Made by a program: the position numbers and the translations under genes. 64,000 nucleotides of DNA, taken from a virus (lineage: Duplodnaviria > Caudoviricetes). Every line of letters starts with the position of its first letter. Position 1 is the stretch's first letter. A model generated the notes under the pieces. It did no database searches. It saw only the letters and a program-made list of their open reading frames with translations, and was not told the DNA's origin. Of this stretch, positions 1 through 64,000 are shown one piece after another. The stretch lies in the IMG/VR virus record IMGVR_UViG_3300028603_000022, positions 1 through 64,000 of that record; one strand, written 5' to 3'.

Positions 1-1283
1 GCTGGTCCAGCCGCGCTATCGCCTTCGACAAGGAACAGCTCCGTCTTGTCTCTAGGGGTCTTAGGGTTAACATCGGCTAATTTCGCTGACAGTTTCTTCT
101 TCTGGTTAGTTACATTTTTCAGAAGCTTCTTGTCCTTCAAGAAATCATCTGTTTTCTTACGAAGATCGATCGCTCGTTGGATAATCTTCTTGGCTAGAGA
201 CTTATTCTTCTTCCAAAATTCCGTAAGTTCTTTCAACGCTTCAGGGTATACAAGATCATATACTCTAGCGTCGATAAGCTGGTCTTTCCTTTGGTTTGAA
301 TACGCTGGAGCTGCTAGTTTTGCGTTAATGATACCTACTGCTCCATCAATCAGATCGGTAGGTTTGTAGTCTGCCTTCTTACCCGCATATGGCTTAAGAC
401 TCTTACTAACTGCGTCTATGATAGCTTTAACATGTCTACCGCCTTCCGCGTTCTTCAAACCATTCGTACAAGCGTACAAATCCACGTTTTCAGAATTAGC
501 AAAGGATAGGGCAACGTCAAAGAATACAGAATGATGAACAAACGTCTTACCAAGTGGCTCTAGTTTGTTTTCTTCCAATTTCTTAGTAATATAATCGTTT
601 ATACCCTTACTCTTGTAGGTAATGGTTTTACCTTTTTCATTTGTAAACTTGATATCCAGCTTGGATACTAGATAAGAGGTAATCTCACACCACTGCTTAA
701 CATCGGAAGTTTGAATTTTAGATTTCTTCTCAAAAAGAGACAAATCAGGCTGAAATCTAACAATCGTTCCAGGCTTTGTTTTTACACCATGAGGTAACTT
801 AGGAGGCTTCTTTTTAGTTACGTCTTTTGATAGTTTACCTTTTTTGTATTCTACAAACCACCAGGCACCTTTCTGGTACGTCCAGAATTGAGCTACTACA
901 GATAGAGCCGAAATTGTTTTTAGACCAATACCGTGACTACCGCGAGAGACTTGATCGGAGTCAAAGTTTGAACCGGCGTGGGTTAGTCCAGTAGCTGCGT
1001 AGAACTGTGACAAAGACTCTTTTCTACCACGCTCATCTTCGAACACCTTCTTAGCTACTGGAATGCCCGGCCCGTGGTCTACAACCCAATAAGTGTTTGG
1101 TTCTTTATCAAAAATGATATGACCGTACTTGTTTTCACCACGTATAGCAACGTCCGCGAAATTATCGGCAGCTTCGCGAAGGAGAGTAAACAATCCGTCA
1201 TCGTTGACGGGTCCAATATACATCGCGGGTTTAGCCCTAACACCGGCTAAACCCGCGTATCTTGTAATTTCCTTCTTTGTCAT
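1..1283 (-). CDS. Type II DNA topoisomerase large subunit (GyrB/ParE/gp39-like), 3' end outside window
   Basis: Not in the ORF track. Manual translation from the ATG at 1283 gives VRAKPAMYIG, EAADNFAD, DHGPGIP, RGSHGIGLK (GHKL ATPase) and LFLVEGDSA (TOPRIM) at the window edge. Confidence 0.93.
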   Translation of the reverse strand, partial: MTKKEITRYAGLAGVRAKPAMYIGPVNDDGLFTLLREAADNFADVAIRGENKYGHIIFDKEPNTYWVVDHGPGIPVAKKVFEDERGRKESLSQFYAATGLTHAGSNFDSDQVSRGSHGIGLKTISALSVVAQFWTYQKGAWWFVEYKKGKLSKDVTKKKPPKLPHGVKTKPGTIVRFQPDLSLFEKKSKIQTSDVKQWCEITSYLVSKLDIKFTNEKGKTITYKSKGINDYITKKLEENKLEPLGKTFVHHSVFFDVALSFANSENVDLYACTNGLKNAEGGRHVKAIIDAVSKSLKPYAGKKADYKPTDLIDGAVGIINAKLAAPAYSNQRKDQLIDARVYDLVYPEALKELTEFWKKNKSLAKKIIQRAIDLRKKTDDFLKDKKLLKNVTNQKKKLSAKLADVNPKTPRDKTELFLVEGDSAAGP

Positions 1284-1314
1284 AGTCAGCCTCTTAGTAA
1301 AATACCTCAAATAT

Positions 1315-1344
1315 AGTATATCACGTACTACGATTAGTCGTCAA
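1315..1344 (-). promoter_or_regulatory. Sigma70-like promoter for the topoisomerase II gene
   Basis: TTGACG-18nt-TATACT with a TGn extended -10, about 30 nt upstream of the ATG. Confidence 0.55.
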
Positions 1345-1378
1345 GCGGTAATTTAGAGTCAGTTATATAGGTTTATAC

Positions 1379-2776
1379 TCAATATGTAACCAAAGCTGTA
1401 GTAGGTCTTGTGCATGCCACGTATAGACAGCGTAAAGCCTCTCGCTTATTCTGATTAATCATAATATCTTTCTGATCCACGAACACGGTTTCATATGTAG
1501 AACCCTGTGCTCTATGAGCCGTAATAGCGTATCCGTATCGTACAGAATGAAATTTGTTCTTAGTATCCCAAAAGTCTTTCCAAAATTCTCTACGTTGTGA
1601 ATTTTTAGCGTTTCTAGCTAAGTCAGCTTTATAAGATAACACGCCTTGGAGCGTAGATTCATTCATAGGTATATCTAAAGTTAGAGTTTGCTCATCTTCA
1701 TCTATTAAGGTCAGTCTATAGGTATTAATTACTATTTCTTTGTTATCTACTTCTACAATTACAGAAGACGAATATACATCAGTAATTACATATTCATCAT
1801 CAATTGTAGCAATAATTTGCCCATATTTTTCAACAGGCTCAGCAATTAAAACTATGTCGCCTACTTCATATTTATTTTCAAACCCAAAATTATCTCTAAT
1901 CAACTGATTGTAAGCGTTGACAGTCTTATTACGCCAAGCTATTACTTTTGTTTCCATAAAATCCGCGGGATGCCTACATTCTTTTAGTAAATCGATCCAT
2001 TCTCTACGATTACGCTTAAGGAATACGCCCTCTCCATCATCGTTATCGTCTTCAATGGGAGAATAGTATTCTTTGTTAGATAAATTATCGCGTATTCTAG
2101 TAGCTAAAGAGAGTAATTGGTTATCGTACCTAATAACTTGCTTCATAAAGAACTTATTAGGCTTCTCTGCCATGTTCCAGGCTAGTGTTTTAGGTTCGCC
2201 TACTGGTGGTAATTGAGCAGGATCACCCACAAACATTACTTTACAGCGGGTTCTTTCCACTGTTTTCATTATGAATTGTAGAAGTTCTTTGTTAATCATA
2301 GATGCTTCGTCTACGACTATTACAGAATTTCTAGGGAAATACGGCGGGGTATCAGAAAACTCTAATTGAAGCTTGTCTTCTACCTGCTGCATTCGTATTC
2401 CCAACAGGGAATATATGGTTTTGGCTTCTGTTTTAGTGAATTTAGATAAAACTTTGGTGGCCTTGTTAGTAGGGGCAGTGAAATAAACTGTTCCCGTCTC
2501 TTTAGCTAGCAAGGAGAGTAGATAGGATTTCCCACTACCTGCGTAACCGCGTAGAACGAAATACGGTTCTGAATTAGTTAACCAGACCTTTATCTTGTTC
2601 CAAGCTTTTTGCTGATGTTCTGATAGTTTAAACGTAGATTCTACGTCTATAACGCTGTCTACCATTTTAGGTAGAGTGTATAATTCGTAATTTGAGGCGT
2701 AAGCTTCTATTCTTTCCCATGAAAGGCCCTTTCCCGGCACACCTAGTTGATCCAACTTATCAATTATGTCTTTCAT
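1379..2776 (-). CDS. Dda/RecD-like SF1B DNA helicase
   Basis: GYAGSGKS, APTNKA, DEASM, GDPAQLPPV, YAITAHRAQGSTY and LYVACTR motifs. Confidence 0.93.
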   Translation of the reverse strand: MKDIIDKLDQLGVPGKGLSWERIEAYASNYELYTLPKMVDSVIDVESTFKLSEHQQKAWNKIKVWLTNSEPYFVLRGYAGSGKSYLLSLLAKETGTVYFTAPTNKATKVLSKFTKTEAKTIYSLLGIRMQQVEDKLQLEFSDTPPYFPRNSVIVVDEASMINKELLQFIMKTVERTRCKVMFVGDPAQLPPVGEPKTLAWNMAEKPNKFFMKQVIRYDNQLLSLATRIRDNLSNKEYYSPIEDDNDDGEGVFLKRNRREWIDLLKECRHPADFMETKVIAWRNKTVNAYNQLIRDNFGFENKYEVGDIVLIAEPVEKYGQIIATIDDEYVITDVYSSSVIVEVDNKEIVINTYRLTLIDEDEQTLTLDIPMNESTLQGVLSYKADLARNAKNSQRREFWKDFWDTKNKFHSVRYGYAITAHRAQGSTYETVFVDQKDIMINQNKREALRCLYVACTRPTTALVTY

Positions 2777-2793
2777 GGTAAGAACCTTATCTA

Positions 2794-3396
2794 TTATCTA
2801 AATTCCTCTGGGATATATTTCATTATTTCTACTGCCGGACCATTAGGCTTTTGCTTCTTAAATGTACCATCCTTATTAAAACATAGACCAAAAGGAATAG
2901 TATCAAATTCTCCATTGGGATACACAATGATCGGACCTTTACCTGTATTGATATGGCGTGGTATATTAATGGCCTTAGCTTCATTAATACGATGAAGAGC
3001 TAATAGGTACTTACAGTACGTATTAAGTATACCTAAACACAGCTTATCAGTATTTAACATACCCGAATCATTCGGTAGAGAAGTAGAAAACGATATTTTT
3101 CTTCCAGACCGTAGATATAAAGCCGGATTATAAATTGGATATTCAGAAGATGTAGGAGTAGCTTCAAATTCAAGGTGCGACCAATGATACCACCAGTTCT
3201 TATTAGGGATTAAACTAATACAGAACCTAACATCGCGCCAAACAGGATGAACAAAAACATCCCATAAATCAAAATTAGGTAGTAACTTAATTAACCTATC
3301 TGAAAGGAATCGTGAATAAGTTTCATTTTCTACATCATCATGTAATAATTTGTAAGTAACGAATATTATGTCTTTAGCTACTGTTTTAGTTTCCAT
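2794..3396 (-). CDS. Hypothetical protein
   Basis: 200-aa ORF with GAGG RBS in the minus-strand operon. Confidence 0.7.
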   Translation of the reverse strand: METKTVAKDIIFVTYKLLHDDVENETYSRFLSDRLIKLLPNFDLWDVFVHPVWRDVRFCISLIPNKNWWYHWSHLEFEATPTSSEYPIYNPALYLRSGRKISFSTSLPNDSGMLNTDKLCLGILNTYCKYLLALHRINEAKAINIPRHINTGKGPIIVYPNGEFDTIPFGLCFNKDGTFKKQKPNGPAVEIMKYIPEEFR

Positions 3397-3421
3397 ATCA
3401 AATATCCTCTATTTAAATAGG

Positions 3422-3450
3422 AAAAGCCGGAATTGTTGAATCCGGCTTTT
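3422..3450 (-). terminator. Intrinsic terminator (bidirectional-type hairpin)
   Basis: AAAAGCCGGA...TCCGGCTTTT inverted repeat downstream of 3511..4017. Confidence 0.7.
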
Positions 3451-3510
3451 TATTACTCCATTATAGGAAATGGATAGTTTTTGTTGAGAACTATCAAACT
3501 CATTACTTAA

Positions 3511-4017
3511 TTAATCCTTCTTGGACTTCTTCTTTTTCTTCTTATCCGACTTTTCAGCCTTACCCTTCTTCGATTTCTTTTCCTTTTTGTCTGCCTTACC
3601 CTTCTTGGACTTCTTACCTTCCTTCTTCACCTTGACGCCGCGAACCTTCGCAACACGAGCAGCAGCCTTAGCTTCACGGCTGTCTTCATCAGCTTCGGTA
3701 TAGATAACAGTGGCGCCAGCTACCTTGTTGATAACAACATCACCAGCTTCTGACTCAAGAATAACCTTGTCACCCTTGACAGTCATCTTACCGACCATCT
3801 TGGTAATAGGGTCAGAAGACATAGCTACTACAAAACCAGCCTCACCTTCCATATGAGCGACTACCTCACTGGAAAGGAAACGAGCAGTCTTGGTTTTAAC
3901 CATACCGGGTTCACGATAGTCGATGGAAATCGAACCATCCTTATTGACAGAGACGTTACCAACAATACGCTGGGGAATCTGCTGTGATGCCATTACAGCA
4001 GCGATGACATTAGACAT
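3511..4017 (-). CDS. Hypothetical protein with Lys-rich basic C-terminal tail
   Basis: Beta-rich N-terminus; the last ~45 aa are mostly Lys; AAGGA RBS. Confidence 0.75.
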   Translation of the reverse strand: MSNVIAAVMASQQIPQRIVGNVSVNKDGSISIDYREPGMVKTKTARFLSSEVVAHMEGEAGFVVAMSSDPITKMVGKMTVKGDKVILESEAGDVVINKVAGATVIYTEADEDSREAKAAARVAKVRGVKVKKEGKKSKKGKADKKEKKSKKGKAEKSDKKKKKKSKKD

Positions 4018-4047
4018 TTTTAATATTCCTTATTGATATATGAACAA

Positions 4048-4073
4048 GAGGCTGGGTTACATAACCCAGCCTC
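4048..4073 (-). terminator. Hairpin/terminator after the acidic-basic protein gene
   Basis: GAGGCTGGGTTA..TAACCCAGCCTC perfect 12-bp stem. Confidence 0.65.
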
Positions 4074-4093
4074 CAAGTTAACAATATTGAAGA

Positions 4094-4543
4094 TTACTTC
4101 TTCTTCGGGCGTCCGCGCTTCGCAGGAGCCTTCTTACCACCCTTCTTAGTAGCCTTCTTAGGAGCTGCCTTCTTTGTGGTCTTCTTAGCGGCCTTCTTAG
4201 CAGCAGGCTTACGGCCACGCTTAGGCTTCTCGTCTTCGTCTTCGTCATCATCATCTTCATCCTCGTCTTCATCATCATCTTCATCATCTTCATCCTCGTC
4301 ATCTTCATCTTCATCCTCGTCATCTTCATCTTCATCATCTTCTAGATCATCAATATCATCGTCAATATCGTCGATGCCATCGTTATCATCATCGTCCTCA
4401 TCATCATTATCACCCGCTGCGCCTTCGGAAAGGGCGTTAAGTAGGGGGATAAGGCCGGAGACAATGCTTTCGTCTAGCTCATCAATAAGGGACTTGAGTT
4501 CGTTCTTCTTTGAAGACTTCTTAGCCATGTTGTATTTCTCCAT
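4094..4543 (-). CDS. Acidic-tract protein with histone H1-like/AT-hook basic tail
   Basis: ~60-aa D/E tract followed by KRGRKP...KKAPAKRGRPKKK. The start may be the ATG at 4528. Confidence 0.8.
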   Translation of the reverse strand: MEKYNMAKKSSKKNELKSLIDELDESIVSGLIPLLNALSEGAAGDNDDEDDDDNDGIDDIDDDIDDLEDDEDEDDEDEDEDDEDEDDEDDDEDEDEDDDDEDEDEKPKRGRKPAAKKAAKKTTKKAAPKKATKKGGKKAPAKRGRPKKK

Positions 4544-4612
4544 GCATGGTTTAGTTTAGTTCATGAACAACTAGGTGTGTAGTTAACCCACACTACCATC
4601 GTACACTATGTC

Positions 4613-4622
4613 TTTACGGTCA
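4613..4622 (-). promoter_or_regulatory. TGACCGTAAA phage promoter-like motif
   Basis: The same 10-mer recurs on the coding strand upstream of genes at 7855, 14674 and 20205; the core ACCGTAAA also occurs at 13832 and 23578. Confidence 0.55.
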
Positions 4623-4667
4623 GTCAACTAGGTATATTACACGTATTTACCTCCAAAAAGAGTTAAG

Positions 4668-4904
4668 TTACTGAGAGTTTGCGTGTTTCCATTTCATATG
4701 ATTACGGAAATACACAACCCAAAGAGTTATATTCAACGGAATCAGCCCCCAAGTACCTGAAGCTAATATCCATAACAACCATAACACTTGATTACATAAC
4801 CCTATTAGCCAAGCGTTACGATTCATATTACCCGCTAAAATTGTCATATAGATAGTAATAGCAGATAGAAACCATGGAAGATAATCTATAATTAGGTTTT
4901 TCAT
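4668..4904 (-). CDS. Small membrane protein, PnuC-like/PQ-loop-like
   Basis: Three short hydrophobic segments with the pattern AWLIGLCNQVLWLLW. Confidence 0.55.
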   Translation of the reverse strand: MKNLIIDYLPWFLSAITIYMTILAGNMNRNAWLIGLCNQVLWLLWILASGTWGLIPLNITLWVVYFRNHMKWKHANSQ

Positions 4905-6443
4905 CTAGATTTCTTCATAATCGGTATCGTCATCGTCGTCTTCGTCAGATTTGGTTTCTTTAGCAGAAGAATAGATAAGATCATCATTCTTAAGCTGTGT
5001 AAACAAAGATTCTCTAAGTTTAGGTTTGATGCTAATACCTAAGTCAGAAACCGCCTCACGAATAAGAGAATTATTATCTGTGTATTCTCCAATTACTAAC
5101 ATTTTCAATGTCAGATATGAGAATGGTTCACTATTATTTAAAACTTCGGCTCTTTTCTTACCGAAAGAGGGCTTAAGTTTAAATACTAGGTTTTTACCTT
5201 TCTTACCCTTCTTAGTAGTGCCTAGCTGTCCTGTAATTTTCAGGAACATATAAACGTCGAAAACAGGATCAATACCTCTAGGCTTACCCTTGTGATCGGA
5301 TACCCAAACACGGAATGGTGCTTTCAAGCCTGGATTACCAAACTTATTCTTAACGTTTTTGATTTCTTTGTAAGAGTAACGATCGCTACCGCTACCTTCT
5401 ACAGATTTTTCAATACCAAATTGGGAATTATCTTTATCGTAATCAAACTTACCATACTTATTAGCGGATGACGAAGATCGATTATAAGCCCTAGCTCTCT
5501 GGTCGCTAAAGTAGCGTAAAGAATTTCCCATTTTTTCGTATTGCTGCGCGTCTGGCCCGCCGTACTGTGTTCTAACATGTGAACCTAGATGATTTGTACC
5601 TAGAATAACAATCTTCTTTTCTAGCGAATCTACTTTCACACGCTTCAAATGCTTTGCAAAAGCAGCTGCTTCCATAGCACTACGAGTTGATCCAGTATCT
5701 TCCTTATCTTCTTCTTCTCTAGTTAACAGAGACGCAAAAGAATCTACAGAGAATAAGCCTTCTGGCTTGGAGTTTTCTGTAGGAACAACGTAGTGGGCAC
5801 CGCCAGAAAGAGCCTTAGAAGGCTTCATTTCCATTACTTCCATAAGCTTCTTAAAATATTCATCCCGCTTTGGGAAGAAGTAACACCATGAATTAGCGTC
5901 GGACACCCAATTCTTATCGGGCATCATTTTCAATGCCTTCTTCAAGTAATCAAACATACGTTCAATAACTTGGTCTCGGTAATAGTAAAAACCGTCTTCT
6001 CTACCTTTCTTGGATAGAAGATGTTTCAAGTCTAGTCCGAAAGGCTTCCAAATATTTTCTGTATACTTAGGGGAGATAGCGCCTTCAGCGTCATAAAACC
6101 CTACAAAAGGTAGGTCAAGCTTAGCTTTAGCTACAGCTAGAGTATGGTAACATATACTGGTTTTCGCTGTCCCTTCTTCACCAGCTATAGAAACAAGTCC
6201 AATAAATCCACCACCAAAAATATAATCTACAGTTAAAATACCAGATGAAAGACGTTCCGGCTCGATAACTGAATTAGATACTAGTTGAAGGTCTTTTTCA
6301 ACCGTTTCTAATTGTTTAGCGTAGAAAGCAGCTCGTACTTTATTAATGTCAATTAAACCTGTTTTAGCTTCCTTAACCTTTGTCTTCGTTTCTTTTTTGG
6401 TTTTCTTTTTAATTTTATCAGACTTGGACGACTTCTTAGCCAT
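4905..6443 (-). CDS. RecA/UvsX-like recombinase
   Basis: SSGILTVD, Walker A GEEGTAKT, DAEG, VDSFASL, GNSLRYF and KNKFG motifs. Confidence 0.88.
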   Translation of the reverse strand: MAKKSSKSDKIKKKTKKETKTKVKEAKTGLIDINKVRAAFYAKQLETVEKDLQLVSNSVIEPERLSSGILTVDYIFGGGFIGLVSIAGEEGTAKTSICYHTLAVAKAKLDLPFVGFYDAEGAISPKYTENIWKPFGLDLKHLLSKKGREDGFYYYRDQVIERMFDYLKKALKMMPDKNWVSDANSWCYFFPKRDEYFKKLMEVMEMKPSKALSGGAHYVVPTENSKPEGLFSVDSFASLLTREEEDKEDTGSTRSAMEAAAFAKHLKRVKVDSLEKKIVILGTNHLGSHVRTQYGGPDAQQYEKMGNSLRYFSDQRARAYNRSSSSANKYGKFDYDKDNSQFGIEKSVEGSGSDRYSYKEIKNVKNKFGNPGLKAPFRVWVSDHKGKPRGIDPVFDVYMFLKITGQLGTTKKGKKGKNLVFKLKPSFGKKRAEVLNNSEPFSYLTLKMLVIGEYTDNNSLIREAVSDLGISIKPKLRESLFTQLKNDDLIYSSAKETKSDEDDDDDTDYEEI

Positions 6444-6467
6444 GAAATATCCTAACTAAAAGTAGTT

Positions 6468-6491
6468 AGGAGGCGCTTTTACACGCCTCCT
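6468..6491 (-). terminator. Hairpin/terminator after the SSB gene
   Basis: AGGAGGCG...CGCCTCCT inverted repeat. Confidence 0.55.
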
Positions 6492-6521
6492 GTTTTTAAT
6501 ATAAACTAAGTATGAACGAGT

Positions 6522-7811
6522 TTAATCGTCGTCCCAATCAGCATCGTCATCCTCATCGTCATCATCATCCTCGTCTTTTGAACGCTTCTTGGACTTAGAT
6601 TTAGACTTTTTATCTTTCTTAGAAGACTTTTTAGACTTTTTCTTTCTGGGCTCGTCGTCTTCATCATCTTCATCTTCATCGGAATCCCAGCTGTCGTCGT
6701 CTTCTTCATCATCGTCATCATCATCCTCGTCTTTTGAACGCTTCTTGGACTTCTTGGAAGACTTCTTATCCTTGCTCTTCTTTTTACTAGACTTCTCGTC
6801 CTCATCATCTTCGTCCTCGTCATCCTCATCTTCATCTTCATCATCTTCGTCGTCTTCTTCTTCCTCGTCTTCCCAATCATCGCTCTTTGATTTCTTGGAA
6901 GACTTCTTACCCTTCTTCTTACTAGGACGCTCATCCTCGTCGTCCTCATCTTCATCCTCATCGCCTTCATAGTCTTCTTCTTCATCATCTTCGTCTTTTG
7001 AACGCTTTTTAGAAGAACCTTCTGCAGCATCCATACGTTTCTTGAAAGATTCCGCTTCTTTCTTAGCTACTTTAAATTCTTCTGGTTTTTCAATATCAAT
7101 ATCCCAAAGCAGATATTCCATTTCTTCTTCGGTTAGTTCAGTACGTTCATCCTTAACGCACGAATACTTCTCCGAAGGATTCTTCTTTGAGTTATCAAAT
7201 TTTACGTTGAGATCGAACCCATATTTCTCATGATTAGGGTTGTAGACAACTACCTTACCCTTTTTATTCTTTCTCTTATTAAGAGAGGTATAATCTGAAA
7301 TCTTAGTACCGATTGAGGCTGTAATACGCCAAAATCGAACAGGAGTAAGCTTCTTTGAAGACTTACTATCCGCCACGTGCCATTCTCCGCCACCAATAGA
7401 GAACTCTTTCTTCTTGTTCTCCTTCTTGGAATAATTCTTCTTAGCCTTCTTTAGATTGAAGTCTTCAGCCAATTCACGATCAATACCATTGGAATGGACT
7501 TCGATCTTCAATGGGTCAGGATCAATTCGACAGTAAGGACACTTCTTTTCATTATCTTCTTCCATTTCTCCCGTCTTGGAATTGAAAGCCAGACAAACCT
7601 TTGGAATACGAACCTGCTGTTTGAACTTGTTCATAACAGGTGTACCATCCTGCTTGAACACTGGAATCATATGATAGCCGACTCGTTTAGAAGGTCCAAT
7701 CATACGAACAAGCTTGAAGTCTTCCCCATCAGGAAGTTCAAGAAGTTCTACCTTATCTTTGAGCATAGGTGCTCTTTGATTGTTATTGAACTTTGTGTTA
7801 GCCCAATCCAA
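6522..7811 (-). CDS. Single-stranded DNA-binding protein (gp32-like) with ~165-aa acidic/basic repeat tail
   Basis: VRM/H/C..CPYC zinc pattern and GFDLNVK as in gp32-like SSBs; lies next to RecA; TTG start with AGGAG RBS. Confidence 0.7.
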   Translation of the reverse strand: MDWANTKFNNNQRAPMLKDKVELLELPDGEDFKLVRMIGPSKRVGYHMIPVFKQDGTPVMNKFKQQVRIPKVCLAFNSKTGEMEEDNEKKCPYCRIDPDPLKIEVHSNGIDRELAEDFNLKKAKKNYSKKENKKKEFSIGGGEWHVADSKSSKKLTPVRFWRITASIGTKISDYTSLNKRKNKKGKVVVYNPNHEKYGFDLNVKFDNSKKNPSEKYSCVKDERTELTEEEMEYLLWDIDIEKPEEFKVAKKEAESFKKRMDAAEGSSKKRSKDEDDEEEDYEGDEDEDEDDEDERPSKKKGKKSSKKSKSDDWEDEEEEDDEDDEDEDEDDEDEDDEDEKSSKKKSKDKKSSKKSKKRSKDEDDDDDDEEDDDSWDSDEDEDDEDDEPRKKKSKKSSKKDKKSKSKSKKRSKDEDDDDDEDDDADWDDD

Positions 7812-7854
7812 CGCACTTCTCCTTGTTTGTATACAGAGTTATCTTCTATTGTAT

Positions 7855-7864
7855 TTTACGGTCA
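7855..7864 (-). promoter_or_regulatory. TGACCGTAAA phage promoter-like motif
   Basis: About 44 nt upstream of the SSB start. Confidence 0.55.
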
Positions 7865-8329
7865 AATTTCTACAGAATAAGTACTATCGCTTACCGAAAG
7901 AGACCTATCGTATCCATCACTAAGTTGATCGAATACAAATTTAGCTAGTCCTTCCATAGTAGCGGTATAGATATTACTATTTAATACAGTAATTTTATAA
8001 GCGTTAATTGTATCAGGTGGCAATGTATCTCCTAATAGGGTATAAGCTTTTTCCATAGCTCTTATTTCATTGAGCATATTATGTACGGTATTACCTGTTT
8101 TAGGTTCAAGTAAGTGAATTAGATACGGATCATCATGTTGGATAACAATTCGATCGTCAATTAGCGATATAGCAGAATTTAATTGTTTACCGAGAATAGT
8201 AAGATCAATAGGCGTAGAATCTACATGATTCATTTTGAATGTTAGATTCTTTACGTCGATCTTACCTTTTGAATAAGCTCTATTAAATAGAGAGACTGTA
8301 GCTGTAGCGGTGACAGAAAACTGAAACAT
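7862..8329 (-). CDS. Degenerate QueD/PTPS (T-fold)-like protein
   Basis: LIDDRIVIQHDDPYL, TATMEGLAKFVFDQL and LSVSDS echo QueD segments (DH..l..dDP, pTaEnlA, v.V.Et), but the Zn-binding His/Cys residues are absent. Confidence 0.4.
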   Translation of the reverse strand: MFQFSVTATATVSLFNRAYSKGKIDVKNLTFKMNHVDSTPIDLTILGKQLNSAISLIDDRIVIQHDDPYLIHLLEPKTGNTVHNMLNEIRAMEKAYTLLGDTLPPDTINAYKITVLNSNIYTATMEGLAKFVFDQLSDGYDRSLSVSDSTYSVEI

Positions 8330-8330
8330 G

Positions 8331-10559
8331 TTAACCTCTTATCAGTTTGGATTTATTGTTCCGTTTTTCAACGGTATATGTTCTATCTGGTTGTAGAGAT
8401 AGTTCTTTCGTAGTAAGTGGAGACACTATCAAAACATTTGGTACGGTCTTTTGGAGTTCTGGCATGAAGTCTTGCATCATTTGATGACGGGATTTTTGGT
8501 TTAAATTCGCTTCTAGCTCATCAAGAATTATGGTATTGCAACGTCTATTAGATGGTAGAAGTCTTAACATAGCTAATCCAGCTAGTAGCTGCCATCTACG
8601 TTGTTCTGAACCGGATAGTGTATAGGCATCACCTACTTTGTTATTTCGATGAATAATAACTTCACACTTTCTAGGACCAGTCTCAATTTCAAATTTGAAG
8701 GGCTCTCTCCATAGTAACGGAGCTAAGTCATTTAGATTATCTACGAATAGCTCTAGAGTAGATTCCAGCCTCTTAGTTCTAAATCCATCTCTACCTAGAG
8801 CTTTTTTCAACACAGTTAGAATCTTGTAATCTCTATTATATTTACGGAGGTCTAATACCTGTTCTTTCAAAGCTTTACGCTCTCTACGATACTTTTCATA
8901 GAGCTTAGAATTAGTTTCAACATTTATTATGTCATCGTTTAGATCACTCTGTTTTTCATAAAGAGAAGAAAGTTTACGCTCGATAGCGTTGATTAGCTTA
9001 GTAAGTTCTTTCTTTGACTTACTGAAATACTCATTCTCTTGAATATCTTCCATACGCTTCTGTACGTCTTTATATACCTTAGCGTCTATTAACTGCTTCT
9101 CTATAGTCTTCTTACGTTGGATAGCTAATTTTAGTTCGTTCTTATCGAATTGTACATCTTTCAGTTTAGGTAACTCATTTAGCTTTTCTTTAATAGAAAG
9201 ATATTCATTAGCGTAGTGAAGAACCTTGTTCAGTTTGGTTATTTTAGATTCAAGCTCGTCTACTTCTATGTATTCAGCTAGGTTAATAGATCTTGCTTTG
9301 TGAATTTTAAGATACAACTCAACTTTATTCAGCCGATTAGATAGTTTTTCTGTTTCTTTAGCTATTCTTTCTAGGTCTTTTTTAGAATGTTTAGTAGATG
9401 ACCCACACACCTGACAATATTCTTCACCGCTTTCATGCGCGGACACAGAAAGATTATTTAAGGTGATAGCTTTACTTAATCTTTCTTTTTTACGCTTTAA
9501 CTCGTTTATAGAAGGAATATCGTAATTTTTGTGTTTTTTCAAGAATTTCCGTAGTGAAGACTGTTCTTCATATAACTCGTTGGAAATCTTGGATTCTCGT
9601 ATCTGGTTTTTCAAGCTCTCAATTTTGATACCCAAAATACCTGCTACTTTGATAGGATTTACTGCCTTAAATGAGGCAACTAAGCAGGACTTTTTATACT
9701 GTTTTTTGACCCCTGTAGATTTACCCTCTAGGTCCAAAATCCGGGTTTTTAGGTCTTTTTGAGTCTGAAATTTCGATTTTTTGTCTTCTAAATCCTCAAT
9801 AATGGCTTCTAAGTCTTCTAATTTGATTTTTAGCTCTTTATACGAATATTTAGACGGTTTTACATCTGGAATATCAGTTTTATTAGATAAAGCGTATTCT
9901 ACCTTGGTCTTTTTACGTTCTAGAGACTTAATTTCTTCTACAATACTATTTATTTCATTACGTAGTTCTTTTACATCGACAGGTGAAGCTTCTATCACTT
10001 CCATGCTATCAAACTGATTACGTAGAAGCGTGTATTTAGTATTATTCTCTTTTGCTTCTTTTATTTGCTTATCTACATCGTGAATATATGAATCTAACAG
10101 AGAGGCGTATGCTAGGGTTTCATGTATCCAATCTAATCTGGAAGCTGGCTTACCAGTAGACAATGGATGTCTATTAAGACCTGAAAGAGAAACTGTAGTA
10201 GTAAACAGGCTTTCTTGGATATTATTAGACCAGTGTTTAGCTATAATAGATTTAGCATCCGCTATACGCTCTGTTTTTTGTTCTTTGTTATCGATGGATA
10301 TTTCATATCGATTAGTTTTCTTACCTAGATTGAAAACTGTGAAATCATATTCATGGTATTCATTATAGAAAGAAAGAGAGGCTCTAGCAGACTTAGGAAG
10401 ATAATTTTCATCGTAGAGAAGCGGCAAAAGCGAAGAAAACAATAGTGACTTACCACTACCGTTATCTCCGTGAATATGCGTTATACCTTTTTCAAACACA
10501 AATTCCTGTTCATCCCAAAGTAGAAAATTTGTGAGCTGAAGTTTATCAAAATTATACAT
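8331..10559 (-). CDS. SbcC/Rad50/gp46-like ATPase
   Basis: Walker A GDNGSGKS, coiled coil, CQVC zinc hook, LSGSE signature, IILDE Walker B. Confidence 0.92.
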   Translation of the reverse strand: MYNFDKLQLTNFLLWDEQEFVFEKGITHIHGDNGSGKSLLFSSLLPLLYDENYLPKSARASLSFYNEYHEYDFTVFNLGKKTNRYEISIDNKEQKTERIADAKSIIAKHWSNNIQESLFTTTVSLSGLNRHPLSTGKPASRLDWIHETLAYASLLDSYIHDVDKQIKEAKENNTKYTLLRNQFDSMEVIEASPVDVKELRNEINSIVEEIKSLERKKTKVEYALSNKTDIPDVKPSKYSYKELKIKLEDLEAIIEDLEDKKSKFQTQKDLKTRILDLEGKSTGVKKQYKKSCLVASFKAVNPIKVAGILGIKIESLKNQIRESKISNELYEEQSSLRKFLKKHKNYDIPSINELKRKKERLSKAITLNNLSVSAHESGEEYCQVCGSSTKHSKKDLERIAKETEKLSNRLNKVELYLKIHKARSINLAEYIEVDELESKITKLNKVLHYANEYLSIKEKLNELPKLKDVQFDKNELKLAIQRKKTIEKQLIDAKVYKDVQKRMEDIQENEYFSKSKKELTKLINAIERKLSSLYEKQSDLNDDIINVETNSKLYEKYRRERKALKEQVLDLRKYNRDYKILTVLKKALGRDGFRTKRLESTLELFVDNLNDLAPLLWREPFKFEIETGPRKCEVIIHRNNKVGDAYTLSGSEQRRWQLLAGLAMLRLLPSNRRCNTIILDELEANLNQKSRHQMMQDFMPELQKTVPNVLIVSPLTTKELSLQPDRTYTVEKRNNKSKLIRG

Positions 10560-10568
10560 AAATAAACT

Positions 10569-10997
10569 TTATTTTATAAAAGAAATAAGGTACAGACTTA
10601 GTAATACTATTATTCCTACAATTACAATTATAATTATATCATTAGTATCCATTTTATTGCCCATTAAATATTTTATTTTAGTATAAGATTTCCCTTTATC
10701 TGGATTCCATAAATTCCATTTATCTATTACTTCCTGTCTAGTCTTAGCTCTAAGTTCTAGAGGAGCTTCAATGCACATATGGCCATGACAATATCGCTTT
10801 AATGCACCAAAATCGTTATCTTCCAAAAGGTCAGTCTTACCACACCAATGCGATAACAAATAACCACCTTCTTCATATGAATCTTTTGTAGGTATATAAT
10901 ACTTATTTATATAAGTAACCGCTAAGTCAGAGCGTGAACATCGAATACAAGGATTACATTCACTAGGTAATGGTTCACTTCTCAATGTTTGTCGCAT
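10569..10997 (-). CDS. Hypothetical Cys-rich protein with C-terminal TM helix
   Basis: CxxC and H/C pattern, then KWN; hydrophobic C-terminus. Confidence 0.6.
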   Translation of the reverse strand: MRQTLRSEPLPSECNPCIRCSRSDLAVTYINKYYIPTKDSYEEGGYLLSHWCGKTDLLEDNDFGALKRYCHGHMCIEAPLELRAKTRQEVIDKWNLWNPDKGKSYTKIKYLMGNKMDTNDIIIIVIVGIIVLLSLYLISFIK

Positions 10998-11535
10998 TAT
11001 AATTATCCGCTAAAACATGTAGAATGGCTTTTTCAATAGCCTGCTCCCAAACAGGTCTACCAGCATAATCATTAAGATCTCTAGCAAATTCTATAGATTT
11101 TGAAATTATTTCAGAAGATAGATCTTTGATGTTATATTTAGGCGTTTCCGAGATAGGTAAGGCGGAACCAGTAGGCTTGTTAGCTTGCTTTTCTCGTATC
11201 TTATCTATGTTGTCCCAGATTCGGTCTAGTTCTTTTTCAGCACAATGCTTAACACGTAGATCATGGGCTGAACAATACGCCGCTAAGGTAACGGATACAC
11301 CACCTACTTCTTGTTCAGGATCTCCAATAGGTCGATTATACACGTAATCAGTCAATGCTTGAACACGTTCACGCGAGTATCCACCAGATTGTAGTAGTTC
11401 TAAAGATTCTTCTAGAAACCTATCCCCACGTTCTAGCTTGTCTTTACTAATTTCTTCTCCGAAACAAGAAAGCATCCACAGATCGACTTTTGTTTGAAAA
11501 TCACCTATTAGCGCGTCTTTAATTGGATACTTCAT
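10975..11535 (-). CDS. MazG-like/NTP-pyrophosphatase-fold phage protein
   Basis: RFLEESLEL...QEVGGV helical acidic pattern. Confidence 0.45.
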   Translation of the reverse strand: MKYPIKDALIGDFQTKVDLWMLSCFGEEISKDKLERGDRFLEESLELLQSGGYSRERVQALTDYVYNRPIGDPEQEVGGVSVTLAAYCSAHDLRVKHCAEKELDRIWDNIDKIREKQANKPTGSALPISETPKYNIKDLSSEIISKSIEFARDLNDYAGRPVWEQAIEKAILHVLADNYNATNIEK

Positions 11536-12476
11536 ACCCGTTCCTTCCTACCAAGTTTCTTAAAAGCAATCTTTACTTCTTTATCGCTCAAACCTTCATC
11601 TCTTAGATAATCGCCTAATCCAGAAAGAGGGTCATCAGATGCAACTTGCTTCATCAAGATTTTAGCTCTTTTAGAAGAAGATTTTTCTGTATGGTGTCTT
11701 ACTATGTGCGTATATTTAACAGCCCAATCGGGAGGAAGTTTTACCTTCCTACTTATATTTACCGACCAGTAACTTGATGGGGAGAGATTATTAAGATCGT
11801 CTAAGCTATCTATTGAAGCGCGTTCTAGAAGAATATCAGGTTGAACACCTATTAGCTTTGGTGTTTCATCTAATCGGATATACGCTTTATCAGTTGACTC
11901 ATGCCATTTTACTTGACATAGAGATCCAGCGTATATGTAATTCTTACCTTTTTGCGGAGTATGATAGTCACCTAGAATCCATCTACCTTTAGGTGAGTTA
12001 CCGCTCTTGATAGAATGGCCATTATCTCCTTTTGCTCCATCGTACCCAAAATGCCCGAAAGAATATCGAACACCTTTAGGTTGATCCATTATATATGGAT
12101 GCGGGCAGAAGAAGTATTTGTCACCGTCAATTTTTACTATTTCTGGTTTCTTTATAACTGAACCGTTGATGAAACCAGTTTTACATAGAAAAGATATAAA
12201 GCGTAACGAATTGTTTCTTACATCTGCGAAATCATGGTTCCCCATCAAAATAGTAAGAGGAACAGAAACTTTCTTTAGCGACTTTATATAATCGGTAACG
12301 TGATATTGTTCTGGATAGGGTGAATTGAAAGAATCTCCCAATTGAATAAGATGAGAAGCTCCGTTGTCTATTTCTCTTTGAACAACTCTATCAAAAGTAG
12401 ATAGAATTTTCTTGTACGCATCTGGTATATGTTTATCCAGAGCCTCGATGTGGAGGTCGCCTATGCAAATAATCAT
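11532..12476 (-). CDS. SbcD/Mre11/gp47-like nuclease
   Basis: GDLH, LGD, GNHD, GH, GDYH, YAGS calcineurin-like phosphoesterase motifs; near SbcC. Confidence 0.92.
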   Translation of the reverse strand: MIICIGDLHIEALDKHIPDAYKKILSTFDRVVQREIDNGASHLIQLGDSFNSPYPEQYHVTDYIKSLKKVSVPLTILMGNHDFADVRNNSLRFISFLCKTGFINGSVIKKPEIVKIDGDKYFFCPHPYIMDQPKGVRYSFGHFGYDGAKGDNGHSIKSGNSPKGRWILGDYHTPQKGKNYIYAGSLCQVKWHESTDKAYIRLDETPKLIGVQPDILLERASIDSLDDLNNLSPSSYWSVNISRKVKLPPDWAVKYTHIVRHHTEKSSSKRAKILMKQVASDDPLSGLGDYLRDEGLSDKEVKIAFKKLGRKERV

Positions 12477-12479
12477 GAA

Positions 12480-13016
12480 TCAACTTTTGAAATTTTTAAC
12501 GTATTCATCTACTTCTGGCATAATTTCTGCTGCCTTACCGATAAATTCTTTGTGGTAGAATCCTTGTTTTCTAGGGTGTTCAGTATTTACCCAAACAAGG
12601 TGGCATGGTTTGCGCCTCAAAGCTCTTTCTATGTTGATAACCTGATTAGATGTGCCAATAACTAAGAAAATGGTTTCAGGTTCTAGGAAAACTACGGTTT
12701 CCCATAAAATAGCGTAACTTGGAGCAAGTTCTCCAAAAAATACTACAGTAGGTTTGTATGAATTGTACGCCCCACACCCACATTGGATGGATACATCGAA
12801 ATGTCCATACCCTATATATTCTTCTTTACCACAAGAAATACATTTTATACCCGCTAATTCACCGTGTAGATGGATAACATCCTTGCACCCAGCTCGCTCA
12901 AACAGGTCATCTACATTCTGTGTTAGATTAGTAAGATCTAAGTCTCTTTCCCAGCTAGCTACTATCTCATGTGCTTTATTAGGTTTAGCTTCCCCTAAAT
13001 TTCTTCTACGCTCATT
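12480..13016 (-). pseudogene. Sir2/CobB NAD-dependent deacylase, N-terminally truncated by the IS
   Basis: Not in the ORF track. Manual translation: NERRRNLGEAKPNKAH...TQNVDDLFERAG...IHLHGEL..CISC...KPTVVFFGE...VIGTS...VN. The GAGxS N-terminus is missing and the frame abuts the IS left end. Confidence 0.9.
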
Positions 13017-13131
13017 AGAGACTGTCTCAAAAGTCCCAACAGTCCGAAAGTCCCAACGGTCGGATTCCGAAATCCCCTAGCCAACGAGGATAGCCCGATT
13101 TAGGCTGCCTTGGGTAACGGGGGTAAGGGTT

Positions 13132-13620
13132 GTGGATATCAAATCGATCAAAATGGAAGAAGCTGACTTAAATCAAGCAGTCGGACACGCAATTAGTCAA
13201 TGGTCAAAACTAGAATTTATTCTAGCTAATTTGTTTTCAGAGGCAATTGGTCTTGATTTAAAGTTATCTGTAAAATTACTATCACTTAGTCGGAATTTTG
13301 ATTTCCTAATCAGGGCGACAGATGTCGCTGTAAAAAACAAAAGCGGCATAAATATTAAAGAATGGGATAATTTACGTAAATATATAAAAGACCTATCGGA
13401 AAAACGTAATCTCCTATCGCATACTTCCGTTATTGTTCAAGGATCAGAAGATTCAACAGCGCGTCGCTTTATTCCCAAAGTCGGACCAAAGATTAAAGAC
13501 ATGCTCCTTGGAGAAATGGAATCTGAGTCCTTATCTAAGGATGATATTATAAATTTCACAAATAGTATAAACGATGCATTGGAAAGGACTAAAATTTTAT
13601 TGAAAAGTCTCAGATCGTAA
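13132..13620 (+). CDS. IS passenger, HEPN-like protein
   Basis: Helical protein with WSKLE..L and KRNLLSH (R-N-x3-H). Confidence 0.55.
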   Translation: MDIKSIKMEEADLNQAVGHAISQWSKLEFILANLFSEAIGLDLKLSVKLLSLSRNFDFLIRATDVAVKNKSGINIKEWDNLRKYIKDLSEKRNLLSHTSVIVQGSEDSTARRFIPKVGPKIKDMLLGEMESESLSKDDIINFTNSINDALERTKILLKSLRS

Positions 13621-13803
13621 AAGCATACCAACATATATTTCATATATTAATTCATCGGCATCAAAATAGTAATCCTGAAATTCTCTCTTCAAAATGCGGC
13701 TTCCAAATTTAATCATATCATCATTTATTTTAATATTATTATTCTTACAAAAGAGTATTATTTCTTCTTTAGAACAGAGGTCTGGGTAATTCATTGGTAT
13801 CAT
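13597..13803 (-). CDS. IS passenger, small hypothetical protein
   Basis: 68-aa ORF downstream of the transposase, preceded by ACCGTAAA at 13832-13839. Confidence 0.5.
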   Translation of the reverse strand: MIPMNYPDLCSKEEIILFCKNNNIKINDDMIKFGSRILKREFQDYYFDADELIYEIYVGMLLRSETFQ

Positions 13804-13848
13804 TCCATAAATAGTGTTTCTACACTTCCTATTTACGGTAGTGGCGTT

Positions 13849-14655
13849 CTAGGGTCGGAGCTTCTTCAACACCATCGCAATTGATGCGATACGGATCATC
13901 CCCAGCGACGAAGACTTCAACCGTTCATGGTCCTTGTCGAGACGGCGGTAGTCCGCCAGCCACGCGAAGGTCCGTTCCACAACCCATCGCTTCTTGGCAG
14001 GTATGAACTTCTTGAATTTCTGCGCAAGGTTGACGGCAATCTCAACAGTGGCGCCAATTTTCTCGTGCACCCAATCCGCGAATGGCTTTCCTGAATACCC
14101 ACCATCCGCGTAGAGCTGCTTGATGGGTTTCGTAATCCAGCTCGCAACGCGGGAGAGAACCTTCTTGCCGCCTTCCTTGTCGTGAACATTTGCGGCCGTG
14201 ACAGCTACGTCTACTGGTAATCCCAGCGTGTCCGTCACCAAATGACGTTTCCGTCCTTTGACCTTCTTTCCTCCGTCGTAACCGCGATCACCGCCTGCTT
14301 TTCCTGTTTTCACGGATTGGGAGTCGATGCACAAAACGGACGGAGAAACGTCGCGTTCATTTTCAAAACGGTACATTCGATATAGCGCGCGATACACGCG
14401 ACGGAATGTGCCGTCCTTTCTCCACTTCGTGAAATACCCATTGACAGTTTGATACGGAGGAAAATTGATGGGTAATTGCCGCCACTGACAACCAGTTCGC
14501 GCGAGATAGAAAAGTGCGTTTATCACTTCTCGAATATCGGTTGTGCGTGGTCGTCCACCCGGTTTCGGGGCTGGAATAAGCGGCTCAATCAACTCCCATT
14601 GTTCATCTGATAAATCACTCGGGTAAAATCGCATGTTCCTGTCCACTCCAGTCAA
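13849..14655 (-). CDS. tnp: IS5 family transposase
   Basis: YPSDLSDEQW, GGRPR, TGCQWR, IDSQSVK, KGRKRH, ADGGY, RWVVERTFAW, RRLDKD. The true start is probably the MRFYP ATG. Confidence 0.97.
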   Translation of the reverse strand: MTGVDRNMRFYPSDLSDEQWELIEPLIPAPKPGGRPRTTDIREVINALFYLARTGCQWRQLPINFPPYQTVNGYFTKWRKDGTFRRVYRALYRMYRFENERDVSPSVLCIDSQSVKTGKAGGDRGYDGGKKVKGRKRHLVTDTLGLPVDVAVTAANVHDKEGGKKVLSRVASWITKPIKQLYADGGYSGKPFADWVHEKIGATVEIAVNLAQKFKKFIPAKKRWVVERTFAWLADYRRLDKDHERLKSSSLGMIRIASIAMVLKKLRP

Positions 14656-14673
14656 TTGCTTGGCTGAAGGTCG

Positions 14674-14683
14674 TTTACGGTCA
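14674..14683 (-). promoter_or_regulatory. TGACCGTAAA motif upstream of the transposase
   Basis: Identical to the motif before several phage replication genes, on the coding strand. Confidence 0.45.
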
Positions 14684-15000
14684 GGAATATTGTATTTGGA
14701 TCGAGTCTGGGCTCAACGCATATTATGCAAATAAATCAATTGGTTACGTGTAATTTCGATTCGATCTGGCTTGACTTGGATTCATCATTCTGATATATAG
14801 ATCAATGCCGCTTGGTCGCGGCTGACAGCGAGGCCATCCCATGTCGGGTGGCCTGCAAAATACAACACCCGACATCCGTGGGCGCGGAAGCGTGCGCGGG
14901 TGGGGAAATATGCAGGGCATGTTCCAGCCTCGCTGTCCATGCGACCAACCACCTGACGCCAGGTGGAACGGTGAAACTTGGTCGCAAAGATGGGTGGGGC

Positions 15001-15432
15001 ATGAAAAAGAAAGCTACATACACCATAATTGGTGTGGGAGTAGTTGCGCTACTGACAGGTTACAATTTTCAGAATGACGTGAATCTAGAAATAACTGTGA
15101 GGGGTGATATAGAACAAATTATATGTATTGCGAATAATGATGAGCGCGATGTAGCAATTTCGTCGGTTATTGTAAACAAGAGAAAAACAGTTGAATGTGA
15201 ATTTATTTCAATCAAATCCGACGATTCAGATGGGGTTGGCATTTTACCTATAGATTATGCCGCGTCTTTCACGAATAACAGCTATAAAATATCCCCTTTA
15301 ACAATTCAGTATGGATATAATATTTGCGTACGCACCTTCATGAGGTGCGGGAAAGTGCTCCATGTCGGAATAAATACAGACATGGGAAATTATGATTATG
15401 AAATAACGTATTCGGATATAGGTGACTCATGA
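15001..15432 (+). CDS. IS passenger, putative exported protein
   Basis: MKKKATYTIIGVGVVALL signal-like start at 15001 (the track ORF extends upstream to 14812). Confidence 0.55.
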   Translation: MKKKATYTIIGVGVVALLTGYNFQNDVNLEITVRGDIEQIICIANNDERDVAISSVIVNKRKTVECEFISIKSDDSDGVGILPIDYAASFTNNSYKISPLTIQYGYNICVRTFMRCGKVLHVGINTDMGNYDYEITYSDIGDS

Positions 15433-16028
15433 GAAAAGTCGCTATATCAATTATGTTTCTTATCCAGTCTTGCATTCCTTCTTATTCCGAAAGCCCGCTT
15501 GAAATTAACTACGGAAAATGGAGTCTTTTTATAGGATATAAGAATCAATTACCGCACTGCATAATGAAAACACATCAAGATTCCATCGACATATCAATTA
15601 TGTATACCGCGGATTACGTAAGAAGTAATTGGATCAAGCATTATATAATGGAATTTGATTCGACCAATATTAATAGTTGGTCTGGAGAGATAGAAATTGA
15701 CTTTAGATTCTTGAGCGACGCCGTTCAAGCCAAAGGACATAATAATAACGGAAAGATAGTCGTCGCAGGTGATAATTTTGATAAGATGGATGATTTTTTA
15801 AATTTGTTTTTTCGGCATAGTTTGATGGGGGTTGAATTTCATAACACGTATATACCAAAAAAGCAGATTGATATAGGTGGAACCATTAATATGAAGCGCT
15901 CATTCGAGTTCTGCGTCGGGATTGTAGATGAGTATGGGAAGCAGATTATTATCTCACCGGAGCTTCATCTAAAGAATTTCTTGATAGACAGCTCGGAAGG
16001 GAATCTTATTCATAGATACAAGGAATAG
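15429..16028 (+). CDS. IS passenger, putative exported protein
   Basis: Signal-peptide-like N-terminus, then YGKW...C; ATGA overlap with the previous gene. Confidence 0.6.
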   Translation: MRKVAISIMFLIQSCIPSYSESPLEINYGKWSLFIGYKNQLPHCIMKTHQDSIDISIMYTADYVRSNWIKHYIMEFDSTNINSWSGEIEIDFRFLSDAVQAKGHNNNGKIVVAGDNFDKMDDFLNLFFRHSLMGVEFHNTYIPKKQIDIGGTINMKRSFEFCVGIVDEYGKQIIISPELHLKNFLIDSSEGNLIHRYKE

Positions 16029-16053
16029 GTTGTCAGGAATTTTCTCCAAGGAG

Positions 16054-16076
16054 GGAGGGTTTCACCCTCCTTTTTT
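16054..16076 (+). terminator. Intrinsic terminator inside the IS right end
   Basis: GGAGGGT-ttc-ACCCTCC followed by T6. Confidence 0.75.
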
Positions 16077-16106
16077 ATTGTGCCGCAGGACTTTTGAGAC
16101 AGTCTC

Positions 16107-16330
16107 TTAGTTTCTGTTCTAGACTTATCCCTCCATAAAGAAGATTGTAAATACACTTTTCCATAAGGCCCTAATTGAGTTTCCTCTCCGCATGATTGAT
16201 ATAACACTCTTTTTAATTTATGATCTACTAATTGAAATTCAAATTCTTTTTTACCATTAAAAGTATCTATAAGGTACATTAAAGATGTATCACCTAAGTT
16301 ATAAAGGACTTTGTTTTTAGGAGATACCAT
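16107..16330 (-). pseudogene. Phage hypothetical gene cut by the IS right end
   Basis: ORF 16010..16330 reads into the IS terminal repeat (KRLSQKS is IR-derived). Confidence 0.5.
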
Positions 16331-16411
16331 TTCGGTATATAAGACAGGTGTTCCTCATCTGATTCAATACCCTTTAAACTTTTCGATGACAATCTCATCG
16401 GCGATGCTTTT

Positions 16412-16618
16412 TCAATCATGGTATAATTCCTTAAATTTTGAGAGTTCAACTATATTTGTAAATTCTGACCTTACCAGAAACGGCGAGAAGTCTACTTTAG
16501 TTTTTGTGAATCTATCTGAATATTTGCTTTCTGGTATCATAACTACATATTTGCTCCCTATGTCAATAATTACATTTGGTACGCCTTTATAAGTTACTTT
16601 ATCCCCAATCGCTACCAT
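16412..16618 (-). CDS. Small SH3/KOW-like hypothetical protein
   Basis: IGDKVTYKG..VIIDIG pattern; AAGGA RBS. Confidence 0.6.
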   Translation of the reverse strand: MVAIGDKVTYKGVPNVIIDIGSKYVVMIPESKYSDRFTKTKVDFSPFLVRSEFTNIVELSKFKELYHD

Positions 16619-16630
16619 ACAAATTATCCT

Positions 16631-16768
16631 TTACTTAAACACATATACGAATCTATGCCCATTCCAGTAAACATAACGCCTACCTTCTATGTAATCAATA
16701 AGGTAAGGAGTAGGGTTGCGAAACCCATACATATGCAGGATCAAAAATACTGCTCTAATACTGTTCAT
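16631..16768 (-). CDS. Small hypothetical protein (45 aa)
   Basis: Manual ORF MNSIRAVF...RFVYVFK fills the gap between neighbouring genes. Confidence 0.45.
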   Translation of the reverse strand: MNSIRAVFLILHMYGFRNPTPYLIDYIEGRRYVYWNGHRFVYVFK

Positions 16769-17180
16769 TTAAATTGATCCTGTCTAAAGAATCCTTATGA
16801 TAAATAAGCCCGCCAGAATAAATTATTTTCTTATTAAGAAGCTTTTTATAATTATAAATAAATAAATTCAATCTAGTAGGTTCACTAGTTTCCACAACCG
16901 AATCGAAAATTCTGACACCTGAATATTGAGTAATATCAAATGCTAAACGCTCATATGTTACACCATTATTATTTTTAACATTTGTTTCTATCAGAAATCT
17001 AATATGTCTAGCTGCCTTACTATAGTTGAATATATAGTATCTTTTTGCGAACCAAATAGCAAAAGAAACAATCAATATTGTAACAAATGCTATAAAAATT
17101 ATAAAACTCGCTGCGTATTTAGCTAACCAGAAATTGATAAATTCCAACACTGTACTTCTCCTAAAATTTAACGAAATCAT
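16755..17180 (-). CDS. Hypothetical membrane protein
   Basis: One TM helix; overlapping operon arrangement. Confidence 0.6.
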   Translation of the reverse strand: MISLNFRRSTVLEFINFWLAKYAASFIIFIAFVTILIVSFAIWFAKRYYIFNYSKAARHIRFLIETNVKNNNGVTYERLAFDITQYSGVRIFDSVVETSEPTRLNLFIYNYKKLLNKKIIYSGGLIYHKDSLDRINLNEQY

Positions 17181-17379
17181 TATTACACAGTTTAGTAAGC
17201 CATAAAGCTCCTATTACTCTATGGTGCTTCCAATATGGTTTACTACATATGTCACATATACAATCACCGCTAGCTCTATACCAAGCATTTTCTTCTAGAA
17301 CTCTAACTGTTTCGTCGGTTCTCAGCACTTCTGCATTGCCGTATTCATCATGTTGATTTCTGATTTCCAGCGATACCAT
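17161..17379 (-). CDS. Small Zn-finger hypothetical protein
   Basis: CDIC...H...C pattern. Confidence 0.6.
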   Translation of the reverse strand: MVSLEIRNQHDEYGNAEVLRTDETVRVLEENAWYRASGDCICDICSKPYWKHHRVIGALWLTKLCNNDFVKF

Positions 17380-18373
17380 TTGATATTTTCCTATTATTAT
17401 CTAAAATACGCTCTATTTGCTCTTTAGATAATATGTAAGGTAGATTCTGAGCCAAATACACAATTGTAGAGTTAGGTAGTTTAGCTATCAATCTGGAAAA
17501 TTCTGGAAAAGATGACATATCCGTAGATACGGATTCATCTACTACCAAGTGAACGTCATTTTCCTTGTCATCTATCGGTATAACTTTATTATTTATTTGC
17601 TTATCACCATCTTGGATAGACTTACGAATACCACGCTTAAGATTGAAAGCCTCATCGTCGTATATAATAAAATCCGATGATCCTTGAGCGTTTTGAAACC
17701 ATGTCTGAATGTAGCTGGTTATAGTACCTTCATAAGGTATGAACCTATCAATAGCTCGAATAGTAGAAATTACATACGCATGTAGCATTTCTTCTTTGTT
17801 TGTATTCAAACCAGACAAAGATTTAACATAATGATTTTTGTTGGAAAAAGTAGATATCAGATAATAGAAACGAAACACTACATCTTGCTTAAATGTTTCA
17901 TATAGGTCTAAATACAATTCTACATGACGAACCAGTTTAGTGAAGTCTACTTCTTTTTTAAGAAATGAATGAGGAGCTAAATTATATAATGAATACGCTA
18001 TATGATCTATTACTATATTCCGCTCTACACCGTTATTAAGAAGGTACTCTAACAGTTCGAGTTTTTGATCTTCTGTAACGGGTTTATTATTATCAAACTC
18101 TACAAATTGAGAAAGCTCACTAAATAGTTTAGTGAGCATTTCTTCCGATTTGTAATACGCAATCTTACGTCTGTTATCTGTAGAAATGCTCAAACATGTC
18201 AGGGCGGTTTCCACTGACATGTTTGAGTACGCTACTAAAGGCGCGGCCGCTTCTGATAACAAATTGTTAAGAACCAACCATATTTGATAAGAAGACAAGT
18301 CCTTGGAGTATTTTATACTGCCATGTTGTCTTAAATTCTTCTTTTTATGCTCTTTTGGATCTATGGCAGACAT
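17348..18373 (-). CDS. Sigma70-like RNA polymerase sigma factor (divergent)
   Basis: EEMLHAYVISTIRAIDRFIPYEGTITSYIQTWFQNA matches sigma region 2.2-2.3 (DLiQ.G.iGL..Av.kF....G..FstYA.wWir). Confidence 0.7.
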   Translation of the reverse strand: MSAIDPKEHKKKNLRQHGSIKYSKDLSSYQIWLVLNNLLSEAAAPLVAYSNMSVETALTCLSISTDNRRKIAYYKSEEMLTKLFSELSQFVEFDNNKPVTEDQKLELLEYLLNNGVERNIVIDHIAYSLYNLAPHSFLKKEVDFTKLVRHVELYLDLYETFKQDVVFRFYYLISTFSNKNHYVKSLSGLNTNKEEMLHAYVISTIRAIDRFIPYEGTITSYIQTWFQNAQGSSDFIIYDDEAFNLKRGIRKSIQDGDKQINNKVIPIDDKENDVHLVVDESVSTDMSSFPEFSRLIAKLPNSTIVYLAQNLPYILSKEQIERILDNNRKISNGIAGNQKST

Positions 18374-18394
18374 AATAAACTCCCGCGGTTATTA

Positions 18395-18619
18395 TTACTT
18401 AGATTTAGTAGTCTTGTTACCTCTATCAAAAGTATCATTGACTAAAGGAGGTTTGTTATCTTTTTCCCAAATCAAGTTGTTAATAAGCCTTTCAAGTTCA
18501 TATAATTTTGTATCTAACTTATCTAGTTGGCGTATTGTATAATTCATGATAGCAATAAAAAGAATAATAGGAATAGCTACCATAATAAAGAATTTTAGAA
18601 TTTCGATATAGGTTTCCAT
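18395..18619 (-). CDS. Small membrane-anchored hypothetical protein
   Basis: N-terminal TM helix and short coiled coil. Confidence 0.6.
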   Translation of the reverse strand: METYIEILKFFIMVAIPIILFIAIMNYTIRQLDKLDTKLYELERLINNLIWEKDNKPPLVNDTFDRGNKTTKSK

Positions 18620-18621
18620 AA

Positions 18622-18843
18622 TTATTTACCCTTAATTGGTAGATAGGATTCAAGCAACTCAATAGTATCTTTGAGTTCTTTGATTTTGTCTCTCAAAATG
18701 TTTGGAGAGTATTCACTAATATTGTTTAGTATGTTCGCAGTCTCCCTGTGTGTAAAAGGCTTTCCAGTATTATGATTTACTCCTTTCAATAATGTGTTTA
18801 ATGATGACTCCCACATATTATCTTTCATATTCTGCGTTGTCAT
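18622..18843 (-). CDS. Hypothetical protein
   Basis: 73-aa ORF, tightly packed in the operon. Confidence 0.6.
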   Translation of the reverse strand: MTTQNMKDNMWESSLNTLLKGVNHNTGKPFTHRETANILNNISEYSPNILRDKIKELKDTIELLESYLPIKGK

Positions 18844-19697
18844 CCCAATACCGCCACGTTTGATTTAGAGTTTCTATTATTTACTATATCCATATTCCTC
18901 ATTAGTTTCTTCATATATGACAAGGTATATGCGTCTACACCATGTTGATTAGCAATAGAAGTCAGACTAGTACCTTGAGCGTTTACTGCCCGATGGTATT
19001 TATCAGCTTCTTCTTTGAAAACATCGTTAAACTTCTTAGCTTCTTCTTTAATTTTAAATGTTTTAGCGATATCGGAAATAACTGATACTACTATTTTATA
19101 GTCGGATTTCTTCGCTTTGAAGAATTTGAATAGAGCCTTCCTGATAACTGTTCTTTGATCGAAAGGAAGATTAGAAGTAAGAGTAATGAAAGCAGCTATC
19201 ATATCACTGGTATTCTTGATTCTATCAATGTGATAGCCAAGATTGTCATTTGATACTAACGAAGAAGTAATAGATATACTCTTTGAGCGGACAATTGATG
19301 AAATCTGATTAGGATCAATTTTCTTGAAATTAAATTCAAACGAACGCTGTTGATCGTAGTCTAACGGAATAATGCCTTTAATCTCTTTCAAAATAGCAGG
19401 CACATCAGATATTACTACAACGTGGTTTGATTTAAGATAATGAACAAATCTGAATAGTTCCTTGACTGAATCAAAGACGTGCAAAGTTGCTTTCTTGTTG
19501 AACTTTGACGTAGTAGCTGAATAATAACTAATGCCAGATTCTCTAAGAGTCTTGTATTTGTCGCACAGCCTTACAAAATCCAGAACTGAAGTAATACCTA
19601 AACCTAGAATAGCCTTACAAGAAAAAGATGAAATCGAATTGACTTCATCTTCTACAAGCTTGCCGGCTTTGTCCATCTTTTTTACTTTGACTTTCAT
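18840..19697 (-). CDS. Hypothetical protein (possible C-terminal HTH)
   Basis: 285 aa; SLTSIANQHGVDAYTL is HTH-like. Confidence 0.65.
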   Translation of the reverse strand: MKVKVKKMDKAGKLVEDEVNSISSFSCKAILGLGITSVLDFVRLCDKYKTLRESGISYYSATTSKFNKKATLHVFDSVKELFRFVHYLKSNHVVVISDVPAILKEIKGIIPLDYDQQRSFEFNFKKIDPNQISSIVRSKSISITSSLVSNDNLGYHIDRIKNTSDMIAAFITLTSNLPFDQRTVIRKALFKFFKAKKSDYKIVVSVISDIAKTFKIKEEAKKFNDVFKEEADKYHRAVNAQGTSLTSIANQHGVDAYTLSYMKKLMRNMDIVNNRNSKSNVAVLG

Positions 19698-19710
19698 GTC
19701 TAAAGCCTCG

Positions 19711-20175
19711 TTAAGGATTAATATAACGGTCTAAGATTTTGTCTATTTCAACGGTATTATCACCATCGCCCATAGAAAATAATTCAGATAGTTCAATTTG
19801 TATTTTATGCACCAAGACCATCGACGCTTCATCAGGCATACGCTTCTCTAATTTAAACTTCTTGCCTATCCTATTAACCCTATTTTTAAAATAGGTTCTA
19901 TGTGTTTGGGAAGATACTCTAAAATCATCAGAAGACTCAAGATACTCCATTTTGGTCAAGTGAACTCGATTTTTAAGTTTAACAGTAACTTTTTGAATAT
20001 TACCACAAAAAGCGTAGACTTCTCTACGCCAAGAAATCCTATCACCCCATACAACTAATTTGATAAGATGGTCTTCTAAAGGAACCCATCTTTCTTCTAT
20101 TAATTGCTTAGCTTCTTTAAGAGTCTTAACCGGCATCGCCGTTTCAGGATTAACATGTTTGAAATATCCAGACAT
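19711..20175 (-). CDS. DUF29-like hypothetical protein
   Basis: HLIKL....SWRREV pattern; TGACCGTAAA 30 nt upstream (20205-20214). Confidence 0.45.
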   Translation of the reverse strand: MSGYFKHVNPETAMPVKTLKEAKQLIEERWVPLEDHLIKLVVWGDRISWRREVYAFCGNIQKVTVKLKNRVHLTKMEYLESSDDFRVSSQTHRTYFKNRVNRIGKKFKLEKRMPDEASMVLVHKIQIELSELFSMGDGDNTVEIDKILDRYINP

Positions 20176-20186
20176 AGTAGAGTTCC

Positions 20187-21341
20187 TTACTTATCTAAAA
20201 TAACTTTACGGTCATGTCCTTTAACAACGGCTTTAATGTCTTCTGATACTTGGTCATAAACTTTAATTTTGTTGCCTTTACCTATGAAATCTTTAATCAT
20301 GTCTTCCAATTCATAAGGCGTAACAGGGTTTTTGTTACCCGCGGCAATCTTCTTTTTAGTTACATACCTTGGCTTGATTTCTCTACGTGGCGGAGGAGTT
20401 TTAGCATTAGGACTGGGCGCTTTCAAAGCACCATGAATGTAAGTTTCTCTTGTTTTATATTTAGCAGGTATTTGATAAGGTCGATAATGCTGGTTGTCTC
20501 TGGTAGTAGAAGAAGCTTCACTCATAATAACAGGTTTCTCTACATTACATTCAAGAGAACCTACTACTTTAATAAGAGAATTTACCACTTTAACAGGTGT
20601 TAAAGGTGATGTATTATTCTGCGATTGATTAATATCTGTTACTGCTGGTTTATTAGCTGTCTTAAGTAATTTCCTTTCTTCCTTAAGCCTAATAGCTTTC
20701 AATCTCTTTTCTTCTTTAAGTCTAGCTTTCTCTCTTAGTTTGGCAACTTTAACACTATGTTTATCCAGCTGTTTCTTGTTATTTTCAGCTTCCTTCAATT
20801 TATTCGAAGCATACTTCATTCTCTTTTTGTAGTTGATAAGTTCTCTATTTTTATCATGGTAGGCTTTGTTATATTCAGCTCTCTTTTCAGGGTTCTTCTT
20901 AGAGCGATATGTTACCTCTGGCTCGTATTCCACATACTTGAGTATCACTAAAGGTTGATTAACAGAATACCTGAAAATAGCATGATGGCGATCCATACCT
21001 ACCTTACGCTCAACAATAAGATGTTTATCTATCATTGATTTAAGAGAGTTGGAAAATTCACCCCTACCAGAAAACATGGATTTCAGTTTAATAACTAGAG
21101 GATTAGCTGGATGATTCTGGTTATTAGATAACTCTATTAGCTTCTTATCCAATTCTTCTCTTAGTTGTGATCTTGTTAGTACAAGATAGCCATCCTCCGC
21201 CTGGTTGATAGCATCGACAAGATACAACAAAGTAACAATTTGCTTACCAGAAACAGGAACTGTTTCGCCTAAATGGTTAGTAACTAACAAATAATCGTGA
21301 TTGGAAGTGTACGCTTTAATTTGAGGTGTAGTATCAGTCAT
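20187..21341 (-). CDS. Winged-HTH DNA-binding protein, possible replication initiator
   Basis: LTRSQLREEL...FSNSLKSMIDKHLIVERK...FRYSVN wHTH-like region, then a basic coiled coil. Confidence 0.5.
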   Translation of the reverse strand: MTDTTPQIKAYTSNHDYLLVTNHLGETVPVSGKQIVTLLYLVDAINQAEDGYLVLTRSQLREELDKKLIELSNNQNHPANPLVIKLKSMFSGRGEFSNSLKSMIDKHLIVERKVGMDRHHAIFRYSVNQPLVILKYVEYEPEVTYRSKKNPEKRAEYNKAYHDKNRELINYKKRMKYASNKLKEAENNKKQLDKHSVKVAKLREKARLKEEKRLKAIRLKEERKLLKTANKPAVTDINQSQNNTSPLTPVKVVNSLIKVVGSLECNVEKPVIMSEASSTTRDNQHYRPYQIPAKYKTRETYIHGALKAPSPNAKTPPPRREIKPRYVTKKKIAAGNKNPVTPYELEDMIKDFIGKGNKIKVYDQVSEDIKAVVKGHDRKVILDK

Positions 21342-21363
21342 GTTGTTTCTTCTTTTTGTAAAA

Positions 21364-21585
21364 TTAGTTAAGAGTAGAAGGAGTTTCCAAAGTAGCTACA
21401 TATTCTTCCAGCGTCATGCTTACATCAGGTATATCCTTGGAAATACAGCGCTTAACAAACTTATCTCCTTTCCGGTGTATAATGAAGAACAATACCCAAC
21501 CATCGAGAACGAACGATTCACAAAATGTAGTTTTAATCATTTTAGACCTCTTTAATAAGGTTAATATCAAATTTTTCCGCTTCAA
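21364..21585 (-). CDS. Hypothetical protein
   Basis: Short ORF; probable start is the MIKT ATG after GAGG. Confidence 0.5.
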   Translation of the reverse strand: MKRKNLILTLLKRSKMIKTTFCESFVLDGWVLFFIIHRKGDKFVKRCISKDIPDVSMTLEEYVATLETPSTLN

Positions 21586-23245
21586 CCTTCTTAGCCACCA
21601 ATTTGATACTTTTAAGTAACCCCTGTGAGTCTTGTTTCTTAACCACGTTGTTTTTATTAGATAGTTTTTTCAACCTATCCCCTAATTTCTTGGAATCGTA
21701 CTGTTCGCTATTACGAACCATGTCTCTTAATTGTTCTTTCTCTTTAAAAGAGAGACCATAGGCTATGTTAACAATATCAAAATTGATCCAATAAGAATAG
21801 GGAATAGTAATATCGATCTTTAACAGTTTTCTTATTTGCTGTTTATACTTATAAACAGTAATGTTTTTCAATTCCTTATAAACAGCATAATCATGTATTA
21901 TGTCTTCGCCGTTGTATTTTTTCCAGAATTTAATCAAGTCATTAAGGTTATCTATTACAGAATTGTGCCTATCAGACTTATTTTTATCTCTAGGTATTGC
22001 TACCTTACCCGATATTCTATCAGGGTTAAATTCCAGAATAGGAATCAGCTTCATCTCTACGTCTAAAACACGGTTAACAAGCCACTTAGAAAAACCTACA
22101 TTGTAAATAACACCGTCTTTTATCTCCAAAGACAGAATTTGCATAGCCCGGCATATTCTATACGCGGTAACAATAGGTCTACTTCTTTTTAGAATGTTAC
22201 CTTCAGAATCTATAAGCACAAATTTTCTAGATTCTCTACCATACAATTTATTAAATTTCTTACTAATTTTACGTAGTTCGCTTAGTTTAGTAGTAGCTTC
22301 TCTTATCATCGATTCCAAAAACGCTGCATGTAAGGTGATATCAAACCTTAATGTACTGTCTACCAAGTTCTGCTCTTTCAAGGTCAAAGATTTACCTTGC
22401 TTCTTGTTCTTAACACTCTGAAACTTATCATAGATATTGATGGTCAGATACGGATTATTACCCTGTTTCTTTTGCATAAACACCCCGGTTAAACCCGGAT
22501 ACACGCTATTAGTTAGAAAACCAAGGTATTCTCCTAAAGCCTTACTTTGTTTCCGCTCTCCTAACCTAGAACAATACAAACTGCTTAACAGCCCTAAGTC
22601 CAATTCCTTATCTTTTGTACCAAATAACATCACCAATTGGGTATTTGGCGTTTTAAAATCACCTACTCTTATTATCTTTTTTATCTCTTTAGAGAACTTG
22701 AAATCAAACATATGTTCTAATAAATAAAAACCTATTTGATAGAACATCAAGCTCTCTTGATATCTAGACACACCTTCGAATCGCACTGGGCTTATGTTAT
22801 TACCGTTCAGGATAGTCGTAGGATTACCTATAAAGCTAAGAACGGGCCCGTTCTTGTTATGCATGTATAGCGTGTATGTGATATTAATAAACTTGCCGGC
22901 TTCTCCTGAACTCCCGTCATCTTTATAATAAGATAACTCAGCCCTTAACCATGAATCGTCTTTATAGTGAATATTGGTCCCATCTATAACATTACCTATG
23001 ATTTTATATCTAAAGGTGTATTCATTGCCATTGAAATTGAAACCTATTTCCTTTCCTTTCTTTAAAGCTTTATCTAGCTTAATAAAGTGTTGAAAAAGGG
23101 AAGAAAAGTCCGCCGGCAATAGGAACAAAGACAGACCTTCTGATCCCTCCATGTATCCAAAGTTATTATTCTCAGAAAGAGTTCTACGAGTATCTTCTAT
23201 TGCTGAAGCATGAGTATCGTGTATAATATCGCGTGTATGTGACAT
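21542..23245 (-). CDS. Phage/plasmid gene II/X (Rep_trans superfamily)-like protein
   Basis: SFIGNPTTILNGNN, INIYDK and LRFDITL resemble gpII/X motifs (GNP..f..GhN, .iYdK, lR.E). Confidence 0.6.
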   Translation of the reverse strand: MSHTRDIIHDTHASAIEDTRRTLSENNNFGYMEGSEGLSLFLLPADFSSLFQHFIKLDKALKKGKEIGFNFNGNEYTFRYKIIGNVIDGTNIHYKDDSWLRAELSYYKDDGSSGEAGKFINITYTLYMHNKNGPVLSFIGNPTTILNGNNISPVRFEGVSRYQESLMFYQIGFYLLEHMFDFKFSKEIKKIIRVGDFKTPNTQLVMLFGTKDKELDLGLLSSLYCSRLGERKQSKALGEYLGFLTNSVYPGLTGVFMQKKQGNNPYLTINIYDKFQSVKNKKQGKSLTLKEQNLVDSTLRFDITLHAAFLESMIREATTKLSELRKISKKFNKLYGRESRKFVLIDSEGNILKRSRPIVTAYRICRAMQILSLEIKDGVIYNVGFSKWLVNRVLDVEMKLIPILEFNPDRISGKVAIPRDKNKSDRHNSVIDNLNDLIKFWKKYNGEDIIHDYAVYKELKNITVYKYKQQIRKLLKIDITIPYSYWINFDIVNIAYGLSFKEKEQLRDMVRNSEQYDSKKLGDRLKKLSNKNNVVKKQDSQGLLKSIKLVAKKVEAEKFDINLIKEV

Positions 23246-23637
23246 GTAATGATTTCTTTGCTGGAAAGGGATACGTATATACGAGTAGTACCTATTACCT
23301 AATTAGTATTTACCGTAGGGGTAATCCCTATAGGATTTCGATAAATTTTCCGGAGGTATATCTCCGATATATTTATTGAAATTTTCGTGAATTTCGGAGA
23401 AATATGAGAAATGTCATCAGAAGGCTACCAATTTTTATAATTGGGTATTTATCGATATTGGTAGTTTATATAGGGTGCAAGTAATACCTCTATTACTATA
23501 CCTCTATTACTGTAATAGAAAATGACCTGTTTTTAGCTTTTAATAGAGATACTTCATAATAATTTCACAGATATTTAACCGTAAATAATAGGTAATTCCA
23601 GTTTATACACCAAATACCTATGAATTAAGGGTATTAC
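23246..23637. other. Divergent intergenic region, candidate origin/control region
   Basis: Switch point between the two arms; tandem ATACCTCTATTACT x2 (23484-23511); short palindromes; ACCGTAAA at 23578. Confidence 0.45.
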
Positions 23638-24624
23638 ATGTCTATTGCCTCTAAATTAGAACAATTAATCGATACTTTCATGTTATCCGTAGGGGAAGCT
23701 AAGAAACCCTCTACAAGAACACCAGAATTTCGTATTAGCTCTATGCCTTATTGTCCTATTCGTAGGTTATTGTTCAATAAGCCTGGAAATGACTCCTTTT
23801 CCATGAATTTTTATACGTCTATAGGTACAGCAGTACATGAAACCATACAATCATGGGCTACCATATCAGAGGAAGCCAGGGAAAAGATATTTTCTTGTTG
23901 GAAAATCAAGGAAACAGGAGAAGTAGTAGGGCCGTGCTTCTACAAAGACATACCTAAGAAATATTCCAATTACACCATTGAATACGAAGAAATAACGATT
24001 AAATATCGTGGACTATCAGGGCATGTTGATTTGGTATTAGAGATACTGCCTAATAAATATATGCTAATAGACTTTAAAACTACCAATCTAACTAGAAACA
24101 AGCTGAGAGAGCCATATACGTGGAGAAATAAATATCCAGCTTCCACGTCTTCTATTATTCAAATATCCAGCTACTCCTCTTTATTAACTAAAGAGTTCGG
24201 ATTGAACATAATAGGGTGGTGTCTTATTTATGTGGATCGTGGCGACGTTATATCCCATAATGATTCTTATCATAAAGTAATGAAGCCTTGGAACAAGAAA
24301 AAGACCAAGAAATTCATGAAATACATAGATCAAGCTTGTGATAATAATAAACGATTCATTAAACTGAACAAGCTACTAGATAAATCAGATAGGTATTCCT
24401 CTAAAGCGGATTCCTTGTTAAAAGAGATAGTTAAAAACAGACCGTGCGTTGATGAAACTACTTATGATGAATTTATGGGTAAGGGTTTTTATAGAGGACC
24501 GCAGACAGCCGAATCCAGAAAACAGGATTTATCTAGAGGAATAAAAAATGGTGACTGCGTTCTGAAACCTTTTTGCTTGAAAAGTAATAAATCATGTCTG
24601 AATGCGATACATAGAAAATTGTAG
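23638..24624 (+). CDS. Cas4-like PD-(D/E)xK exonuclease
   Basis: SSMPYCP, GTAVH, GHVD, IDFKTT, QISSY and C-terminal cysteines. Confidence 0.85.
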   Translation: MSIASKLEQLIDTFMLSVGEAKKPSTRTPEFRISSMPYCPIRRLLFNKPGNDSFSMNFYTSIGTAVHETIQSWATISEEAREKIFSCWKIKETGEVVGPCFYKDIPKKYSNYTIEYEEITIKYRGLSGHVDLVLEILPNKYMLIDFKTTNLTRNKLREPYTWRNKYPASTSSIIQISSYSSLLTKEFGLNIIGWCLIYVDRGDVISHNDSYHKVMKPWNKKKTKKFMKYIDQACDNNKRFIKLNKLLDKSDRYSSKADSLLKEIVKNRPCVDETTYDEFMGKGFYRGPQTAESRKQDLSRGIKNGDCVLKPFCLKSNKSCLNAIHRKL

Positions 24625-24639
24625 AGTAATAACTTAATC

Positions 24640-24653
24640 CTAATTCTTTTATG
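24640..24653 (+). promoter_or_regulatory. CTAATTCTTTTATG late promoter-like motif
   Basis: Identical 14-mer at 32309-32322; related TAATTC at 33041, 39629, 50128 and 58263, all intergenic and upstream of structural genes. Confidence 0.55.
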
Positions 24654-24694
24654 GAGGATAACTTCTAGTCTTCCTAGAAAAGATGGAGGGTACT

Positions 24695-24844
24695 ATGTAT
24701 GCACTTCACTCCAATTTTGAACATAGGTGCTTCACAAATCTCCACACTTCAATCTTCGACTATAGGGCGTTAATTAATCGAATCGATAAAATATTGAAAT
24801 ACAAATCATATCTTTTACTTTCTATTTTCCATCGACGCTGTTAG
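24695..24844 (+). CDS. Possible 49-aa small protein
   Basis: GGAGGG RBS, then MYALHSNFEHRC...HRRC. Confidence 0.35.
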   Translation: MYALHSNFEHRCFTNLHTSIFDYRALINRIDKILKYKSYLLLSIFHRRC

Positions 24845-24970
24845 GTAATGCTCAAGACTTGTGTTATAGAGAATCTACGATTTAGACACTACATAATGTT
24901 AATTCCTTCTTGTGTGAAGGATACTTATATAGTCAGTTAACAGTGGAATTTCTATGACGTAAACATTTAG

Positions 24971-25009
24971 AAACGCCCTCAGCAGAAACCATCCTGTTGA
25001 GGGCGTTTT
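24971..25009 (+). terminator. Intrinsic terminator
   Basis: AAACGCCCTCAGCAG...CTGTTGAGGGCGTTTT. Confidence 0.75.
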
Positions 25010-25057
25010 GATTTCTAACTGACTCTCCATTTTAATAAAAACCTAGAGGTAAAATAA

Positions 25058-25381
25058 ATGTATACCATTACTAACACGCTAGAAGCTGAACTCACTGTTG
25101 GCGATCTTAGATTCCCTAAAGGGGGTCGTCACTTTGTTTCTAGTATTAACCACGATATTCTAACTGCTTTAGGTAAAGGGCAGATTTCGTCTAATCCTCC
25201 TATCGCCATTGGTGGTGCCGCGATAGTAGATAACTCTGGTGGTTCTGTAACCGAGGAAATTGAAGAAATTACAGAAGTCGCCAACGCTGGATCTTCTGAT
25301 GCCGGACCTACTGCCGATGCTATCGCTACGTTGACTTCTCAAATCAATAGTTTGAAGGCTGCTATCATAGCAGCTATGTAA
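25058..25381 (+). CDS. Putative head fibre/decoration-like protein
   Basis: DNSGG...ADAIATLTSQIN trimeric coiled-coil-like C-terminus; GAGGT RBS. Confidence 0.5.
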   Translation: MYTITNTLEAELTVGDLRFPKGGRHFVSSINHDILTALGKGQISSNPPIAIGGAAIVDNSGGSVTEEIEEITEVANAGSSDAGPTADAIATLTSQINSLKAAIIAAM

Positions 25382-25405
25382 TATACAGTAGGGAGTTAAC
25401 TCGCC

Positions 25406-25621
25406 ATGTCTAATATACCTAGTGTAATAGAGCTTATAGAAAAGAATAACAAGAAGGATTCTTCGCGTAAGGCAGAGATTGCAGCTACTGTCAAGCAGCA
25501 GGAAATGATGGCTAACAGTGGTGAGTTAACTCCCATCATCCTTATCGGACCTAATGGGACTAGAATCCCCGCCTTCTACTCTAAAGCGGAAAATGCTTTC
25601 CTTCCGCAATTTGAAATATAA
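25406..25621 (+). CDS. Hypothetical protein
   Basis: 71 aa; GGAG RBS. Confidence 0.65.
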   Translation: MSNIPSVIELIEKNNKKDSSRKAEIAATVKQQEMMANSGELTPIILIGPNGTRIPAFYSKAENAFLPQFEI

Positions 25622-25659
25622 AATAAAATAATCTACCTAAGTGTAGAAGGAAAATAACA

Positions 25660-27945
25660 ATGCGAACAATCAAGAACGTCACTTTGGCTTCCAATAAAAC
25701 AGGAAAGAGACTCTTTGTTCAAAAGGGTTCGGCTGGTTCTGTTGCTGAAGATTTCGCTGTAAAGTCCGCCGGCGAACCTTCTAAACAAACCGTTGGCGTT
25801 CTTGGTAATCGTACAGGTAATACATCTTCTGATAACTATGATAGAGTAGAATCGCCTTTAGATAAAATAAAATCTAACAAGGTTTTAAGAGACAAAGCTT
25901 CTCGTAGGCTGGATACTATTGATCCTTATTCTTCTGAAGCTGTAGAATTATCTGCAATAATAGGATCAGAAGATACGACAACAGTTCTTGATAGACATAA
26001 TAGAGCTGTTGAAACAGCAGATGAGCTGCCTGCTATGGGTTCTAACGCTGGTGGACTGTCTGGTAATCTTCCTTCTAGTTCTACAGTTACCGACGTAGTT
26101 ACTAGAGGAATGCTAATAAACGTAATTGATGATATTATCTACGATAAGAATCCATACAGAGCTAATATAGCTCTGAACCGCATTCTTCGTGATATGTTTT
26201 ATCATGATTCTACTACGGGATCAGCTGTTAATCTTCTTAGCACATTACCATTCTCGGAATTTTCTCTTTCAGGTTTGAAAGACGAAAAGATGACTTCTGT
26301 TTTTGTCGATTCTCTTGAGTCGATGAAAATTAACGCTCTTCTACCTAATATGTCCATTGATTATCTGGTAGTTGGTTCTGCCATTGTGTCGCTTACTTAC
26401 GACGAAAAGATAAAAAGATTTACAGGTTCTTTTCCACATAATATTGATTTTGCTTACTTCATTCAGGTGCCTTCTTATGGTATAGATCCTATCATCAAGG
26501 TCAGATTAGAACCACATATTGCTGGGGCTCTAGAAAACCCAACTATTAAAGAAAAATATCTACAATACATTCCTAAGCAGATAGTCGATTTTTATTCAAA
26601 GGGTGGTAGAGACGGAAAAGGTGGCGGTGATGGGTTTGAACTAGACCCAAAGACTTCTATCTTTATTGCGCGTAATGGTACTCTTAGAGATTTCCGAGGT
26701 ATCTCTCTCTTGAAAAGAGCTATACCAGCTTGGTTATACGAGAAAGCTCTTATTAAAGGAACACTGGATCAGTCTTATAAGCGTCAACGTCCTATTATGC
26801 ACGTTACCGCCGGTGAAGGAGAAGAATGGGTTCCAGTTACCGAGGAAATGCAAGCTATTTCCAACATGTTTCTAGCAGCAGACCTCGATCCTCTAGGAGC
26901 AATTGTTGTTACTAGGCAAGGCGTCAATGTAAATGAGGTGCGAAGCGGACAGGATTTTTGGAGATGGGATCAGAACTACGACGCTATTGAAAGAATAAAG
27001 CTTCGCTCTATAGGTATTTCAGAGTCATTTGTGGCTGGTGACGCCGCGTACAACAGCCTTGAGCAGACTATTTCTGTTTTCATGGATCAGATTAGAGCTT
27101 ATCGTAATCAGTTTACTTCTGAAATTTTCTATGAGAAAATTTTTCCCATGATTTCAGAAGCTAATGGTATTACTAAACAAAGATATGGTATTAAACGAGA
27201 TAGAGAAGTAGCTTCATACGGTAATACCAGAATTTATAGAGACGAAGATAATCAGATCGTAGCCAGTATTGGAAATTCGTATCCGCAAGTAAAAGAGCTT
27301 GGGGCATTATCTAAATCAAACGTAGACGTAAGCCGGTTAGTTGTACCAGAAATCCTCTGGCATAAAAGATTGATGCCTGAAGCTGATGAAGCTTACATTA
27401 ACATGTTGGGTGCTCTTCATGAAAAGGGAGTACCTATTACTATCCGTCAATGGACAGCTGCCGGTGGCTTGAATCTTGATAACCTACTTGAAGACTTAAA
27501 CGAAGATCTAAGAGTACGTGAGCAGATTGTCAATTACAGAAAATCTATTACTGACCTAATGAAAGAAGCCGGTATGGGGTCAGAAGAAGAAGATCCCGGT
27601 AGTTCTTCTCAAGCTTTTGGTGAATTTGCTTCCTCTAGTTCTCCTATATCCAGAGCCATAGATCAGATGGTTAACGATAGGTTTAACATTGGTTCTGTAA
27701 GGAAGCGCTCAATTCTATCTTATGGTAATCCAGATCATCCTAACGCTAATTTTACTGATTATGATTCTCAAGGTAATCGCAGAGTTATGACCAAACAAGG
27801 TCGTGATATTATAGCTAACAGGTTTACCAAAAATCTGGCTAAAGCTGCCGCTGAAATGGCTAAACTGGAAAACAAACGAACTAAAGAAGAAGAATGGCAG
27901 CGTAATCAAAGGCTAGATAAGAAGAAATATTATCATAGCAAATAA
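25660..27945 (+). CDS. Portal protein
   Basis: 761 aa at the start of the head module; RDMFYHD..GSAVN, RGISLL and GISESFV portal-type patterns. Confidence 0.7.
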   Translation: MRTIKNVTLASNKTGKRLFVQKGSAGSVAEDFAVKSAGEPSKQTVGVLGNRTGNTSSDNYDRVESPLDKIKSNKVLRDKASRRLDTIDPYSSEAVELSAIIGSEDTTTVLDRHNRAVETADELPAMGSNAGGLSGNLPSSSTVTDVVTRGMLINVIDDIIYDKNPYRANIALNRILRDMFYHDSTTGSAVNLLSTLPFSEFSLSGLKDEKMTSVFVDSLESMKINALLPNMSIDYLVVGSAIVSLTYDEKIKRFTGSFPHNIDFAYFIQVPSYGIDPIIKVRLEPHIAGALENPTIKEKYLQYIPKQIVDFYSKGGRDGKGGGDGFELDPKTSIFIARNGTLRDFRGISLLKRAIPAWLYEKALIKGTLDQSYKRQRPIMHVTAGEGEEWVPVTEEMQAISNMFLAADLDPLGAIVVTRQGVNVNEVRSGQDFWRWDQNYDAIERIKLRSIGISESFVAGDAAYNSLEQTISVFMDQIRAYRNQFTSEIFYEKIFPMISEANGITKQRYGIKRDREVASYGNTRIYRDEDNQIVASIGNSYPQVKELGALSKSNVDVSRLVVPEILWHKRLMPEADEAYINMLGALHEKGVPITIRQWTAAGGLNLDNLLEDLNEDLRVREQIVNYRKSITDLMKEAGMGSEEEDPGSSSQAFGEFASSSSPISRAIDQMVNDRFNIGSVRKRSILSYGNPDHPNANFTDYDSQGNRRVMTKQGRDIIANRFTKNLAKAAAEMAKLENKRTKEEEWQRNQRLDKKKYYHSK

Positions 27946-27956
27946 GGTGAAGATAT

Positions 27957-28406
27957 ATGGCAAAAATATCAAGATTCACCAAACATATAACCATAACATT
28001 TAATTCTGTTAGTAGTGATAGAGTAGCTTCTCTAGAAGACTATCTTGTATGGGAGATTGTTTATACAGGTGAACCGCTTCCAAGCCTTTCTGGTTTAGAA
28101 GAAGATAAATATGTAATAGTTTCACCTAGATTTAATAGCGACGGTATTACTGTACCTAGACTATTCTGGTTTCTGTACCCACCATGGGGGCACGCAGCTA
28201 CCAGAGCTGCTATTTTACATGATTATTTGCTGCATAGGTTAAAAACATTTCCGCATCCAAGAGTTTCTACAAGAAGATTGGCCGATAATATATTTTTTGA
28301 AGCCCTAAAAGCTTGTAGAGTTAACATAGTATCTTGTTATGTCTTATGGGGTGCCGTAAGGCTATTTTCTATTTTTAAATCAATTAATAATGTGAGTTTA
28401 AAATGA
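27957..28406 (+). CDS. DUF1353 family protein
   Basis: FNSDGITVPRLFW..PP....AAILHDYL, ADNIFFEA. Confidence 0.85.
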   Translation: MAKISRFTKHITITFNSVSSDRVASLEDYLVWEIVYTGEPLPSLSGLEEDKYVIVSPRFNSDGITVPRLFWFLYPPWGHAATRAAILHDYLLHRLKTFPHPRVSTRRLADNIFFEALKACRVNIVSCYVLWGAVRLFSIFKSINNVSLK

Positions 28407-30049
28407 CAGTTCCTTATGGTACTAGAGGTTATTTAATTGATAGGAAAGGTGAAATTACACCTATCAATGATATGTATGGTCATGAAGCTTTTGTTAAGCG
28501 TCGCTCTAAAGAGTATTTATCACCTATTAATTTCGTAGCAGATAATGGTTGGGTACTGGTTCAAACTGTAAAGGATCACTCTGTAATTACCTTGTGCGAT
28601 GAAACAGTTACTAAGCAAGCTCTAGCCGGAACACTCAAAGCTATAGGTGCACATCATAGGGAAGATAAAATCACTGTTACCAACTATAACAGAGATACCG
28701 ATATAGAGAATCAATTAGTATCCTATGCTACTTATCCTCAAATGGTTAGGTTATTTATTAAACTTAAGTCGGGCGCTGATACAGCCAACTACGTAGTAGA
28801 AATCGCCTCTAGAAATACTAAGTTAGAGATACTAGAAGAAAAGGCTAAAATACTTATTCTTCAAAAGAATTTTCGTGTATTTCACGATCTAACAAGCCAC
28901 CAACACGCAACGGGTAAAGAATTATATCATCCTGATATGTATGGGAGACCTACGAAATATAAACTGCGATCATGGGAGTTTATATGGAATTTAATTGTTA
29001 GAGCTGATCCTACTAAAAACAAACAGTATCTTCAATGGATTATTTCTAAGGCGATAAGAAATAATCCTGACTGGAAAACAAAGCGTATTTCTTATTGGAG
29101 AGAGGATTTAGATGGCATTAACCATTATCTTACTAAATTTGATGAATTGAAGCGTAAAGGTAAAGTACCTATAGAACATCGTGATATTCAGAAATTCAGA
29201 GACGATCTTGAGCTGTTAGATTTTGTAAATGACTTAGAGGTTCAACTGGCAGCTGATGAATTGGGGTCAATAGAAGAACAGGAAGCTCGTTTCTTTGACA
29301 ATAAAGAAGCTAAAATCGCTTATGAATCCAGCTCTATGAGGATAGTAATACCTGTTACACATGAAGCTTCTTGTTTCTTTGGTAGACAAACTAATTGGTG
29401 TACAGCTATACCAAAAAGACCAGAAATATTTGGCGAATACTCTGTCGAGGGCGATCTATATATCGTAGAAGATAAAACAACTGGATTGAAATACCAGTTT
29501 CACTTTGATTCAATGCAATTTATGGATAAACAAGACCATCCTATTAATTTTGGTACTTGGCATAAAGAGAAATATTCCATTCTGAAAGAACTCATGGAGG
29601 TATTTGATAGACTAGCGAGTAAATACAGCTTTACTCCATTAATGAAGAAACCATCTGTTAACTCTTATATAGCTATGATGGATGCTCCCGGAAATATTTA
29701 TCAAACGTCGGGTGTTATTTATCTGTTTACTAATCATATAGCAGGTAGTCCGTCTGAAACGGATAGATTACTTTTTCTAACCAAACTAGTTAAGCTCTAC
29801 CAGAACTCTTACGGTTTATCATGGTTTGGTTCTGGAGCTGCAGAAGAATCTCTATCAAAGCTATTTGATTTCGCTAGAAATAACTATGAAAAAGAAATTC
29901 CATTTATAATCCTAAAAACAAGCTTACCTAAAGATACAATTAGAGCGTTAATTACTAAAACCAGTCGCAACGCTGGTTCAGAAGTATTAGATAAAGTAGA
30001 TAAGATATTTGCTGAGAAATTCGGTGAAAATTTCTACACTCATAATTAG
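28403..30049 (+). CDS. Multi-domain putative virion protein with PcfJ-like WCT domain
   Basis: DPTKNKQYLQWI, EASCFFG..TNWCTA, LYI, KYQFH, FMDKQD; internal VEIA-S site separates the domains. Confidence 0.55.
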   Translation: MTVPYGTRGYLIDRKGEITPINDMYGHEAFVKRRSKEYLSPINFVADNGWVLVQTVKDHSVITLCDETVTKQALAGTLKAIGAHHREDKITVTNYNRDTDIENQLVSYATYPQMVRLFIKLKSGADTANYVVEIASRNTKLEILEEKAKILILQKNFRVFHDLTSHQHATGKELYHPDMYGRPTKYKLRSWEFIWNLIVRADPTKNKQYLQWIISKAIRNNPDWKTKRISYWREDLDGINHYLTKFDELKRKGKVPIEHRDIQKFRDDLELLDFVNDLEVQLAADELGSIEEQEARFFDNKEAKIAYESSSMRIVIPVTHEASCFFGRQTNWCTAIPKRPEIFGEYSVEGDLYIVEDKTTGLKYQFHFDSMQFMDKQDHPINFGTWHKEKYSILKELMEVFDRLASKYSFTPLMKKPSVNSYIAMMDAPGNIYQTSGVIYLFTNHIAGSPSETDRLLFLTKLVKLYQNSYGLSWFGSGAAEESLSKLFDFARNNYEKEIPFIILKTSLPKDTIRALITKTSRNAGSEVLDKVDKIFAEKFGENFYTHN

Positions 30050-30066
30050 ATAATGGGATATTTTCT

Positions 30067-30519
30067 ATGTTAGAGCTGGCTAGAAAATTAGAAGATAGAA
30101 GTAAATGGCCGGGTACTTACGCTTCTTTACATATTACCCGTACATCCAAAGCTAGGCTCTATAATTACTTTAAAGAGCACATTCCTAGACTACAAAATCA
30201 AGATAAATTCCATATAACTACCACGCATACTAAACGTATTTTAGACATACAAACTAGAATAGTAACGGTTAACTTGTATTCTAGACATTTTAAATACGAG
30301 AAATTCGGTGAAACTGTTTTAGTTCTTAGAGTTAAACATCAAATACTAGAAAAGCTGTTTATAGAATCCAAGAAAGCTGGAGCTACTTGGGATTTTCCTT
30401 CATACAAGCCACATATTACTCTGTCTACTGAATTTCCTTCTGATATTGCTAACCTACCTCCATTACCTGATTTTAATCTATACACAACTAAACATGTTGT
30501 AGAGCCGTTGGACGATTAA
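30067..30519 (+). CDS. acb1: Anti-CBASS Acb1-like (T4 57B-like) 2H phosphodiesterase
   Basis: GTYASL, FHITTT and GATWDFPSYKPHITL (two HxT motifs). Confidence 0.75.
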   Translation: MLELARKLEDRSKWPGTYASLHITRTSKARLYNYFKEHIPRLQNQDKFHITTTHTKRILDIQTRIVTVNLYSRHFKYEKFGETVLVLRVKHQILEKLFIESKKAGATWDFPSYKPHITLSTEFPSDIANLPPLPDFNLYTTKHVVEPLDD

Positions 30520-30520
30520 T

Positions 30521-31744
30521 ATGAGTATAGGTAGAAAAGCTTTTACCCGTGTGGGCATCCCAAATAACCGCTACATGCCAGGTAGAGCCAATGTACACTT
30601 AGAGAACTATGCGGTGTCCAAAGCAGAGCATTATGAGACTTCGCTTCGCGTAGACTCCCCTAGATTCTATTTCTGGAATAAGTATCAAGGCTCAATACCT
30701 TGTTCCTGTATAGCTGCTAACAAATCTTTTATTCAAGATATAGAGCCGGGAGAACCCGCTAAAACTTCTTTCTCTAAAAAGAATCCTATGAAAACAGCTA
30801 ATACAGATAGGTATTCTGTTTATGAAGAAGCTAATCCAGAAGATAGATACTATACTCAAGTAAACGATCCTGAAGCAAGAGGACGACGTAAAACTCTAGA
30901 AGAGCACTTATTTAATGAAAATGATTATGGGGATAAGGTAGAAGATATAGATGACCCCGAAGAAGTGGCTAACACTTTAGCAGATTTTAGCGATCCTTTT
31001 AACCTGTTTACAGATCGATCTATTATGTGCCCTGTGTGTCTAGGTTCTGGATACCTAGATGGCTACAACTTGTACGGCGGTAATAGAGTTGTTCTAGAAT
31101 CAAGTAATATTTACAAGTTCTATTCTGAAAATGCGGATATTTTAGACACAGAAAATCCGACTAAAATAGTAGTTAATCCTAACGGCAAATTATTTTGGAG
31201 CTTACCGTTACCTAAATTGTGGTTAGACATAATAAAAATTGAAGTATATAACGGACAGGACGTAATACCTTCTGATGAATACCAATTTAAATGGTTTAGC
31301 TCATCTAATGAAGGATTAGTAACTTATAAATCTTTGAATACGCTTAATGATACTGGTGAAGTTATCCGATTGGTTCTAGAATTTCCAGTTAAAACTTCTT
31401 TTACTCATGCTGTAATTGTATTCTCTTATAGAGATCCGCATAAAGCCCAAATTCCAGAAGTAGCTCAAGGCTGGGAACAGGAGTTCCTAGACTGGAATGT
31501 CAATGTGACTATGGAATTGCCACCTACTATTGATATTAAGGAAGGTTCATACATAACTGAATCTAAATATGGTAAGGTATGGAAAGTGTCAGCTTTAACT
31601 CCTCGCTATACAGAAGGTGGAACTGTATTCGGGTTAACCGCTGAGGTTAGAGCCTTGCAGCCTATGGAAAAGAAGTTCTATCACTTTAAATTATTTGAGA
31701 TACCATTAACTAAATACAGACATAGTAATATTTATCAAAAATAA
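30521..31744 (+). CDS. Putative neck/head-closure structural protein
   Basis: CSC...CPVCLGSGY zinc pattern; position in the structural module. Confidence 0.45.
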   Translation: MSIGRKAFTRVGIPNNRYMPGRANVHLENYAVSKAEHYETSLRVDSPRFYFWNKYQGSIPCSCIAANKSFIQDIEPGEPAKTSFSKKNPMKTANTDRYSVYEEANPEDRYYTQVNDPEARGRRKTLEEHLFNENDYGDKVEDIDDPEEVANTLADFSDPFNLFTDRSIMCPVCLGSGYLDGYNLYGGNRVVLESSNIYKFYSENADILDTENPTKIVVNPNGKLFWSLPLPKLWLDIIKIEVYNGQDVIPSDEYQFKWFSSSNEGLVTYKSLNTLNDTGEVIRLVLEFPVKTSFTHAVIVFSYRDPHKAQIPEVAQGWEQEFLDWNVNVTMELPPTIDIKEGSYITESKYGKVWKVSALTPRYTEGGTVFGLTAEVRALQPMEKKFYHFKLFEIPLTKYRHSNIYQK

Positions 31745-31755
31745 GGTACGGTACA

Positions 31756-32169
31756 ATGCCCAATTTAATAGGAGAAGCATTAGGAGAAATAACCTTAAAG
31801 AATGCTATCAATTGGATAGCCACTAATGTAACTAAACTAACGGTTGTATTTGGTATGCTATGGGTTGTAGGAAAACCCTTTGTAGATTCTTATATAGTTA
31901 GAGCTGTAGCTGAACAAAAATATGTAACAGAGCAAGCTCTTAAAGAGGTAATTACTTCCTTAGAAAAGACTACAAAGCAAATGGGCCTTGTAGAAGAACA
32001 GACTAAAATCATTACTAATCAAATTAACCAGCATCAATTTAAAGTAAATGAAATGGATCGCCGGTTTGAGGATTTGAATACCTATCAAAAGGAATTAAAC
32101 CGTGATGTAAAGGGAATCCTTCGAGAGTTGAGAGGATTTTCTACCTCGCCCTATAGACCTACCAGATAG
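31756..32169 (+). CDS. Membrane-anchored coiled-coil protein (holin/spanin-like?)
   Basis: N-terminal TM helix plus heptad region. Confidence 0.5.
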   Translation: MPNLIGEALGEITLKNAINWIATNVTKLTVVFGMLWVVGKPFVDSYIVRAVAEQKYVTEQALKEVITSLEKTTKQMGLVEEQTKIITNQINQHQFKVNEMDRRFEDLNTYQKELNRDVKGILRELRGFSTSPYRPTR

Positions 32170-32308
32170 ATATCCTATTGAAATCATTGAATTTTCTGGG
32201 ATTCTACCATCTTAGCGACTGTTACCATACCGAATCCTACTAGGTGAATCATGTTCTAGGTGTTACTAGAAAATTTATGATTTTTGTTGACATTCGATTC
32301 TAGATAAT

Positions 32309-32322
32309 CTAATTCTTTTATG
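32309..32322 (+). promoter_or_regulatory. CTAATTCTTTTATG late promoter-like motif
   Basis: Identical to 24640-24653; upstream of the histone-like gene. Confidence 0.55.
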
Positions 32323-32395
32323 TAAGGGGAAGGTCTTTACAGTTCCAGTGACTTAACCTCGAATATATTTAACCCTATCGATAGGAGATAATACA

Positions 32396-32929
32396 ATGGA
32401 ACATTTTGAACTGGTTTTTGAGACTGTCGAAGATATGAGCGAAGCTCGTAAGCCTGCTTCTGCTGCAGCTAAGACCCGCGCTAAGAAGGCGGCTACTGCG
32501 AAGAAGAAGAAGCTAGCTAACGAAACTCCGGCTCAGTCCAAGAAGCGTCGCGCTGCTGCCGCTAAGAAGAAGCTCAAGACTGCCGCTGGGAAGAAGATTT
32601 CCAAGGCTACTCGTAATAAGCCGAAGTCTGCTGCTCACAAGAAGAAGATTTCGACTGCGATGAAGAAGTATTGGGCTTCGAAGCGCGCTAAGCATCGTCG
32701 TAAGACTGCGAAGAAGGCGACCGCGAAGAAGGCCCCGGCTAAGCGTGGACGTCCTGCTAAGAAGACTGCGGCGAAAAAGGCTCCTGCGAAGCGTGGTCGC
32801 CCCGCAAAGAAGACCGCTGCTAAGAAGGCGCCGGCTAAGCGCGGTCGTCCGGCGAAGGCGAAGAAGCCTGCTGCGAAGAAGGCAGCTACTAAGAAGGCTG
32901 CTCCTAAGCGTCGTCGTAAGTCTATGTAA
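32396..32929 (+). CDS. Histone H1-like, AT-hook-repeat DNA condensation protein
   Basis: Acidic 17-aa leader, then a K/A-rich body with three KKAPAKRGRPAK repeats; AGGAG RBS. Confidence 0.85.
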   Translation: MEHFELVFETVEDMSEARKPASAAAKTRAKKAATAKKKKLANETPAQSKKRRAAAAKKKLKTAAGKKISKATRNKPKSAAHKKKISTAMKKYWASKRAKHRRKTAKKATAKKAPAKRGRPAKKTAAKKAPAKRGRPAKKTAAKKAPAKRGRPAKAKKPAAKKAATKKAAPKRRRKSM

Positions 32930-32938
32930 TAACGGGTA

Positions 32939-32968
32939 TTACAGTCTATCCTCCTCCCTAGACTGTAA
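32939..32968 (+). ncRNA. Cuckoo/CcsR-like hairpin with CCUCCUCCC loop in a 3' UTR
   Basis: TTACAGTCTA-tCCTCCTCCC-TAGACTGTAA, a perfect 10-bp stem, followed by a terminator. Confidence 0.55.
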
Positions 32969-32972
32969 CGTG

Positions 32973-33008
32973 AGGGCGGTGAATCCGAAAGGGTCCACCG
33001 CCCTTATT
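32973..33008 (+). terminator. Intrinsic terminator
   Basis: AGGGCGGTG...GAAA...CACCGCCCT followed by TATT. Confidence 0.7.
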
Positions 33009-33073
33009 GTATTTCTAGAGTAATCCACCGTGTAATATCCTAATTCTTGACTATATAGTCTCTTGGAGTAACT

Positions 33074-34417
33074 TTGTTGGCTACTTGGTGGAAAAATCTT
33101 TCTTTGGATGAAAAGAAAGCTTATCTTAAAGAACACCCTAACTCGAAAAAGAAGATTTCTACGCCTAAAAAGGTTTCTTCCGGTGGGAATGCCCAACCTC
33201 GACGTAAACTTTCTGAATCTGAAAGAGAAAGAGCTTTAAAATATTTAAAAACTAATGGGTATACTGTTAAGCAAGCAGTTTCTGGTTCTTTAGATGAAAT
33301 GCAACGCAATTTTGAAACCAAAATTGAGCGTCTAGAAAATAAACAAGTCACTAATCTGTATAATAATACAGTTAAAGCCGTTAAACTAGATTCCAAACAC
33401 GCTATATCTAATACAAAGCAATTATTATCTGTATATGGATTTGTATTATTAGCTTCTGTAGCTCTATCTGTGGTAGTTGGGGCTGATGTATCTACCTCTG
33501 CTGCTCATATAGTTGGTGGATTCGGCGATGAAATTAAAAATCATACTCGCGATGTTATGCAAGAACTTAAAGCTCTAGACGAAGAAGAGGCTCAACAAGA
33601 ATTTCAAAATGACGCTGAGAGGGATAAATATAAAGCAGAAATGGCTGAACGCCGCCGTAGAGCTAAAATAGCTTACCTTAAGCGGGTTCATGAAGATATG
33701 ATGGCTAAGGCTAAAGAAAATCTAGATGATCCCGATAAAGTAACAGAATCCCTTAGAAAATCAGATAAGCCAGTTACTCCATCAGCTAATGTATCTACTG
33801 AAACAGCAAATACTTTTAGAAGCTCAAATATAAAGAACACTGTTATGAAAGAAAAGATTTCTATTACTTCCTCACATGAAACTGATCTTCTTAAAGCTCT
33901 AATAAAGCTAGAGAAGGCTGACATTGAAAGTAAAGAAGACGATTCTCATGAGAATCTTTTAGATCATATTGATTACCTAGAGAGCTGTATACCTACAGCA
34001 GCTACTATAATGGTGGCGTCTATAGGAAAGCCGTCTATTCTTACACGAGCTAAATACATGCTCAACAAGTGTAATGAAGAACTTGCTGCCTCCAAAATCT
34101 TACTTAATAAATCTGCTGAAAAGGCATCACTAAAAAAGTCTTCCTTGGATTTCTTTCTTAAAAAGAATCTTAAACCTAAAGAGTATAGATACGAACAGGC
34201 TTATGTTTTAGATAATGAAGAAATAAAAGCTTGTGAACACCACATACTTAATGGTGTTGAAACAGCTTCTTATACTCATAATAAAATAGAAATATATAGC
34301 TTTGTTGAGGGTAATACGATTAATCTATCTTTGGTAAAGGATTCAAACTTTATGCCCAAATCCTTTTCAAGTATTAAACCAAGAGAATTAGCTGCTTGGT
34401 TGAAAGAACATATCTAA
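33074..34417 (+). CDS. Putative internal head protein
   Basis: WW..LS...K.YLKEHPNSK N-terminal module, a hydrophobic segment and several E-x-A sites. Confidence 0.55.
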   Translation: MLATWWKNLSLDEKKAYLKEHPNSKKKISTPKKVSSGGNAQPRRKLSESERERALKYLKTNGYTVKQAVSGSLDEMQRNFETKIERLENKQVTNLYNNTVKAVKLDSKHAISNTKQLLSVYGFVLLASVALSVVVGADVSTSAAHIVGGFGDEIKNHTRDVMQELKALDEEEAQQEFQNDAERDKYKAEMAERRRRAKIAYLKRVHEDMMAKAKENLDDPDKVTESLRKSDKPVTPSANVSTETANTFRSSNIKNTVMKEKISITSSHETDLLKALIKLEKADIESKEDDSHENLLDHIDYLESCIPTAATIMVASIGKPSILTRAKYMLNKCNEELAASKILLNKSAEKASLKKSSLDFFLKKNLKPKEYRYEQAYVLDNEEIKACEHHILNGVETASYTHNKIEIYSFVEGNTINLSLVKDSNFMPKSFSSIKPRELAAWLKEHI

Positions 34418-34429
34418 GGTAATTTCGCT

Positions 34430-35545
34430 ATGGAAATTAACAAAGGTAAGCAATATACAATCGGTACAAAGTTCTCCTATAAAGGAGCGCCGGCGGTGTT
34501 CAATCAACCGCCGCTATGGACTATATATACTGAAACAGACGATTCTCTGTTATCACAACCTGCTTTACAGGTAGGTAACAGATGGAATGCGGTATTCACC
34601 ATACCTACAAACTATATCGTACCAAACGGTAAAGAAGATTTAACCATACAATTTCATGGTACTGACAGCAAAGGACGTACCTACGTAGCGGATAAACTAT
34701 TAACTATTTTTGATAACACAGAGTTTTTTACACCTAATGGGGTGTTTTTTAACTACATAACTGATGAAAGTATAGAAGACTATTTAATAACCAATAGTGA
34801 TGAAGCAGATTTTGATATCCGAATATTTGATTCGTTTGGGGAACAGGTTCAGCATACCTCTCTAACTAATCAAACTGCGGTATCGGCTAACTCTAATGGT
34901 TATAAATATGATTTTAATCTACCACCTTTGGTAATAGATAAGAATGTCTGGCTAGACCCTTTTAATATTGTATATCGTATTACAACAGCTTCTGGAACAT
35001 ATACAGAAACTCATCCACTATTCATTCTAGACTTCAAAGTCATCAATGTAGTTAATGAACTACAAACTATGTTGGATAAATCCAAGCTAATAGAAGTCGA
35101 TCCTTCTCTACAATGGCATAATGTAGAGCTTATTCAAGCTGTTCTAGCAGGAGTAAAAAGGATTAATGCTTCTCCGCCGGAAGTTACTTTGTGGAAGCTT
35201 CACGATTTCCCTAGCGGACTAGACAGGTTTCTTACTATCGCCGCGGCTATTTATTCTCTTGAATCCAGATTCCTAGCAGAAGGTCTTAATGCTTTCGATT
35301 TCCAAGGATTAAACTCACAACTAAACTATAATAGAACTGAATATCTATCTCAATTGTTGGATAGGTATAACGCAGTTCTAGACCAATTACCGCTAGCTAA
35401 GAAATCCGCAATATTAACAAATGGTAAGGGTGAAATAGCTGGTAATGAAGTAGACAAAAGAGTACGTAATATCGGAACATTGGGTCTAGGTGTTAATACT
35501 CTTAATAACCGAATAGGGTATAATCGCTTTAGGCGGTTCTACTAA
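34430..35545 (+). CDS. Putative head-tail adaptor/neck protein with Ig-like N-terminus
   Basis: C-terminal adaptor-like pattern (RINASPP...FDFQG..LNYNR); structural context. Confidence 0.5.
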   Translation: MEINKGKQYTIGTKFSYKGAPAVFNQPPLWTIYTETDDSLLSQPALQVGNRWNAVFTIPTNYIVPNGKEDLTIQFHGTDSKGRTYVADKLLTIFDNTEFFTPNGVFFNYITDESIEDYLITNSDEADFDIRIFDSFGEQVQHTSLTNQTAVSANSNGYKYDFNLPPLVIDKNVWLDPFNIVYRITTASGTYTETHPLFILDFKVINVVNELQTMLDKSKLIEVDPSLQWHNVELIQAVLAGVKRINASPPEVTLWKLHDFPSGLDRFLTIAAAIYSLESRFLAEGLNAFDFQGLNSQLNYNRTEYLSQLLDRYNAVLDQLPLAKKSAILTNGKGEIAGNEVDKRVRNIGTLGLGVNTLNNRIGYNRFRRFY

Positions 35546-35569
35546 ATTCTCAACTTAGAGGTATATAAA

Positions 35570-36361
35570 ATGACTCGTTTAAATAGCAATGTTTATGAGA
35601 AGATTAACGCGCGTAGGGCTACTCGTAACAGTTTCCCTGTTGAGTTACAGAAGATTCGTATGATCGACGTGGCGTCTTCGCGAATCGTAGTTAAGATTGA
35701 TTCAGTCTTTCATGATCGTCTTAATGAGGAGACAGCTTCAGCGTCTATTTCTAGTCTAGGCGTTCGTTACTTACCTAATTCACTGCATAAAGTGTCTATG
35801 ACTGATCCTACTCTGTTTGGAGCTTTCGTAGCGCAGAATCGTGAAACTATGTCTATGGTCGATGCTAAGGAAATGGCATCAGCCGGTACTATGTCACAGG
35901 TTAGTGATACAGTATTTCAGGACACTAATGATAACATCTGGTCTGTAGTTAGTGATGGGGATACTGCCTACCTAGTTAAGCAGCAGGAAGAAGATATTGG
36001 TGCGCTTCTTAGTGCGCAGCATGCTAGGGCAATTGCTACAGCTTCACATTCTGTTAACATGTTTGAGGACTACGGGCCTGGTATTCCAGTTGTTTACTAT
36101 GATACTCGTAAGGAAGAACTTGCTTTCGGTATTGGTGTCTCTGGAACTAGTCTTTATAATCCAGAGTCTAACAAACTTGTAGAAGTAGCGTCTGACTATG
36201 TAGTCGGGGCCTGGGATGGTCGTACAGTAAACACTTCCGAAGTTGCAGCAGCCACTGTTTCAAAAGAAGAAATTCTTGCTTACTACAGCAAACTTTACGC
36301 GCATAACAAGGAATTTCTGGCAGAAATCAAAGACATTATTTATAATGGCGTCAATGTCTAA
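35570..36361 (+). CDS. Putative prohead core/internal protein
   Basis: FQDTNDNIW motif; four E-x-A-S/A sites; GAGGT RBS; followed by a terminator. Confidence 0.55.
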   Translation: MTRLNSNVYEKINARRATRNSFPVELQKIRMIDVASSRIVVKIDSVFHDRLNEETASASISSLGVRYLPNSLHKVSMTDPTLFGAFVAQNRETMSMVDAKEMASAGTMSQVSDTVFQDTNDNIWSVVSDGDTAYLVKQQEEDIGALLSAQHARAIATASHSVNMFEDYGPGIPVVYYDTRKEELAFGIGVSGTSLYNPESNKLVEVASDYVVGAWDGRTVNTSEVAAATVSKEEILAYYSKLYAHNKEFLAEIKDIIYNGVNV

Positions 36362-36364
36362 TAA

Positions 36365-36397
36365 AAAGAGGGTTGGTAATAACTACCAACCCCTTTC
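36365..36397 (+). terminator. Intrinsic terminator-like hairpin
   Basis: GGGTTGGTA...TACCAACCC stem. Confidence 0.6.
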
Positions 36398-36414
36398 CTG
36401 TCAGGAGAAGTCAT

Positions 36415-37968
36415 ATGTTTGATATAAAAAGACTTTTATCCTACGCTTATCCTGAAGCTTTAGTAGAAGTTTCCACAGCTATTAATGGATTAGACCAAAA
36501 TGTGTCTATCTCCAATATTGATAAGGATAATGCTAGGTATTTAACCTCTATTATGGAGGCGGCTGGGTACATTTATCAGGAGTCTGATAAAGAGGTAGCT
36601 AACCTTGGAGTTTATGAATTTACCAATGTAAGCCTTTATGAAGATTTAATCGAAGAAGCAACTATGGAGGATGGTAGTGAACACGAAACCGATTATATTG
36701 AGGATAATGGATCGGACTTTGCTGGGAGTGAGTTGTCTAATTCTGCTGTTACATCTATTGACGGAGATGGTAGGGCCTTCCGCGTATTAACTAACCCTGA
36801 AATGCACAAATTCGCCATGAAAGTTTATACCGGAATGCTCGGTAATAACGAAAACATGGCGAATTACGGTATTTTTGCATATGACCTAGATAATTTCTTG
36901 TCTATGCATCAGAATACTAATACATCTTTTGACGATGATGAAGAAGAAAGTGGCGAAGACGAAAGTATTTCCGTACCTGAATCCGCCTCTATTCTTACCG
37001 TAGCTGAATTAGCGGATACTCTATTTAACGCTAATGCTGATGAGTTTCTAACTGTATTCGGTAAACATATACCAGAAACTGCTAATAATAAGTTTATCGG
37101 TAAGATTATTCTAGGTATTCTAGTCAAGGTTGTAGGAGGAGCTGTAGGTAAAGCCCTTCTTAATGCTTGGGAACGTAGAAACAAGGGAGCTTTTGAGCGA
37201 ATACTGTTTAGTATAGTTTCTATTATAGTCAGAGATTGGTTCCCCGAAGAAGCTTATTCTTACAAGTCTGACGTGCAGAAGTATAAGGAATATGAATTTG
37301 ACGATGACTATAAGTACGACATTGATCTGGACGACTATACCGTAGAAAAGGCCGAAGCTTTACTAGAAAGTGAAGGCTTTGTAGAAGGTTCAGAAGTTGC
37401 TCTAAGCCCCGCTTCTATCGGTATTCTTAGACTTCTTATAGCAGTCTTTATTAAGATCATGGCTGGCGCTCTAGGTCGTATGCTTATTGATACTTGGATC
37501 AAGAGAGATAAGAAGCGATTTGAACGCACCTTAATGTACTTCATGTTAGAAGCTATCAAGTACGTTCCTTTCAAGAAGTACATGGAATCAGCTTCTGTAG
37601 AACTATACGATGATGGTCTTCTCTTAGATTACGCCAATTTTACTGATGAATCAGAAATTGAAGGTTCTGAAACGGCGCGTAAAAAGAAAGAAAAGACTGG
37701 TAGAGGGGCGTTACTTAGTGCTCTTATGCGAGCTATGTCTGGTGATACTGGAGATAGAGCAGCTAAAGCCTGGGATAATGGTGACATGGACGCCATGGTT
37801 GAAATCATGGGTAGTGTTACTGAAAAAGTCCTAGAATCTATGCCTTATGATGAAAGTAACGATGATTCTAGTGAAGAAGAGCCTGATTCATCGGAAGTTG
37901 AAACTACTGAAACTACTGAAACTACTGAAACTATTCCTGATACTACAAGTCAAATAGATGACGTGTAA
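36415..37968 (+). CDS. Acidic polyprotein-like head protein with repeated amphipathic modules
   Basis: ATG at 36415 after AGGAG; acidic spacers alternate with three related basic/hydrophobic helices bounded by E-x-A. Confidence 0.7.
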   Translation: MFDIKRLLSYAYPEALVEVSTAINGLDQNVSISNIDKDNARYLTSIMEAAGYIYQESDKEVANLGVYEFTNVSLYEDLIEEATMEDGSEHETDYIEDNGSDFAGSELSNSAVTSIDGDGRAFRVLTNPEMHKFAMKVYTGMLGNNENMANYGIFAYDLDNFLSMHQNTNTSFDDDEEESGEDESISVPESASILTVAELADTLFNANADEFLTVFGKHIPETANNKFIGKIILGILVKVVGGAVGKALLNAWERRNKGAFERILFSIVSIIVRDWFPEEAYSYKSDVQKYKEYEFDDDYKYDIDLDDYTVEKAEALLESEGFVEGSEVALSPASIGILRLLIAVFIKIMAGALGRMLIDTWIKRDKKRFERTLMYFMLEAIKYVPFKKYMESASVELYDDGLLLDYANFTDESEIEGSETARKKKEKTGRGALLSALMRAMSGDTGDRAAKAWDNGDMDAMVEIMGSVTEKVLESMPYDESNDDSSEEEPDSSEVETTETTETTETIPDTTSQIDDV

Positions 37969-37975
37969 TTAAACT

Positions 37976-38704
37976 ATGAAAAAGAATAAACAAAAATCAG
38001 GTTTTGCTGAAGGACGGTCTAAAAATAGACCGTCCATTTCTTCGCCTGATAAAAATATAAAACACGAAAAGAAAATTAACAAATTAAACAAAGCTAAAGA
38101 TGAATTAGCAGAAGTTCTAAAGGGCGCCGGATTGGTAGGCTCTGACGGAATTGAATCAGAAGTGTCTCGTTTCCAAAAAGAAATGAAGACAGTTCGTAAG
38201 ATAGTATCTAATAAGAATGATGATGACATTAATACCGAAGTATTGAACAAACTTATGCTTCGTTCTATGCTAGCCATGACTTTAGACGTACTTCCATTGG
38301 CTGAAAAAGCCTTCCGTTCGTCTATGAAAGAGAATGCAGCTTATGCTCTAATCGCCTTGATAAAAGAAGCTAAAGAAATATCTACTGAATTGAATATGAT
38401 AGGCAACGTAGAGAATCAATCCTCTTTTATAAAAGAATCTATTGTAACCCCCTTATTCAATGCTATGGCTCAGCATTTTCTTCAAGAAATGTTGTCTATG
38501 AAATCTAATATAGACACAGAATTAGCTAATAAACCTAAAACTGGACGTAGATTGAAACGTCAATTGGATGAAGTAATGAAAGCCATTGGTATGTTCATGA
38601 CTCAATCCAATGATAAGATAGCTGAAAATATACACTTATACCTATCTGGTCAAATGGCTGACATACTAGGACCGTCTACAAAGAAGCGTAAGAAAAAAGT
38701 TTGA
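37976..38704 (+). CDS. Helical hypothetical protein, possible terminase small subunit
   Basis: All-helical with basic termini; next to an HNH gene; resemblance is weak. Confidence 0.35.
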   Translation: MKKNKQKSGFAEGRSKNRPSISSPDKNIKHEKKINKLNKAKDELAEVLKGAGLVGSDGIESEVSRFQKEMKTVRKIVSNKNDDDINTEVLNKLMLRSMLAMTLDVLPLAEKAFRSSMKENAAYALIALIKEAKEISTELNMIGNVENQSSFIKESIVTPLFNAMAQHFLQEMLSMKSNIDTELANKPKTGRRLKRQLDEVMKAIGMFMTQSNDKIAENIHLYLSGQMADILGPSTKKRKKKV

Positions 38705-38705
38705 T

Positions 38706-39080
38706 ATGGCTAAAGTAGGTAGACCTAATTTCAGACCTAAGATAAAAACTGGTCGATCTTTTGCTAAATCTAGTAAGTCTAAGTTTCCCAATAAGGAATG
38801 GTACGGTGATGACTGGCAAACTCTATCTTCCTATGTTAAACAAAGGGATAACTATACGTGTAGAGCTAATCAGTTAGGATTGCCTACTTGTAATGTTAGG
38901 TATCCACCGCCTTTCTCCAATCTCTTGCATGCTCACCATATAGTACCATTACCTAAAGGCCCCAATCACCCAAAGAACATAATCACGTTATGCGTAAATT
39001 GCCATAATCGTATTCATGATCGTCAAATAGGTAAACCTATAACAAATAAACAGAAACAGGCTGCTAAACGGTTTTTATGA
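38706..39080 (+). CDS. HNH endonuclease
   Basis: W...RDNYTC..C, HAHHIVP, N...LCVNCHNRIH. Confidence 0.92.
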   Translation: MAKVGRPNFRPKIKTGRSFAKSSKSKFPNKEWYGDDWQTLSSYVKQRDNYTCRANQLGLPTCNVRYPPPFSNLLHAHHIVPLPKGPNHPKNIITLCVNCHNRIHDRQIGKPITNKQKQAAKRFL

Positions 39081-39089
39081 GGATTCCAA

Positions 39090-39521
39090 ATGTCAACTTT
39101 ATACGATAAAATTTCCCTTCTACTTAAGTCCATTGAAAAAGCAACTCCAGAAGGTCCAGAAGAAGAAAACTTAGAATACTATCAGGACGTAATTGAGGGT
39201 GTAATCAATTATTATGAAGGTGTTCTAAATAGAGCCAACGATATAGTAGATCGTAATAAAAATAAAATATTCAGGGACGTTCTTGATTTAAACACCCGCG
39301 GGGAAATGGAACGCGCTATGCGTGCGTATACAAAATCTTACCTATTGTGTCTTCCTATATCTATTGAAGCTACATCTGAACTAGCTAAAGAGCTTATTCA
39401 AATGTGTAAAGTGTATAAAATAGATCCACCTAAAGACTGGGAAGATGTAGCTAAGTTCAATACAGATATAGGTAGAGTTAAAACTAAGCTTAAGTATATT
39501 AGAGAAACTATAGAGCTTTAG
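39090..39521 (+). CDS. Hypothetical protein
   Basis: 143 aa; GAGG RBS. Confidence 0.65.
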   Translation: MSTLYDKISLLLKSIEKATPEGPEEENLEYYQDVIEGVINYYEGVLNRANDIVDRNKNKIFRDVLDLNTRGEMERAMRAYTKSYLLCLPISIEATSELAKELIQMCKVYKIDPPKDWEDVAKFNTDIGRVKTKLKYIRETIEL

Positions 39522-39597
39522 ATAGACAAATCGAGTTTTAGTGAATACATTACCATAACTACTTGAAACGTTTGAACTATTTTACAGCTAAACCACC

Positions 39598-39637
39598 TTG
39601 ACTTTACCTTTAATACCGTGTATATTACTAATTCCTT
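39598..39637 (+). promoter_or_regulatory. Sigma70-like promoter overlapping a TAATTC motif
   Basis: TTGACT-17nt-TATATT; ACCGTGTATATTACTAATTCCTT resembles ACCGTGTAATATCCTAATTCTT at 33027-33048. Confidence 0.5.
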
Positions 39638-39693
39638 TTGAGATAGTCTTGAAAGGCTACATACGGTTTATAAAACTTGCTAGAGGTTGACCA

Positions 39694-42600
39694 ATGGAAG
39701 CGATTAACGCTGAGCGTAGTGATTTTGAGACTGAATTTCAGCTACCTGAAACTGCTGCTCGCCGCCCCAATGTAGGAACTAAATTTACATCTCCTATGGA
39801 GATGGTTAAGAAGAATCTTTATGGTATAGTTTTGAACGCCAACGCCCTATTCCGTTTAGGAATTATGGGCTCGCTGCTCAATGACCAGATGAATGAGGAA
39901 TTTTCAACCATAGACATGTCAAATGTCATTGGTTTCGATCTAAGTCCTTATGCTCAACCTATTACAGCGGATCGTCTACGAGAAACCGCGATGGTTAAGC
40001 CTGGAAATGGTAAATCCAAGCCTATTTCCATCGAATTTACTGAATCGCTGTTCAACATCGGTGGGGAAATTGTAGAGCGTATTATGAAGCTCTATCCAGA
40101 AGGTATTGATAAGGGTATTACACTATCAGCCTTCTTCCAACATATATACAATATGAACATAAGCGGTACTGTAATGACCGCTTTAACACCTTCTCTAGAC
40201 ACTTTCAAAGACACTTACCTAGACCCGCTAGATGATTTTGTAGAGTTCAAAATCAAGATTGTTACCCCTGAATACAGCGAATCAACCCACACAGTTAATC
40301 TAGATTTTACGCTTTCTATTGAACTAGAAGCGGATATTTATCCAGAAGTAATCGATTCAGAAGAATTTTCTGCGTATCTTGTTTACCTTTGGGTTTACAA
40401 TTCCTTACGTCTTACAAAGAATCGCCTTAACAAAATCGTAGACCCTCGTAAGGTGTCTGCGCATAAAAACTCTATGCTAAAACTTGGACCTATCAGACCT
40501 AAAGTAAATAAGTCTGGTTTTGCTATCCATGGTTCCGGTAATCCTATTTTCATTCCCCCTACTAGGGATATAATGGAGCAGTTCATTAAAACTGCGAACT
40601 CATGTATTGATGAGGACGGTGTATTCCGTAGGGACTTTCTTGTAGATGAGCATAAACTAGGTGACGCAATCATCTACGTAGACTGGGTAAACGATATTCT
40701 AGCGTACACCACGTCAACAGGCATTCTTTCTACGTACAACCTAGGCGATGTTGCTCCCTTTGACCCTGTTACAGAATATAACTTCCTTTCTACCCCGCTT
40801 AAATCCAACTACCTCATGCCAATCACCACTATCCTGACAGAATCGTTTAAGGATATAGAAGGTGAGAACGCGGCGAAATTTACCACGAATGAGGAAGTAA
40901 AGCGTATTCTTCGTGATCTTCCAGCGGTTCGTATATATACTAATATAGTTAACGCTACCAACGCTTCTGACGCTATTGATGCGTGTTTGTACCATGTATG
41001 CGGCGGACAGCTAGACGAGCTAGAAGATACACCAGGCCTAATAGAACTGGTTATGGCGCTTAAGTGCTTAATCAAATATCTCAATGAACTAAGGAAGTCA
41101 GACAAGGAAGCGCTTAAGCTTCCTTCTAGTATGCGTTCACAAGGTATTATTCATCGTCTTATTGGTGTTGAGTACGTACTACGAGCTATTGATAAGTATG
41201 ACGACAAAGTTATTGAGACCTATCGTCAAGCTTGGAGAACAGAAACAGCTAAATTCAAATCTGACCCCTCTGTTAGAACCTTCGACATCCCCAATATCAA
41301 AGTTGGTAAGGGTGGGTTAACTGGTCTTCTTCCACACCAAGGCCGTATTCTATCTTCTGCGATTAAATCACCACAGCAATCTATTAAGTCGGTCAGCACT
41401 GGGGGAGGCAAGACCATCATTTCCATAGTTCAATCGATTTTTGGTATTGTGAATACCAAAACGATTCCTATGATTCTTACTAAGGCGAATCTTATTCGTG
41501 GAACTATCACAGAAATTAATCAAATTTGTAAGGGTGAAATCAATGCTATTCCGTTTACACCCATTACACTACGTCGTATGGCCAGAATTTCTGGTATTGA
41601 TACTTTTGCGAAGCTGTTAAAGTGGTATCAAACTCTACCTAAAAACACCATCTTGGTTGGTAGTTATTCATCACTGGCTTCTAGACGAAAGCTATACTCC
41701 GATCTTGATATCGTAGATGGTTTCTGTGAGTTCTCTGTACCTACTACGCAGTTTATGCTTATTATTAAGCTTCTTGGTATCAGGTTCGTATCTGGTGATG
41801 AAAGTCACATGATTAAGAACCCTGAATCAGCGCGTTCTAGAAACAGTTACGCTATCTTCTCCCACGCGGATAACCGCGATGTTATGTCAGGTACAATTGT
41901 TTCTAATACCGTTCCTGATCTTGTAGGGCAGTCTAGAGCTATATCACCCTATATCTTTGGTGACGATCCTGTAGCCTTTGCGGATAGGTACGGCCTTAGC
42001 GCTGGTTTGATTAAATCAGATGCTGACGCTAAGAAGATTAAGGATCGTCTTAAGGCTACGGTAGCCTACCATGAGGCTAACGAAGAAGACTGGGCCTACA
42101 TGCTACCAGCGATGGACGACGAGATCATGTTTGCTAATATGACTCCTCTCCAACATGAGTTCTATAACCTTCTTATGCAAGAAGCAGAACTTATGCTAAT
42201 TGAACTGGAAAAATCCAAGAAAAAGATTAAAGCAGAAGAAGATGACGACGAGGAAGATGAAGAAGACGATGATGAAGGTGACAACGCGGATGGTGATGAC
42301 GAAGAAGAAGCTCGAATTGTAGCAGCGGCAAAGGTTCATCTACAAAAAGTAGAAATGTTCCTTGTTGCGCCAGACTCCAATGAACAGTATATGCAATGGG
42401 AACGTAAGCCTTCTGGTGAAGACCTAGTTTCTCCCAAAGTTCGTGAAGCTGATAAACTTATCGAAGCCCACGTATTAAAACATCGTGATGACCTACCTAA
42501 TAATAAGGTAATCGTGTTCGGTTGGAACATAGTATCCGCTGAACACTTTATGCGTCATAGTAAGTTCGCTTCCAAGTCCCTTCATTACACAGCTGGTAAT

Positions 42601-44247
42601 GAAGAAGTGATAAGACAGTTTGAAACTAACCCAACTAATATTATTCTATGCGCAACGGAAGGCAGCGTTCGAGAAGGGCTAAACCTTCAGATGACTTCGC
42701 TCATCTGCCGTTTGCAGAGCGTTTGGTCGCCAGGGGAACATAAACAAGTACGCGCTCGTATGTATCGTCCTGATCCTCGTGGCAAGTACAACCGCGATTC
42801 AGTTCGTCATGTCTGGATCATGACTCGTCTACCTAACAACCAGCCTACACTAGACGGAGTTAAAATCGCTCGTCTAGTGTCTAAATACGTATCTAATGCT
42901 AGACTTACCTATGAAGGTAGGATGGAATGGCGTAGGGTTTCCGCTGAATTTGACGAATTGAAGATGTTGAAGATGAACCTTCAACTTATCTTCCATTCAA
43001 GAGATTACGATCTGGAACCTTATTTCCAAGCTTGGAAGACATATGTTAATTGGGAAAAAGACCTTAACAAGCAAGCTAAGCGTAGGATGGCTGAAAAGCT
43101 TGAACAGGAAAACGATGTAGACCTGTTAGACGATAAAGGTAATATTACGGACATTAACAAGTTCATTCAGCTTGCTATGTACGGTGTAGAGTCTACTTAT
43201 AAGATTCCAGGCTCTAAACGTGTCTACGTACCGTTTATTCGTAATGCGTTGCCAGCTGACCCTAATAACTATGGGTTTTCTGTTCTAGGTAATAACGATA
43301 TTCCAGTAGGGACCGTTATATACACTGAATTTGGACCGGCTGTAGTTAAAGCTTCTATGAAGAAGGCCGTGAAAGTTCAATTGTATAATGGCCGTACCGT
43401 GTCTTTGAAAAAAGGTACTGTTCACGTAGCAGCCCCTTCCAAGTACAAGGAGTTCGCTAAAGTAGTTAAAGACCCGGTTAAGTGGCGTAATGAGTCCTTC
43501 GATCCCCACGGTGTTAAGGGTCTAGCCAAGGTAGAAAAAACCAAGATTAAGGATGAAGAAGAAGTTATCGAGGCTCTAGAAGATAATCTAGAGTCCGAGG
43601 ACATGGATGAAGTTGAAATCTTCGCCGGTATGCTTAACAGTTGGCCAGCCCTTATTATCGATGAAGATATTAACGAATTGAAAAATCTAGAAGGCTGGAA
43701 TCGTATTGATCCGTTTACTTCTATCACTTTCCGTAGCTGGGCTGCGGCAGAAAAACTGATCGAACTCCTTGACAGTAAGATGCATATTTCTGATAAGGTA
43801 TATGATGCTCTTATGGAAGAAATGGAAGAAATCCGTGAAGGTAAGGCTATGAGACTTACCAAACAAATTAATCCTCAAAAGTTTAGAAACTTCTTCCTAG
43901 ATCAAAAGAAGCGTCTTGGTAGAACCAAAAATGGTAAGGTCATCGTCAATCCTTATTGGATAGTTAACGATGAAAAGGTTCTTCTAGCGTTCGACACAAA
44001 CAGTCACGATCCCAACTTTATTTCTTGGTTGAACCGCAACAGAGCTAAATTCCCCGGCGTTGTCAAGATTACTAAGAACGACGCTATGTGGATTAACATA
44101 TTCAAGTCTGTCCGTGAAGCTATGCAAGACCTCAAGAACCTTACCAAGATAAGGTCTATCGATGTTGAACAAATTAAACGTGATCTGGTAGATGTTAAGG
44201 ATGAAATTCTTAAATTGAAGCGCCCCCGTAGTCGTCCTAACATGTAA
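39694..44247 (+). CDS. Large SNF2/SF2 helicase
   Basis: LLPHQ, STGGGKT, DESH, MSGT, NKVIVF, EGLNLQ, Q..ARMYR. Confidence 0.9.
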   Translation: MEAINAERSDFETEFQLPETAARRPNVGTKFTSPMEMVKKNLYGIVLNANALFRLGIMGSLLNDQMNEEFSTIDMSNVIGFDLSPYAQPITADRLRETAMVKPGNGKSKPISIEFTESLFNIGGEIVERIMKLYPEGIDKGITLSAFFQHIYNMNISGTVMTALTPSLDTFKDTYLDPLDDFVEFKIKIVTPEYSESTHTVNLDFTLSIELEADIYPEVIDSEEFSAYLVYLWVYNSLRLTKNRLNKIVDPRKVSAHKNSMLKLGPIRPKVNKSGFAIHGSGNPIFIPPTRDIMEQFIKTANSCIDEDGVFRRDFLVDEHKLGDAIIYVDWVNDILAYTTSTGILSTYNLGDVAPFDPVTEYNFLSTPLKSNYLMPITTILTESFKDIEGENAAKFTTNEEVKRILRDLPAVRIYTNIVNATNASDAIDACLYHVCGGQLDELEDTPGLIELVMALKCLIKYLNELRKSDKEALKLPSSMRSQGIIHRLIGVEYVLRAIDKYDDKVIETYRQAWRTETAKFKSDPSVRTFDIPNIKVGKGGLTGLLPHQGRILSSAIKSPQQSIKSVSTGGGKTIISIVQSIFGIVNTKTIPMILTKANLIRGTITEINQICKGEINAIPFTPITLRRMARISGIDTFAKLLKWYQTLPKNTILVGSYSSLASRRKLYSDLDIVDGFCEFSVPTTQFMLIIKLLGIRFVSGDESHMIKNPESARSRNSYAIFSHADNRDVMSGTIVSNTVPDLVGQSRAISPYIFGDDPVAFADRYGLSAGLIKSDADAKKIKDRLKATVAYHEANEEDWAYMLPAMDDEIMFANMTPLQHEFYNLLMQEAELMLIELEKSKKKIKAEEDDDEEDEEDDDEGDNADGDDEEEARIVAAAKVHLQKVEMFLVAPDSNEQYMQWERKPSGEDLVSPKVREADKLIEAHVLKHRDDLPNNKVIVFGWNIVSAEHFMRHSKFASKSLHYTAGNEEVIRQFETNPTNIILCATEGSVREGLNLQMTSLICRLQSVWSPGEHKQVRARMYRPDPRGKYNRDSVRHVWIMTRLPNNQPTLDGVKIARLVSKYVSNARLTYEGRMEWRRVSAEFDELKMLKMNLQLIFHSRDYDLEPYFQAWKTYVNWEKDLNKQAKRRMAEKLEQENDVDLLDDKGNITDINKFIQLAMYGVESTYKIPGSKRVYVPFIRNALPADPNNYGFSVLGNNDIPVGTVIYTEFGPAVVKASMKKAVKVQLYNGRTVSLKKGTVHVAAPSKYKEFAKVVKDPVKWRNESFDPHGVKGLAKVEKTKIKDEEEVIEALEDNLESEDMDEVEIFAGMLNSWPALIIDEDINELKNLEGWNRIDPFTSITFRSWAAAEKLIELLDSKMHISDKVYDALMEEMEEIREGKAMRLTKQINPQKFRNFFLDQKKRLGRTKNGKVIVNPYWIVNDEKVLLAFDTNSHDPNFISWLNRNRAKFPGVVKITKNDAMWINIFKSVREAMQDLKNLTKIRSIDVEQIKRDLVDVKDEILKLKRPRSRPNM

Positions 44248-44275
44248 TTTCTATTTTAGATATAAGAGCATTGAT

Positions 44276-46075
44276 ATGTCAAATTATAAAGATTTTGTAT
44301 CTAGACAACTTGAGAGTATGGAGGTAGCTAGTCTACCTCCTACTCAATATACTAAATTAGGAGCTTATCTTCTTGCTAAAGGATTGGTAGTTTTAGCTGG
44401 TAATGGGGAAGGTAAAACCTACGCGGAACGTAACGCCGTCATAATGAAGGATTTGTTGAATCCAAGGTTCACTAAGAAATACGCTATACCAGAGAATTTT
44501 CATAAGTTTGACCCCTCTGGACCTGCTCTTTTTGTTAAGCCTCTTAAAGAGGCTATAAAAATTATGGTGGAAGACCCTAAAGTATCCGCAGAAGAAGCTT
44601 CTCTTTTGAAATTCGCGGTCAACTTTATGGAGAACCCTTCTAAGACTCCTAACTATATAGAAAGAGCTAGAAAACACGCTGCTACTATAAGTGCTGCTTA
44701 TTATCGGAATTTTGAGAAAGTAGTTGGTAAAATTCAAGGTTCTACATCTGGTAATAAGTCAAATATCGTAGATTTACAGAGACAATTATCAGAGTTAGTA
44801 TCAGAAATTACAGGCAAGAAAGCTAAACCAGACGTTCTCAACGTACCTAATACTACAATTGTAGAAATGAGACGTTCAGGTGGGGACAACCTAGATAAGG
44901 CACGCCGATACGCTCAAATGCGTAGGGAGTTAGGAGCTTCTTATGATAAAGACCTAATAGGTTTTATCTCATCAAAGAATCCTAGTGTAGTAAAAATTCA
45001 AGACGCTTATACTTATATGGATAAGCTAGGGTATAAGATACATAAGATACCAAATGTAGCCAAAAGCATACCTCTTAAATTAGGTATGTCGCTAGGTAAA
45101 CCAAAGTTTTACACTGGTGATGACCGTCCTATAGCGCAGAATATTCCTTCTAATGCTAAAGATATCAAACTATCACCTAGATACGACCCTAAAACAGGGG
45201 CTGGAGGTTATCTAACCTATACTTCCGATGTAGCTGCAGGTATTACTAGGGTATACACAGAAGCCCATCAGAATCAATCAGCTTCTAAAATATCATCTGA
45301 CACCCAAGCTGTTACCACTAAGATGACTTCTGTGTTGTCTAGATGGAAAAAGGATTTAACATCTACTGATCCCATCAAGAAGATGGGCGCTACCGCCTCT
45401 GTCATGATTTACATGACAGCTATGCGAGTTGGAGCTAGACAGACTACAGCGGCAGCTCAATCTGGTGTAGCTACCTACGGAGCTATATCCCTTAGACCTC
45501 CTCATATAATTCTACGTAAGAATAGTATATTCCTTAAATATAAAGGAAAGGCAGCTAGTAAAACAGGACTGGAGCAGCAACATATTATTAAAGTTAATCC
45601 TGCTGATGGTCTTACTAAGCGAGTCTATCAGAATCTTGAAAAGCTTATGGCAGGGAAGAAGAAGACTGATCTTGTCTTCTCTGTCCCTAATAAGAACAAA
45701 AATAAGAAACCTGTTGTTTTAACGTATGCTGCCTATATTCAGTATCTAAAAGACTCCGGTTATCCCGCTGGACCGCATAAGATGCGTAGAGTTCGCGGTA
45801 CTAACCTAATGATCGATCTTCTAAAGAAAGAAAAGTTCAACCTTTCTGTTAAAGCTTCCGGTAATCTTTCTAGGTCGCAGAAGGAAGGTGAACAGTTTGT
45901 TATTGAAAAGATTCTAACTCCTATTGCCATCTTGTTAGGACATAAGTCCGGTACAGGAGCTACGTTGTGGCGTACTACCGTGAAAAGTTATGTCGAAGTT
46001 AAGCCTCTTATTGACTTCTTCCAGAAGCAGGGTCTTAGAGCACCGAAATGGCTTCCGAAGAAGGCGTCAGATTAA
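44276..46075 (+). CDS. DNA topoisomerase IB-like protein with N-terminal extension
   Basis: MRVG, TYGA..L, YKGK, HKMRRVRGT, LGH...KSYV catalytic pattern. Confidence 0.75.
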   Translation: MSNYKDFVSRQLESMEVASLPPTQYTKLGAYLLAKGLVVLAGNGEGKTYAERNAVIMKDLLNPRFTKKYAIPENFHKFDPSGPALFVKPLKEAIKIMVEDPKVSAEEASLLKFAVNFMENPSKTPNYIERARKHAATISAAYYRNFEKVVGKIQGSTSGNKSNIVDLQRQLSELVSEITGKKAKPDVLNVPNTTIVEMRRSGGDNLDKARRYAQMRRELGASYDKDLIGFISSKNPSVVKIQDAYTYMDKLGYKIHKIPNVAKSIPLKLGMSLGKPKFYTGDDRPIAQNIPSNAKDIKLSPRYDPKTGAGGYLTYTSDVAAGITRVYTEAHQNQSASKISSDTQAVTTKMTSVLSRWKKDLTSTDPIKKMGATASVMIYMTAMRVGARQTTAAAQSGVATYGAISLRPPHIILRKNSIFLKYKGKAASKTGLEQQHIIKVNPADGLTKRVYQNLEKLMAGKKKTDLVFSVPNKNKNKKPVVLTYAAYIQYLKDSGYPAGPHKMRRVRGTNLMIDLLKKEKFNLSVKASGNLSRSQKEGEQFVIEKILTPIAILLGHKSGTGATLWRTTVKSYVEVKPLIDFFQKQGLRAPKWLPKKASD

Positions 46076-46124
46076 TTATATACCTAGAAGAATAGTACCA
46101 TTAATTAGAGGAACAAAACTAGTT

Positions 46125-46394
46125 ATGAACTATCTACGTTGGGTAAAAGAAACAGCCGCGAATGTAGTAGACATGAATGCTTTCAAGGCTAAAATTAAAC
46201 ATAAAAAACAGAAAGAAGTAGAGAAAGAGCTTAGAGAGTTAGGTATAACACTTACTCATTTGTCTAATACAGGTGAATATAGAGTTAATTACAAACACGG
46301 TAGGGAAGCTACCGCTTACTACACTGATGATCTACAGGACGCAGCCTTAACAGGTTTTGCGCTATCACAACATAATAACCCTTATCCATCGTAA
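46125..46394 (+). CDS. Small putative internal head protein
   Basis: ATG at 46125; leader MNYLRWVKETA; GEYRVN..AYYTDD..DA..T domain. Confidence 0.65.
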   Translation: MNYLRWVKETAANVVDMNAFKAKIKHKKQKEVEKELRELGITLTHLSNTGEYRVNYKHGREATAYYTDDLQDAALTGFALSQHNNPYPS

Positions 46395-46403
46395 AGTAAT
46401 ACT

Positions 46404-46568
46404 ATGATAGAGATCGGGGCTAAAGTTCGTGTAAGACACATGGTATTACCACTACTTGTAGTGGATATAATATCGAATAAGTTAGTAGTTGTCGCTTGGA
46501 AAACTACTACAGGAAAGGTATATGAACTTGTAGTCTCAAAAAGGGTATTAGAGAAGATAGATGCCTAA
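46404..46568 (+). CDS. Small KOW/SH3-like protein (54 aa)
   Basis: Manual ORF MIEIGAKVRV...VVVAW; overlaps the ligase start. Confidence 0.55.
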   Translation: MIEIGAKVRVRHMVLPLLVVDIISNKLVVVAWKTTTGKVYELVVSKRVLEKIDA

Positions 46569-48369
46569 AGACCTTGAAAAGATAAAGAAGTACGTATCTT
46601 GGTTGAAGAAGGCAGATGACGCCTATTTCAATACGGGAAAGCCTATAGCTTCGGATGATAAATACGATAAAGTAAAACAGTATGTGCAAGATAATGATCC
46701 TAACAACCCATATCTTAAAAAAGTAGGTCATAAACCAAAAACAGGTAAAAAGGTCAAACTACCTTATTACATGCCTTCTTTGGATAAAATCTATCCAGAT
46801 AGAGGCGCAGAAGCTTTCTTGAAATCGTCTTCGGGCGATTTTTCTGTGCTTTATAAGCTAGACGGCGTATCTGTTCTAGCTATCAATCAAAACGGTGAAA
46901 CAAAGCTTTATACTAGAGGTAATGGCTCTGTAGGGCAAGATATCACCAAACTGCTTCCTTATATCAAAGGTGTAGGTACACTAAAGAAGAAGGAAGCGGT
47001 AAGAGGGGAGTTGATGATAAAACTCTCTGATTTTAACGCTAAGTTCAGTAAAGACTTTGAGAACCCACGTAATACCGTATCAGGTGTAGCTAATTCTGAT
47101 AAAATCAAGACCAAAGTGGCTAAGTCTATAGATTTCGTAGCTCATGAATTTGTCTTCCCTGTTACTAAATGGAAAGAAGCTAGAGTTAAGCTGAAGTCCC
47201 GTGGTTTTTTAACTACTCCTACGAAACAATTTAATAATCCTACAATTATCCAGCTAGCTAAATATCTTAAAGAGCATAAGACTAAAATATATGATATAGA
47301 TGGTTTGGTTCTTATTGATAATAAGACAGGTTCTAGAATCTCTTTCAAGGTGAACGCTCCAGCAGTTGACGCCGTAGTTAAAACCGTAAATTGGCAGCTT
47401 TCAAAACACGGAATACTAAAACCTGTTATTATCCTTGAGAAACCTATTAAACTAAGTGGTGTTTCTATTACTCGTGTTACTGGTCACAACGCGCGCACTA
47501 TCCAAGACTTAGGTATAGGTAAGGGGGCTATAATCAAAGTAACTAGAGGCGGCGATGTTATTCCGCGGCTCGATGGAGTAGTCAGGAAAGCTAAAAAGGT
47601 AGAATTACCGGATAACTTCAAATGGAATAAGACCAACACAGAAGCGGTAGCTACCAACCTATCCAAGTCTGATAAATCTCACATTGAAGTAAAGAAACTT
47701 ACAGAAGCTTTCCGTATTCTCGGATTCGACGGTATTAGATCAGCTACAGCCAAGGTTCTTATAGAGAACGATTATGACTTAATAGATACACTATTAGGTG
47801 ATGAACAGGACTTCCTAGACATAGGTGTAGGTAATGCTAACTCTGCTAAGTTGTATTCTGGTATACAAAAAGCTAAGAAGAAAGCCTCACATGGTAAGTT
47901 AATGTGGGCTTCTCACATATGGCCTTCTGGGTTTACTGATACTAGGTTTGATAAAATCTTATCTATTGCTCCGTATAAGTTACTTGTACGGGTTACACCT
48001 AAAAAGTTAATTCAAAGAATAAGTAATATACATGGGTTTTCTCCGTTTACAGCTACTGAATTTGTCAAATACTTACCCGATTATAAAGAGTTTGTAGAAG
48101 ATTTAGGTTGGAAAATTAAAGATCAAGCTTTCACTACAGAGTCTTCTAAGTTAGCTGGTAAATCTTTTGTCTTTAGCGGTATTAGAGACAAGAACCTAGA
48201 AGAAGAAATAAAGAAGAATGGCGGTGTGATTTCAGGTTCTATATCTAAAACAACTACAGCCGTAATAGTGAAATCTGTTAAAGCTACATCCACCAAGATT
48301 CAAAAAGCTAAAGAACTAAATGTACCTGTTATAGGTATTAACGAAGTTAAGTCTAAATATGGAATTTAA
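46561..48369 (+). CDS. ligA: NAD-dependent DNA ligase
   Basis: YF.TG...SD..YD, MPSLDK, KLDGVS, TRGNG, VRGE, NPRN, DGLV, RGGDVIP, C-terminal BRCT. Confidence 0.95.
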   Translation: MPKDLEKIKKYVSWLKKADDAYFNTGKPIASDDKYDKVKQYVQDNDPNNPYLKKVGHKPKTGKKVKLPYYMPSLDKIYPDRGAEAFLKSSSGDFSVLYKLDGVSVLAINQNGETKLYTRGNGSVGQDITKLLPYIKGVGTLKKKEAVRGELMIKLSDFNAKFSKDFENPRNTVSGVANSDKIKTKVAKSIDFVAHEFVFPVTKWKEARVKLKSRGFLTTPTKQFNNPTIIQLAKYLKEHKTKIYDIDGLVLIDNKTGSRISFKVNAPAVDAVVKTVNWQLSKHGILKPVIILEKPIKLSGVSITRVTGHNARTIQDLGIGKGAIIKVTRGGDVIPRLDGVVRKAKKVELPDNFKWNKTNTEAVATNLSKSDKSHIEVKKLTEAFRILGFDGIRSATAKVLIENDYDLIDTLLGDEQDFLDIGVGNANSAKLYSGIQKAKKKASHGKLMWASHIWPSGFTDTRFDKILSIAPYKLLVRVTPKKLIQRISNIHGFSPFTATEFVKYLPDYKEFVEDLGWKIKDQAFTTESSKLAGKSFVFSGIRDKNLEEEIKKNGGVISGSISKTTTAVIVKSVKATSTKIQKAKELNVPVIGINEVKSKYGI

Positions 48370-48371
48370 TC

Positions 48372-48716
48372 ATGGGTTATTTCTCTAAAGTTTTAGAAGT
48401 AGCAGGTAGACCACCTAAAACAGATCTTGAAAAACATATTAACGCTATCAACGGTAGTGATCTTTTCGATCTATACTACTCCAGCAAACCTTATGGGTCT
48501 GATACTCATGTAGAAACTACTAGAGATAAAGCTAACAGGCTTATGGATTATTTGGAGAAAAAAGGTTACAAGTCCAATAGACTACCAGATTCTTATCTAG
48601 GCCGATATGAAGTTATTGAGTCTGTAGAGCTTAAAAAGCGGGGAATTAAGGGTAATATTAAAATTACCAGTGTACCCTACTACGATCATTTAGCTAAAAT
48701 TCTTATTGAAGTTTAA
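48372..48716 (+). CDS. Putative internal head protein
   Basis: Leader MGYFSKVLEVA. Confidence 0.6.
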   Translation: MGYFSKVLEVAGRPPKTDLEKHINAINGSDLFDLYYSSKPYGSDTHVETTRDKANRLMDYLEKKGYKSNRLPDSYLGRYEVIESVELKKRGIKGNIKITSVPYYDHLAKILIEV

Positions 48717-48730
48717 TAAGGTAACACCGA

Positions 48731-49519
48731 ATGTCTGATCTTAAAGAGCTGATTTCCAGCATGATTAGTAGAAATACCAATGACAGCTTGAATAGAGATC
48801 GGGCAAAAGTTAGTCTGATTGAATCCGCGTCATTCGGTACTGAAACTCCTATTGACGCACATAAAACTCCAGAAATAGGTAAACATCTGGAAGTTCAATC
48901 ATGGCTACCTATGGCATCACAGGTCTACAACATATCCCCTAATATCAAGGACTACGTTGTAGTACCTGTGATTATTATGCCTAGCGACCTTCCGAACCGC
49001 AATTCAGTAAGTTTCCCCCATGAGACCTTAATAGGCTTTAATCCTATTCAGGGTCGTCTTAATTATAAGACGTGGGCTGGTAAACCCGCGTATTCTGAAC
49101 ATAACCATTTCAAGATGGAAGAAGCTAAAGGTATTGTTTTCGATACCTATATGTCTAAATTAAACCACGCTAAGGGTAACTTATTTAAAGTGACCGCACT
49201 ATGTGGATTTGATCGTACTAAGGACTATGGATTAGCTCAGGAAATCCTTACTGGTAGACGTAAATCTTATTCTATGGGTGCTTTCGTCTCTCAGTATGAA
49301 TGCTCTATCTGTGGTGATTTATCTAAACGAGGTAAACTTAATACAGAATGTGGCCACGTAATTAGAGGTAAGCCTAAATTCTACGAAACTAAATACGGTT
49401 ATCTTCCTAGTTATTTGTTAGCTCGTATTGGTATTGAAGGATTTGAAGTATCTTCCGTTACTGTTCCAGCTTGGTCTTCTGCTGTGAACTCCAATATTAT
49501 GGATTTAGCTAAGGTTTAA
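48731..49519 (+). CDS. Prohead maturation protease (assemblin/HK97-type fold)
   Basis: PNRN, SEHNH (His), YSMGA (Ser), CSICG..C.H, FEVSSV..PAW; upstream of scaffold and capsid genes. Confidence 0.8.
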   Translation: MSDLKELISSMISRNTNDSLNRDRAKVSLIESASFGTETPIDAHKTPEIGKHLEVQSWLPMASQVYNISPNIKDYVVVPVIIMPSDLPNRNSVSFPHETLIGFNPIQGRLNYKTWAGKPAYSEHNHFKMEEAKGIVFDTYMSKLNHAKGNLFKVTALCGFDRTKDYGLAQEILTGRRKSYSMGAFVSQYECSICGDLSKRGKLNTECGHVIRGKPKFYETKYGYLPSYLLARIGIEGFEVSSVTVPAWSSAVNSNIMDLAKV

Positions 49520-49523
49520 GTTT

Positions 49524-49991
49524 ATGGGCTACTTAAAACATCTTGAAAAAGCTTTTATCAATATGGGTGACGGAGAAGATCTTCGAATTTCTTCTACCGA
49601 AGAACTAGCTAAGAGAGTTATAACCATAATTCGTAAAACCCTAACTAATAACGGTCTTTATTATTCCAATGCAAAACAAAGTGCTATGTATTGGATTAGA
49701 TTTTCAGAGAAACCTATTAAGACCAACAAAGATTTACATAATAATAAACTTATCTATTCAGTAGAAGGTTGGCACGGTACTGGTTCAGGTAACAGAAATT
49801 ATGGTTCAAGTTTTACCATTTTTGACATTACCAGTCATCAAAATAACAAAACCTTTACAGTATTAGACTCATTATCTGTAAATGCGGGATTAGCTAAGTT
49901 TAACAGTTATGCGGATAAACGGAGTTATATAACTAATCTTAATAAGCTCGAACAATTAGCAAAACAAAACAAACTAGATTCCCTATTTTAA
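49524..49991 (+). CDS. Putative internal head protein
   Basis: Leader MGYLKHLEKA and EELA. Confidence 0.6.
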   Translation: MGYLKHLEKAFINMGDGEDLRISSTEELAKRVITIIRKTLTNNGLYYSNAKQSAMYWIRFSEKPIKTNKDLHNNKLIYSVEGWHGTGSGNRNYGSSFTIFDITSHQNNKTFTVLDSLSVNAGLAKFNSYADKRSYITNLNKLEQLAKQNKLDSLF

Positions 49992-50018
49992 CATAAATTT
50001 CTGGTAATACTAGCGATA

Positions 50019-50052
50019 ACCCCGGTAGATTAAGTTCTACCGGGGTATTTTT
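50019..50052 (+). terminator. Intrinsic terminator
   Basis: ACCCCGGTAGA...TCTACCGGGGT followed by ATTTTT. Confidence 0.8.
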
Positions 50053-50209
50053 GTGCGTGATTTTGTATTTTGGGAACATTAGGGCTCACCCCAATTTCCT
50101 CTAAGTTGTTGTTTTGTATTGGTTTCTGTAATTCTATCACATGGTACACGATTAACCTTGTATATCATACGGAAATTTACGTTAACCCACTCATTTTGGA
50201 GGCAAATTT

Positions 50210-51640
50210 ATGCCAAAGAAATTTCCAAAACTGGCGGAGACGCTCAAGGATTGTGCGTTCCCCGTTATGATGTTTCTTTCTACGAGTGAGGTCGCGAGTC
50301 AGAAGACGATTCTTCGTGCGTTCTCTGATGGTAAGGGTTTGAATCTTGTGTCTAACATTGACAAGATTTACAATCCTGTTACTGGCGATCTTCTACCTTA
50401 CATTGAAAAGTCCCAGCAGGAATGTACAGGCGATGACTTCCAACAGCTAGATAATCTAGTGGCTATTCGTACCGATGACGATGTTGTTTTTGGTGTTGAT
50501 ATAGACCTAGCTTTTGATCTTGGTGGTGAAGAAGGTTACTGTCCTCTTACTGGTAAGGAAACTGCTTTTCACTACGCGGAGGCTGCCGATTCTGATACTG
50601 ACGATTCCGATAATGAAGACGAGTTTGAAAATATCGACGATTCTTTAAACTCGGATGAGGAATACTCGGACGATGAAGAAGCTGTTATTTTCAATGACGA
50701 CGAAGCTGACGAAAATAGCGACGAAGAAGAAGTCGTGGCGTCAAATGTTGACACTACTGATTCCGATGATTCGGAAACTGCTTCGGAAGAAGTAACTGCT
50801 GAAGTCCCTGTGGAAACTCCTACTGTCGAACAGGAACCTGTTCAGGAACAGGCTTCAGAAGAAGTAATTAACGATGGCACTGTTCAGGAAATTCCTGCGA
50901 TGGCTATCGCTGACGATGAAGCTAACCTTAAGCTGGTTACTCTTACCAACGATAACAGTGAAATTGCTGCCTTCGTTGGCGAAACCCATGTTGGTACACT
51001 TCGTTGTTCTAGGGCTTCTGAGAAGGCTGCCCCACTGTTCTCTGATGGTAGCCGCCTTGTTCAGGCGTTTAAGCCTGTCTTCAATATGAATCGTAGTAAT
51101 CTGAACTCCTCGGAACTGGCTGCCTACGGTTACACGCCTGTTACTTTCAAGGTCAAGGTTGGCGATTTGTTCAACAAGCGTCTTGAAAAAGAAATAGCTT
51201 CTATCAATACTCAGGCAGAAGAAAAAGTCAAGTCATCTATTAATGGCATGGCCCGCCTTATTGAACTATCCTTCGTTGGTATCAATAAAGGTCTGTTCGA
51301 GTGTGATAATGAACTAGCCAATGAATTAGCGTCTCTACTTTCACGTAATGGTGTAAAGAACGCTAATCGTGAAGTTCGTCGTACTCTTGCGAAGCATTCT
51401 CATGGGTATATTAAAGCAGGCGTGGAAAAGGCTAAGGAGCTTTCTTCCAAGTCAGAAGATTATATCCAAGGTATCGCTGAAACTGTTTCCAAGTCCGAGT
51501 TTATCGGCAGTATCGATGATGATCGTACCGAAACAGCTTCCTATGTTCCACCAGTGTCAACAGTAGAAACAGCGGAGTTTATCGGAAATCCTCAAACTAA
51601 GAAGCCTGTAGTTAACAAGTACGCTAGGCTCTTTCGTTAA
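50210..51640 (+). CDS. Prohead scaffold/core protein
   Basis: Acidic, many E-x-A sites, lies between the protease and capsid genes. Confidence 0.65.
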   Translation: MPKKFPKLAETLKDCAFPVMMFLSTSEVASQKTILRAFSDGKGLNLVSNIDKIYNPVTGDLLPYIEKSQQECTGDDFQQLDNLVAIRTDDDVVFGVDIDLAFDLGGEEGYCPLTGKETAFHYAEAADSDTDDSDNEDEFENIDDSLNSDEEYSDDEEAVIFNDDEADENSDEEEVVASNVDTTDSDDSETASEEVTAEVPVETPTVEQEPVQEQASEEVINDGTVQEIPAMAIADDEANLKLVTLTNDNSEIAAFVGETHVGTLRCSRASEKAAPLFSDGSRLVQAFKPVFNMNRSNLNSSELAAYGYTPVTFKVKVGDLFNKRLEKEIASINTQAEEKVKSSINGMARLIELSFVGINKGLFECDNELANELASLLSRNGVKNANREVRRTLAKHSHGYIKAGVEKAKELSSKSEDYIQGIAETVSKSEFIGSIDDDRTETASYVPPVSTVETAEFIGNPQTKKPVVNKYARLFR

Positions 51641-51668
51641 TACATTCCCTCTATAAAGGAAATATGAA

Positions 51669-52379
51669 ATGTTAGATATTAACAGGTCAAAGCTCGTTGA
51701 ACACTATGTTCACAGGACTCATTCTTCGGCTCCGATGATCGAGGAAGGTAGCGCTCTGGTATGGCAGCTTGATGGTGGCGAAGGTGGCCTTCGTCCGTCT
51801 GTCGGCGGTGGTAATGAAGCCTTCGCTGGTGTTGCGGTTGGTCGTGCAGCCACCCCTACCGTTGTTCCGTACTTCGAGACTCTCGTTGTTCGTGCGACTG
51901 CACCTTATACTGTTACTCTTAGTAAAACAGCGCAGGGCAGCAGCCTTCGAGTGGTTCATGTCGCTGCTGGTGGTGCTCGTACCGTTCTTACGTCAGGTAA
52001 TCCTACCAACGCCACTGAATACTCTGTCTCGAACGGCGTAATCACTGTCAATTCTACTCTTGCTAGTGAAGTGATTGAAGTTGGTTACAACTACGCGATC
52101 ACTTTTCAGGAAGCTATCATGAAGTATAACTTCCACCAGAATGGTTCACACAATGTTTCCGACATTGGAACCATCGGTGTTATGAATACTGGTATGGCCT
52201 TCACTACCATGTACGATATTGCTTCGAACTGGAATGCTTGGACTGGTGCCACTCCGGTCTATATTACCAGTGATGGCAAGTTTACTCTTACTTCCAGCTC
52301 AAACACTGCTACTGGCTGTAAGGTTATTAGTGTTCCATCTTCGGAAGATTCGTTCCTCGGCTTATACATCACCGAGTAA
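51669..52379 (+). CDS. Head decoration/minor capsid protein
   Basis: Beta-rich, FAGVA motif, directly upstream of the MCP. Confidence 0.6.
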   Translation: MLDINRSKLVEHYVHRTHSSAPMIEEGSALVWQLDGGEGGLRPSVGGGNEAFAGVAVGRAATPTVVPYFETLVVRATAPYTVTLSKTAQGSSLRVVHVAAGGARTVLTSGNPTNATEYSVSNGVITVNSTLASEVIEVGYNYAITFQEAIMKYNFHQNGSHNVSDIGTIGVMNTGMAFTTMYDIASNWNAWTGATPVYITSDGKFTLTSSSNTATGCKVISVPSSEDSFLGLYITE

Positions 52380-52408
52380 TCTGACTCTTTAATAAAGGAT
52401 TTAACATA

Positions 52409-53479
52409 ATGCGTATTAACCACCACCCTACTCCGGTTATTGAGTCAAGGTTTCGTAACTCCAACGATATGATCGTTGGGCGTAACGGTGAAATCAATGC
52501 CGGTTCTAAACAGGAACTTATGCAGCGTCTGGTAGACATTGCCAGCATGATTCAGGACGGTGAAGTCTTTGATTCGGACGGTGTTCGTCAGGATCGTAAT
52601 ACAATCCGTGCAGAAAAGGCTGCGGCCATCCGTGAAGCTATCCATTCTCCTAAGGATTGGGCTGAACTAGGCTCTGCTATCGCGGCAGATATCGACGTTC
52701 GCCTCGAAAGAGACGGTTTCATGCGTTCGGTCTTCTTCCGTGGTGATGTTCAGGAAGGTTCCGTTCCTCGCGTTCGTATCAAGGAACGTCATGTTACCGC
52801 CGTTCGTTCACGCGGCGTTGGGATGATTTATCCGCAGTACGTCCGCGATACGTATCTCTTTGCGGAAGAGTTCTATGTTACTGCAACTCCCCGTGTTGAA
52901 CTTATCGAGATTCATCAGGGTAACAGCGACGTTCTTGAGGAAAAGTATTTCCAAGGTCTTGAACAGATTTTCGTTCAGGAAGACAAGCACGTTGTCAACA
53001 TGATGCGTACTGCTGACGGTATGTACAATGATATTACATACTTCAATGGTACTTGGTCGCAGACTAACCTCGTTGCGGTCAAGGAAAATGTTGACCGCTG
53101 GAGGATTCCGGCTACAACCTGTATAGCAGCCATTGACCTTATCAATGACGCCATCGGCGGTAGCAACTTCTCACAGTGGTTTGATCCGGTTACTAAGTGG
53201 GAAATCATCAAGTCTGGTCGTATCGGTAATCTTCTAGGTATGTCCATTCTTACCGATGGTTATCGTGATCGTAACCTGCAGGTTCTTGAGCGTGGTGAAT
53301 TTATCGTCTGTGGCGCTCCAGAGTTCCTTGGTGCATACACTGATCGTGGTCCGGTTAATGCTACTCCGATTGACGAGTATGAAAAGTTTGTTCCGGCTCG
53401 TGGTTGGTCTCTTAACGAGGTTATTTCGGCTACTCTTGGTAATGCCAAGGCCGTTGCTCGTGGTAAGCGTAATCAGTAA
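52409..53479 (+). CDS. Major capsid protein
   Basis: 356 aa, HK97-like (QEDK, GRIGNLLGMSILTD), strongly biased codon use, followed by a terminator. Confidence 0.8.
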   Translation: MRINHHPTPVIESRFRNSNDMIVGRNGEINAGSKQELMQRLVDIASMIQDGEVFDSDGVRQDRNTIRAEKAAAIREAIHSPKDWAELGSAIAADIDVRLERDGFMRSVFFRGDVQEGSVPRVRIKERHVTAVRSRGVGMIYPQYVRDTYLFAEEFYVTATPRVELIEIHQGNSDVLEEKYFQGLEQIFVQEDKHVVNMMRTADGMYNDITYFNGTWSQTNLVAVKENVDRWRIPATTCIAAIDLINDAIGGSNFSQWFDPVTKWEIIKSGRIGNLLGMSILTDGYRDRNLQVLERGEFIVCGAPEFLGAYTDRGPVNATPIDEYEKFVPARGWSLNEVISATLGNAKAVARGKRNQ

Positions 53480-53491
53480 CCTTTAATGATA

Positions 53492-53524
53492 AGGGTGGTA
53501 GTGGCAACATTACCACCCTATTAT
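53492..53524 (+). terminator. Intrinsic terminator after the MCP
   Basis: AGGGTGGTAGTG-gcaa-CATTACCACCCT. Confidence 0.75.
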
Positions 53525-53547
53525 ATTTTGTGCTAGGGAACCGAAAT

Positions 53548-53913
53548 ATGATTTCTTCACTTGATAAAGTAAAGGCTATGTTAGTAGCAGCGTGTGATTC
53601 TTGTCATCAGAATAACCGCGATATAGCTATGAACATGATGGAAATAGCTTTGGATGAACTTCAAAGTATGAATCCACAGGACGTAGAAGATAGTATTCAA
53701 ATTGTTTCGGTTGTAGACGGTGATCCAGTCGATAGTATTATTGAATCTGCTTGCTTCAATGACGAGTTTGAGGACGAAGAAACTGTTAACATGGATACCC
53801 TGTTAGATAGTGAAACTGCGAATACAGTTGCTAGTAACGTTCAATCATTGACAGATGATGCGGCTAGACAAGTTTTCCGTGAGTCCATTATGAAAATGTT
53901 TGTTCAAGCCTAA
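53548..53913 (+). CDS. Acidic hypothetical virion protein
   Basis: ATG at 53548; ESA and ETA sites. Confidence 0.55.
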   Translation: MISSLDKVKAMLVAACDSCHQNNRDIAMNMMEIALDELQSMNPQDVEDSIQIVSVVDGDPVDSIIESACFNDEFEDEETVNMDTLLDSETANTVASNVQSLTDDAARQVFRESIMKMFVQA

Positions 53914-54644
53914 TGTCTGATTTACGTAAGAAAAGTGGTATTCTCAATTTCTCTATCAAACAAGTATTAGCTTGGTTGAATAGAGAATGGTCTAAAGATA
54001 ACGAGAAACCACTGACAGGTAAAATGGTAGGTAATCGTAGATATCTTAGACAGTTAGAAGCTTCTTTAAATAGAGAAGCCTACGCTAATAATGCTACTAA
54101 AATTCAGTATCCTATACTAAATTCCGTTATCTTGGAAATGTCTCTAGATGATGAATTAGGTGCTTTGAAGAAGCATAGGGCTACTCAAGGGTATATTACT
54201 AATCGCGACGTAGAGAATGGTACTATTACCATGGAGAATCTACGTAGAGCTAGAGTAGGTTTAGGCTTTTATTTCAAATCCGATAGTCAGGAAGACGTGA
54301 TATCCCTAGCACATATATTACTTTATCACGTACCTAGAGTCGGCTTTGTAATGAAAAACGATAGTGGTTTTAGAGTAGAAACTTCTATTACCATCGATAA
54401 CTCAATAACTTTGGCCGAAACTACCGACGATTCTGGTGAATACTACGAGTACGAGTTTATAATTGTACTTAAAACTCATATAGGTTACGTAGAAGACCAT
54501 AGAATGATACGCAATGTGGTATTCAATACTACAGATGCTGATGATTCTGAAATCTTTTTCAAAGGTAGTCCTTACATGGATCTTTCTCAAACTATAAATT
54601 ACACTGATTATTTTAATAAAGACTCCCCTAGATTTAAGGGATAA
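53913..54644 (+). CDS. Putative tail terminator/completion protein
   Basis: YP motif and beta-rich C-terminus; lies between capsid and sheath genes. Confidence 0.45.
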   Translation: MSDLRKKSGILNFSIKQVLAWLNREWSKDNEKPLTGKMVGNRRYLRQLEASLNREAYANNATKIQYPILNSVILEMSLDDELGALKKHRATQGYITNRDVENGTITMENLRRARVGLGFYFKSDSQEDVISLAHILLYHVPRVGFVMKNDSGFRVETSITIDNSITLAETTDDSGEYYEYEFIIVLKTHIGYVEDHRMIRNVVFNTTDADDSEIFFKGSPYMDLSQTINYTDYFNKDSPRFKG

Positions 54645-54650
54645 CATTCT

Positions 54651-54995
54651 ATGGCCGCAATAGTCACTTCTTTAGTAACAACCTCTACTGATAAAAGAAG
54701 GAAGACCATTCTTATGGATTCTTCCTTTTCGCTAGCTGATATAGATTTGTACGCTCTGTCTAAAGTGTCGCTATTACCGGGGGATCCTCCTATTACTTTG
54801 ACTGTAGAGAAGCTATTCGTCTGTAGTGTAAGTCCTCAAATACTAATTCTGTTTAAGAACGATGCGGATGAAGAATTTGAGGTAGAAGTCAAGGAATCTT
54901 CGGTTGTTCTTCCTTTTTCGGGTGAAGTTACATTAACAAACCCCAATACTAACCCAATAACGCTGCCGGCGTCCGTTTCTTATTTAGTTGTGTAG
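54651..54995 (+). CDS. Hypothetical structural protein
   Basis: 114-aa beta-rich ORF. Confidence 0.55.
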   Translation: MAAIVTSLVTTSTDKRRKTILMDSSFSLADIDLYALSKVSLLPGDPPITLTVEKLFVCSVSPQILILFKNDADEEFEVEVKESSVVLPFSGEVTLTNPNTNPITLPASVSYLVV

Positions 54996-55016
54996 CACTC
55001 TAGGAGAACTCAACAA

Positions 55017-55328
55017 ATGACTCCGTTTGAATCCCTCGTTAAAGAATTTCCGATTTTCGTTGTTAAGAACAAGACAGCCATTACTAAAAATATCCCTATT
55101 AAGGATAATGAAGAGCTAGTTGTTCCTAGTCACGCTATAGTAAAGATTGACGCCAACCTGTTAGGCGGCATTCCTTCTTCTACATTTTTCAAGATGGTTT
55201 CCCCTTCTGTTAAAGACCTGATTAAGCACGGCCTTATTTCATCGAAAAAGGAAGATATACCTGCTCCTGTGGTAGCGAATGAAAAGGCTGTAGATAAGTC
55301 TTGGGACGATAAGAAGAAGAAGAAATAA
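55017..55328 (+). CDS. Hypothetical protein preceding the sheath
   Basis: 103 aa; AGGAG RBS. Confidence 0.6.
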   Translation: MTPFESLVKEFPIFVVKNKTAITKNIPIKDNEELVVPSHAIVKIDANLLGGIPSSTFFKMVSPSVKDLIKHGLISSKKEDIPAPVVANEKAVDKSWDDKKKKK

Positions 55329-55366
55329 TTTTATATTTTTACAAGATAACCTAGAGGTACACAATA

Positions 55367-57613
55367 ATGACTGGCTTACCTATTTTTCTTAGGCCATCAG
55401 TTAAAATTACTACTCTTGATCTTACTCAGCGGGTAACTCTTATTGAGAGTACCATTGGTGCTGTAGTTGGTGCCTTTGAGAGAGGTCCAGTTAAGCCTAC
55501 TTACCAAAGTGGTCTTGATGAGGATTTTCGTAATCTGTATGGTTCTGTAGCTAATCCTACGATTGGTTTTGCGCATGATACCTCTACGTCATTTATGACG
55601 CAGAGCAAACATCTTCTTGTCAACCGTGTTACGAAAGACGCTAAGTATTCTAAGCTGTCAGTTCTTAAAGACGCTGTTTCTAACAGTCTTATCTATGTTC
55701 AAAGCCCAGGAACAGAAGGTTCGTATGAGGATGAAGGTCTAGAATCTTATTATCTTCTTACAATTGATGCAGATATTATTACAGCTAACGTAATTAGTAT
55801 CAATATAACTGATGGTTCTACAGTTGAGACTGCCACCACTACGTATGCGTCTTCTCACGCAGCTACATGGGCTGCCTTCGCATCTTCTATTCAGGTTAAC
55901 CTAAATTCATTTGGTTTAGGTAACTCCGCTACGGTTATCAATGACCGTACTATCATTATCAGGGTTTCAAAGACTAATAGTCTTGAGTTTTCTGATTTTG
56001 AAATTACTTTGGGGGCTTCTCAAGCAGATGTGGAAATCGTAGAAACCGCGCATCTGTTTGACGTGTTCGCGGAAAATCCTGGTTCGTGGGCGAATAACTA
56101 CGGTGTTGTTGTAGATAATATTGACCCCGGTGTAAGGCAGCGTTTCCGTCTGGCTATTGCTGGTCCTCTTATTACGGGTAATACAATTTCTGTCGATGTT
56201 AATGGGGTAAATGTATCTACAGCCTACAGTAATAGTTCTGACGCTACTTTAGCGGCTTTTGCTACCGCTCTAGAACTTAACCCTGATATTGAATCGGCAG
56301 AAGTCGAATCTGTTCCCGGTTCCAACGATAATGATCGGTCTATTCTTATCATAGCTAAGAAGCCTGGTTCTAATACGGTTGTGTTCTCTAACCTAACTGT
56401 ATCTAGCGGTTCATCGCAGGTAGCGGCTGTAGTCAATTCGGTTATGTCGGGAGTTGATCCTGACCATTCCTTCCGTCTTAGGGTATTTGAGCGTAGTAAT
56501 CTTAATCTACCTGTTGAAACCTTTACTGTTTCTCTACGTAGACAGCTAAATTCTATGGGTTATCAACAGAATCTAGAGCACGTAGTTAATAGATCGTCAA
56601 CCCGCTCTCTTAATATTCGTGTTCTACAGACTGCTGAATCCTTCAATGACAGCCTGTATGACGAATTTGGTACTCCAGCCTCTACAAATTCAACTGTTTC
56701 TTACCTTAGTAATGGTGATGATGGTCTAGCCGTTACTTCTGCTGAAGTTCGTCAGGGTTGGCTGGCAATAGAAGATCGAGTTCAATACCCTGTAGACGTA
56801 CTTCTTAATGCTGGTTATACCGCTATTTCAGTACAGAAGGAAATGGTTGCGCTAGCAGAACGTCGTTCTGATTGTATCGCTATCTTAGATGCTCCTTCGG
56901 ATAGACAGCACCCCCAAGACCTACGTGATTATCGTATGTTTGAGTTGGATATTGACTCTACTTACGGAGCAATGTATACACCGGACATTGAAATCGAAGA
57001 TATTAATACTGCAGAACGTAGGTTTATTCCTCCGTCCGGTCCTGTTGGTGCTACTTATGCTTATTCTGATCGTCTAACACAGAATATTGGAGCTCCCGCT
57101 GGTCTTAACAGAGGTAAAGTAACGCTTGCTGTTGGGCTTCGTCATATTTACACTGATCCACAGGAAGAACTACTATTCCCTGTCGGTATTAATGTAATCA
57201 AGGATCGTCCTAAAATCGGTCCAGTTGTTATGGGTGAAGAAACTCTGCAAAGTAAGAAGACAGTTCTTTCTTCTGTTCATGCTAGACGTATTCTTAACAG
57301 GATTAAGGTTGGACTTAGCGACGCACTGGACTGGACGATTTTCGACCCCAATACAGAATGGACTCGTATTCAAGCTACCGAACTAGGACATACGCTTCTT
57401 CGTCCTATGACTCGTGGCGACGGTATGGGTGGTCTTTATGACTATCGTATTGTCTGCGATGCTCGCAATAATACTCCTGATGTAATTGATGCCGAACAGC
57501 TTGCTTATGATGTTTACCTAAAGATTACACAGGTTATCAAAGGTATCCATGTTAGGGCTATTCTTACTAGAACGGGGGCCTCGTTCGAGGAACTCATAGA
57601 TATGGGTGTATAG
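55367..57613 (+). CDS. Tail sheath protein
   Basis: PSV...DLT, GAFERGP, ENPGSW, AILDAP, PPSG, APAGLNRG, GINVI, VHARR, FDPN. Confidence 0.93.
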   Translation: MTGLPIFLRPSVKITTLDLTQRVTLIESTIGAVVGAFERGPVKPTYQSGLDEDFRNLYGSVANPTIGFAHDTSTSFMTQSKHLLVNRVTKDAKYSKLSVLKDAVSNSLIYVQSPGTEGSYEDEGLESYYLLTIDADIITANVISINITDGSTVETATTTYASSHAATWAAFASSIQVNLNSFGLGNSATVINDRTIIIRVSKTNSLEFSDFEITLGASQADVEIVETAHLFDVFAENPGSWANNYGVVVDNIDPGVRQRFRLAIAGPLITGNTISVDVNGVNVSTAYSNSSDATLAAFATALELNPDIESAEVESVPGSNDNDRSILIIAKKPGSNTVVFSNLTVSSGSSQVAAVVNSVMSGVDPDHSFRLRVFERSNLNLPVETFTVSLRRQLNSMGYQQNLEHVVNRSSTRSLNIRVLQTAESFNDSLYDEFGTPASTNSTVSYLSNGDDGLAVTSAEVRQGWLAIEDRVQYPVDVLLNAGYTAISVQKEMVALAERRSDCIAILDAPSDRQHPQDLRDYRMFELDIDSTYGAMYTPDIEIEDINTAERRFIPPSGPVGATYAYSDRLTQNIGAPAGLNRGKVTLAVGLRHIYTDPQEELLFPVGINVIKDRPKIGPVVMGEETLQSKKTVLSSVHARRILNRIKVGLSDALDWTIFDPNTEWTRIQATELGHTLLRPMTRGDGMGGLYDYRIVCDARNNTPDVIDAEQLAYDVYLKITQVIKGIHVRAILTRTGASFEELIDMGV

Positions 57614-57662
57614 TTGATCCTATTGAAGAAATCTAGGATTACATAAAATAGGACTATAGATA

Positions 57663-58187
57663 ATGGCAAGAGTTTCATTTACTCAATTAAACAACCTTTC
57701 GGATACTATTAGTGCCGAAGCGTATGAACTTATCATCCCCAATATCCCTCTAGGTGGTTCCACTCAAGAACTTACTCTACGTTGCCAGCAGGCAATGATT
57801 CCGGGATACAGCAACGAAGCATTTGAATCCCTTCTTCATGGACACGTTCTTAAATTCCGTGGCCGTAAGATGTATCCTCGCCAGCTATCTGTTAGCTACG
57901 TTGAAGGTTCGTTCCTTGAAGCTTGGACTATTCTCAAGGCGTGGGACGAATTTATTGTCGGTACTGACTCCGGTAATTCCAGTGCTTATAAAGACACTTA
58001 TTCAACTACTGCCTCACTAGTTATCTATAATACGACTGGAGCAGTGGCTGGAACTATGCGTCTGGAAAACTTCTTCATTCAGGAAATTTCAGATGTAACT
58101 CTGGATGGTACTAGTTCAACTCCTATGCTTATTCCCGCTATGTTCTCATATGATAGGCTTATACCATCCACTGTCGGTATTCGTTAA
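57663..58187 (+). CDS. Tail tube protein
   Basis: Follows the sheath; gp19-like pattern (IPG, GR, W, FSYD). Confidence 0.8.
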   Translation: MARVSFTQLNNLSDTISAEAYELIIPNIPLGGSTQELTLRCQQAMIPGYSNEAFESLLHGHVLKFRGRKMYPRQLSVSYVEGSFLEAWTILKAWDEFIVGTDSGNSSAYKDTYSTTASLVIYNTTGAVAGTMRLENFFIQEISDVTLDGTSSTPMLIPAMFSYDRLIPSTVGIR

Positions 58188-58250
58188 TACTTATTTACAT
58201 AGCTAAGCAATAATCTATTTATACTAAAATAGATTTTTAGATAAAATCAG

Positions 58251-58300
58251 ACCCGTGGAAGTTAATTCTCTTATAAGGATTACTTCCACGGGTTTTTATT
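58251..58300 (+). terminator. Terminator hairpin overlapping a TAATTC motif
   Basis: ACCCGTGGAAGT...ACTTCCACGGGT followed by a T-tract. Confidence 0.7.
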
Positions 58301-58306
58301 TGTGTC

Positions 58307-58858
58307 ATGGCTGTTTCATTTCAAGAATTAAATGCTTTACCAGATATATTAGGAGGAGGCCGACACGAGCTGTATTTTCCTAGTATAGCTGCTATCAATG
58401 TTAAGCAGTTAATGCTGACTAACACGCAAGTTACCATACCTAACATTGGTGTAGGGCATATTAAAGCTAAATTACTAGGACATTCACTAGGTTTTAGAGG
58501 CGGGTTATCTTTTGATAACACGCTTAATTGTTCTTTTTATGAACTTTCTGATGGTTCAAACGTAAAATCGCTTTTTTCGTGGTATAAACTAGTTAGAAAT
58601 CTAGACGATGGTACTTCTCTATTGAAATCCCAATACGCAGCAAATGGTAGATTTAAGTATATAAATACTCTTGGAGAACCTGCTATTGAAGCAGATTTAT
58701 ATAATATGTTTCCAGTTGTTATAACACTACCAGAAGCTTCATCAGAAAACAGTAACGCTGTAGAATTTCAAGTTACTTTCAATGTAGACAAGGTTGATAT
58801 AGATGGAACTTCGGCCTCTATTGAAGATCTATACGAAGCTATGAGAGGTGCTGGTTGA
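58307..58858 (+). CDS. Tail tube-like paralog (tube initiator/baseplate)
   Basis: N-terminus similar to the tube (VSFQELNAL vs VSFTQLNNL); NMFP, VTF. Confidence 0.7.
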   Translation: MAVSFQELNALPDILGGGRHELYFPSIAAINVKQLMLTNTQVTIPNIGVGHIKAKLLGHSLGFRGGLSFDNTLNCSFYELSDGSNVKSLFSWYKLVRNLDDGTSLLKSQYAANGRFKYINTLGEPAIEADLYNMFPVVITLPEASSENSNAVEFQVTFNVDKVDIDGTSASIEDLYEAMRGAG

Positions 58859-59346
58859 TGCTTAATTTCACTAGCGCTTTAACTATTAAAGACCCCGCTC
58901 TAGTTAGCAGATGGTTTCTATCTGTTCCAGATGTATCTCATCCGTATGAATGTATAGCTGAAACCGTAGAACTACCTTTTGATAAAAACCCACCTAAAGG
59001 TAGACATTTTCAAGGTACGCAGCGGTTTTATCCTGATTTCCGTGATATAGACGGCGTTACAGTAGTATTTTGGGAAACCCACGATTTTCAAGTAGCTAGG
59101 TGGTTAGAGAGATGGCGTAAACAAGTGTATAGAACCAATGGTTCCTACGGATTACCAGTAGACTATAAAAAATCCATGTACGCTTATATGTATAGTCTAA
59201 CGTCGAACTCTCCTATTCTAACTTATCATTTGGAAGGCTGCTGGCCTACTGATAAAATACCGTATAATCTAACTCATGAAGACGAAGAAGGTAGGATTCA
59301 AACTGCCTGCTTGTTTAGTGTAGATAGAGTTGATCCACAAGAATAA
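58855..59346 (+). CDS. Tail tube-like baseplate protein
   Basis: VELPF, FWET, W...VY...G.YGLP.DYKK, GCWP. Confidence 0.65.
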   Translation: MMLNFTSALTIKDPALVSRWFLSVPDVSHPYECIAETVELPFDKNPPKGRHFQGTQRFYPDFRDIDGVTVVFWETHDFQVARWLERWRKQVYRTNGSYGLPVDYKKSMYAYMYSLTSNSPILTYHLEGCWPTDKIPYNLTHEDEEGRIQTACLFSVDRVDPQE

Positions 59347-59374
59347 ATAAAAATAGAACACAAAGGAAAATGAC

Positions 59375-60505
59375 ATGAAGCGTGTAGCTGTAGACGATGA
59401 TGATTTCAAGTTGGATACCCCCGCTAAACCTGTTGTTAATAGACCTGAACCAGATACACCTAAAAACCCCTTTAGTGAAGAAGTAACAAAGAAATACACT
59501 AGTCCTTTAGCTGCTCAAGAGGAAGAAGAACTAGAGGAAGTATACGTTATTCAACCTAAAGCTCTGGAAGAAAGTGAGATTCCAGCAGCTAAAGTTACAT
59601 CTTCTTTAGGGGACGAGTGGATTAGACAGGAACTGCCTTCACATTGCATACCTTACGATTTTAAAGAAGTGTTCCTTAGACCGCTGAAATTCACTATGTT
59701 AGGTAAAATTCATGCGGCAAATGTGAATAAATCCTATACCATGTTATTGGATGCCCTTAACGCATGTATTTCTGTGGATATACGCGATCTTACTCCAGCT
59801 GACCTCACTTTTGCTATGTATTGGATAAGGGATAATAGCTATCCTAAGTCTCCTTTGAAATTTAAGCATACTTCCAGATATGGGAATATTGTAGACATTA
59901 CAGTACGTAAATCCGATTTGGAGATAAAAGAGCTGGAAATGACAGCCACAGAATACAAAAAGTGGCAGGAAAAAGGGTTTACCTTCCCGCGTGTTAGGGA
60001 TATGGAACTACTTTTCGGGGATTCCGTATCAGAAGACGTAAGATATCTATTAGAATACGCACAATACGTACATCTTTCTAAAGAAGAATCAGAGGATTAC
60101 GAAGATTACGCTCAAAAGAAAATAGATAAGATCGAAAATGAGCTAGGCCTTGAAGCTATTGATGAGATTGAAGCGTTCTCTGAGCTAATTACTCATGGTG
60201 TGATTGAAACTGTTAAATTTAAAGATCCTAGATTTAAGCCAGAAGCGGCAGTAAAATTCTTCAAGGAAAGAGCTAAAGAGATACGAGAACGCATCGTTAA
60301 TATACCTACTGTTACTCATACTTCCGAGTTTGATGAACAAGTATTAGCTTTCCTTAGACTAGCAGAAGAATTGGAAAAAGAAGCGGAAGAAATCCAACTT
60401 AAGCTGGAAAAAGGTGAAAAAATAGAGGCTAAAGAGGAGGTCGTTGAGGTTTCTATTACTTCGACGGATTTCTTTCCCCCTGTACGATCCAATATTTCTT
60501 CTTGA
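59375..60505 (+). CDS. Tail assembly chaperone/baseplate hub (gp26-like)
   Basis: LPS, RP, DL..D..F...WIR, FPRV; DFFP near the C-terminus; precedes the tape measure gene. Confidence 0.7.
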   Translation: MKRVAVDDDDFKLDTPAKPVVNRPEPDTPKNPFSEEVTKKYTSPLAAQEEEELEEVYVIQPKALEESEIPAAKVTSSLGDEWIRQELPSHCIPYDFKEVFLRPLKFTMLGKIHAANVNKSYTMLLDALNACISVDIRDLTPADLTFAMYWIRDNSYPKSPLKFKHTSRYGNIVDITVRKSDLEIKELEMTATEYKKWQEKGFTFPRVRDMELLFGDSVSEDVRYLLEYAQYVHLSKEESEDYEDYAQKKIDKIENELGLEAIDEIEAFSELITHGVIETVKFKDPRFKPEAAVKFFKERAKEIRERIVNIPTVTHTSEFDEQVLAFLRLAEELEKEAEEIQLKLEKGEKIEAKEEVVEVSITSTDFFPPVRSNISS

Positions 60506-60734
60506 TATTTGCTATGACTTAGCAAAATATAGAGGAATACACATATTGGAGACTGACCCAGCTATTAAATTCTTCCATCATTACCAAAAATTAGTAACAG
60601 ACAGTAGAAATTCAGATACCTTAGACCCTTATCCAGTTAAACACATCGGTAATTTAAAAGTTATTGTAGACGCCATAGCTCAAATGATGAAACAACAGGC
60701 TCAGGCGTTGAACGCTATATTGAAAAGGCGTTAG
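60474..60734 (+). CDS. Chaperone extension, probably made by frameshift (gpGT/gp51-like)
   Basis: Overlapping +1 frame with no credible start; slippery TTTCCCCC at 60473-60480. Confidence 0.55.
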   Translation, partial: FPLYDPIFLLDICYDLAKYRGIHILETDPAIKFFHHYQKLVTDSRNSDTLDPYPVKHIGNLKVIVDAIAQMMKQQAQALNAILKRR

Positions 60735-60737
60735 AAT

Positions 60738-63700
60738 ATGGCTACAGCAAGCGGATTATATAGTGATAGAGTAAAAAATATAATGAATGATCGTTCTTCT
60801 ACAGACGATCGCGCCGCTGCTTATAAAGAATCTGTTGAAATCAAACAACAGAAGAATAAACTGGATAAATTGGATGAAACTACTAGGGTATTTCAGGCGC
60901 AGCTACTGAAATCCACTCTAAATTCAGAAGAACACCTTAAGCACATAGCCAAACATACTAAAATTATGGCTAAAGAGACCATGCTTAGTCAGATACTTAC
61001 TCTGGCTAAGTATACATGGTTTGCCTATAAACTATTAAAGGTGTTTAAGCCACAAATTCTTACGAATACTATAGATAGATTTGAAAGGTTTCTTAATAGA
61101 GCTGGATTTGGTGCTAAGGGTATGCAGCAACAGTGTTGCTGTGATAGCCGAGGTATGGCTGGAAGAATGTCTAGACGTGGTAGACGCATGGATAGACGGA
61201 CTTCATCTTCTGGTGGAAGGTACGAGGCTTCTCAACGCTCTGCTGAAAGAATGGAACGCTCACGTAGAGCTACCATGGATAGGTCTGAGCGTATTAGACG
61301 TAACGCAGATGAGTTAAGACAGCGTAAAGCTTCCCAAATCCAAGCTAAACAGACTCAAGAAGCTATTAATAAGTCTATGAAAAGATGGAACCATTCAGCT
61401 AGAGGTTCTATTAAAGGTATTTTTGATAGTAGTGGTGTAGGCTTACGTAATAGTTCTAAAGCTATTAGTAGAGCTGCTGCTTCAAGTTCTTCCAACTTAG
61501 TTAAGATGGGATTAGCGAGCGTAGCTGGTGTCGCGGCAGCTATGTCAGGTATTTTTTCAACAGTCCTTGGTATTGCTAGTAGGGGTGTTGGTATGCTGGC
61601 TAAGGCCGGTATGTACGCAGGCAGAGGAGTATATGGAGCTGGGGCAGCTACTGCTAGAATCGCTATGTCCAAGACGGGTATTAGCGCTCTAAGTAGAATA
61701 GGTGGTCCCGCTGTTATAGGTTTAGGGGCCTATAATATGGCTACTATGGATGTTGGTCAGCAGCTAAAAACAGGTAAAGACACAGGGTTAGGTAATAGAT
61801 ACGTATCAGGTATAGGCTCAAATCTTAATTCACTTCTCTTTGGGTTGCCTGATAAATTTATAGCTAGTCAAAATTTAGGACCAGGTAGCGCAACAAATTT
61901 ATCGCAATTGTTAGAGGATATAGATCATAGTGCTGGCTCTGGTATTGACTGGTTAACCGGATTACTTGGGTATGATACTAAAATAGGACGTAAGGGTATT
62001 ATAGGAGCTATAGGTAATCAGTTTCAAAACGAAGCTGTTACTATGTATAACAGAGCTAGAACTTTTTTTAACCCTGTAACAAAAGCTTTAGAAGACCAGA
62101 CAGAAGCTTTAACTGGTAGTTTAGACACTAATTTCAAAAATATGGAATTAGACCATAGAGAAGCTAGAAAAATAGAATATGACCGACTTAAAGGGTTATT
62201 GCCTGGTATGGGGGATGGTTTAGGTGAAGCTGGTTTTGCTACATCTCCTGTACTTCGTAGACCGGGCGGATATAAAGCCGATGCGGATTCTTCTTCTACT
62301 GGATATGTCGCTTCTCCCCCAGCAGGTAGATCTACAGATGATAGAGGCCGTAGAAGTCTATTTAGTGGAGATTTGTCTATAAGACCGGGGGATAGTAAGT
62401 TTTCCCAAGGTTGGTCTCAACACGATGCCACAGGATTTAGTACTAGAACTCCAGAGGGATTTTCTGGAGAAGCTGGGCCTTACGCCCAAAGATTATCTAT
62501 GAGAACGGTAGATCCTACGGGGTCTTCAGCTAGATTAGGATCTATATCTGCTAAATATGAAGGTAAGGTAGACACCGTAGGCGGTGACGGTGGTAGAGCT
62601 TATGGAAAATACCAATTTGACTATAAAGCAGGTGGTTTACAAACTTTCTTTAGGGATAACCCAGAATACGCTGCTAAATTTGAAGGATTATCCCCCGGTA
62701 CGAAAGCTTTTAATGATAGGTGGAAGCAGGTTGCTAGAGAAAACCCAATTGCTTTTGAAGCCGCACAAGATAGATCCGCTAAAAATATTTGGTATGAACC
62801 TGCTAGAAAACATGCCGAATCTTTAGGATTCAAAACATCGGATAGGGGTATACAAGAAGCTCTATTTAGTGGCTCTATTCAACATGGTGGTATCAAAAAG
62901 ATTCTAGATAGAACCGCAGCCTTAGAAGGTTTTGCGGATATGACAGAACAACAGCAAATACAAGCTTTTTATGACCAGCGTGCTAAATATATTGATACAG
63001 ATACTAGATTAACAGGTGACAGACGTTCTGGTGTATTAAATAGATATAAGAACGAAGTTAAAGATGCCCTAGCTTTATCTGGGCAAAGTGGTCCAACAGC
63101 CTTTCCTACGATCGCTTCTACTGCCCCTAATATAGGGTTAGCTGCTGCTTTACCAGAAGTAACGGGTGGATCGGCGGCTCAAATCGCTATTGATATGAAT
63201 AACAGGGGTGTTAGAAATCAAGATATAACTTCTGATATGAAGAATATTATACAATATGCAGGGGGTCAGGCTGGAATTAGCCGTATTTCTGTTACTTCTG
63301 GTGGACAAGACCCAGCGAGTAAGAAAAATGCTAGACGTACAGGTAGATCTAAGAACCATGACCACGGTAACGCGGCTGACTTTGACATGTTCGTTACTAA
63401 CCCCGATGGTACAGAAAGACAGCTTAGATACAGTAATCTTGAAGATCGTAAGATTATAGAAAATTTTGTAGAACATGCATTTAAAGCTGGTGCTACCAAT
63501 GTTGGCGTTGGACCGGGTTATATGGCTGACGGCCGTATACATCTAGGTAATACTGGGGCTGATGGTCGTGTTTGGGGTAAAACCATGGAATACGGCTCCA
63601 GAGAACGTAATATAGAAGCTGCGATGGAACGTGGTAGAAGTCAAAGAGCTGGATTTGACTTAGCCTCGGCTCTTAGTCCTTCATCTGGAATGGCGCCAAT

Positions 63701-64000
63701 CCCTGTAGAAATAGCTTCTATTAGCCCCAAAACTCATGAAGAAGCTGTAGCTCACTATTCTCAAAGTAGCGGTTTAGGGTCTATATTTGGTATAAATAAA
63801 GCTGCAGCTTCTGAATTACCGGATCATTTAAAAGGTTCTCAAAGTTCAGCTAAGGGTAACAGACTAGGTAGTGGTTTATATGCTAATTCAGCGTCTGGCG
63901 CTATCGTAGAAGATCGAATTAATCAGGCTCATCAGGCTACTACAGCCCATGTAGCAGCTGAAAAAATACGACCAAATGTTAATCCTGAAGCTTCGATAGC
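60738..64000 (+). CDS. Tape measure-like tail protein with VgrG3-type lysozyme and peptidase M15-like domains, 3' end outside window
   Basis: Not in the ORF track. Frame from the ATG at 60738 has Arg-rich and G/A-rich segments, LGSISAKYE..AYGKYQF..QHG..NRY..E (about 62535-63060) and VTSG..NHDHGNAADF..GVG..IHLG (about 63290-63550). Confidence 0.8.
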   Translation, partial: MATASGLYSDRVKNIMNDRSSTDDRAAAYKESVEIKQQKNKLDKLDETTRVFQAQLLKSTLNSEEHLKHIAKHTKIMAKETMLSQILTLAKYTWFAYKLLKVFKPQILTNTIDRFERFLNRAGFGAKGMQQQCCCDSRGMAGRMSRRGRRMDRRTSSSGGRYEASQRSAERMERSRRATMDRSERIRRNADELRQRKASQIQAKQTQEAINKSMKRWNHSARGSIKGIFDSSGVGLRNSSKAISRAAASSSSNLVKMGLASVAGVAAAMSGIFSTVLGIASRGVGMLAKAGMYAGRGVYGAGAATARIAMSKTGISALSRIGGPAVIGLGAYNMATMDVGQQLKTGKDTGLGNRYVSGIGSNLNSLLFGLPDKFIASQNLGPGSATNLSQLLEDIDHSAGSGIDWLTGLLGYDTKIGRKGIIGAIGNQFQNEAVTMYNRARTFFNPVTKALEDQTEALTGSLDTNFKNMELDHREARKIEYDRLKGLLPGMGDGLGEAGFATSPVLRRPGGYKADADSSSTGYVASPPAGRSTDDRGRRSLFSGDLSIRPGDSKFSQGWSQHDATGFSTRTPEGFSGEAGPYAQRLSMRTVDPTGSSARLGSISAKYEGKVDTVGGDGGRAYGKYQFDYKAGGLQTFFRDNPEYAAKFEGLSPGTKAFNDRWKQVARENPIAFEAAQDRSAKNIWYEPARKHAESLGFKTSDRGIQEALFSGSIQHGGIKKILDRTAALEGFADMTEQQQIQAFYDQRAKYIDTDTRLTGDRRSGVLNRYKNEVKDALALSGQSGPTAFPTIASTAPNIGLAAALPEVTGGSAAQIAIDMNNRGVRNQDITSDMKNIIQYAGGQAGISRISVTSGGQDPASKKNARRTGRSKNHDHGNAADFDMFVTNPDGTERQLRYSNLEDRKIIENFVEHAFKAGATNVGVGPGYMADGRIHLGNTGADGRVWGKTMEYGSRERNIEAAMERGRSQRAGFDLASALSPSSGMAPIPVEIASISPKTHEEAVAHYSQSSGLGSIFGINKAAASELPDHLKGSQSSAKGNRLGSGLYANSASGAIVEDRINQAHQATTAHVAAEKIRPNVNPEASI

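What the first reader, a model, noticed from the sequence alone, without database searches (positions are those of the whole stretch)
25660..53913. E-x-A cleavage code and short N-terminal leaders suggest a capsid cargo-loading system
Seen: many late-arm proteins carry E-x-A followed mostly by S/A/N/R. Examples are portal (VETA-D, REVA-S, GEFA-S), 35570 (EETA-S, KEMA-S, VEVA-S, SEVA-A), scaffold (about ten sites), protease (IESA-S), 33074 and 53548. Several non-structural enzymes begin with a short leader ending in the motif: MLELA (Acb1), ...QLPETA (SNF2), MSNYKDFVSRQLESMEVA (topo IB), MNYLRWVKETA, MGYFSKVLEVA, MGYLKHLEKA. Known: T4 internal proteins use a cleaved capsid-targeting leader (MKTYQEFIAE), T4 and phiKZ proteases cut after Glu, and herpes assemblin cuts A|S. 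Inference: the protease at 48731 cuts after Ala in E-x-A, and the M-x-Y...E-x-A leader directs enzymes into the head for injection.
Basis: partly seen in the sequence, partly recalled or inferred. Interest (0 to 1): 0.85.

Follow-up and report, generated by a model that had tools for sequence, protein, structure and literature searches.

The report
Phage head-protease code and cargo tag
An uncultured 174-kb phage and three relatives mark their head proteins, and a changing set of unrelated proteins, with a Glu-x-Ala motif and a 10-13-residue start tag ending in it; this probably works like phage T4's capsid-loading signal but with a different cutting rule, though no cutting or packaging has been measured.

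Summary
E-x-A is the most over-represented of about 1,350 residue-pair motifs in the head region (85 seen, 46 expected). E-x-A-[SANR] occurs 44 times against 12 expected, and the replication arm, the tail module and the rest of the genome show no excess. Three related uncultured phages, with proteases 56-87% identical, show the same rank-1 result. About 75 more distant head modules and three cultured relatives do not.

A tag, M-x(1-2)-Y-[LIF]-x-x-[LVI]-...-E-x-A, starts seven genes in this genome. They fall into six families that are unrelated apart from the tag. The tag also starts further unrelated genes in the relatives, including Acb1. One tagged protein has an ADP-ribosyltransferase fold that begins right after the Ala.

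The protease at 48731 has the T4 gp21/herpes assemblin fold (Z 10.3). T4's [LI]-x-E rule is not met.

Best reading: a T4-like prohead-core system with a clade-specific E-x-A|S code. Cleavage, the cut position and packaging are inferred, not shown.

This scan has already noted T4-type ([LI]-x-E) leader systems on other phage DNA.

The parts
48731..49519 (+). Prohead protease, 262 aa, with the T4 gp21/herpes assemblin fold. H124 and S181 are invariant. A CxxC...CxH insert lies at 191-209. An IESA|S site at aa 31-34 sits in a disordered N-terminal stretch.
   Evidence: phrog_18299 'head maturation protease', E 8.6e-68. Model pLDDT 84.5, residues 15-36 below 50. T4 gp21 5jbl: Z 10.3, rmsd 2.8, 138 aa aligned; herpesvirus proteases Z 6.2-7.2. 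Invariant residues from a 48-sequence alignment.
50210..51640 (+). Acidic scaffold/core-like protein (476 aa, pI 4.3) with 15 E-x-A sites. The sites at aa 27, 251, 302, 328 and 406 are kept in all four genomes.
   Evidence: 15 against 4.6 expected, and 10 E.A[SAN] against 1.05. Conservation. Composition. It lies between the protease and the capsid gene, as T4 gene 22 does (T4 gene order from established knowledge).
52409..53479 (+). Major capsid protein. Its single E-x-A (RAEKA|AA, aa 69-71, nt 52613-52621) fits removal of an N-terminal propeptide of about 71 aa.
   Evidence: phrog_2522, E 6.7e-61. The site is kept in 3 of 4 genomes; the fourth (G001) has ETA|S about 12 alignment columns upstream instead.
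25660..27945 (+). Portal protein with E-x-A sites at aa 118, 361, 516, 655 and 732. REVA|S at 516 is kept in all four genomes.
   Evidence: phrog_16240, E 2.6e-131. Sites.
48372..48716 (+). Tagged protein of 114 aa, function unknown. Tag MGYFSKVLEVA, nt 48372-48404.
   Evidence: No Pfam or PHROG match.
49524..49991 (+). Tagged protein of 155 aa, function unknown. Tag MGYLKHLEKA, nt 49524-49553. The G001 ortholog starts MSGYLDILEKA.
46125..46394 (+). Tagged protein of 89 aa. Tag MNYLRWVKETA, nt 46125-46157. This is the likely true start inside ORF 45990-46394.
   Evidence: The G003 ortholog starts MNYIRYINETA one codon after a stop. phrog_7884, function unknown.
19711..20175 (-). Tagged protein of 154 aa, outside the stated range. 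Tag MSGYFKHVNPETA. A truncated paralog lies at genome position 137392.
30053..30519 (+). Acb1 (anti-CBASS 2H phosphoesterase, ORF 30067-30519). ATG GGA TAT TTT at 30053 encodes MGYF in another frame. One base fewer than the G003 ortholog separates it from MLELA.
   Evidence: PF23474 Acb1, E 4.4e-16, 59.4 bits against a cut-off of 27. Sequence. Orthologs start MRYIEMLELA (G003) and MMAYLDFLKKKELA (G001, 313 aa, Acb1 E 4.4e-20).
44276..46075 (+). Topoisomerase IB-like protein. E-V-A|[SN]-L-P at aa 16-18 (nt 44321-44329) is kept in all four genomes while the preceding leader varies.
   Evidence: PF01028, E 1e-11. Alignment.
39694..44247 (+). SNF2-family helicase, 1517 aa. P-E-T-A|A at aa 19-21 (nt 39748-39756) is kept in 3 of 4 genomes.
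   Evidence: PF00176 and PF00271. phrog_21391. Alignment.
39090..39521 (+). Protein of 143 aa with E-x-A at aa 16-18, kept in all four genomes. This suggests an 18-aa N-terminal propeptide.
33074..38704 (+). Block holding four E-x-A-rich proteins of unknown function (33074, 35570, 36373, 37976), which are candidate core or internal proteins cut at several sites. A connector-like protein (34430, one site) lies among them.
   Evidence: E.A observed/expected: 10/3.6, 5/1.8, 11/4.7 and 4/1.4. Sites kept in all four genomes: 35570 aa 101 and 183, 36373 aa 203 and 433, 37976 aa 110 and 119. 34430 matches phrog_17327, connector.

Best explanation
This phage clade builds its head the way T4 does, around a core that a gp21/assemblin-fold protease (48731) later digests. 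Its recognition code, however, is Glu-x-Ala followed by a small residue (most often Ser), not T4's [Leu/Ile]-x-Glu.

The code marks the acidic scaffold-like protein (many sites), the capsid-protein propeptide, the portal, the protease's own N-terminus and a block of unknown head proteins.

A portable N-terminal tag of 10-13 residues, M-x(1-2)-Y-[LIF]-x-x-[LVI]-...-E-x-A, acts like the T4 capsid targeting sequence. [quoted passage not shown] The proteins would remain in the head and enter the cell with the DNA.

Likely cargo includes small unknown proteins, ADP-ribosyltransferase-fold proteins and, in relatives, Acb1. Topoisomerase IB, the SNF2 helicase and gene 39090 have conserved N-terminal E-x-A sites and are probably processed head-internal proteins as well.

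Shown here: motif statistics, replication in relatives, positional conservation, portability of the tag, and the protease and ADP-ribosyltransferase folds. Inferred: that the protease cuts these sites, that it cuts after Ala (P3 Glu, P1 Ala, P1' small), and that tagged proteins are packaged and injected.
For: 1. E.A is rank 1 of about 1,350 pair motifs in the head regions of all four clade genomes (z 5.7, 6.2, 4.3, 5.9). In the rest of those genomes it ranks 148-811. By module, E.A[SANR] is 44 against 12.1 in the head region, with no excess elsewhere.
2. Negative controls: about 75 head loci with proteases at most 47% identical, plus Erwinia Y3, Vibrio GR11A and Rhizobium I42, show no E.A excess. 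None of their 1,447 ORFs starts with the tag.
3. E.A pairs are kept in distant orthologs at 51/149, against 19% for E.x or x.A controls. The conserved sites sit at capsid-protein aa 69, scaffold aa 27, protease aa 31, topoisomerase IB aa 16, SNF2 aa 19 and 39090 aa 16.
4. The tag lies at first Mets far more often than chance (p 8.5e-7 here, 9e-6 in G003). It sits on proteins with no similarity beyond it and is encoded with differing codons.
5. The module boundary falls after Ala. Two adjacent genes share MRYLKYLELA and then diverge at once. A leaderless homolog, P0124, starts where the tag ends. In the model of the 114-aa protein, residues 1-8 are disordered and the fold starts at residue 11.
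6. The protease has the gp21 fold (Z 10.3) and resembles herpes proteases (Z 6-7).
7. Position -2 relative to Glu shows no Leu/Ile bias, while +1 and +3 do carry information. A small P1' Ser is also preferred by SPN3US gp245 (PMC10052503).
8. In T4, diverse internal defence-countering proteins share only a capsid targeting sequence (PMC3012670).
Against: - There is no protein-level evidence of any kind. The phage is uncultured, and no virion proteome exists for it or for any clade member.
- No cleavage rule is published for the nearest cultured relatives. The PaBG paper on that phage group, PMC7412058, mentions none.
- Without the three richest proteins, E.A falls to rank 7 (z 2.7) in the head region, so much of the signal comes from a few proteins.
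- Some tagged genes lie far from the head module on the other strand (20175, 156375, 156719). Whether they are expressed late is unknown.
- The residue after the tag's Ala varies (A, S, G, F, M, K, L, T), which is looser than at internal sites.
- Known gp21-family proteases (T4, phiKZ, SPN3US) all cut after Glu, so a cut after the Glu of E-x-A cannot be excluded.
Confidence: 0.68

Rival explanations
1. The system is the same, but the protease cuts after the Glu (E|x-A), as T4 gp21, phiKZ gp175 and SPN3US gp245 do. Ala and the following small residue would then be P2' and P3' determinants.
For: All characterised members of this protease fold in phages cut after Glu (SPN3US motif A-X-E, PMC10052503; T4 LxE, PMC12991175). 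Glu is the invariant first residue of the motif.
Against: - The positions before Glu carry almost no information (0.11-0.29 bits), and there is no Leu/Ile or Ala/Ser/Gly bias at -2. This is unlike every known Glu-cutting relative, all of which read P3.
- The x position would be P1', yet it is mostly T, V, K or L rather than small.
- Tag and domain boundaries fall after Ala, not after Glu.
Confidence: 0.17
2. E-x-A is a processing or structural motif of the head proteins, but the Y-[LIF] tag is not a capsid address. It could bind some other partner (a chaperone, the membrane or a replication compartment), or be a translation or stability element. Tagged proteins would then not be packaged or injected.
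For: Several tagged genes lie outside the head module on the opposite strand. There is no direct evidence of packaging.
Against: - The tag always ends in the same E-x-A that marks the head proteins.
- The tag occurs only in the clade that has the E-x-A code: 0 of 1,447 ORFs in relatives outside the clade.
- Tagged genes cluster around the portal, ligase and protease genes in all four genomes.
- Conservation is at the peptide level, not the nucleotide level.
Confidence: 0.1
3. The E-x-A excess is a by-product of composition or helix propensity in acidic, helical or repetitive head proteins, and the leaders resemble each other by chance or by shared descent.
For: Much of the excess sits in three proteins. 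50210 and 36373 have acidic, partly repetitive stretches.
Against: - Expectations were computed per protein from each protein's own composition.
- Homologous head modules of about 75 relatives show no excess.
- The +3 Ser bias is found only at head-region sites.
- Sites are positionally conserved above the controls.
- The leaders sit on proteins with no detectable similarity beyond the tag and lie at ORF starts (p 8.5e-7).
Confidence: 0.05

Closest known systems
Phage T4 prohead core: gp21 protease, gp22 scaffold, the capsid targeting sequence (MKTYQEFIAE) on IPI-III, and Alt, which is also loaded into the head and processed
   Same: - A gp21-fold protease is encoded beside the scaffold and capsid genes.
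- The scaffold-like protein carries many sites, and the capsid protein has an N-terminal propeptide of about 70 aa.
- A tag of about 10 residues is shared by otherwise unrelated proteins and ends in the protease motif.
- The cargo includes an ADP-ribosyltransferase-fold protein, as T4 packages Alt.
- T4's internal proteins are diverse defence-countering proteins that share only the targeting sequence (PMC3012670).
   Different: - The motif is E-x-A(-S), not [LI]-x-E.
- The tag has no sequence homology to the T4 one beyond a Tyr at position 3-4 and an amphipathic character.
- Pfam finds no family for the protease, which also has a Cys/His insert.
- The head module also holds SNF2, topoisomerase IB, NAD ligase and Acb1.
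phiKZ gp175 and SPN3US gp245 giant-phage prohead proteases, with their processed ejection and inner-body proteins
   Same: Many head proteins, including the portal and internal proteins, lose N-terminal propeptides. Some of these are short, at 20-24 residues. The rule reads P3-x-P1 with a Ser preference at P1' (PMC10052503).
   Different: Their rule is [A/S/G]-x-E with the cut after Glu. No short tag shared among unrelated proteins is described there. This phage belongs to another lineage, whose protease relatives include Erwinia Y3, Dickeya AD1 and Vibrio GR11A.
Herpesvirus assemblin (maturational protease; cuts [V/L/I]-x-A|S)
   Same: The fold is related (Z 6.2-7.2). The proposed P1 Ala and P1' Ser are the same as at herpes M and R sites (established knowledge). 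The scaffold is the main substrate.
   Different: P3 would be Glu rather than a hydrophobic residue. The protease is not fused to the scaffold. This is a phage system with N-terminal tags on cargo.
Phage P1 Dar system (DarA, Hdf, DarB and others packaged in the head to counter restriction)
   Same: Large enzymes that act on DNA, DarB among them (a helicase/methyltransferase, from my own knowledge), are loaded into heads and injected. The SNF2 helicase here is encoded in the head module and has a conserved N-terminal processing-type site.
   Different: P1 loading is ordered and depends on DarA/Hdf. The P1 papers (PMC9024508, PMC12810830) came up only in the literature search and were not read. 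No homology to P1 proteins was tested.

Membership tests
T4-type prohead-core / capsid-targeting-sequence system (functional class) | Protease of gp21/assemblin fold encoded in the head module | tested here: met
   5jbl Z 10.3, rmsd 2.8, 138 aa aligned; Foldseek probability 0.97-0.99. phrog_18299.
T4-type prohead-core / capsid-targeting-sequence system (functional class) | One short N-terminal tag shared by otherwise unrelated proteins and ending in the protease motif | tested here: met
   Seven genes in six families in this genome, and more in G003, G001 and G002.
T4-type prohead-core / capsid-targeting-sequence system (functional class) | The same motif marks the scaffold, the capsid-protein propeptide and the protease itself | tested here: met
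T4-type prohead-core / capsid-targeting-sequence system (functional class) | T4 cleavage rule [L/I]-x-E | tested here: not met
   No Leu/Ile bias two residues before the Glu. L.E and I.E are not among the enriched pairs in the head region.
T4-type prohead-core / capsid-targeting-sequence system (functional class) | Tagged proteins are physically present in proheads or virions, and the tag is removed | not testable with these tools
   Uncultured phage. No proteome exists.
T4 gp21 protease family by sequence (my expectation that Pfam holds a model for it is from memory, not checked) | Significant match to a curated protease model | tested here: inconclusive
   No Pfam family at E<=0.01 and no PDB sequence match. 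Similarity is seen only in structure. Invariant H124 and S181 lie 57 residues apart, against H85 and S140 in T4 (residue numbers from PMC12991175). No residue-level superposition was available.
Herpesvirus assemblin | Cleavage at x-x-A|S with P1 Ala | not testable with these tools
   The motif statistics are compatible (S 3x enriched after Ala), but the cut position is not measured.
Acb1 (anti-CBASS 2H phosphoesterase) | Match to PF23474 above its gathering score | tested here: met
   59.4 bits against a cut-off of 27. G001 ortholog 72.3 bits.
ADP-ribosyltransferase superfamily (114-aa tagged protein at genome 156375-156719, minus strand) | ADP-ribosyltransferase fold | tested here: met
   Model pLDDT 81.9. 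KptA/Tpt1 E 5e-4, probability 1.00. Z 9.1 to KptA, 9.0 to CC0527, then toxin-type transferases, DarT, PARP and Arr.
ADP-ribosyltransferase superfamily (114-aa tagged protein at genome 156375-156719, minus strand) | Catalytic H-Y-E-type residues and NAD-dependent activity | tested here: inconclusive
   Y15, H16 and E96 are invariant in only 5 sequences. Pfam matches to Tpt1 and DUF7002 are below threshold. Activity was not tested.

The most novel reading that the evidence does not exclude
A phage protease of the T4 gp21 fold has moved its P1 specificity from Glu to Ala (E-x-A|S). This would make it the first phage head protease with herpes-assemblin-like A|S cutting. Its substrates and a portable capsid-loading tag have co-evolved with it within one narrow clade. 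The tag would load a ready-made first-minute toolkit into the head for injection: an ADP-ribosyltransferase-fold enzyme, Acb1 in relatives and perhaps here by a -1 slip, and, through their own N-terminal sites, topoisomerase IB and an SNF2 helicase. Because host CBASS enzymes can sense T4-type proteases through LxE decoy loops (PMC12991175), the changed code could also be an escape from protease-sensing immunity.
Probability: 0.3. Interest if true: 0.8.

Novelty: new variant of a known kind. Interest (0 to 1): 0.62.

Why it matters
If it holds, three things follow.

1. Capsid-targeting tags plus protease codes would be shown to be a general, evolvable way for phages to choose what they inject. 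The code itself can be rewritten: here to E-x-A, with a probable Ala at P1 that bridges the T4 and herpesvirus proteases.

2. It gives a simple sequence rule for predicting injected proteins in uncultured phages. Here that rule nominates an ADP-ribosyltransferase-fold protein, Acb1, topoisomerase IB and a 1,517-aa SNF2 helicase as virion cargo. Packaged Acb1 or topoisomerase IB would be new for phages as far as I know. The literature search here was not aimed at that question.

3. Prohead proteases have recently been shown to trigger CBASS (PMC12991175). A clade with a changed protease code and a tagged Acb1 is therefore a natural test case for that arms race.

4. The tag could also serve as a protein-packaging handle, as the T4 sequence does (PMC3012670).

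Tried and rejected
- T4-type [LI]-x-E or phiKZ-type [SAG]-x-E rule: rejected. Positions before the Glu carry no such bias, and those pairs are not enriched.
- General enrichment of E-x-A in the first 10-20 residues of all proteins: not found. The 'leaders' of SNF2 and topoisomerase IB rest on ortholog conservation, not on that statistic.
- E-x-A as a property of the whole protease family: rejected. Erwinia Y3, Vibrio GR11A, Rhizobium I42 and about 75 IMG/VR loci show no excess, and pooled pair statistics revealed no obvious alternative code in them.
- A nucleotide-level signal behind the leader: rejected, because codons differ.
- Paralogy as the source of the shared leader: rejected, except for 20175/137392.
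- A published cleavage rule for relatives: none found. The PaBG paper has no protease data.
- Protease against PDB by sequence: nothing.
- Pfam and PHROGs for the tagged small proteins 48372, 49524, 20175 and the 325-aa protein: nothing significant. ESM Atlas gave only ADP-ribosyltransferase-type leads for the 325-aa protein.
- Search for a strain with an unbroken Acb1 tag: no match in metagenome contigs.
- Locus L122 (86% protease fragment) looks like a chimeric contig with bacterial genes and was not used.
Intermediate relatives seen only as proteins (P0004, P0007, P0011, P0021 and others) could therefore not be placed in genomic context, and the T-run at 30061-30064 could not be checked in reads.


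Full report
**What the window is.**
The window is the first 64 kb of a single 173,848-bp contig.

Genes 25.0-54.0 kb on the plus strand form a head module:

| Start | Product |
|---|---|
| 25660 | portal |
| 27957 | DUF1353 / tail-chaperone-like |
| 30067 | Acb1 |
| 32396 | AT-hook basic protein |
| 34430 | connector-like |
| 38706 | HNH endonuclease |
| 39694 | SNF2 helicase, 1517 aa |
| 44276 | topoisomerase IB |
| 46561 | NAD-dependent DNA ligase |
| 48731 | head maturation protease |
| 50210 | acidic scaffold-like protein |
| 51669 | virion structural protein |
| 52409 | major capsid protein |

The tail sheath (55367) and tube genes (57663, 58307) follow.

The protease's cultured relatives are jumbo and large myoviruses: Erwinia Y3, Dickeya AD1, Vibrio GR11A and Rhizobium RHph_I42, at 35-47% identity. 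In Y3 and RHph_I42 the NAD ligase, and in RHph_I42 also an annotated topoisomerase I, sit in the same head module.

**Check of the observation.**
Every quoted site exists. I compared observed counts with the expectation from each protein's own composition.

- E.A is the most enriched of 1,364 residue pairs (gaps 0-3) in the head region: 85 against 46.4, z 5.7. In the rest of the genome it is 180 against 161.
The left arm gives 8/5.5, the tail module 8/12.1 and the remainder 25/21.
- The richest proteins are 50210 (15 against 4.6), 33074, 36373, 30521 and 35570.
- Only head-region sites show flanking bias: T/V between Glu and Ala, and Ser (3x), Ala and Asn after Ala.
- Two residues before the Glu there is no Leu/Ile or Ser/Ala/Gly bias. 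The T4 and phiKZ rules therefore do not apply.

**Replication and controls.**
IMG/VR holds three relatives, with proteases 87%, 63% and 56% identical. I fetched their whole records as G003, G001 and G002.

- In each relative, E.A is again rank 1 of about 1,350 pairs in the head region (z 6.2, 4.3, 5.9). It is unremarkable elsewhere in those genomes (ranks 148-811).
- About 75 further head loci with proteases at most 47% identical, and the three cultured phages, show no E.A excess. The code is therefore specific to one clade and is not a general property of such head proteins.
- In alignments with the two distant relatives, E.A pairs are retained at 51/149 (34%), against 19% for E.x or x.A pairs.
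- Sites kept in all four genomes include scaffold aa 27, 251, 302, 328 and 406; portal aa 516; topoisomerase IB aa 16-18 (E-V-A-[SN]-L-P); 39090 aa 16-18; and sites in 35570, 36373 and 37976.
- SNF2 aa 19-21 is kept in three genomes. The capsid-protein site at aa 69-71 is also kept in three, and the fourth (G001) has ETA|S about 12 alignment columns upstream.

**The leader.**
I searched the six-frame translation with the pattern M-x(0-3)-Y-[LIFVM]-x(1-3)-[LIVMF]-x(0-4)-E-x-A. It has 8 hits in this genome. Six are at the first Met of an ORF of at least 60 aa (p 8.5e-7).

- In the window: 48372 (MGYFSKVLEVA), 49524 (MGYLKHLEKA), 46125 (MNYLRWVKETA, the likely true start of that gene) and 20175 on the minus strand (MSGYFKHVNPETA).
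- Beyond the window: 137392, and 156375 and 156719, which both start MRYLKYLELA.
- Apart from the 20175/137392 pair, the proteins share nothing beyond the tag, and the codons differ.
- The relatives carry the tag on other proteins. Examples are three consecutive genes in G003 (MNYIRYINETA, MRYIRYLEKA, MNYIRYIETA), of which the second is a homolog of window gene 28403, and the Acb1 orthologs of G003 and G001.
- None of 1,447 ORFs in the distant relatives starts with the tag. Tag and code therefore occur together.

**Where the tag ends.**
- The two adjacent MRYLKYLELA genes diverge immediately after the Ala.
- A leaderless homolog of the 114-aa protein starts at the position after the tag.
- In the AlphaFold model of that protein, residues 1-8 are disordered and the first strand starts at residue 11.
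- That domain has an ADP-ribosyltransferase fold. KptA/Tpt1 gives Foldseek E 5e-4 and Z 9.1, followed by CC0527, toxin-type transferases, DarT, PARP and Arr. T4 likewise packages the ADP-ribosyltransferase Alt (established knowledge).

**Acb1.**
PF23474 matches at 59.4 bits against a cut-off of 27. In the window the ORF starts MLELA at 30067. At 30053 the sequence reads ATG GGA TAT TTT C, that is MGYF, in another frame.

Compared with G003 (ATG CGG TAT ATT GAG ATG TTA GAA TTG GCC), one base is missing. Either the tag is broken in this genome or assembly, or a -1 slip on the TTTT run would yield MGYFSMLELA.

**The protease.**
A model built from 48 homologs (pLDDT 84.5) matches T4 gp21 best: 5jbl, Z 10.3, rmsd 2.8 over 138 residues. 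Herpesvirus proteases follow at Z 6.2-7.2.

- H124 and S181 are invariant. Their spacing resembles that of T4 H85 and S140, the residues named in PMC12991175.
- A CxxC...CxH insert lies at 191-209. It gave a weak hit to the L32 zinc ribbon.
- The IESA|S site lies in the disordered N-terminal stretch ahead of the fold.
- Pfam and PDB sequence searches found nothing.

**Mechanism proposed.**
A T4-like prohead core is digested by this protease at E-x-A sites, and the tag loads cargo into the core before being trimmed off. I favour a cut after Ala (P3 Glu, P1 Ala, P1' small) for four reasons:

- The information lies at Glu, at Ala and at the next residue, not before the Glu.
- The middle residue is often large or charged, as is typical of a P2 position.
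- Module boundaries fall after the Ala.
- Relatives with known rules read P3 and P1 and prefer Ser at P1' (SPN3US, PMC10052503; herpes A|S is established knowledge).

All of this is inference. A cut after the Glu remains possible.

**Comparison with what is known.**
[quoted passage not shown] The logic here is the same, with a new code and a new tag in an unrelated lineage of large myoviruses.

Earlier notes in this scan report many T4-type ([LI]-x-E) leader systems, and one Asp-type system, on other phage DNA. The kind of system is therefore not new; the E-x-A code is the new element.

CBASS enzymes have recently been shown to sense T4 gp21 through LxE loops (PMC12991175). That makes a changed code, together with a tagged Acb1, worth testing as an immune-escape route. 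This last idea is speculation.

**Verdict.**
- It is a new variant of a known kind.
- Interest is 0.62.

Noticed in passing
window 30053-30081: The Acb1 gene has an upstream ATG GGA TAT TTT (MGYF) that is out of frame with MLELA by one base relative to the G003 ortholog. The cause may be a real frameshift, a homopolymer assembly error, or a -1 slip site on TTTT that would yield both tagged and untagged Acb1.
   Followed up: partly
genome 155398-156719, minus strand (L006:1399-2720): Two adjacent genes both start MRYLKYLELA. The 114-aa product has an ADP-ribosyltransferase fold (KptA/Tpt1-like). For the 325-aa product there are only ESM Atlas leads to DarT, PARP and Arr.
   Followed up: partly
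window 49301-49357 (protease aa 191-209): The protease family carries a conserved CxxC...CxH insert that looks like a zinc ribbon and gave a weak hit to ribosomal protein L32. T4 gp21 (164-166 residues in 5jbl) is much shorter.
   Followed up: no
protease homologs P0058 and P0101: Some metagenomic homologs of the protease are longer (397-434 aa) and carry intein/Hint Pfam domains (PF14890, PF05203, PF01079). This suggests inteins inside the protease gene.
   Followed up: no
window 39694-48369; L009 (Erwinia Y3); L010 (Rhizobium RHph_I42): NAD ligase, and in RHph_I42 an annotated topoisomerase I, sit inside the head module between the portal and protease genes in distant cultured relatives too. 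Y3 has large unannotated proteins (1394 and 626 aa) where SNF2 and topoisomerase IB lie here. The enzyme block in the head module is therefore old, and older than the E-x-A code.
   Followed up: partly
genome 72652-73035 (+) and 91607-91882 (+), beyond the window: Two small proteins in the tail-side region begin MSGFTNYLENA|V and MSLENLVKKVMEPIESA|A. The E-x-A is conserved in the G003 orthologs. They may be further processed proteins or variant tags.
   Followed up: no
window 13849-16028: The ORF at 13849-14655 (minus strand) starts MTGVDRNMRFYPSDLSDEQWELIEPLIP, which looks to me like an IS5-type transposase. It lies in a stretch of higher G+C (0.44 against about 0.35 around it). This was not tested with any family search.
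   Followed up: no
L122 (ERZ869909 contig, 13.6 kb): An 86%-identical protease fragment sits at the end of a contig that otherwise encodes bacterial housekeeping-like proteins. It is probably a chimeric assembly.
   Followed up: partly

Follow-up and report, generated by a model that had tools for sequence, protein, structure and literature searches.

In phage T4, the internal proteins IPI, IPII, IPIII and Alt carry a capsid targeting sequence, are trimmed by the prohead protease gp21, and are kept with the DNA and injected. In contractile-tailed phages, the usual candidates for an inner-membrane channel are the tape measure and tail-tip proteins. The nodavirus gamma peptide and adenovirus protein VI contain a membrane-active helix that is inert in the capsid precursor and is freed by a maturation cleavage. 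Melittin, made as prepromelittin, combines a hydrophobic helix, a Gly hinge, a Trp with a basic cluster, and an acidic pro-region. Herpesvirus assemblin sites read (V/L/I)-x-A, followed by S. The ejection proteins of phiKZ and SPN3US have long N-terminal propeptides that are cut at several A-x-E sites; SPN3US provides a precedent for long, multiply cut propeptides, the fragments of which usually exit the capsid upon maturation (PMC10052503). The podovirus ejectosome proteins, T7 gp14/gp15/gp16 and P22 gp7/gp20/gp16, are stored in the capsid, have hydrophobic segments, exit via the tail, and form a path across the envelope (PMC8954989).

The window analyzed here, 64,000 nucleotides of a Caudoviricetes virus (IMG/VR record IMGVR_UViG_3300028603_000022), contains the gene P0001. 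As with the T4 internal proteins, whose cargo can be anti-defence, the gene lies in a head module and the phage has its own maturation protease. There is no sequence relation to the T4 proteins, however, and the T4 pattern of (L/I)-x-E cleavage sites with a ~10-residue N-terminal targeting sequence is not matched. Its putative targeting part spans about 200 residues and several domains, its motif is E-x-A with no enrichment of [LIV].E in the head-internal cluster, and its cargo would be hydrophobic peptides. The resemblance to phiKZ and SPN3US lies in long propeptides with several sites, in acidic linkers, in the large number of head-internal proteins, and in a prohead protease that is essential. 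P0001 nevertheless shows no PHROG or Pfam relation to these phages and no sequence relation to inner-body or E-proteins, and neither (A/S/G)-x-E nor A-x-E is enriched in the head-internal cluster; one SPN3US proteomics paper mentions no hydrophobic peptide cargo of the kind proposed below (PMC10052503). Podovirus ejectosome proteins remain whole and unprocessed and belong to short-tailed phages, whereas P0001 is a protease-jointed chain, as judged by its motifs, in a contractile-tailed phage; no homology between the two was found. The likeness to nodavirus gamma and adenovirus VI is one of analogy only, as realm, protease, and host membranes all differ.

The preliminary description of this DNA had called the putative peptides melittin-like. 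As an analogy of layout this is apt. As homology it fails, because the Pfam Melittin family is not matched and the alignment of module 2 with melittin (z = 4.0; 8 of 2000 shuffles score as high) is driven by four identical residues, W-I-K-R. The modules are 57-64 residues long, have three helices, and descend from a non-hydrophobic phage domain, module 3. A secretory signal and a dipeptide-repeat acidic pro-region are likewise absent: the N-terminus of P0001 is a folded alpha/beta domain, and its spacers are rich in Asp, Glu, and Tyr and devoid of X-Pro/X-Ala dipeptide repeats.

Gene P0001 and its domains

The phage is a myophage of ~174 kb that encodes its own head maturation protease, and P0001 belongs to its head module. 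A head-tail connector lies on one side and an HNH/SNF2/topoisomerase block on the other, and the portal, protease, scaffold, and major head protein are close by. The order connector, ~260-aa gene, P0001, ~250-aa gene, HNH recurs in three other phages (loci L003/L004, L005, and Rhizobium phage RHEph12). A conserved membrane-like helix is also present in the nearby gene 33074. An ORF check found the coordinates proposed earlier for the gene, for modules 1 and 2, and for the start of the third module to be exact (Table 1). An AGGAG at 36403-36407 precedes the ATG at 36415, and the first residues of P0001 are identical at the start of all orthologs. A TTG start at 36373 was rejected on the basis of this ribosome-binding site and the ortholog starts.

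Table 1. Features of P0001 and the presumed protease
Feature	Residues (aa)	Coordinates	Strand	Description
Whole gene P0001	517 aa	36415..37968	+	ORF and translation; N-domain, central domain, three modules, acidic tail
N-terminal alpha/beta domain	1-83	36415..36663	+	AF2 pLDDT 89-95; conserved E-x-A at aa 60 and, at domain end, aa 80
Central two-helix domain	115-165	36757..36909	+	pLDDT 92-96; long run of invariant columns
E-T-A joint preceding module 1	221-223	37075..37083	+	E-x-A in 8/8 orthologs
Module 1	224-280	37084..37254	+	net +4; helices 223-241, 243-253, 257-275
Tyr/Asp-rich conserved acidic spacer	281-313	37255..37353	+	net -6; E-K-A end, aa 311-313
E-V-A joint preceding module 2	327-329	37393..37401	+	8/8 orthologs
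Module 2	330-393	37402..37593	+	net +7; E-S-A end, aa 391-393, joint in 8/8
E-T-A joint ahead of Lys-rich start of module 3	419-421	37669..37677	+	window reads E-T-A-R-K-K-K
Module 3	422-480	37678..37854	+	three helices, pLDDT 93-97; ancestral domain present across the family; not hydrophobic
Acidic Thr/Glu-rich tail	481-517	37855..37965	+	net -14; disordered
Head maturation protease, presumed E-x-A cutter		48731..49519	+	phrog_18299, E 8.6e-68; 11 kb downstream

The full-length AF2 model consists of folded domains with linkers of pLDDT <50 at the joints. The N-domain has the common ferredoxin-like arrangement, its fold matches are weak (best Z 6.6), and its E-x-A positions recur at about aa 60 in 39 family members and about aa 80 in 34. 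The central domain is the best-conserved stretch between close orthologs, and most of the 68 family proteins described below match it. Module 1 is built from a hydrophobic helix, a Gly kink, a short basic helix with Trp, and an amphipathic helix, and Y290 and I303-Y308 in the spacer after it are invariant among orthologs. Module 2 comprises a membrane-competent helix 1, a basic Trp connector, and an amphipathic helix 3 (helices 332-350, 352-362, and 366-381; pLDDT 85-92). Foldseek (BFVD, PDB), VIA-align (48,161 chains), the ESM Atlas, and a PDB profile search returned nothing over background, and these structure and profile libraries contained no pore-former match by fold or sequence. A complex prediction with four copies of module 2 scored 0.08 against a mark of 0.42.

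Probable processing at Glu-x-Ala

P0001 contains 11 E-x-A motifs against 4.9 expected. Ten of these are present in at least six of the eight orthologs, and the sites at 221, 327, 391, and 419 occur in all eight. These four bear out the earlier proposal that E-x-A marks the module borders; the E-E-A at aa 278-280, taken as the end of module 1, does not, as it is found in one ortholog of eight. The next conserved site is the E-x-A at 311-313 (six of eight), so the likely module 1 fragment spans aa 224-313 and has a net charge of -2, and only module 2 is cleanly predicted to emerge as a cationic hydrophobic peptide.

The same motif is frequent in the surrounding genes. In the head-internal gene cluster, where 23 E.A would be expected, 60 were observed (z 8.5), and the enrichment is confined to this cluster, with none in early or tail genes. 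Within the cluster, A.E (17 observed, 23 expected), [SAG].E (63 and 62), [LIV].E (66 and 63.8), D.A, and E.S were not enriched. The nearby scaffold has 15 E-x-A, and the leaders of the SNF2 and topoisomerase IB proteins are variable in sequence with a conserved E-x-A end. A polyprotein matured in the prohead is the best reading because of the head-module location, the conserved joints, the disordered linkers, the motif enrichment, and the starts of mini-proteins described below. In-prohead processing at E-x-A is well supported by this comparison of sequences, and P0001 is rather likely to be both head-internal and processed at these sites. The preliminary description had already put forward maturation in the prohead, and this part of it is supported.

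The presumed protease shares 39-47% identity with the protease genes in Vibrio phage GR11A, Rhizobium phage RHEph12 (40%), and Erwinia phage Y3, and had no match among PDB sequences. The site logo carries zero information upstream of Glu, T/V/L/I at +1, and S/K/A after Ala, where Ser is the most frequent residue (33%). Given this lack of conservation upstream of Glu, a cut after Glu of the T4/phiKZ type is less likely. If the P3-x-P1 geometry known from assemblin-type proteases is taken as a guide, cleavage would probably occur after Ala (about 60:40). Both site types have two specificity residues at i and i+2, with Ala last and then mostly Ser; P3 would be Glu here, not aliphatic, and the cut position is putative.

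Kinship and predicted membrane propensity of the modules

Modules 1 and 2 had been described as related, with a more diverged third, and alignment agrees. Local alignment gave z = 15 for modules 1 and 2 and z = 6.7 for modules 1 and 3, neither score being reached by any of 2000 shuffles; direct alignment of modules 2 and 3 gave only z = 2.3. A module-3 HMM was built from 60 family members, excluding the eight orthologs, with 960 composition-matched shuffles as the control. It matched module 1 (14.8-27.8 bits) and module 2 (14.5-34.3 bits) in all eight orthologs, compared to 8.8 bits for the best shuffle; in P0001 itself the scores were 20.3 and 15.6 bits. On this sequence evidence, modules 1 and 2 are lineage-specific duplicates of module 3 that turned hydrophobic and cationic.

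The alternation of acidic spacers with cationic modules, noted earlier, is true for modules 1 and 2. It is kept in eight orthologs with identity down to 40%: module 1 carries +3 to +5, module 2 +3 to +8, the spacers -3 to -11, and the tail -8 to -27. Module 3, which had been counted as a cationic amphipathic module, must be removed from that class, as it is neither cationic nor hydrophobic and has a net charge of -15 together with the tail. The term amphipathic suits helix 3 of modules 1 and 2 (muH 0.5-0.58) and not helix 1, which combines hydrophobicity with a low moment (<H> 0.65, muH 0.2-0.3) and looks more like a membrane-spanning than a classic amphipathic helix. An invariant Lys is present in the middle of helix 1 in the orthologs.

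Membrane free energies were estimated using the Wimley-White octanol scale in 19-mer windows. Module 2 reached -6.6 kcal/mol (orthologs -5.5 to -0.9), and P0001 thus has, in this module, at least one segment with a favorable water-to-membrane free energy. In module 1, helix 1 lies at about +1 and the helix 3 region is as low as -1.4; the range with orthologs is -5.3 to +2.7, and membrane insertion is borderline. Module 3 is not hydrophobic, its family-wide median being +8.45. The hydrophobicity and positive charge of modules 1 and 2 are retained in all eight orthologs. On physico-chemical grounds, these modules may be membrane-active.

Proposed carrier and cargo, and alternative readings

P0001 has no Pfam family match at E <= 0.01 and no PHROG match, and a tblastn search of 50,697 phage records with P0001 and two short relatives as queries returned zero matches. 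A profile search (hmmsearch, A1 profile) recovered 68 proteins, of which 38 reached E <= 1e-10, and the window protein scored E 1.2e-53 against the A2 profile. This previously unnamed family comes from large uncultured phages and Rhizobium phage RHEph12 (QXV74114.1), and has a mean column identity of 13%. Its only invariant or near-invariant residues, R430, L434, M438, and G446, are all in module 3. The most common layout is N-domain, central domain, and module 3 only. Only eight proteins, from one sub-lineage, span the profile positions of modules 1 and 2; the expectation that homologs conserve the modules and the E-x-A sites thus holds for these orthologs, with four joints in all eight. Elsewhere in the family modules 1 and 2 are lacking, and E-x-A joints recur at homologous domain boundaries. 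E-x-A followed by K/R stands just ahead of module 3 in 53 of 68 aligned members. Module 3 also occurs alone in proteins of 64-98 aa, which begin at the Lys-rich stretch directly past the last joint. The anti-CBASS enzyme Acb1 is found in 11 members, always past module 3, and a SET domain in one. The family resembles a capsid cargo carrier because Acb1 sits behind another E-x-A. The 14 proteins listed for the PaBG proteome do not include the module-3-bearing gene.

The best explanation, to which we assign a probability of roughly 0.4, is that P0001 acts as a head-internal carrier-plus-cargo protein that releases membrane-inserting peptides. What we observe are the position of the gene, its family, the homology of the modules, the conserved and enriched motif, and the physico-chemistry; packaging, cleavage, capsid retention, ejection, and membrane action of the pieces are steps that we infer. 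The conserved parts, namely N-domain, central domain, and C-terminal module 3, would bring P0001 into the prohead core, where the phage's own maturation protease, judging from sequence comparison, would cut the Glu-x-Ala joints in the disordered acidic linkers. The cargo in this lineage would be the two greasy, cationic module 3 copies, kept soluble until cleavage by the acidic spacers. Freed module 2 would have 64 residues, a net charge of +7, and a membrane-competent helix 1, and module 1 may act alike. Retained on the packaged DNA, the peptides would follow it out via the tail and become inserted in the inner membrane of the host, where they could contribute to opening or lining the path of DNA entry or could depolarize the cell. 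The conjunction of a head-internal location, E-x-A processing, and a membrane step is put forward more tentatively. The C-terminal cut of module 1 is not conserved in the orthologs, and its insertion is borderline. The Lys in the middle of helix 1, the standing of tape measure and tail-tip proteins as the usual channel candidates, and the missing pore-former match in the structure and profile libraries also weigh against membrane action. A more general version, possible although somewhat doubtful, is a lineage-wide capsid cargo chassis (N-domain, central domain, module 3, and Glu-x-Ala joints) that delivers varied payloads to the next host, Acb1 nuclease or SET methyltransferase elsewhere and membrane-inserting peptides from a duplicated module here.

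If the carrier-plus-cargo explanation is true, P0001 represents a new and easily recognized family of head-internal carriers in large uncultured phages, and its variable payload (Acb1, SET, or hydrophobic peptides) reveals what enters the host from these phages before genes are expressed. The Glu-x-Ala code would differ from the "cut after Glu" rule of the studied T4-type and phiKZ-type proteases and could be used to predict packaged proteins. The membrane-active peptides would be testable, matured in a phage capsid, and relevant to how the DNA of contractile-tailed phages crosses the inner membrane. Under the general chassis version, they would be the phage equivalent of the lytic peptides that non-enveloped animal viruses release on maturation, and the first case of membrane-active peptides carried in the capsid of a contractile-tailed phage.

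The cleaved modules could also simply be discarded, since propeptide fragments usually leave the capsid (PMC10052503). P0001 would then be an assembly-only core or scaffold component that is cut at E-x-A, its helices serving only to bundle the core and all fragments being expelled before or during packaging, and the finding would be reduced to a new core-protein family. Most family members are cargo-free, like a scaffold accessory, and the acidic linkers and the many E-x-A of the nearby scaffold fit this as well. We nevertheless consider it unlikely. Acb1 and SET behind a joint make sense only as cargo that is delivered to the next host, cationic modules would tend to stay with the DNA, and a disposable linker needs no conserved hydrophobicity in a duplicated module.

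It is less probable still that P0001 remains an unprocessed soluble protein in which the modules pack, the hydrophobic helices are buried, and E-x-A is only structural. In its favor, the full-length model shows every module with confidence as a unit of three helices, the weak rows from Foldseek correspond to large helical bundles, and one motif, E48-x-A50, lies inside a folded helix. The joints, on the other hand, lie outside helices in the low-confidence linkers, and no confident inter-module packing is predicted, as pTM reaches only 0.41 when the whole protein is modeled and 0.24 with the three modules alone (8-row alignment, mean pLDDT 39.5). E-x-A is, moreover, enriched over unrelated head proteins and found at the ends of variable leaders, and module 3 occurs as a separate gene.

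The helices might instead act in the producing cell, as a membrane tether that anchors the prohead core or portal complex until cleavage frees the prohead. T4-type and SPN3US proheads assemble at the inner membrane, from which they are released only with the protease (PMC10052503). Helix 1 of module 2 is competent for insertion, and the neighboring gene 33074 has its membrane-like helix. We regard this as improbable, because an essential anchor would be expected more widely than in eight orthologs of one sub-lineage and because the N-terminus has no signal or anchor topology. Melittin-type lytic or antimicrobial toxins, acting in lysis from without, competitor killing, or as a lysis aid and not in DNA entry, would match the melittin-like layout and the acidic masking of cationic, hydrophobic peptides, but are highly improbable given a gene in the head module and not near lysis genes, the absent secretion signal, the unmatched Pfam family, and the homology of the modules to a non-hydrophobic phage domain.

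The homologs of P0001 in cultured phages were detected only through a profile search of whole records, and every one of them carries the annotation "hypothetical".

Genomic setting, family and putative cargo domains

The source virus record comprises 173,848 bp, with a completeness of 96% as estimated by CheckV. Its head and tail module lies on the + strand and starts approximately 25.6 kb into the window (table). The portal and protease share 31-47% identity with those of the cultured large myophages Rhizobium RHEph12, Vibrio GR11A, Erwinia Y3, and Pseudomonas PaBG. The target gene begins with an ATG (36415) preceded by AGGAG, and all orthologs of its product have the same N-terminus. A 9-bp GC-rich hairpin between the stop of the upstream gene and this start resembles a terminator on either strand and has a weak T-tail. 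Elsewhere in the window, a stretch with a G+C of 0.44, versus 0.32-0.39 in its flanks, holds an ORF whose product presumably resembles an IS5-type transposase at its beginning; it may be an insertion element within the phage genome.

Features of the window in and around the head module
Feature	Coordinates	Strand	Remarks
Stretch of raised G+C	13849-16028		
ORF within that stretch	13849-14655		
Portal	25660-27945	+	phrog_16240, E 3e-131
447-aa head-module protein	33074-34417	+	
Head-tail connector	34430-35545	+	
Gene upstream of target	35570-36361		
Hairpin	36370-36392		
Target gene	36415-37968	+	
Tyr/Asp-rich stretch between modules 1 and 2	37255-37353		
HNH gene		+	after target gene, before protease
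SNF2 protein	39694-44247	+	1517 aa; after target gene, before protease
Topoisomerase IB	44276-46075	+	after target gene, before protease
NAD ligase		+	after target gene, before protease
Head maturation protease	48731-49519	+	phrog_18299, E 9e-68
Scaffold-like acidic protein	50210-51640	+	
Major head protein	52409-53479	+	
Tail sheath	55367-57613	+	

Searched with a profile, 1.84 billion representatives yielded 68 proteins, which share a mean column identity of 13%. Most have 270-470 residues and consist of an N-domain, a central domain, and module 3 (M3), and some, of 64-98 residues, are M3 alone. The latter stand-alone genes, encoding only the Lys-rich start and M3, are P0064 (8001-8207 of compared locus L001), P0057, P0059, P0060, P0065, P0070, and P0071; one of them, on a 181-kb phage contig, is flanked by NAD ligase and topoisomerase IB. 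Among cultured jumbo phages, module-3-like domains are also found in the hypothetical proteins PaBG_00159 of phage PaBG (L015 7710-8153, E 3e-8) and Y3_220 of phage Y3 (L016 7289-7945, E 3e-9), which adjoin the ~370-aa hypothetical genes PaBG_00157 and Y3_221, respectively. The Glu-x-Ala joint (E-x-A) ahead of this domain is replaced by A-L-A-R in PaBG and by E-T-T-S in Y3, so the protease code of these phages may differ.

A Pfam scan of the 68 members detected Acb1, an anti-CBASS phosphodiesterase, in 11 (P0027, P0031, P0033, P0035, P0036, P0038, P0040, P0041, P0045, P0048, and P0050; loci L003 and L004) and SET in one. Acb1 is C-terminal to M3 in those inspected, and an E-x-A separates the two domains in all 11. 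P0033 holds the exact syntenic slot of the target gene, in the order connector, 261-aa gene, P0033, 290-aa gene, HNH, and 147-aa gene; RHEph12 and the surroundings of P0007 show a matching order. Packaged, injected cargo would be expected to look like this, with an anti-defence enzyme placed after a protease joint in a head-module protein, and these fusions suggest that anti-defence enzymes are delivered from the capsid. In the best reading, the target protein would likewise be a carrier with cargo, entering the prohead and undergoing cleavage at E-x-A. It is less likely that the fragments are discarded and act in assembly only, as the Acb1 and SET fusions count against this. The T4 internal proteins are a precedent for packaged, injected cargo. 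The ejection proteins of SPN3US, with long propeptides cut at several sites, are another (PMC10052503). Of the kinds already known, the target protein would belong with protease-matured head-internal or ejection proteins; no known pore former or head protein matched it by structure or by sequence.

Candidate cleavage joints

The target protein contains 11 E-x-A sites versus 4.9 expected. Ten of these are present in at least six of the eight orthologs (the only family members with both M1 and M2), and sites 221, 327, 391, and 419, like the modules, are present in all eight. The preliminary description of modules and joints is thus confirmed with corrections, and its reading as a polyprotein matured into membrane-active peptides is partly supported. 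The P-E-E-A once proposed as the end of M1 occurs in the target protein alone (1/8), and the next conserved site is at 311-313. Cuts at conserved sites would release aa 224-313 (M1 with a conserved Tyr/Asp-rich tail, net -2), aa 330-393 (M2, net +7), and aa 422-517 (M3 and tail, net -15); clean release as a cationic hydrophobic peptide is predicted for M2 alone. The "spacer" between M1 and M2 (aa 281-313) is more than a linker: it has a Tyr/Asp-rich stretch, I-D-L-D-D-Y included, that is invariant in all eight orthologs.

Across the family, E-x-A occurs at the homologous boundary after the N-domain in 39 members and ~20 residues further in 34, after the central domain in 25 and 32, and directly ahead of the Lys-rich M3 start in 53. 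A logo of 210 boundary sites shows 0.13-0.22 bit at each position upstream of Glu and T/V/L/I/E at +1; Ala is followed by S (33%), K (16%), or A (9%). The signal is thus E-[TVLI]-A-[SKA], which differs from the P3-x-Glu signal of T4 and phiKZ-type proteases. Because the fixed Glu and Ala have the spacing of P3 and P1, and the following Ser recalls the Ser after the cleavage-site Ala of assemblin sites, a scissile bond after Ala is slightly favoured.

Enrichment of the motif is confined to one gene class of this genome. In 13 head-internal genes, E.A was counted 60 times versus 23.0 ± 4.4 expected (z 8.5) and E.A[SAKRN] 34 times versus 8.0, while the control motifs A.E, [SAG].E, [LIV].E, D.A, E.S, E.G, EA, and E..A were at or below expectation. 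No E.A enrichment was seen in early genes (17 versus 20.1 expected) or tail genes (18 versus 16.2). The SNF2 protein and topoisomerase IB have short N-terminal leaders ending in E-T-A and E-V-A; their sequences are unlike the corresponding leaders of L005, a 41%-related phage, yet the E-x-A is shared exactly where homology begins. Both are probably capsid-targeted enzymes. In an AlphaFold2 model built on the 68-row alignment, the N-domain (aa 1-83) and central domain (aa 121-165) were confident, and the linkers (aa 85-114, 171-191, 289-300, 389-423, and 485-517) all had a pLDDT <50. These disordered joints and the motif enrichment across proteins make it improbable that the target protein stays unprocessed with its hydrophobic helices buried.

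Kinship and predicted membrane properties of the modules

The modules had been placed exactly, and their proposed relatedness was borne out. M1 aligned with M2 at z = 15 and with M3 at z = 6.7 (0/2000 shuffles as high in each case); direct alignment of M2 with M3 was weak (z = 2.3). An HMM of M3 from 60 family members, the eight orthologs left out, scored 14.8-27.8 bits on M1 and 14.5-34.3 bits on M2 in all eight, versus at most 8.8 bits on 960 composition-matched shuffles. These results identify three paralogous modules. All share a predicted three-helix plan (pLDDT 76-97), namely a 19-residue helix, a Gly kink, an 11-residue Trp-bearing helix, a turn, and a 16-19-residue helix; the fold predicted from the modules only was of low confidence.

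The alternation of acidic spacers and cationic modules was also confirmed in the eight orthologs, at identities down to 40%, with net charges of +3 to +5 for M1, +3 to +8 for M2, -3 to -11 for spacers, and -8 to -27 for the tail. On the Wimley-White octanol scale, M2 has a membrane-competent helix 1 (values down to -6.6 kcal/mol per 19-mer), with a high mean hydrophobicity and a low moment; helix 1 of M1 is borderline (~+1). Helix 3 is amphipathic in both (muH 0.5-0.58). M3 is hydrophobic in no case (family-wide median +8.45). The invariant mid-helix Lys (K238, K347) is the counterpart of a conserved Lys/Arg in M3. The likeness to melittin noted earlier is real yet modest: M2 aligned with it at z 4.0, with four identical residues and 8/2000 shuffles as high. 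Since the modules derive from a non-hydrophobic phage domain (M3), it is convergence at most.

Beyond the head-module position and the conserved joints, we infer the steps of the carrier-and-cargo reading. In this lineage M1 and M2, hydrophobic and cationic copies of the M3 that the carrier itself bears, would be the cargo, and the precursor would owe its solubility to the acidic spacers. Cleavage would leave the cationic pieces in place, with the acidic ones lost or driven off by the DNA. Peptides of module size can pass the tail tube without unfolding and, at the inner membrane, might depolarise the cell, or make up or line a channel. That the modules instead tether proheads to the membrane of the producing cell is quite improbable given that M1 and M2 are confined to 8/68 members, and the head-module location makes toxins in their own right a very remote prospect. 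The 447-aa head-module protein has 10 E-x-A versus 3.4 expected and a membrane-like helix (aa 117-141, octanol scale -7.9) that is kept in its L005 homolog (6563-7993). This protein is a candidate for a second hydrophobic protein inside the head.
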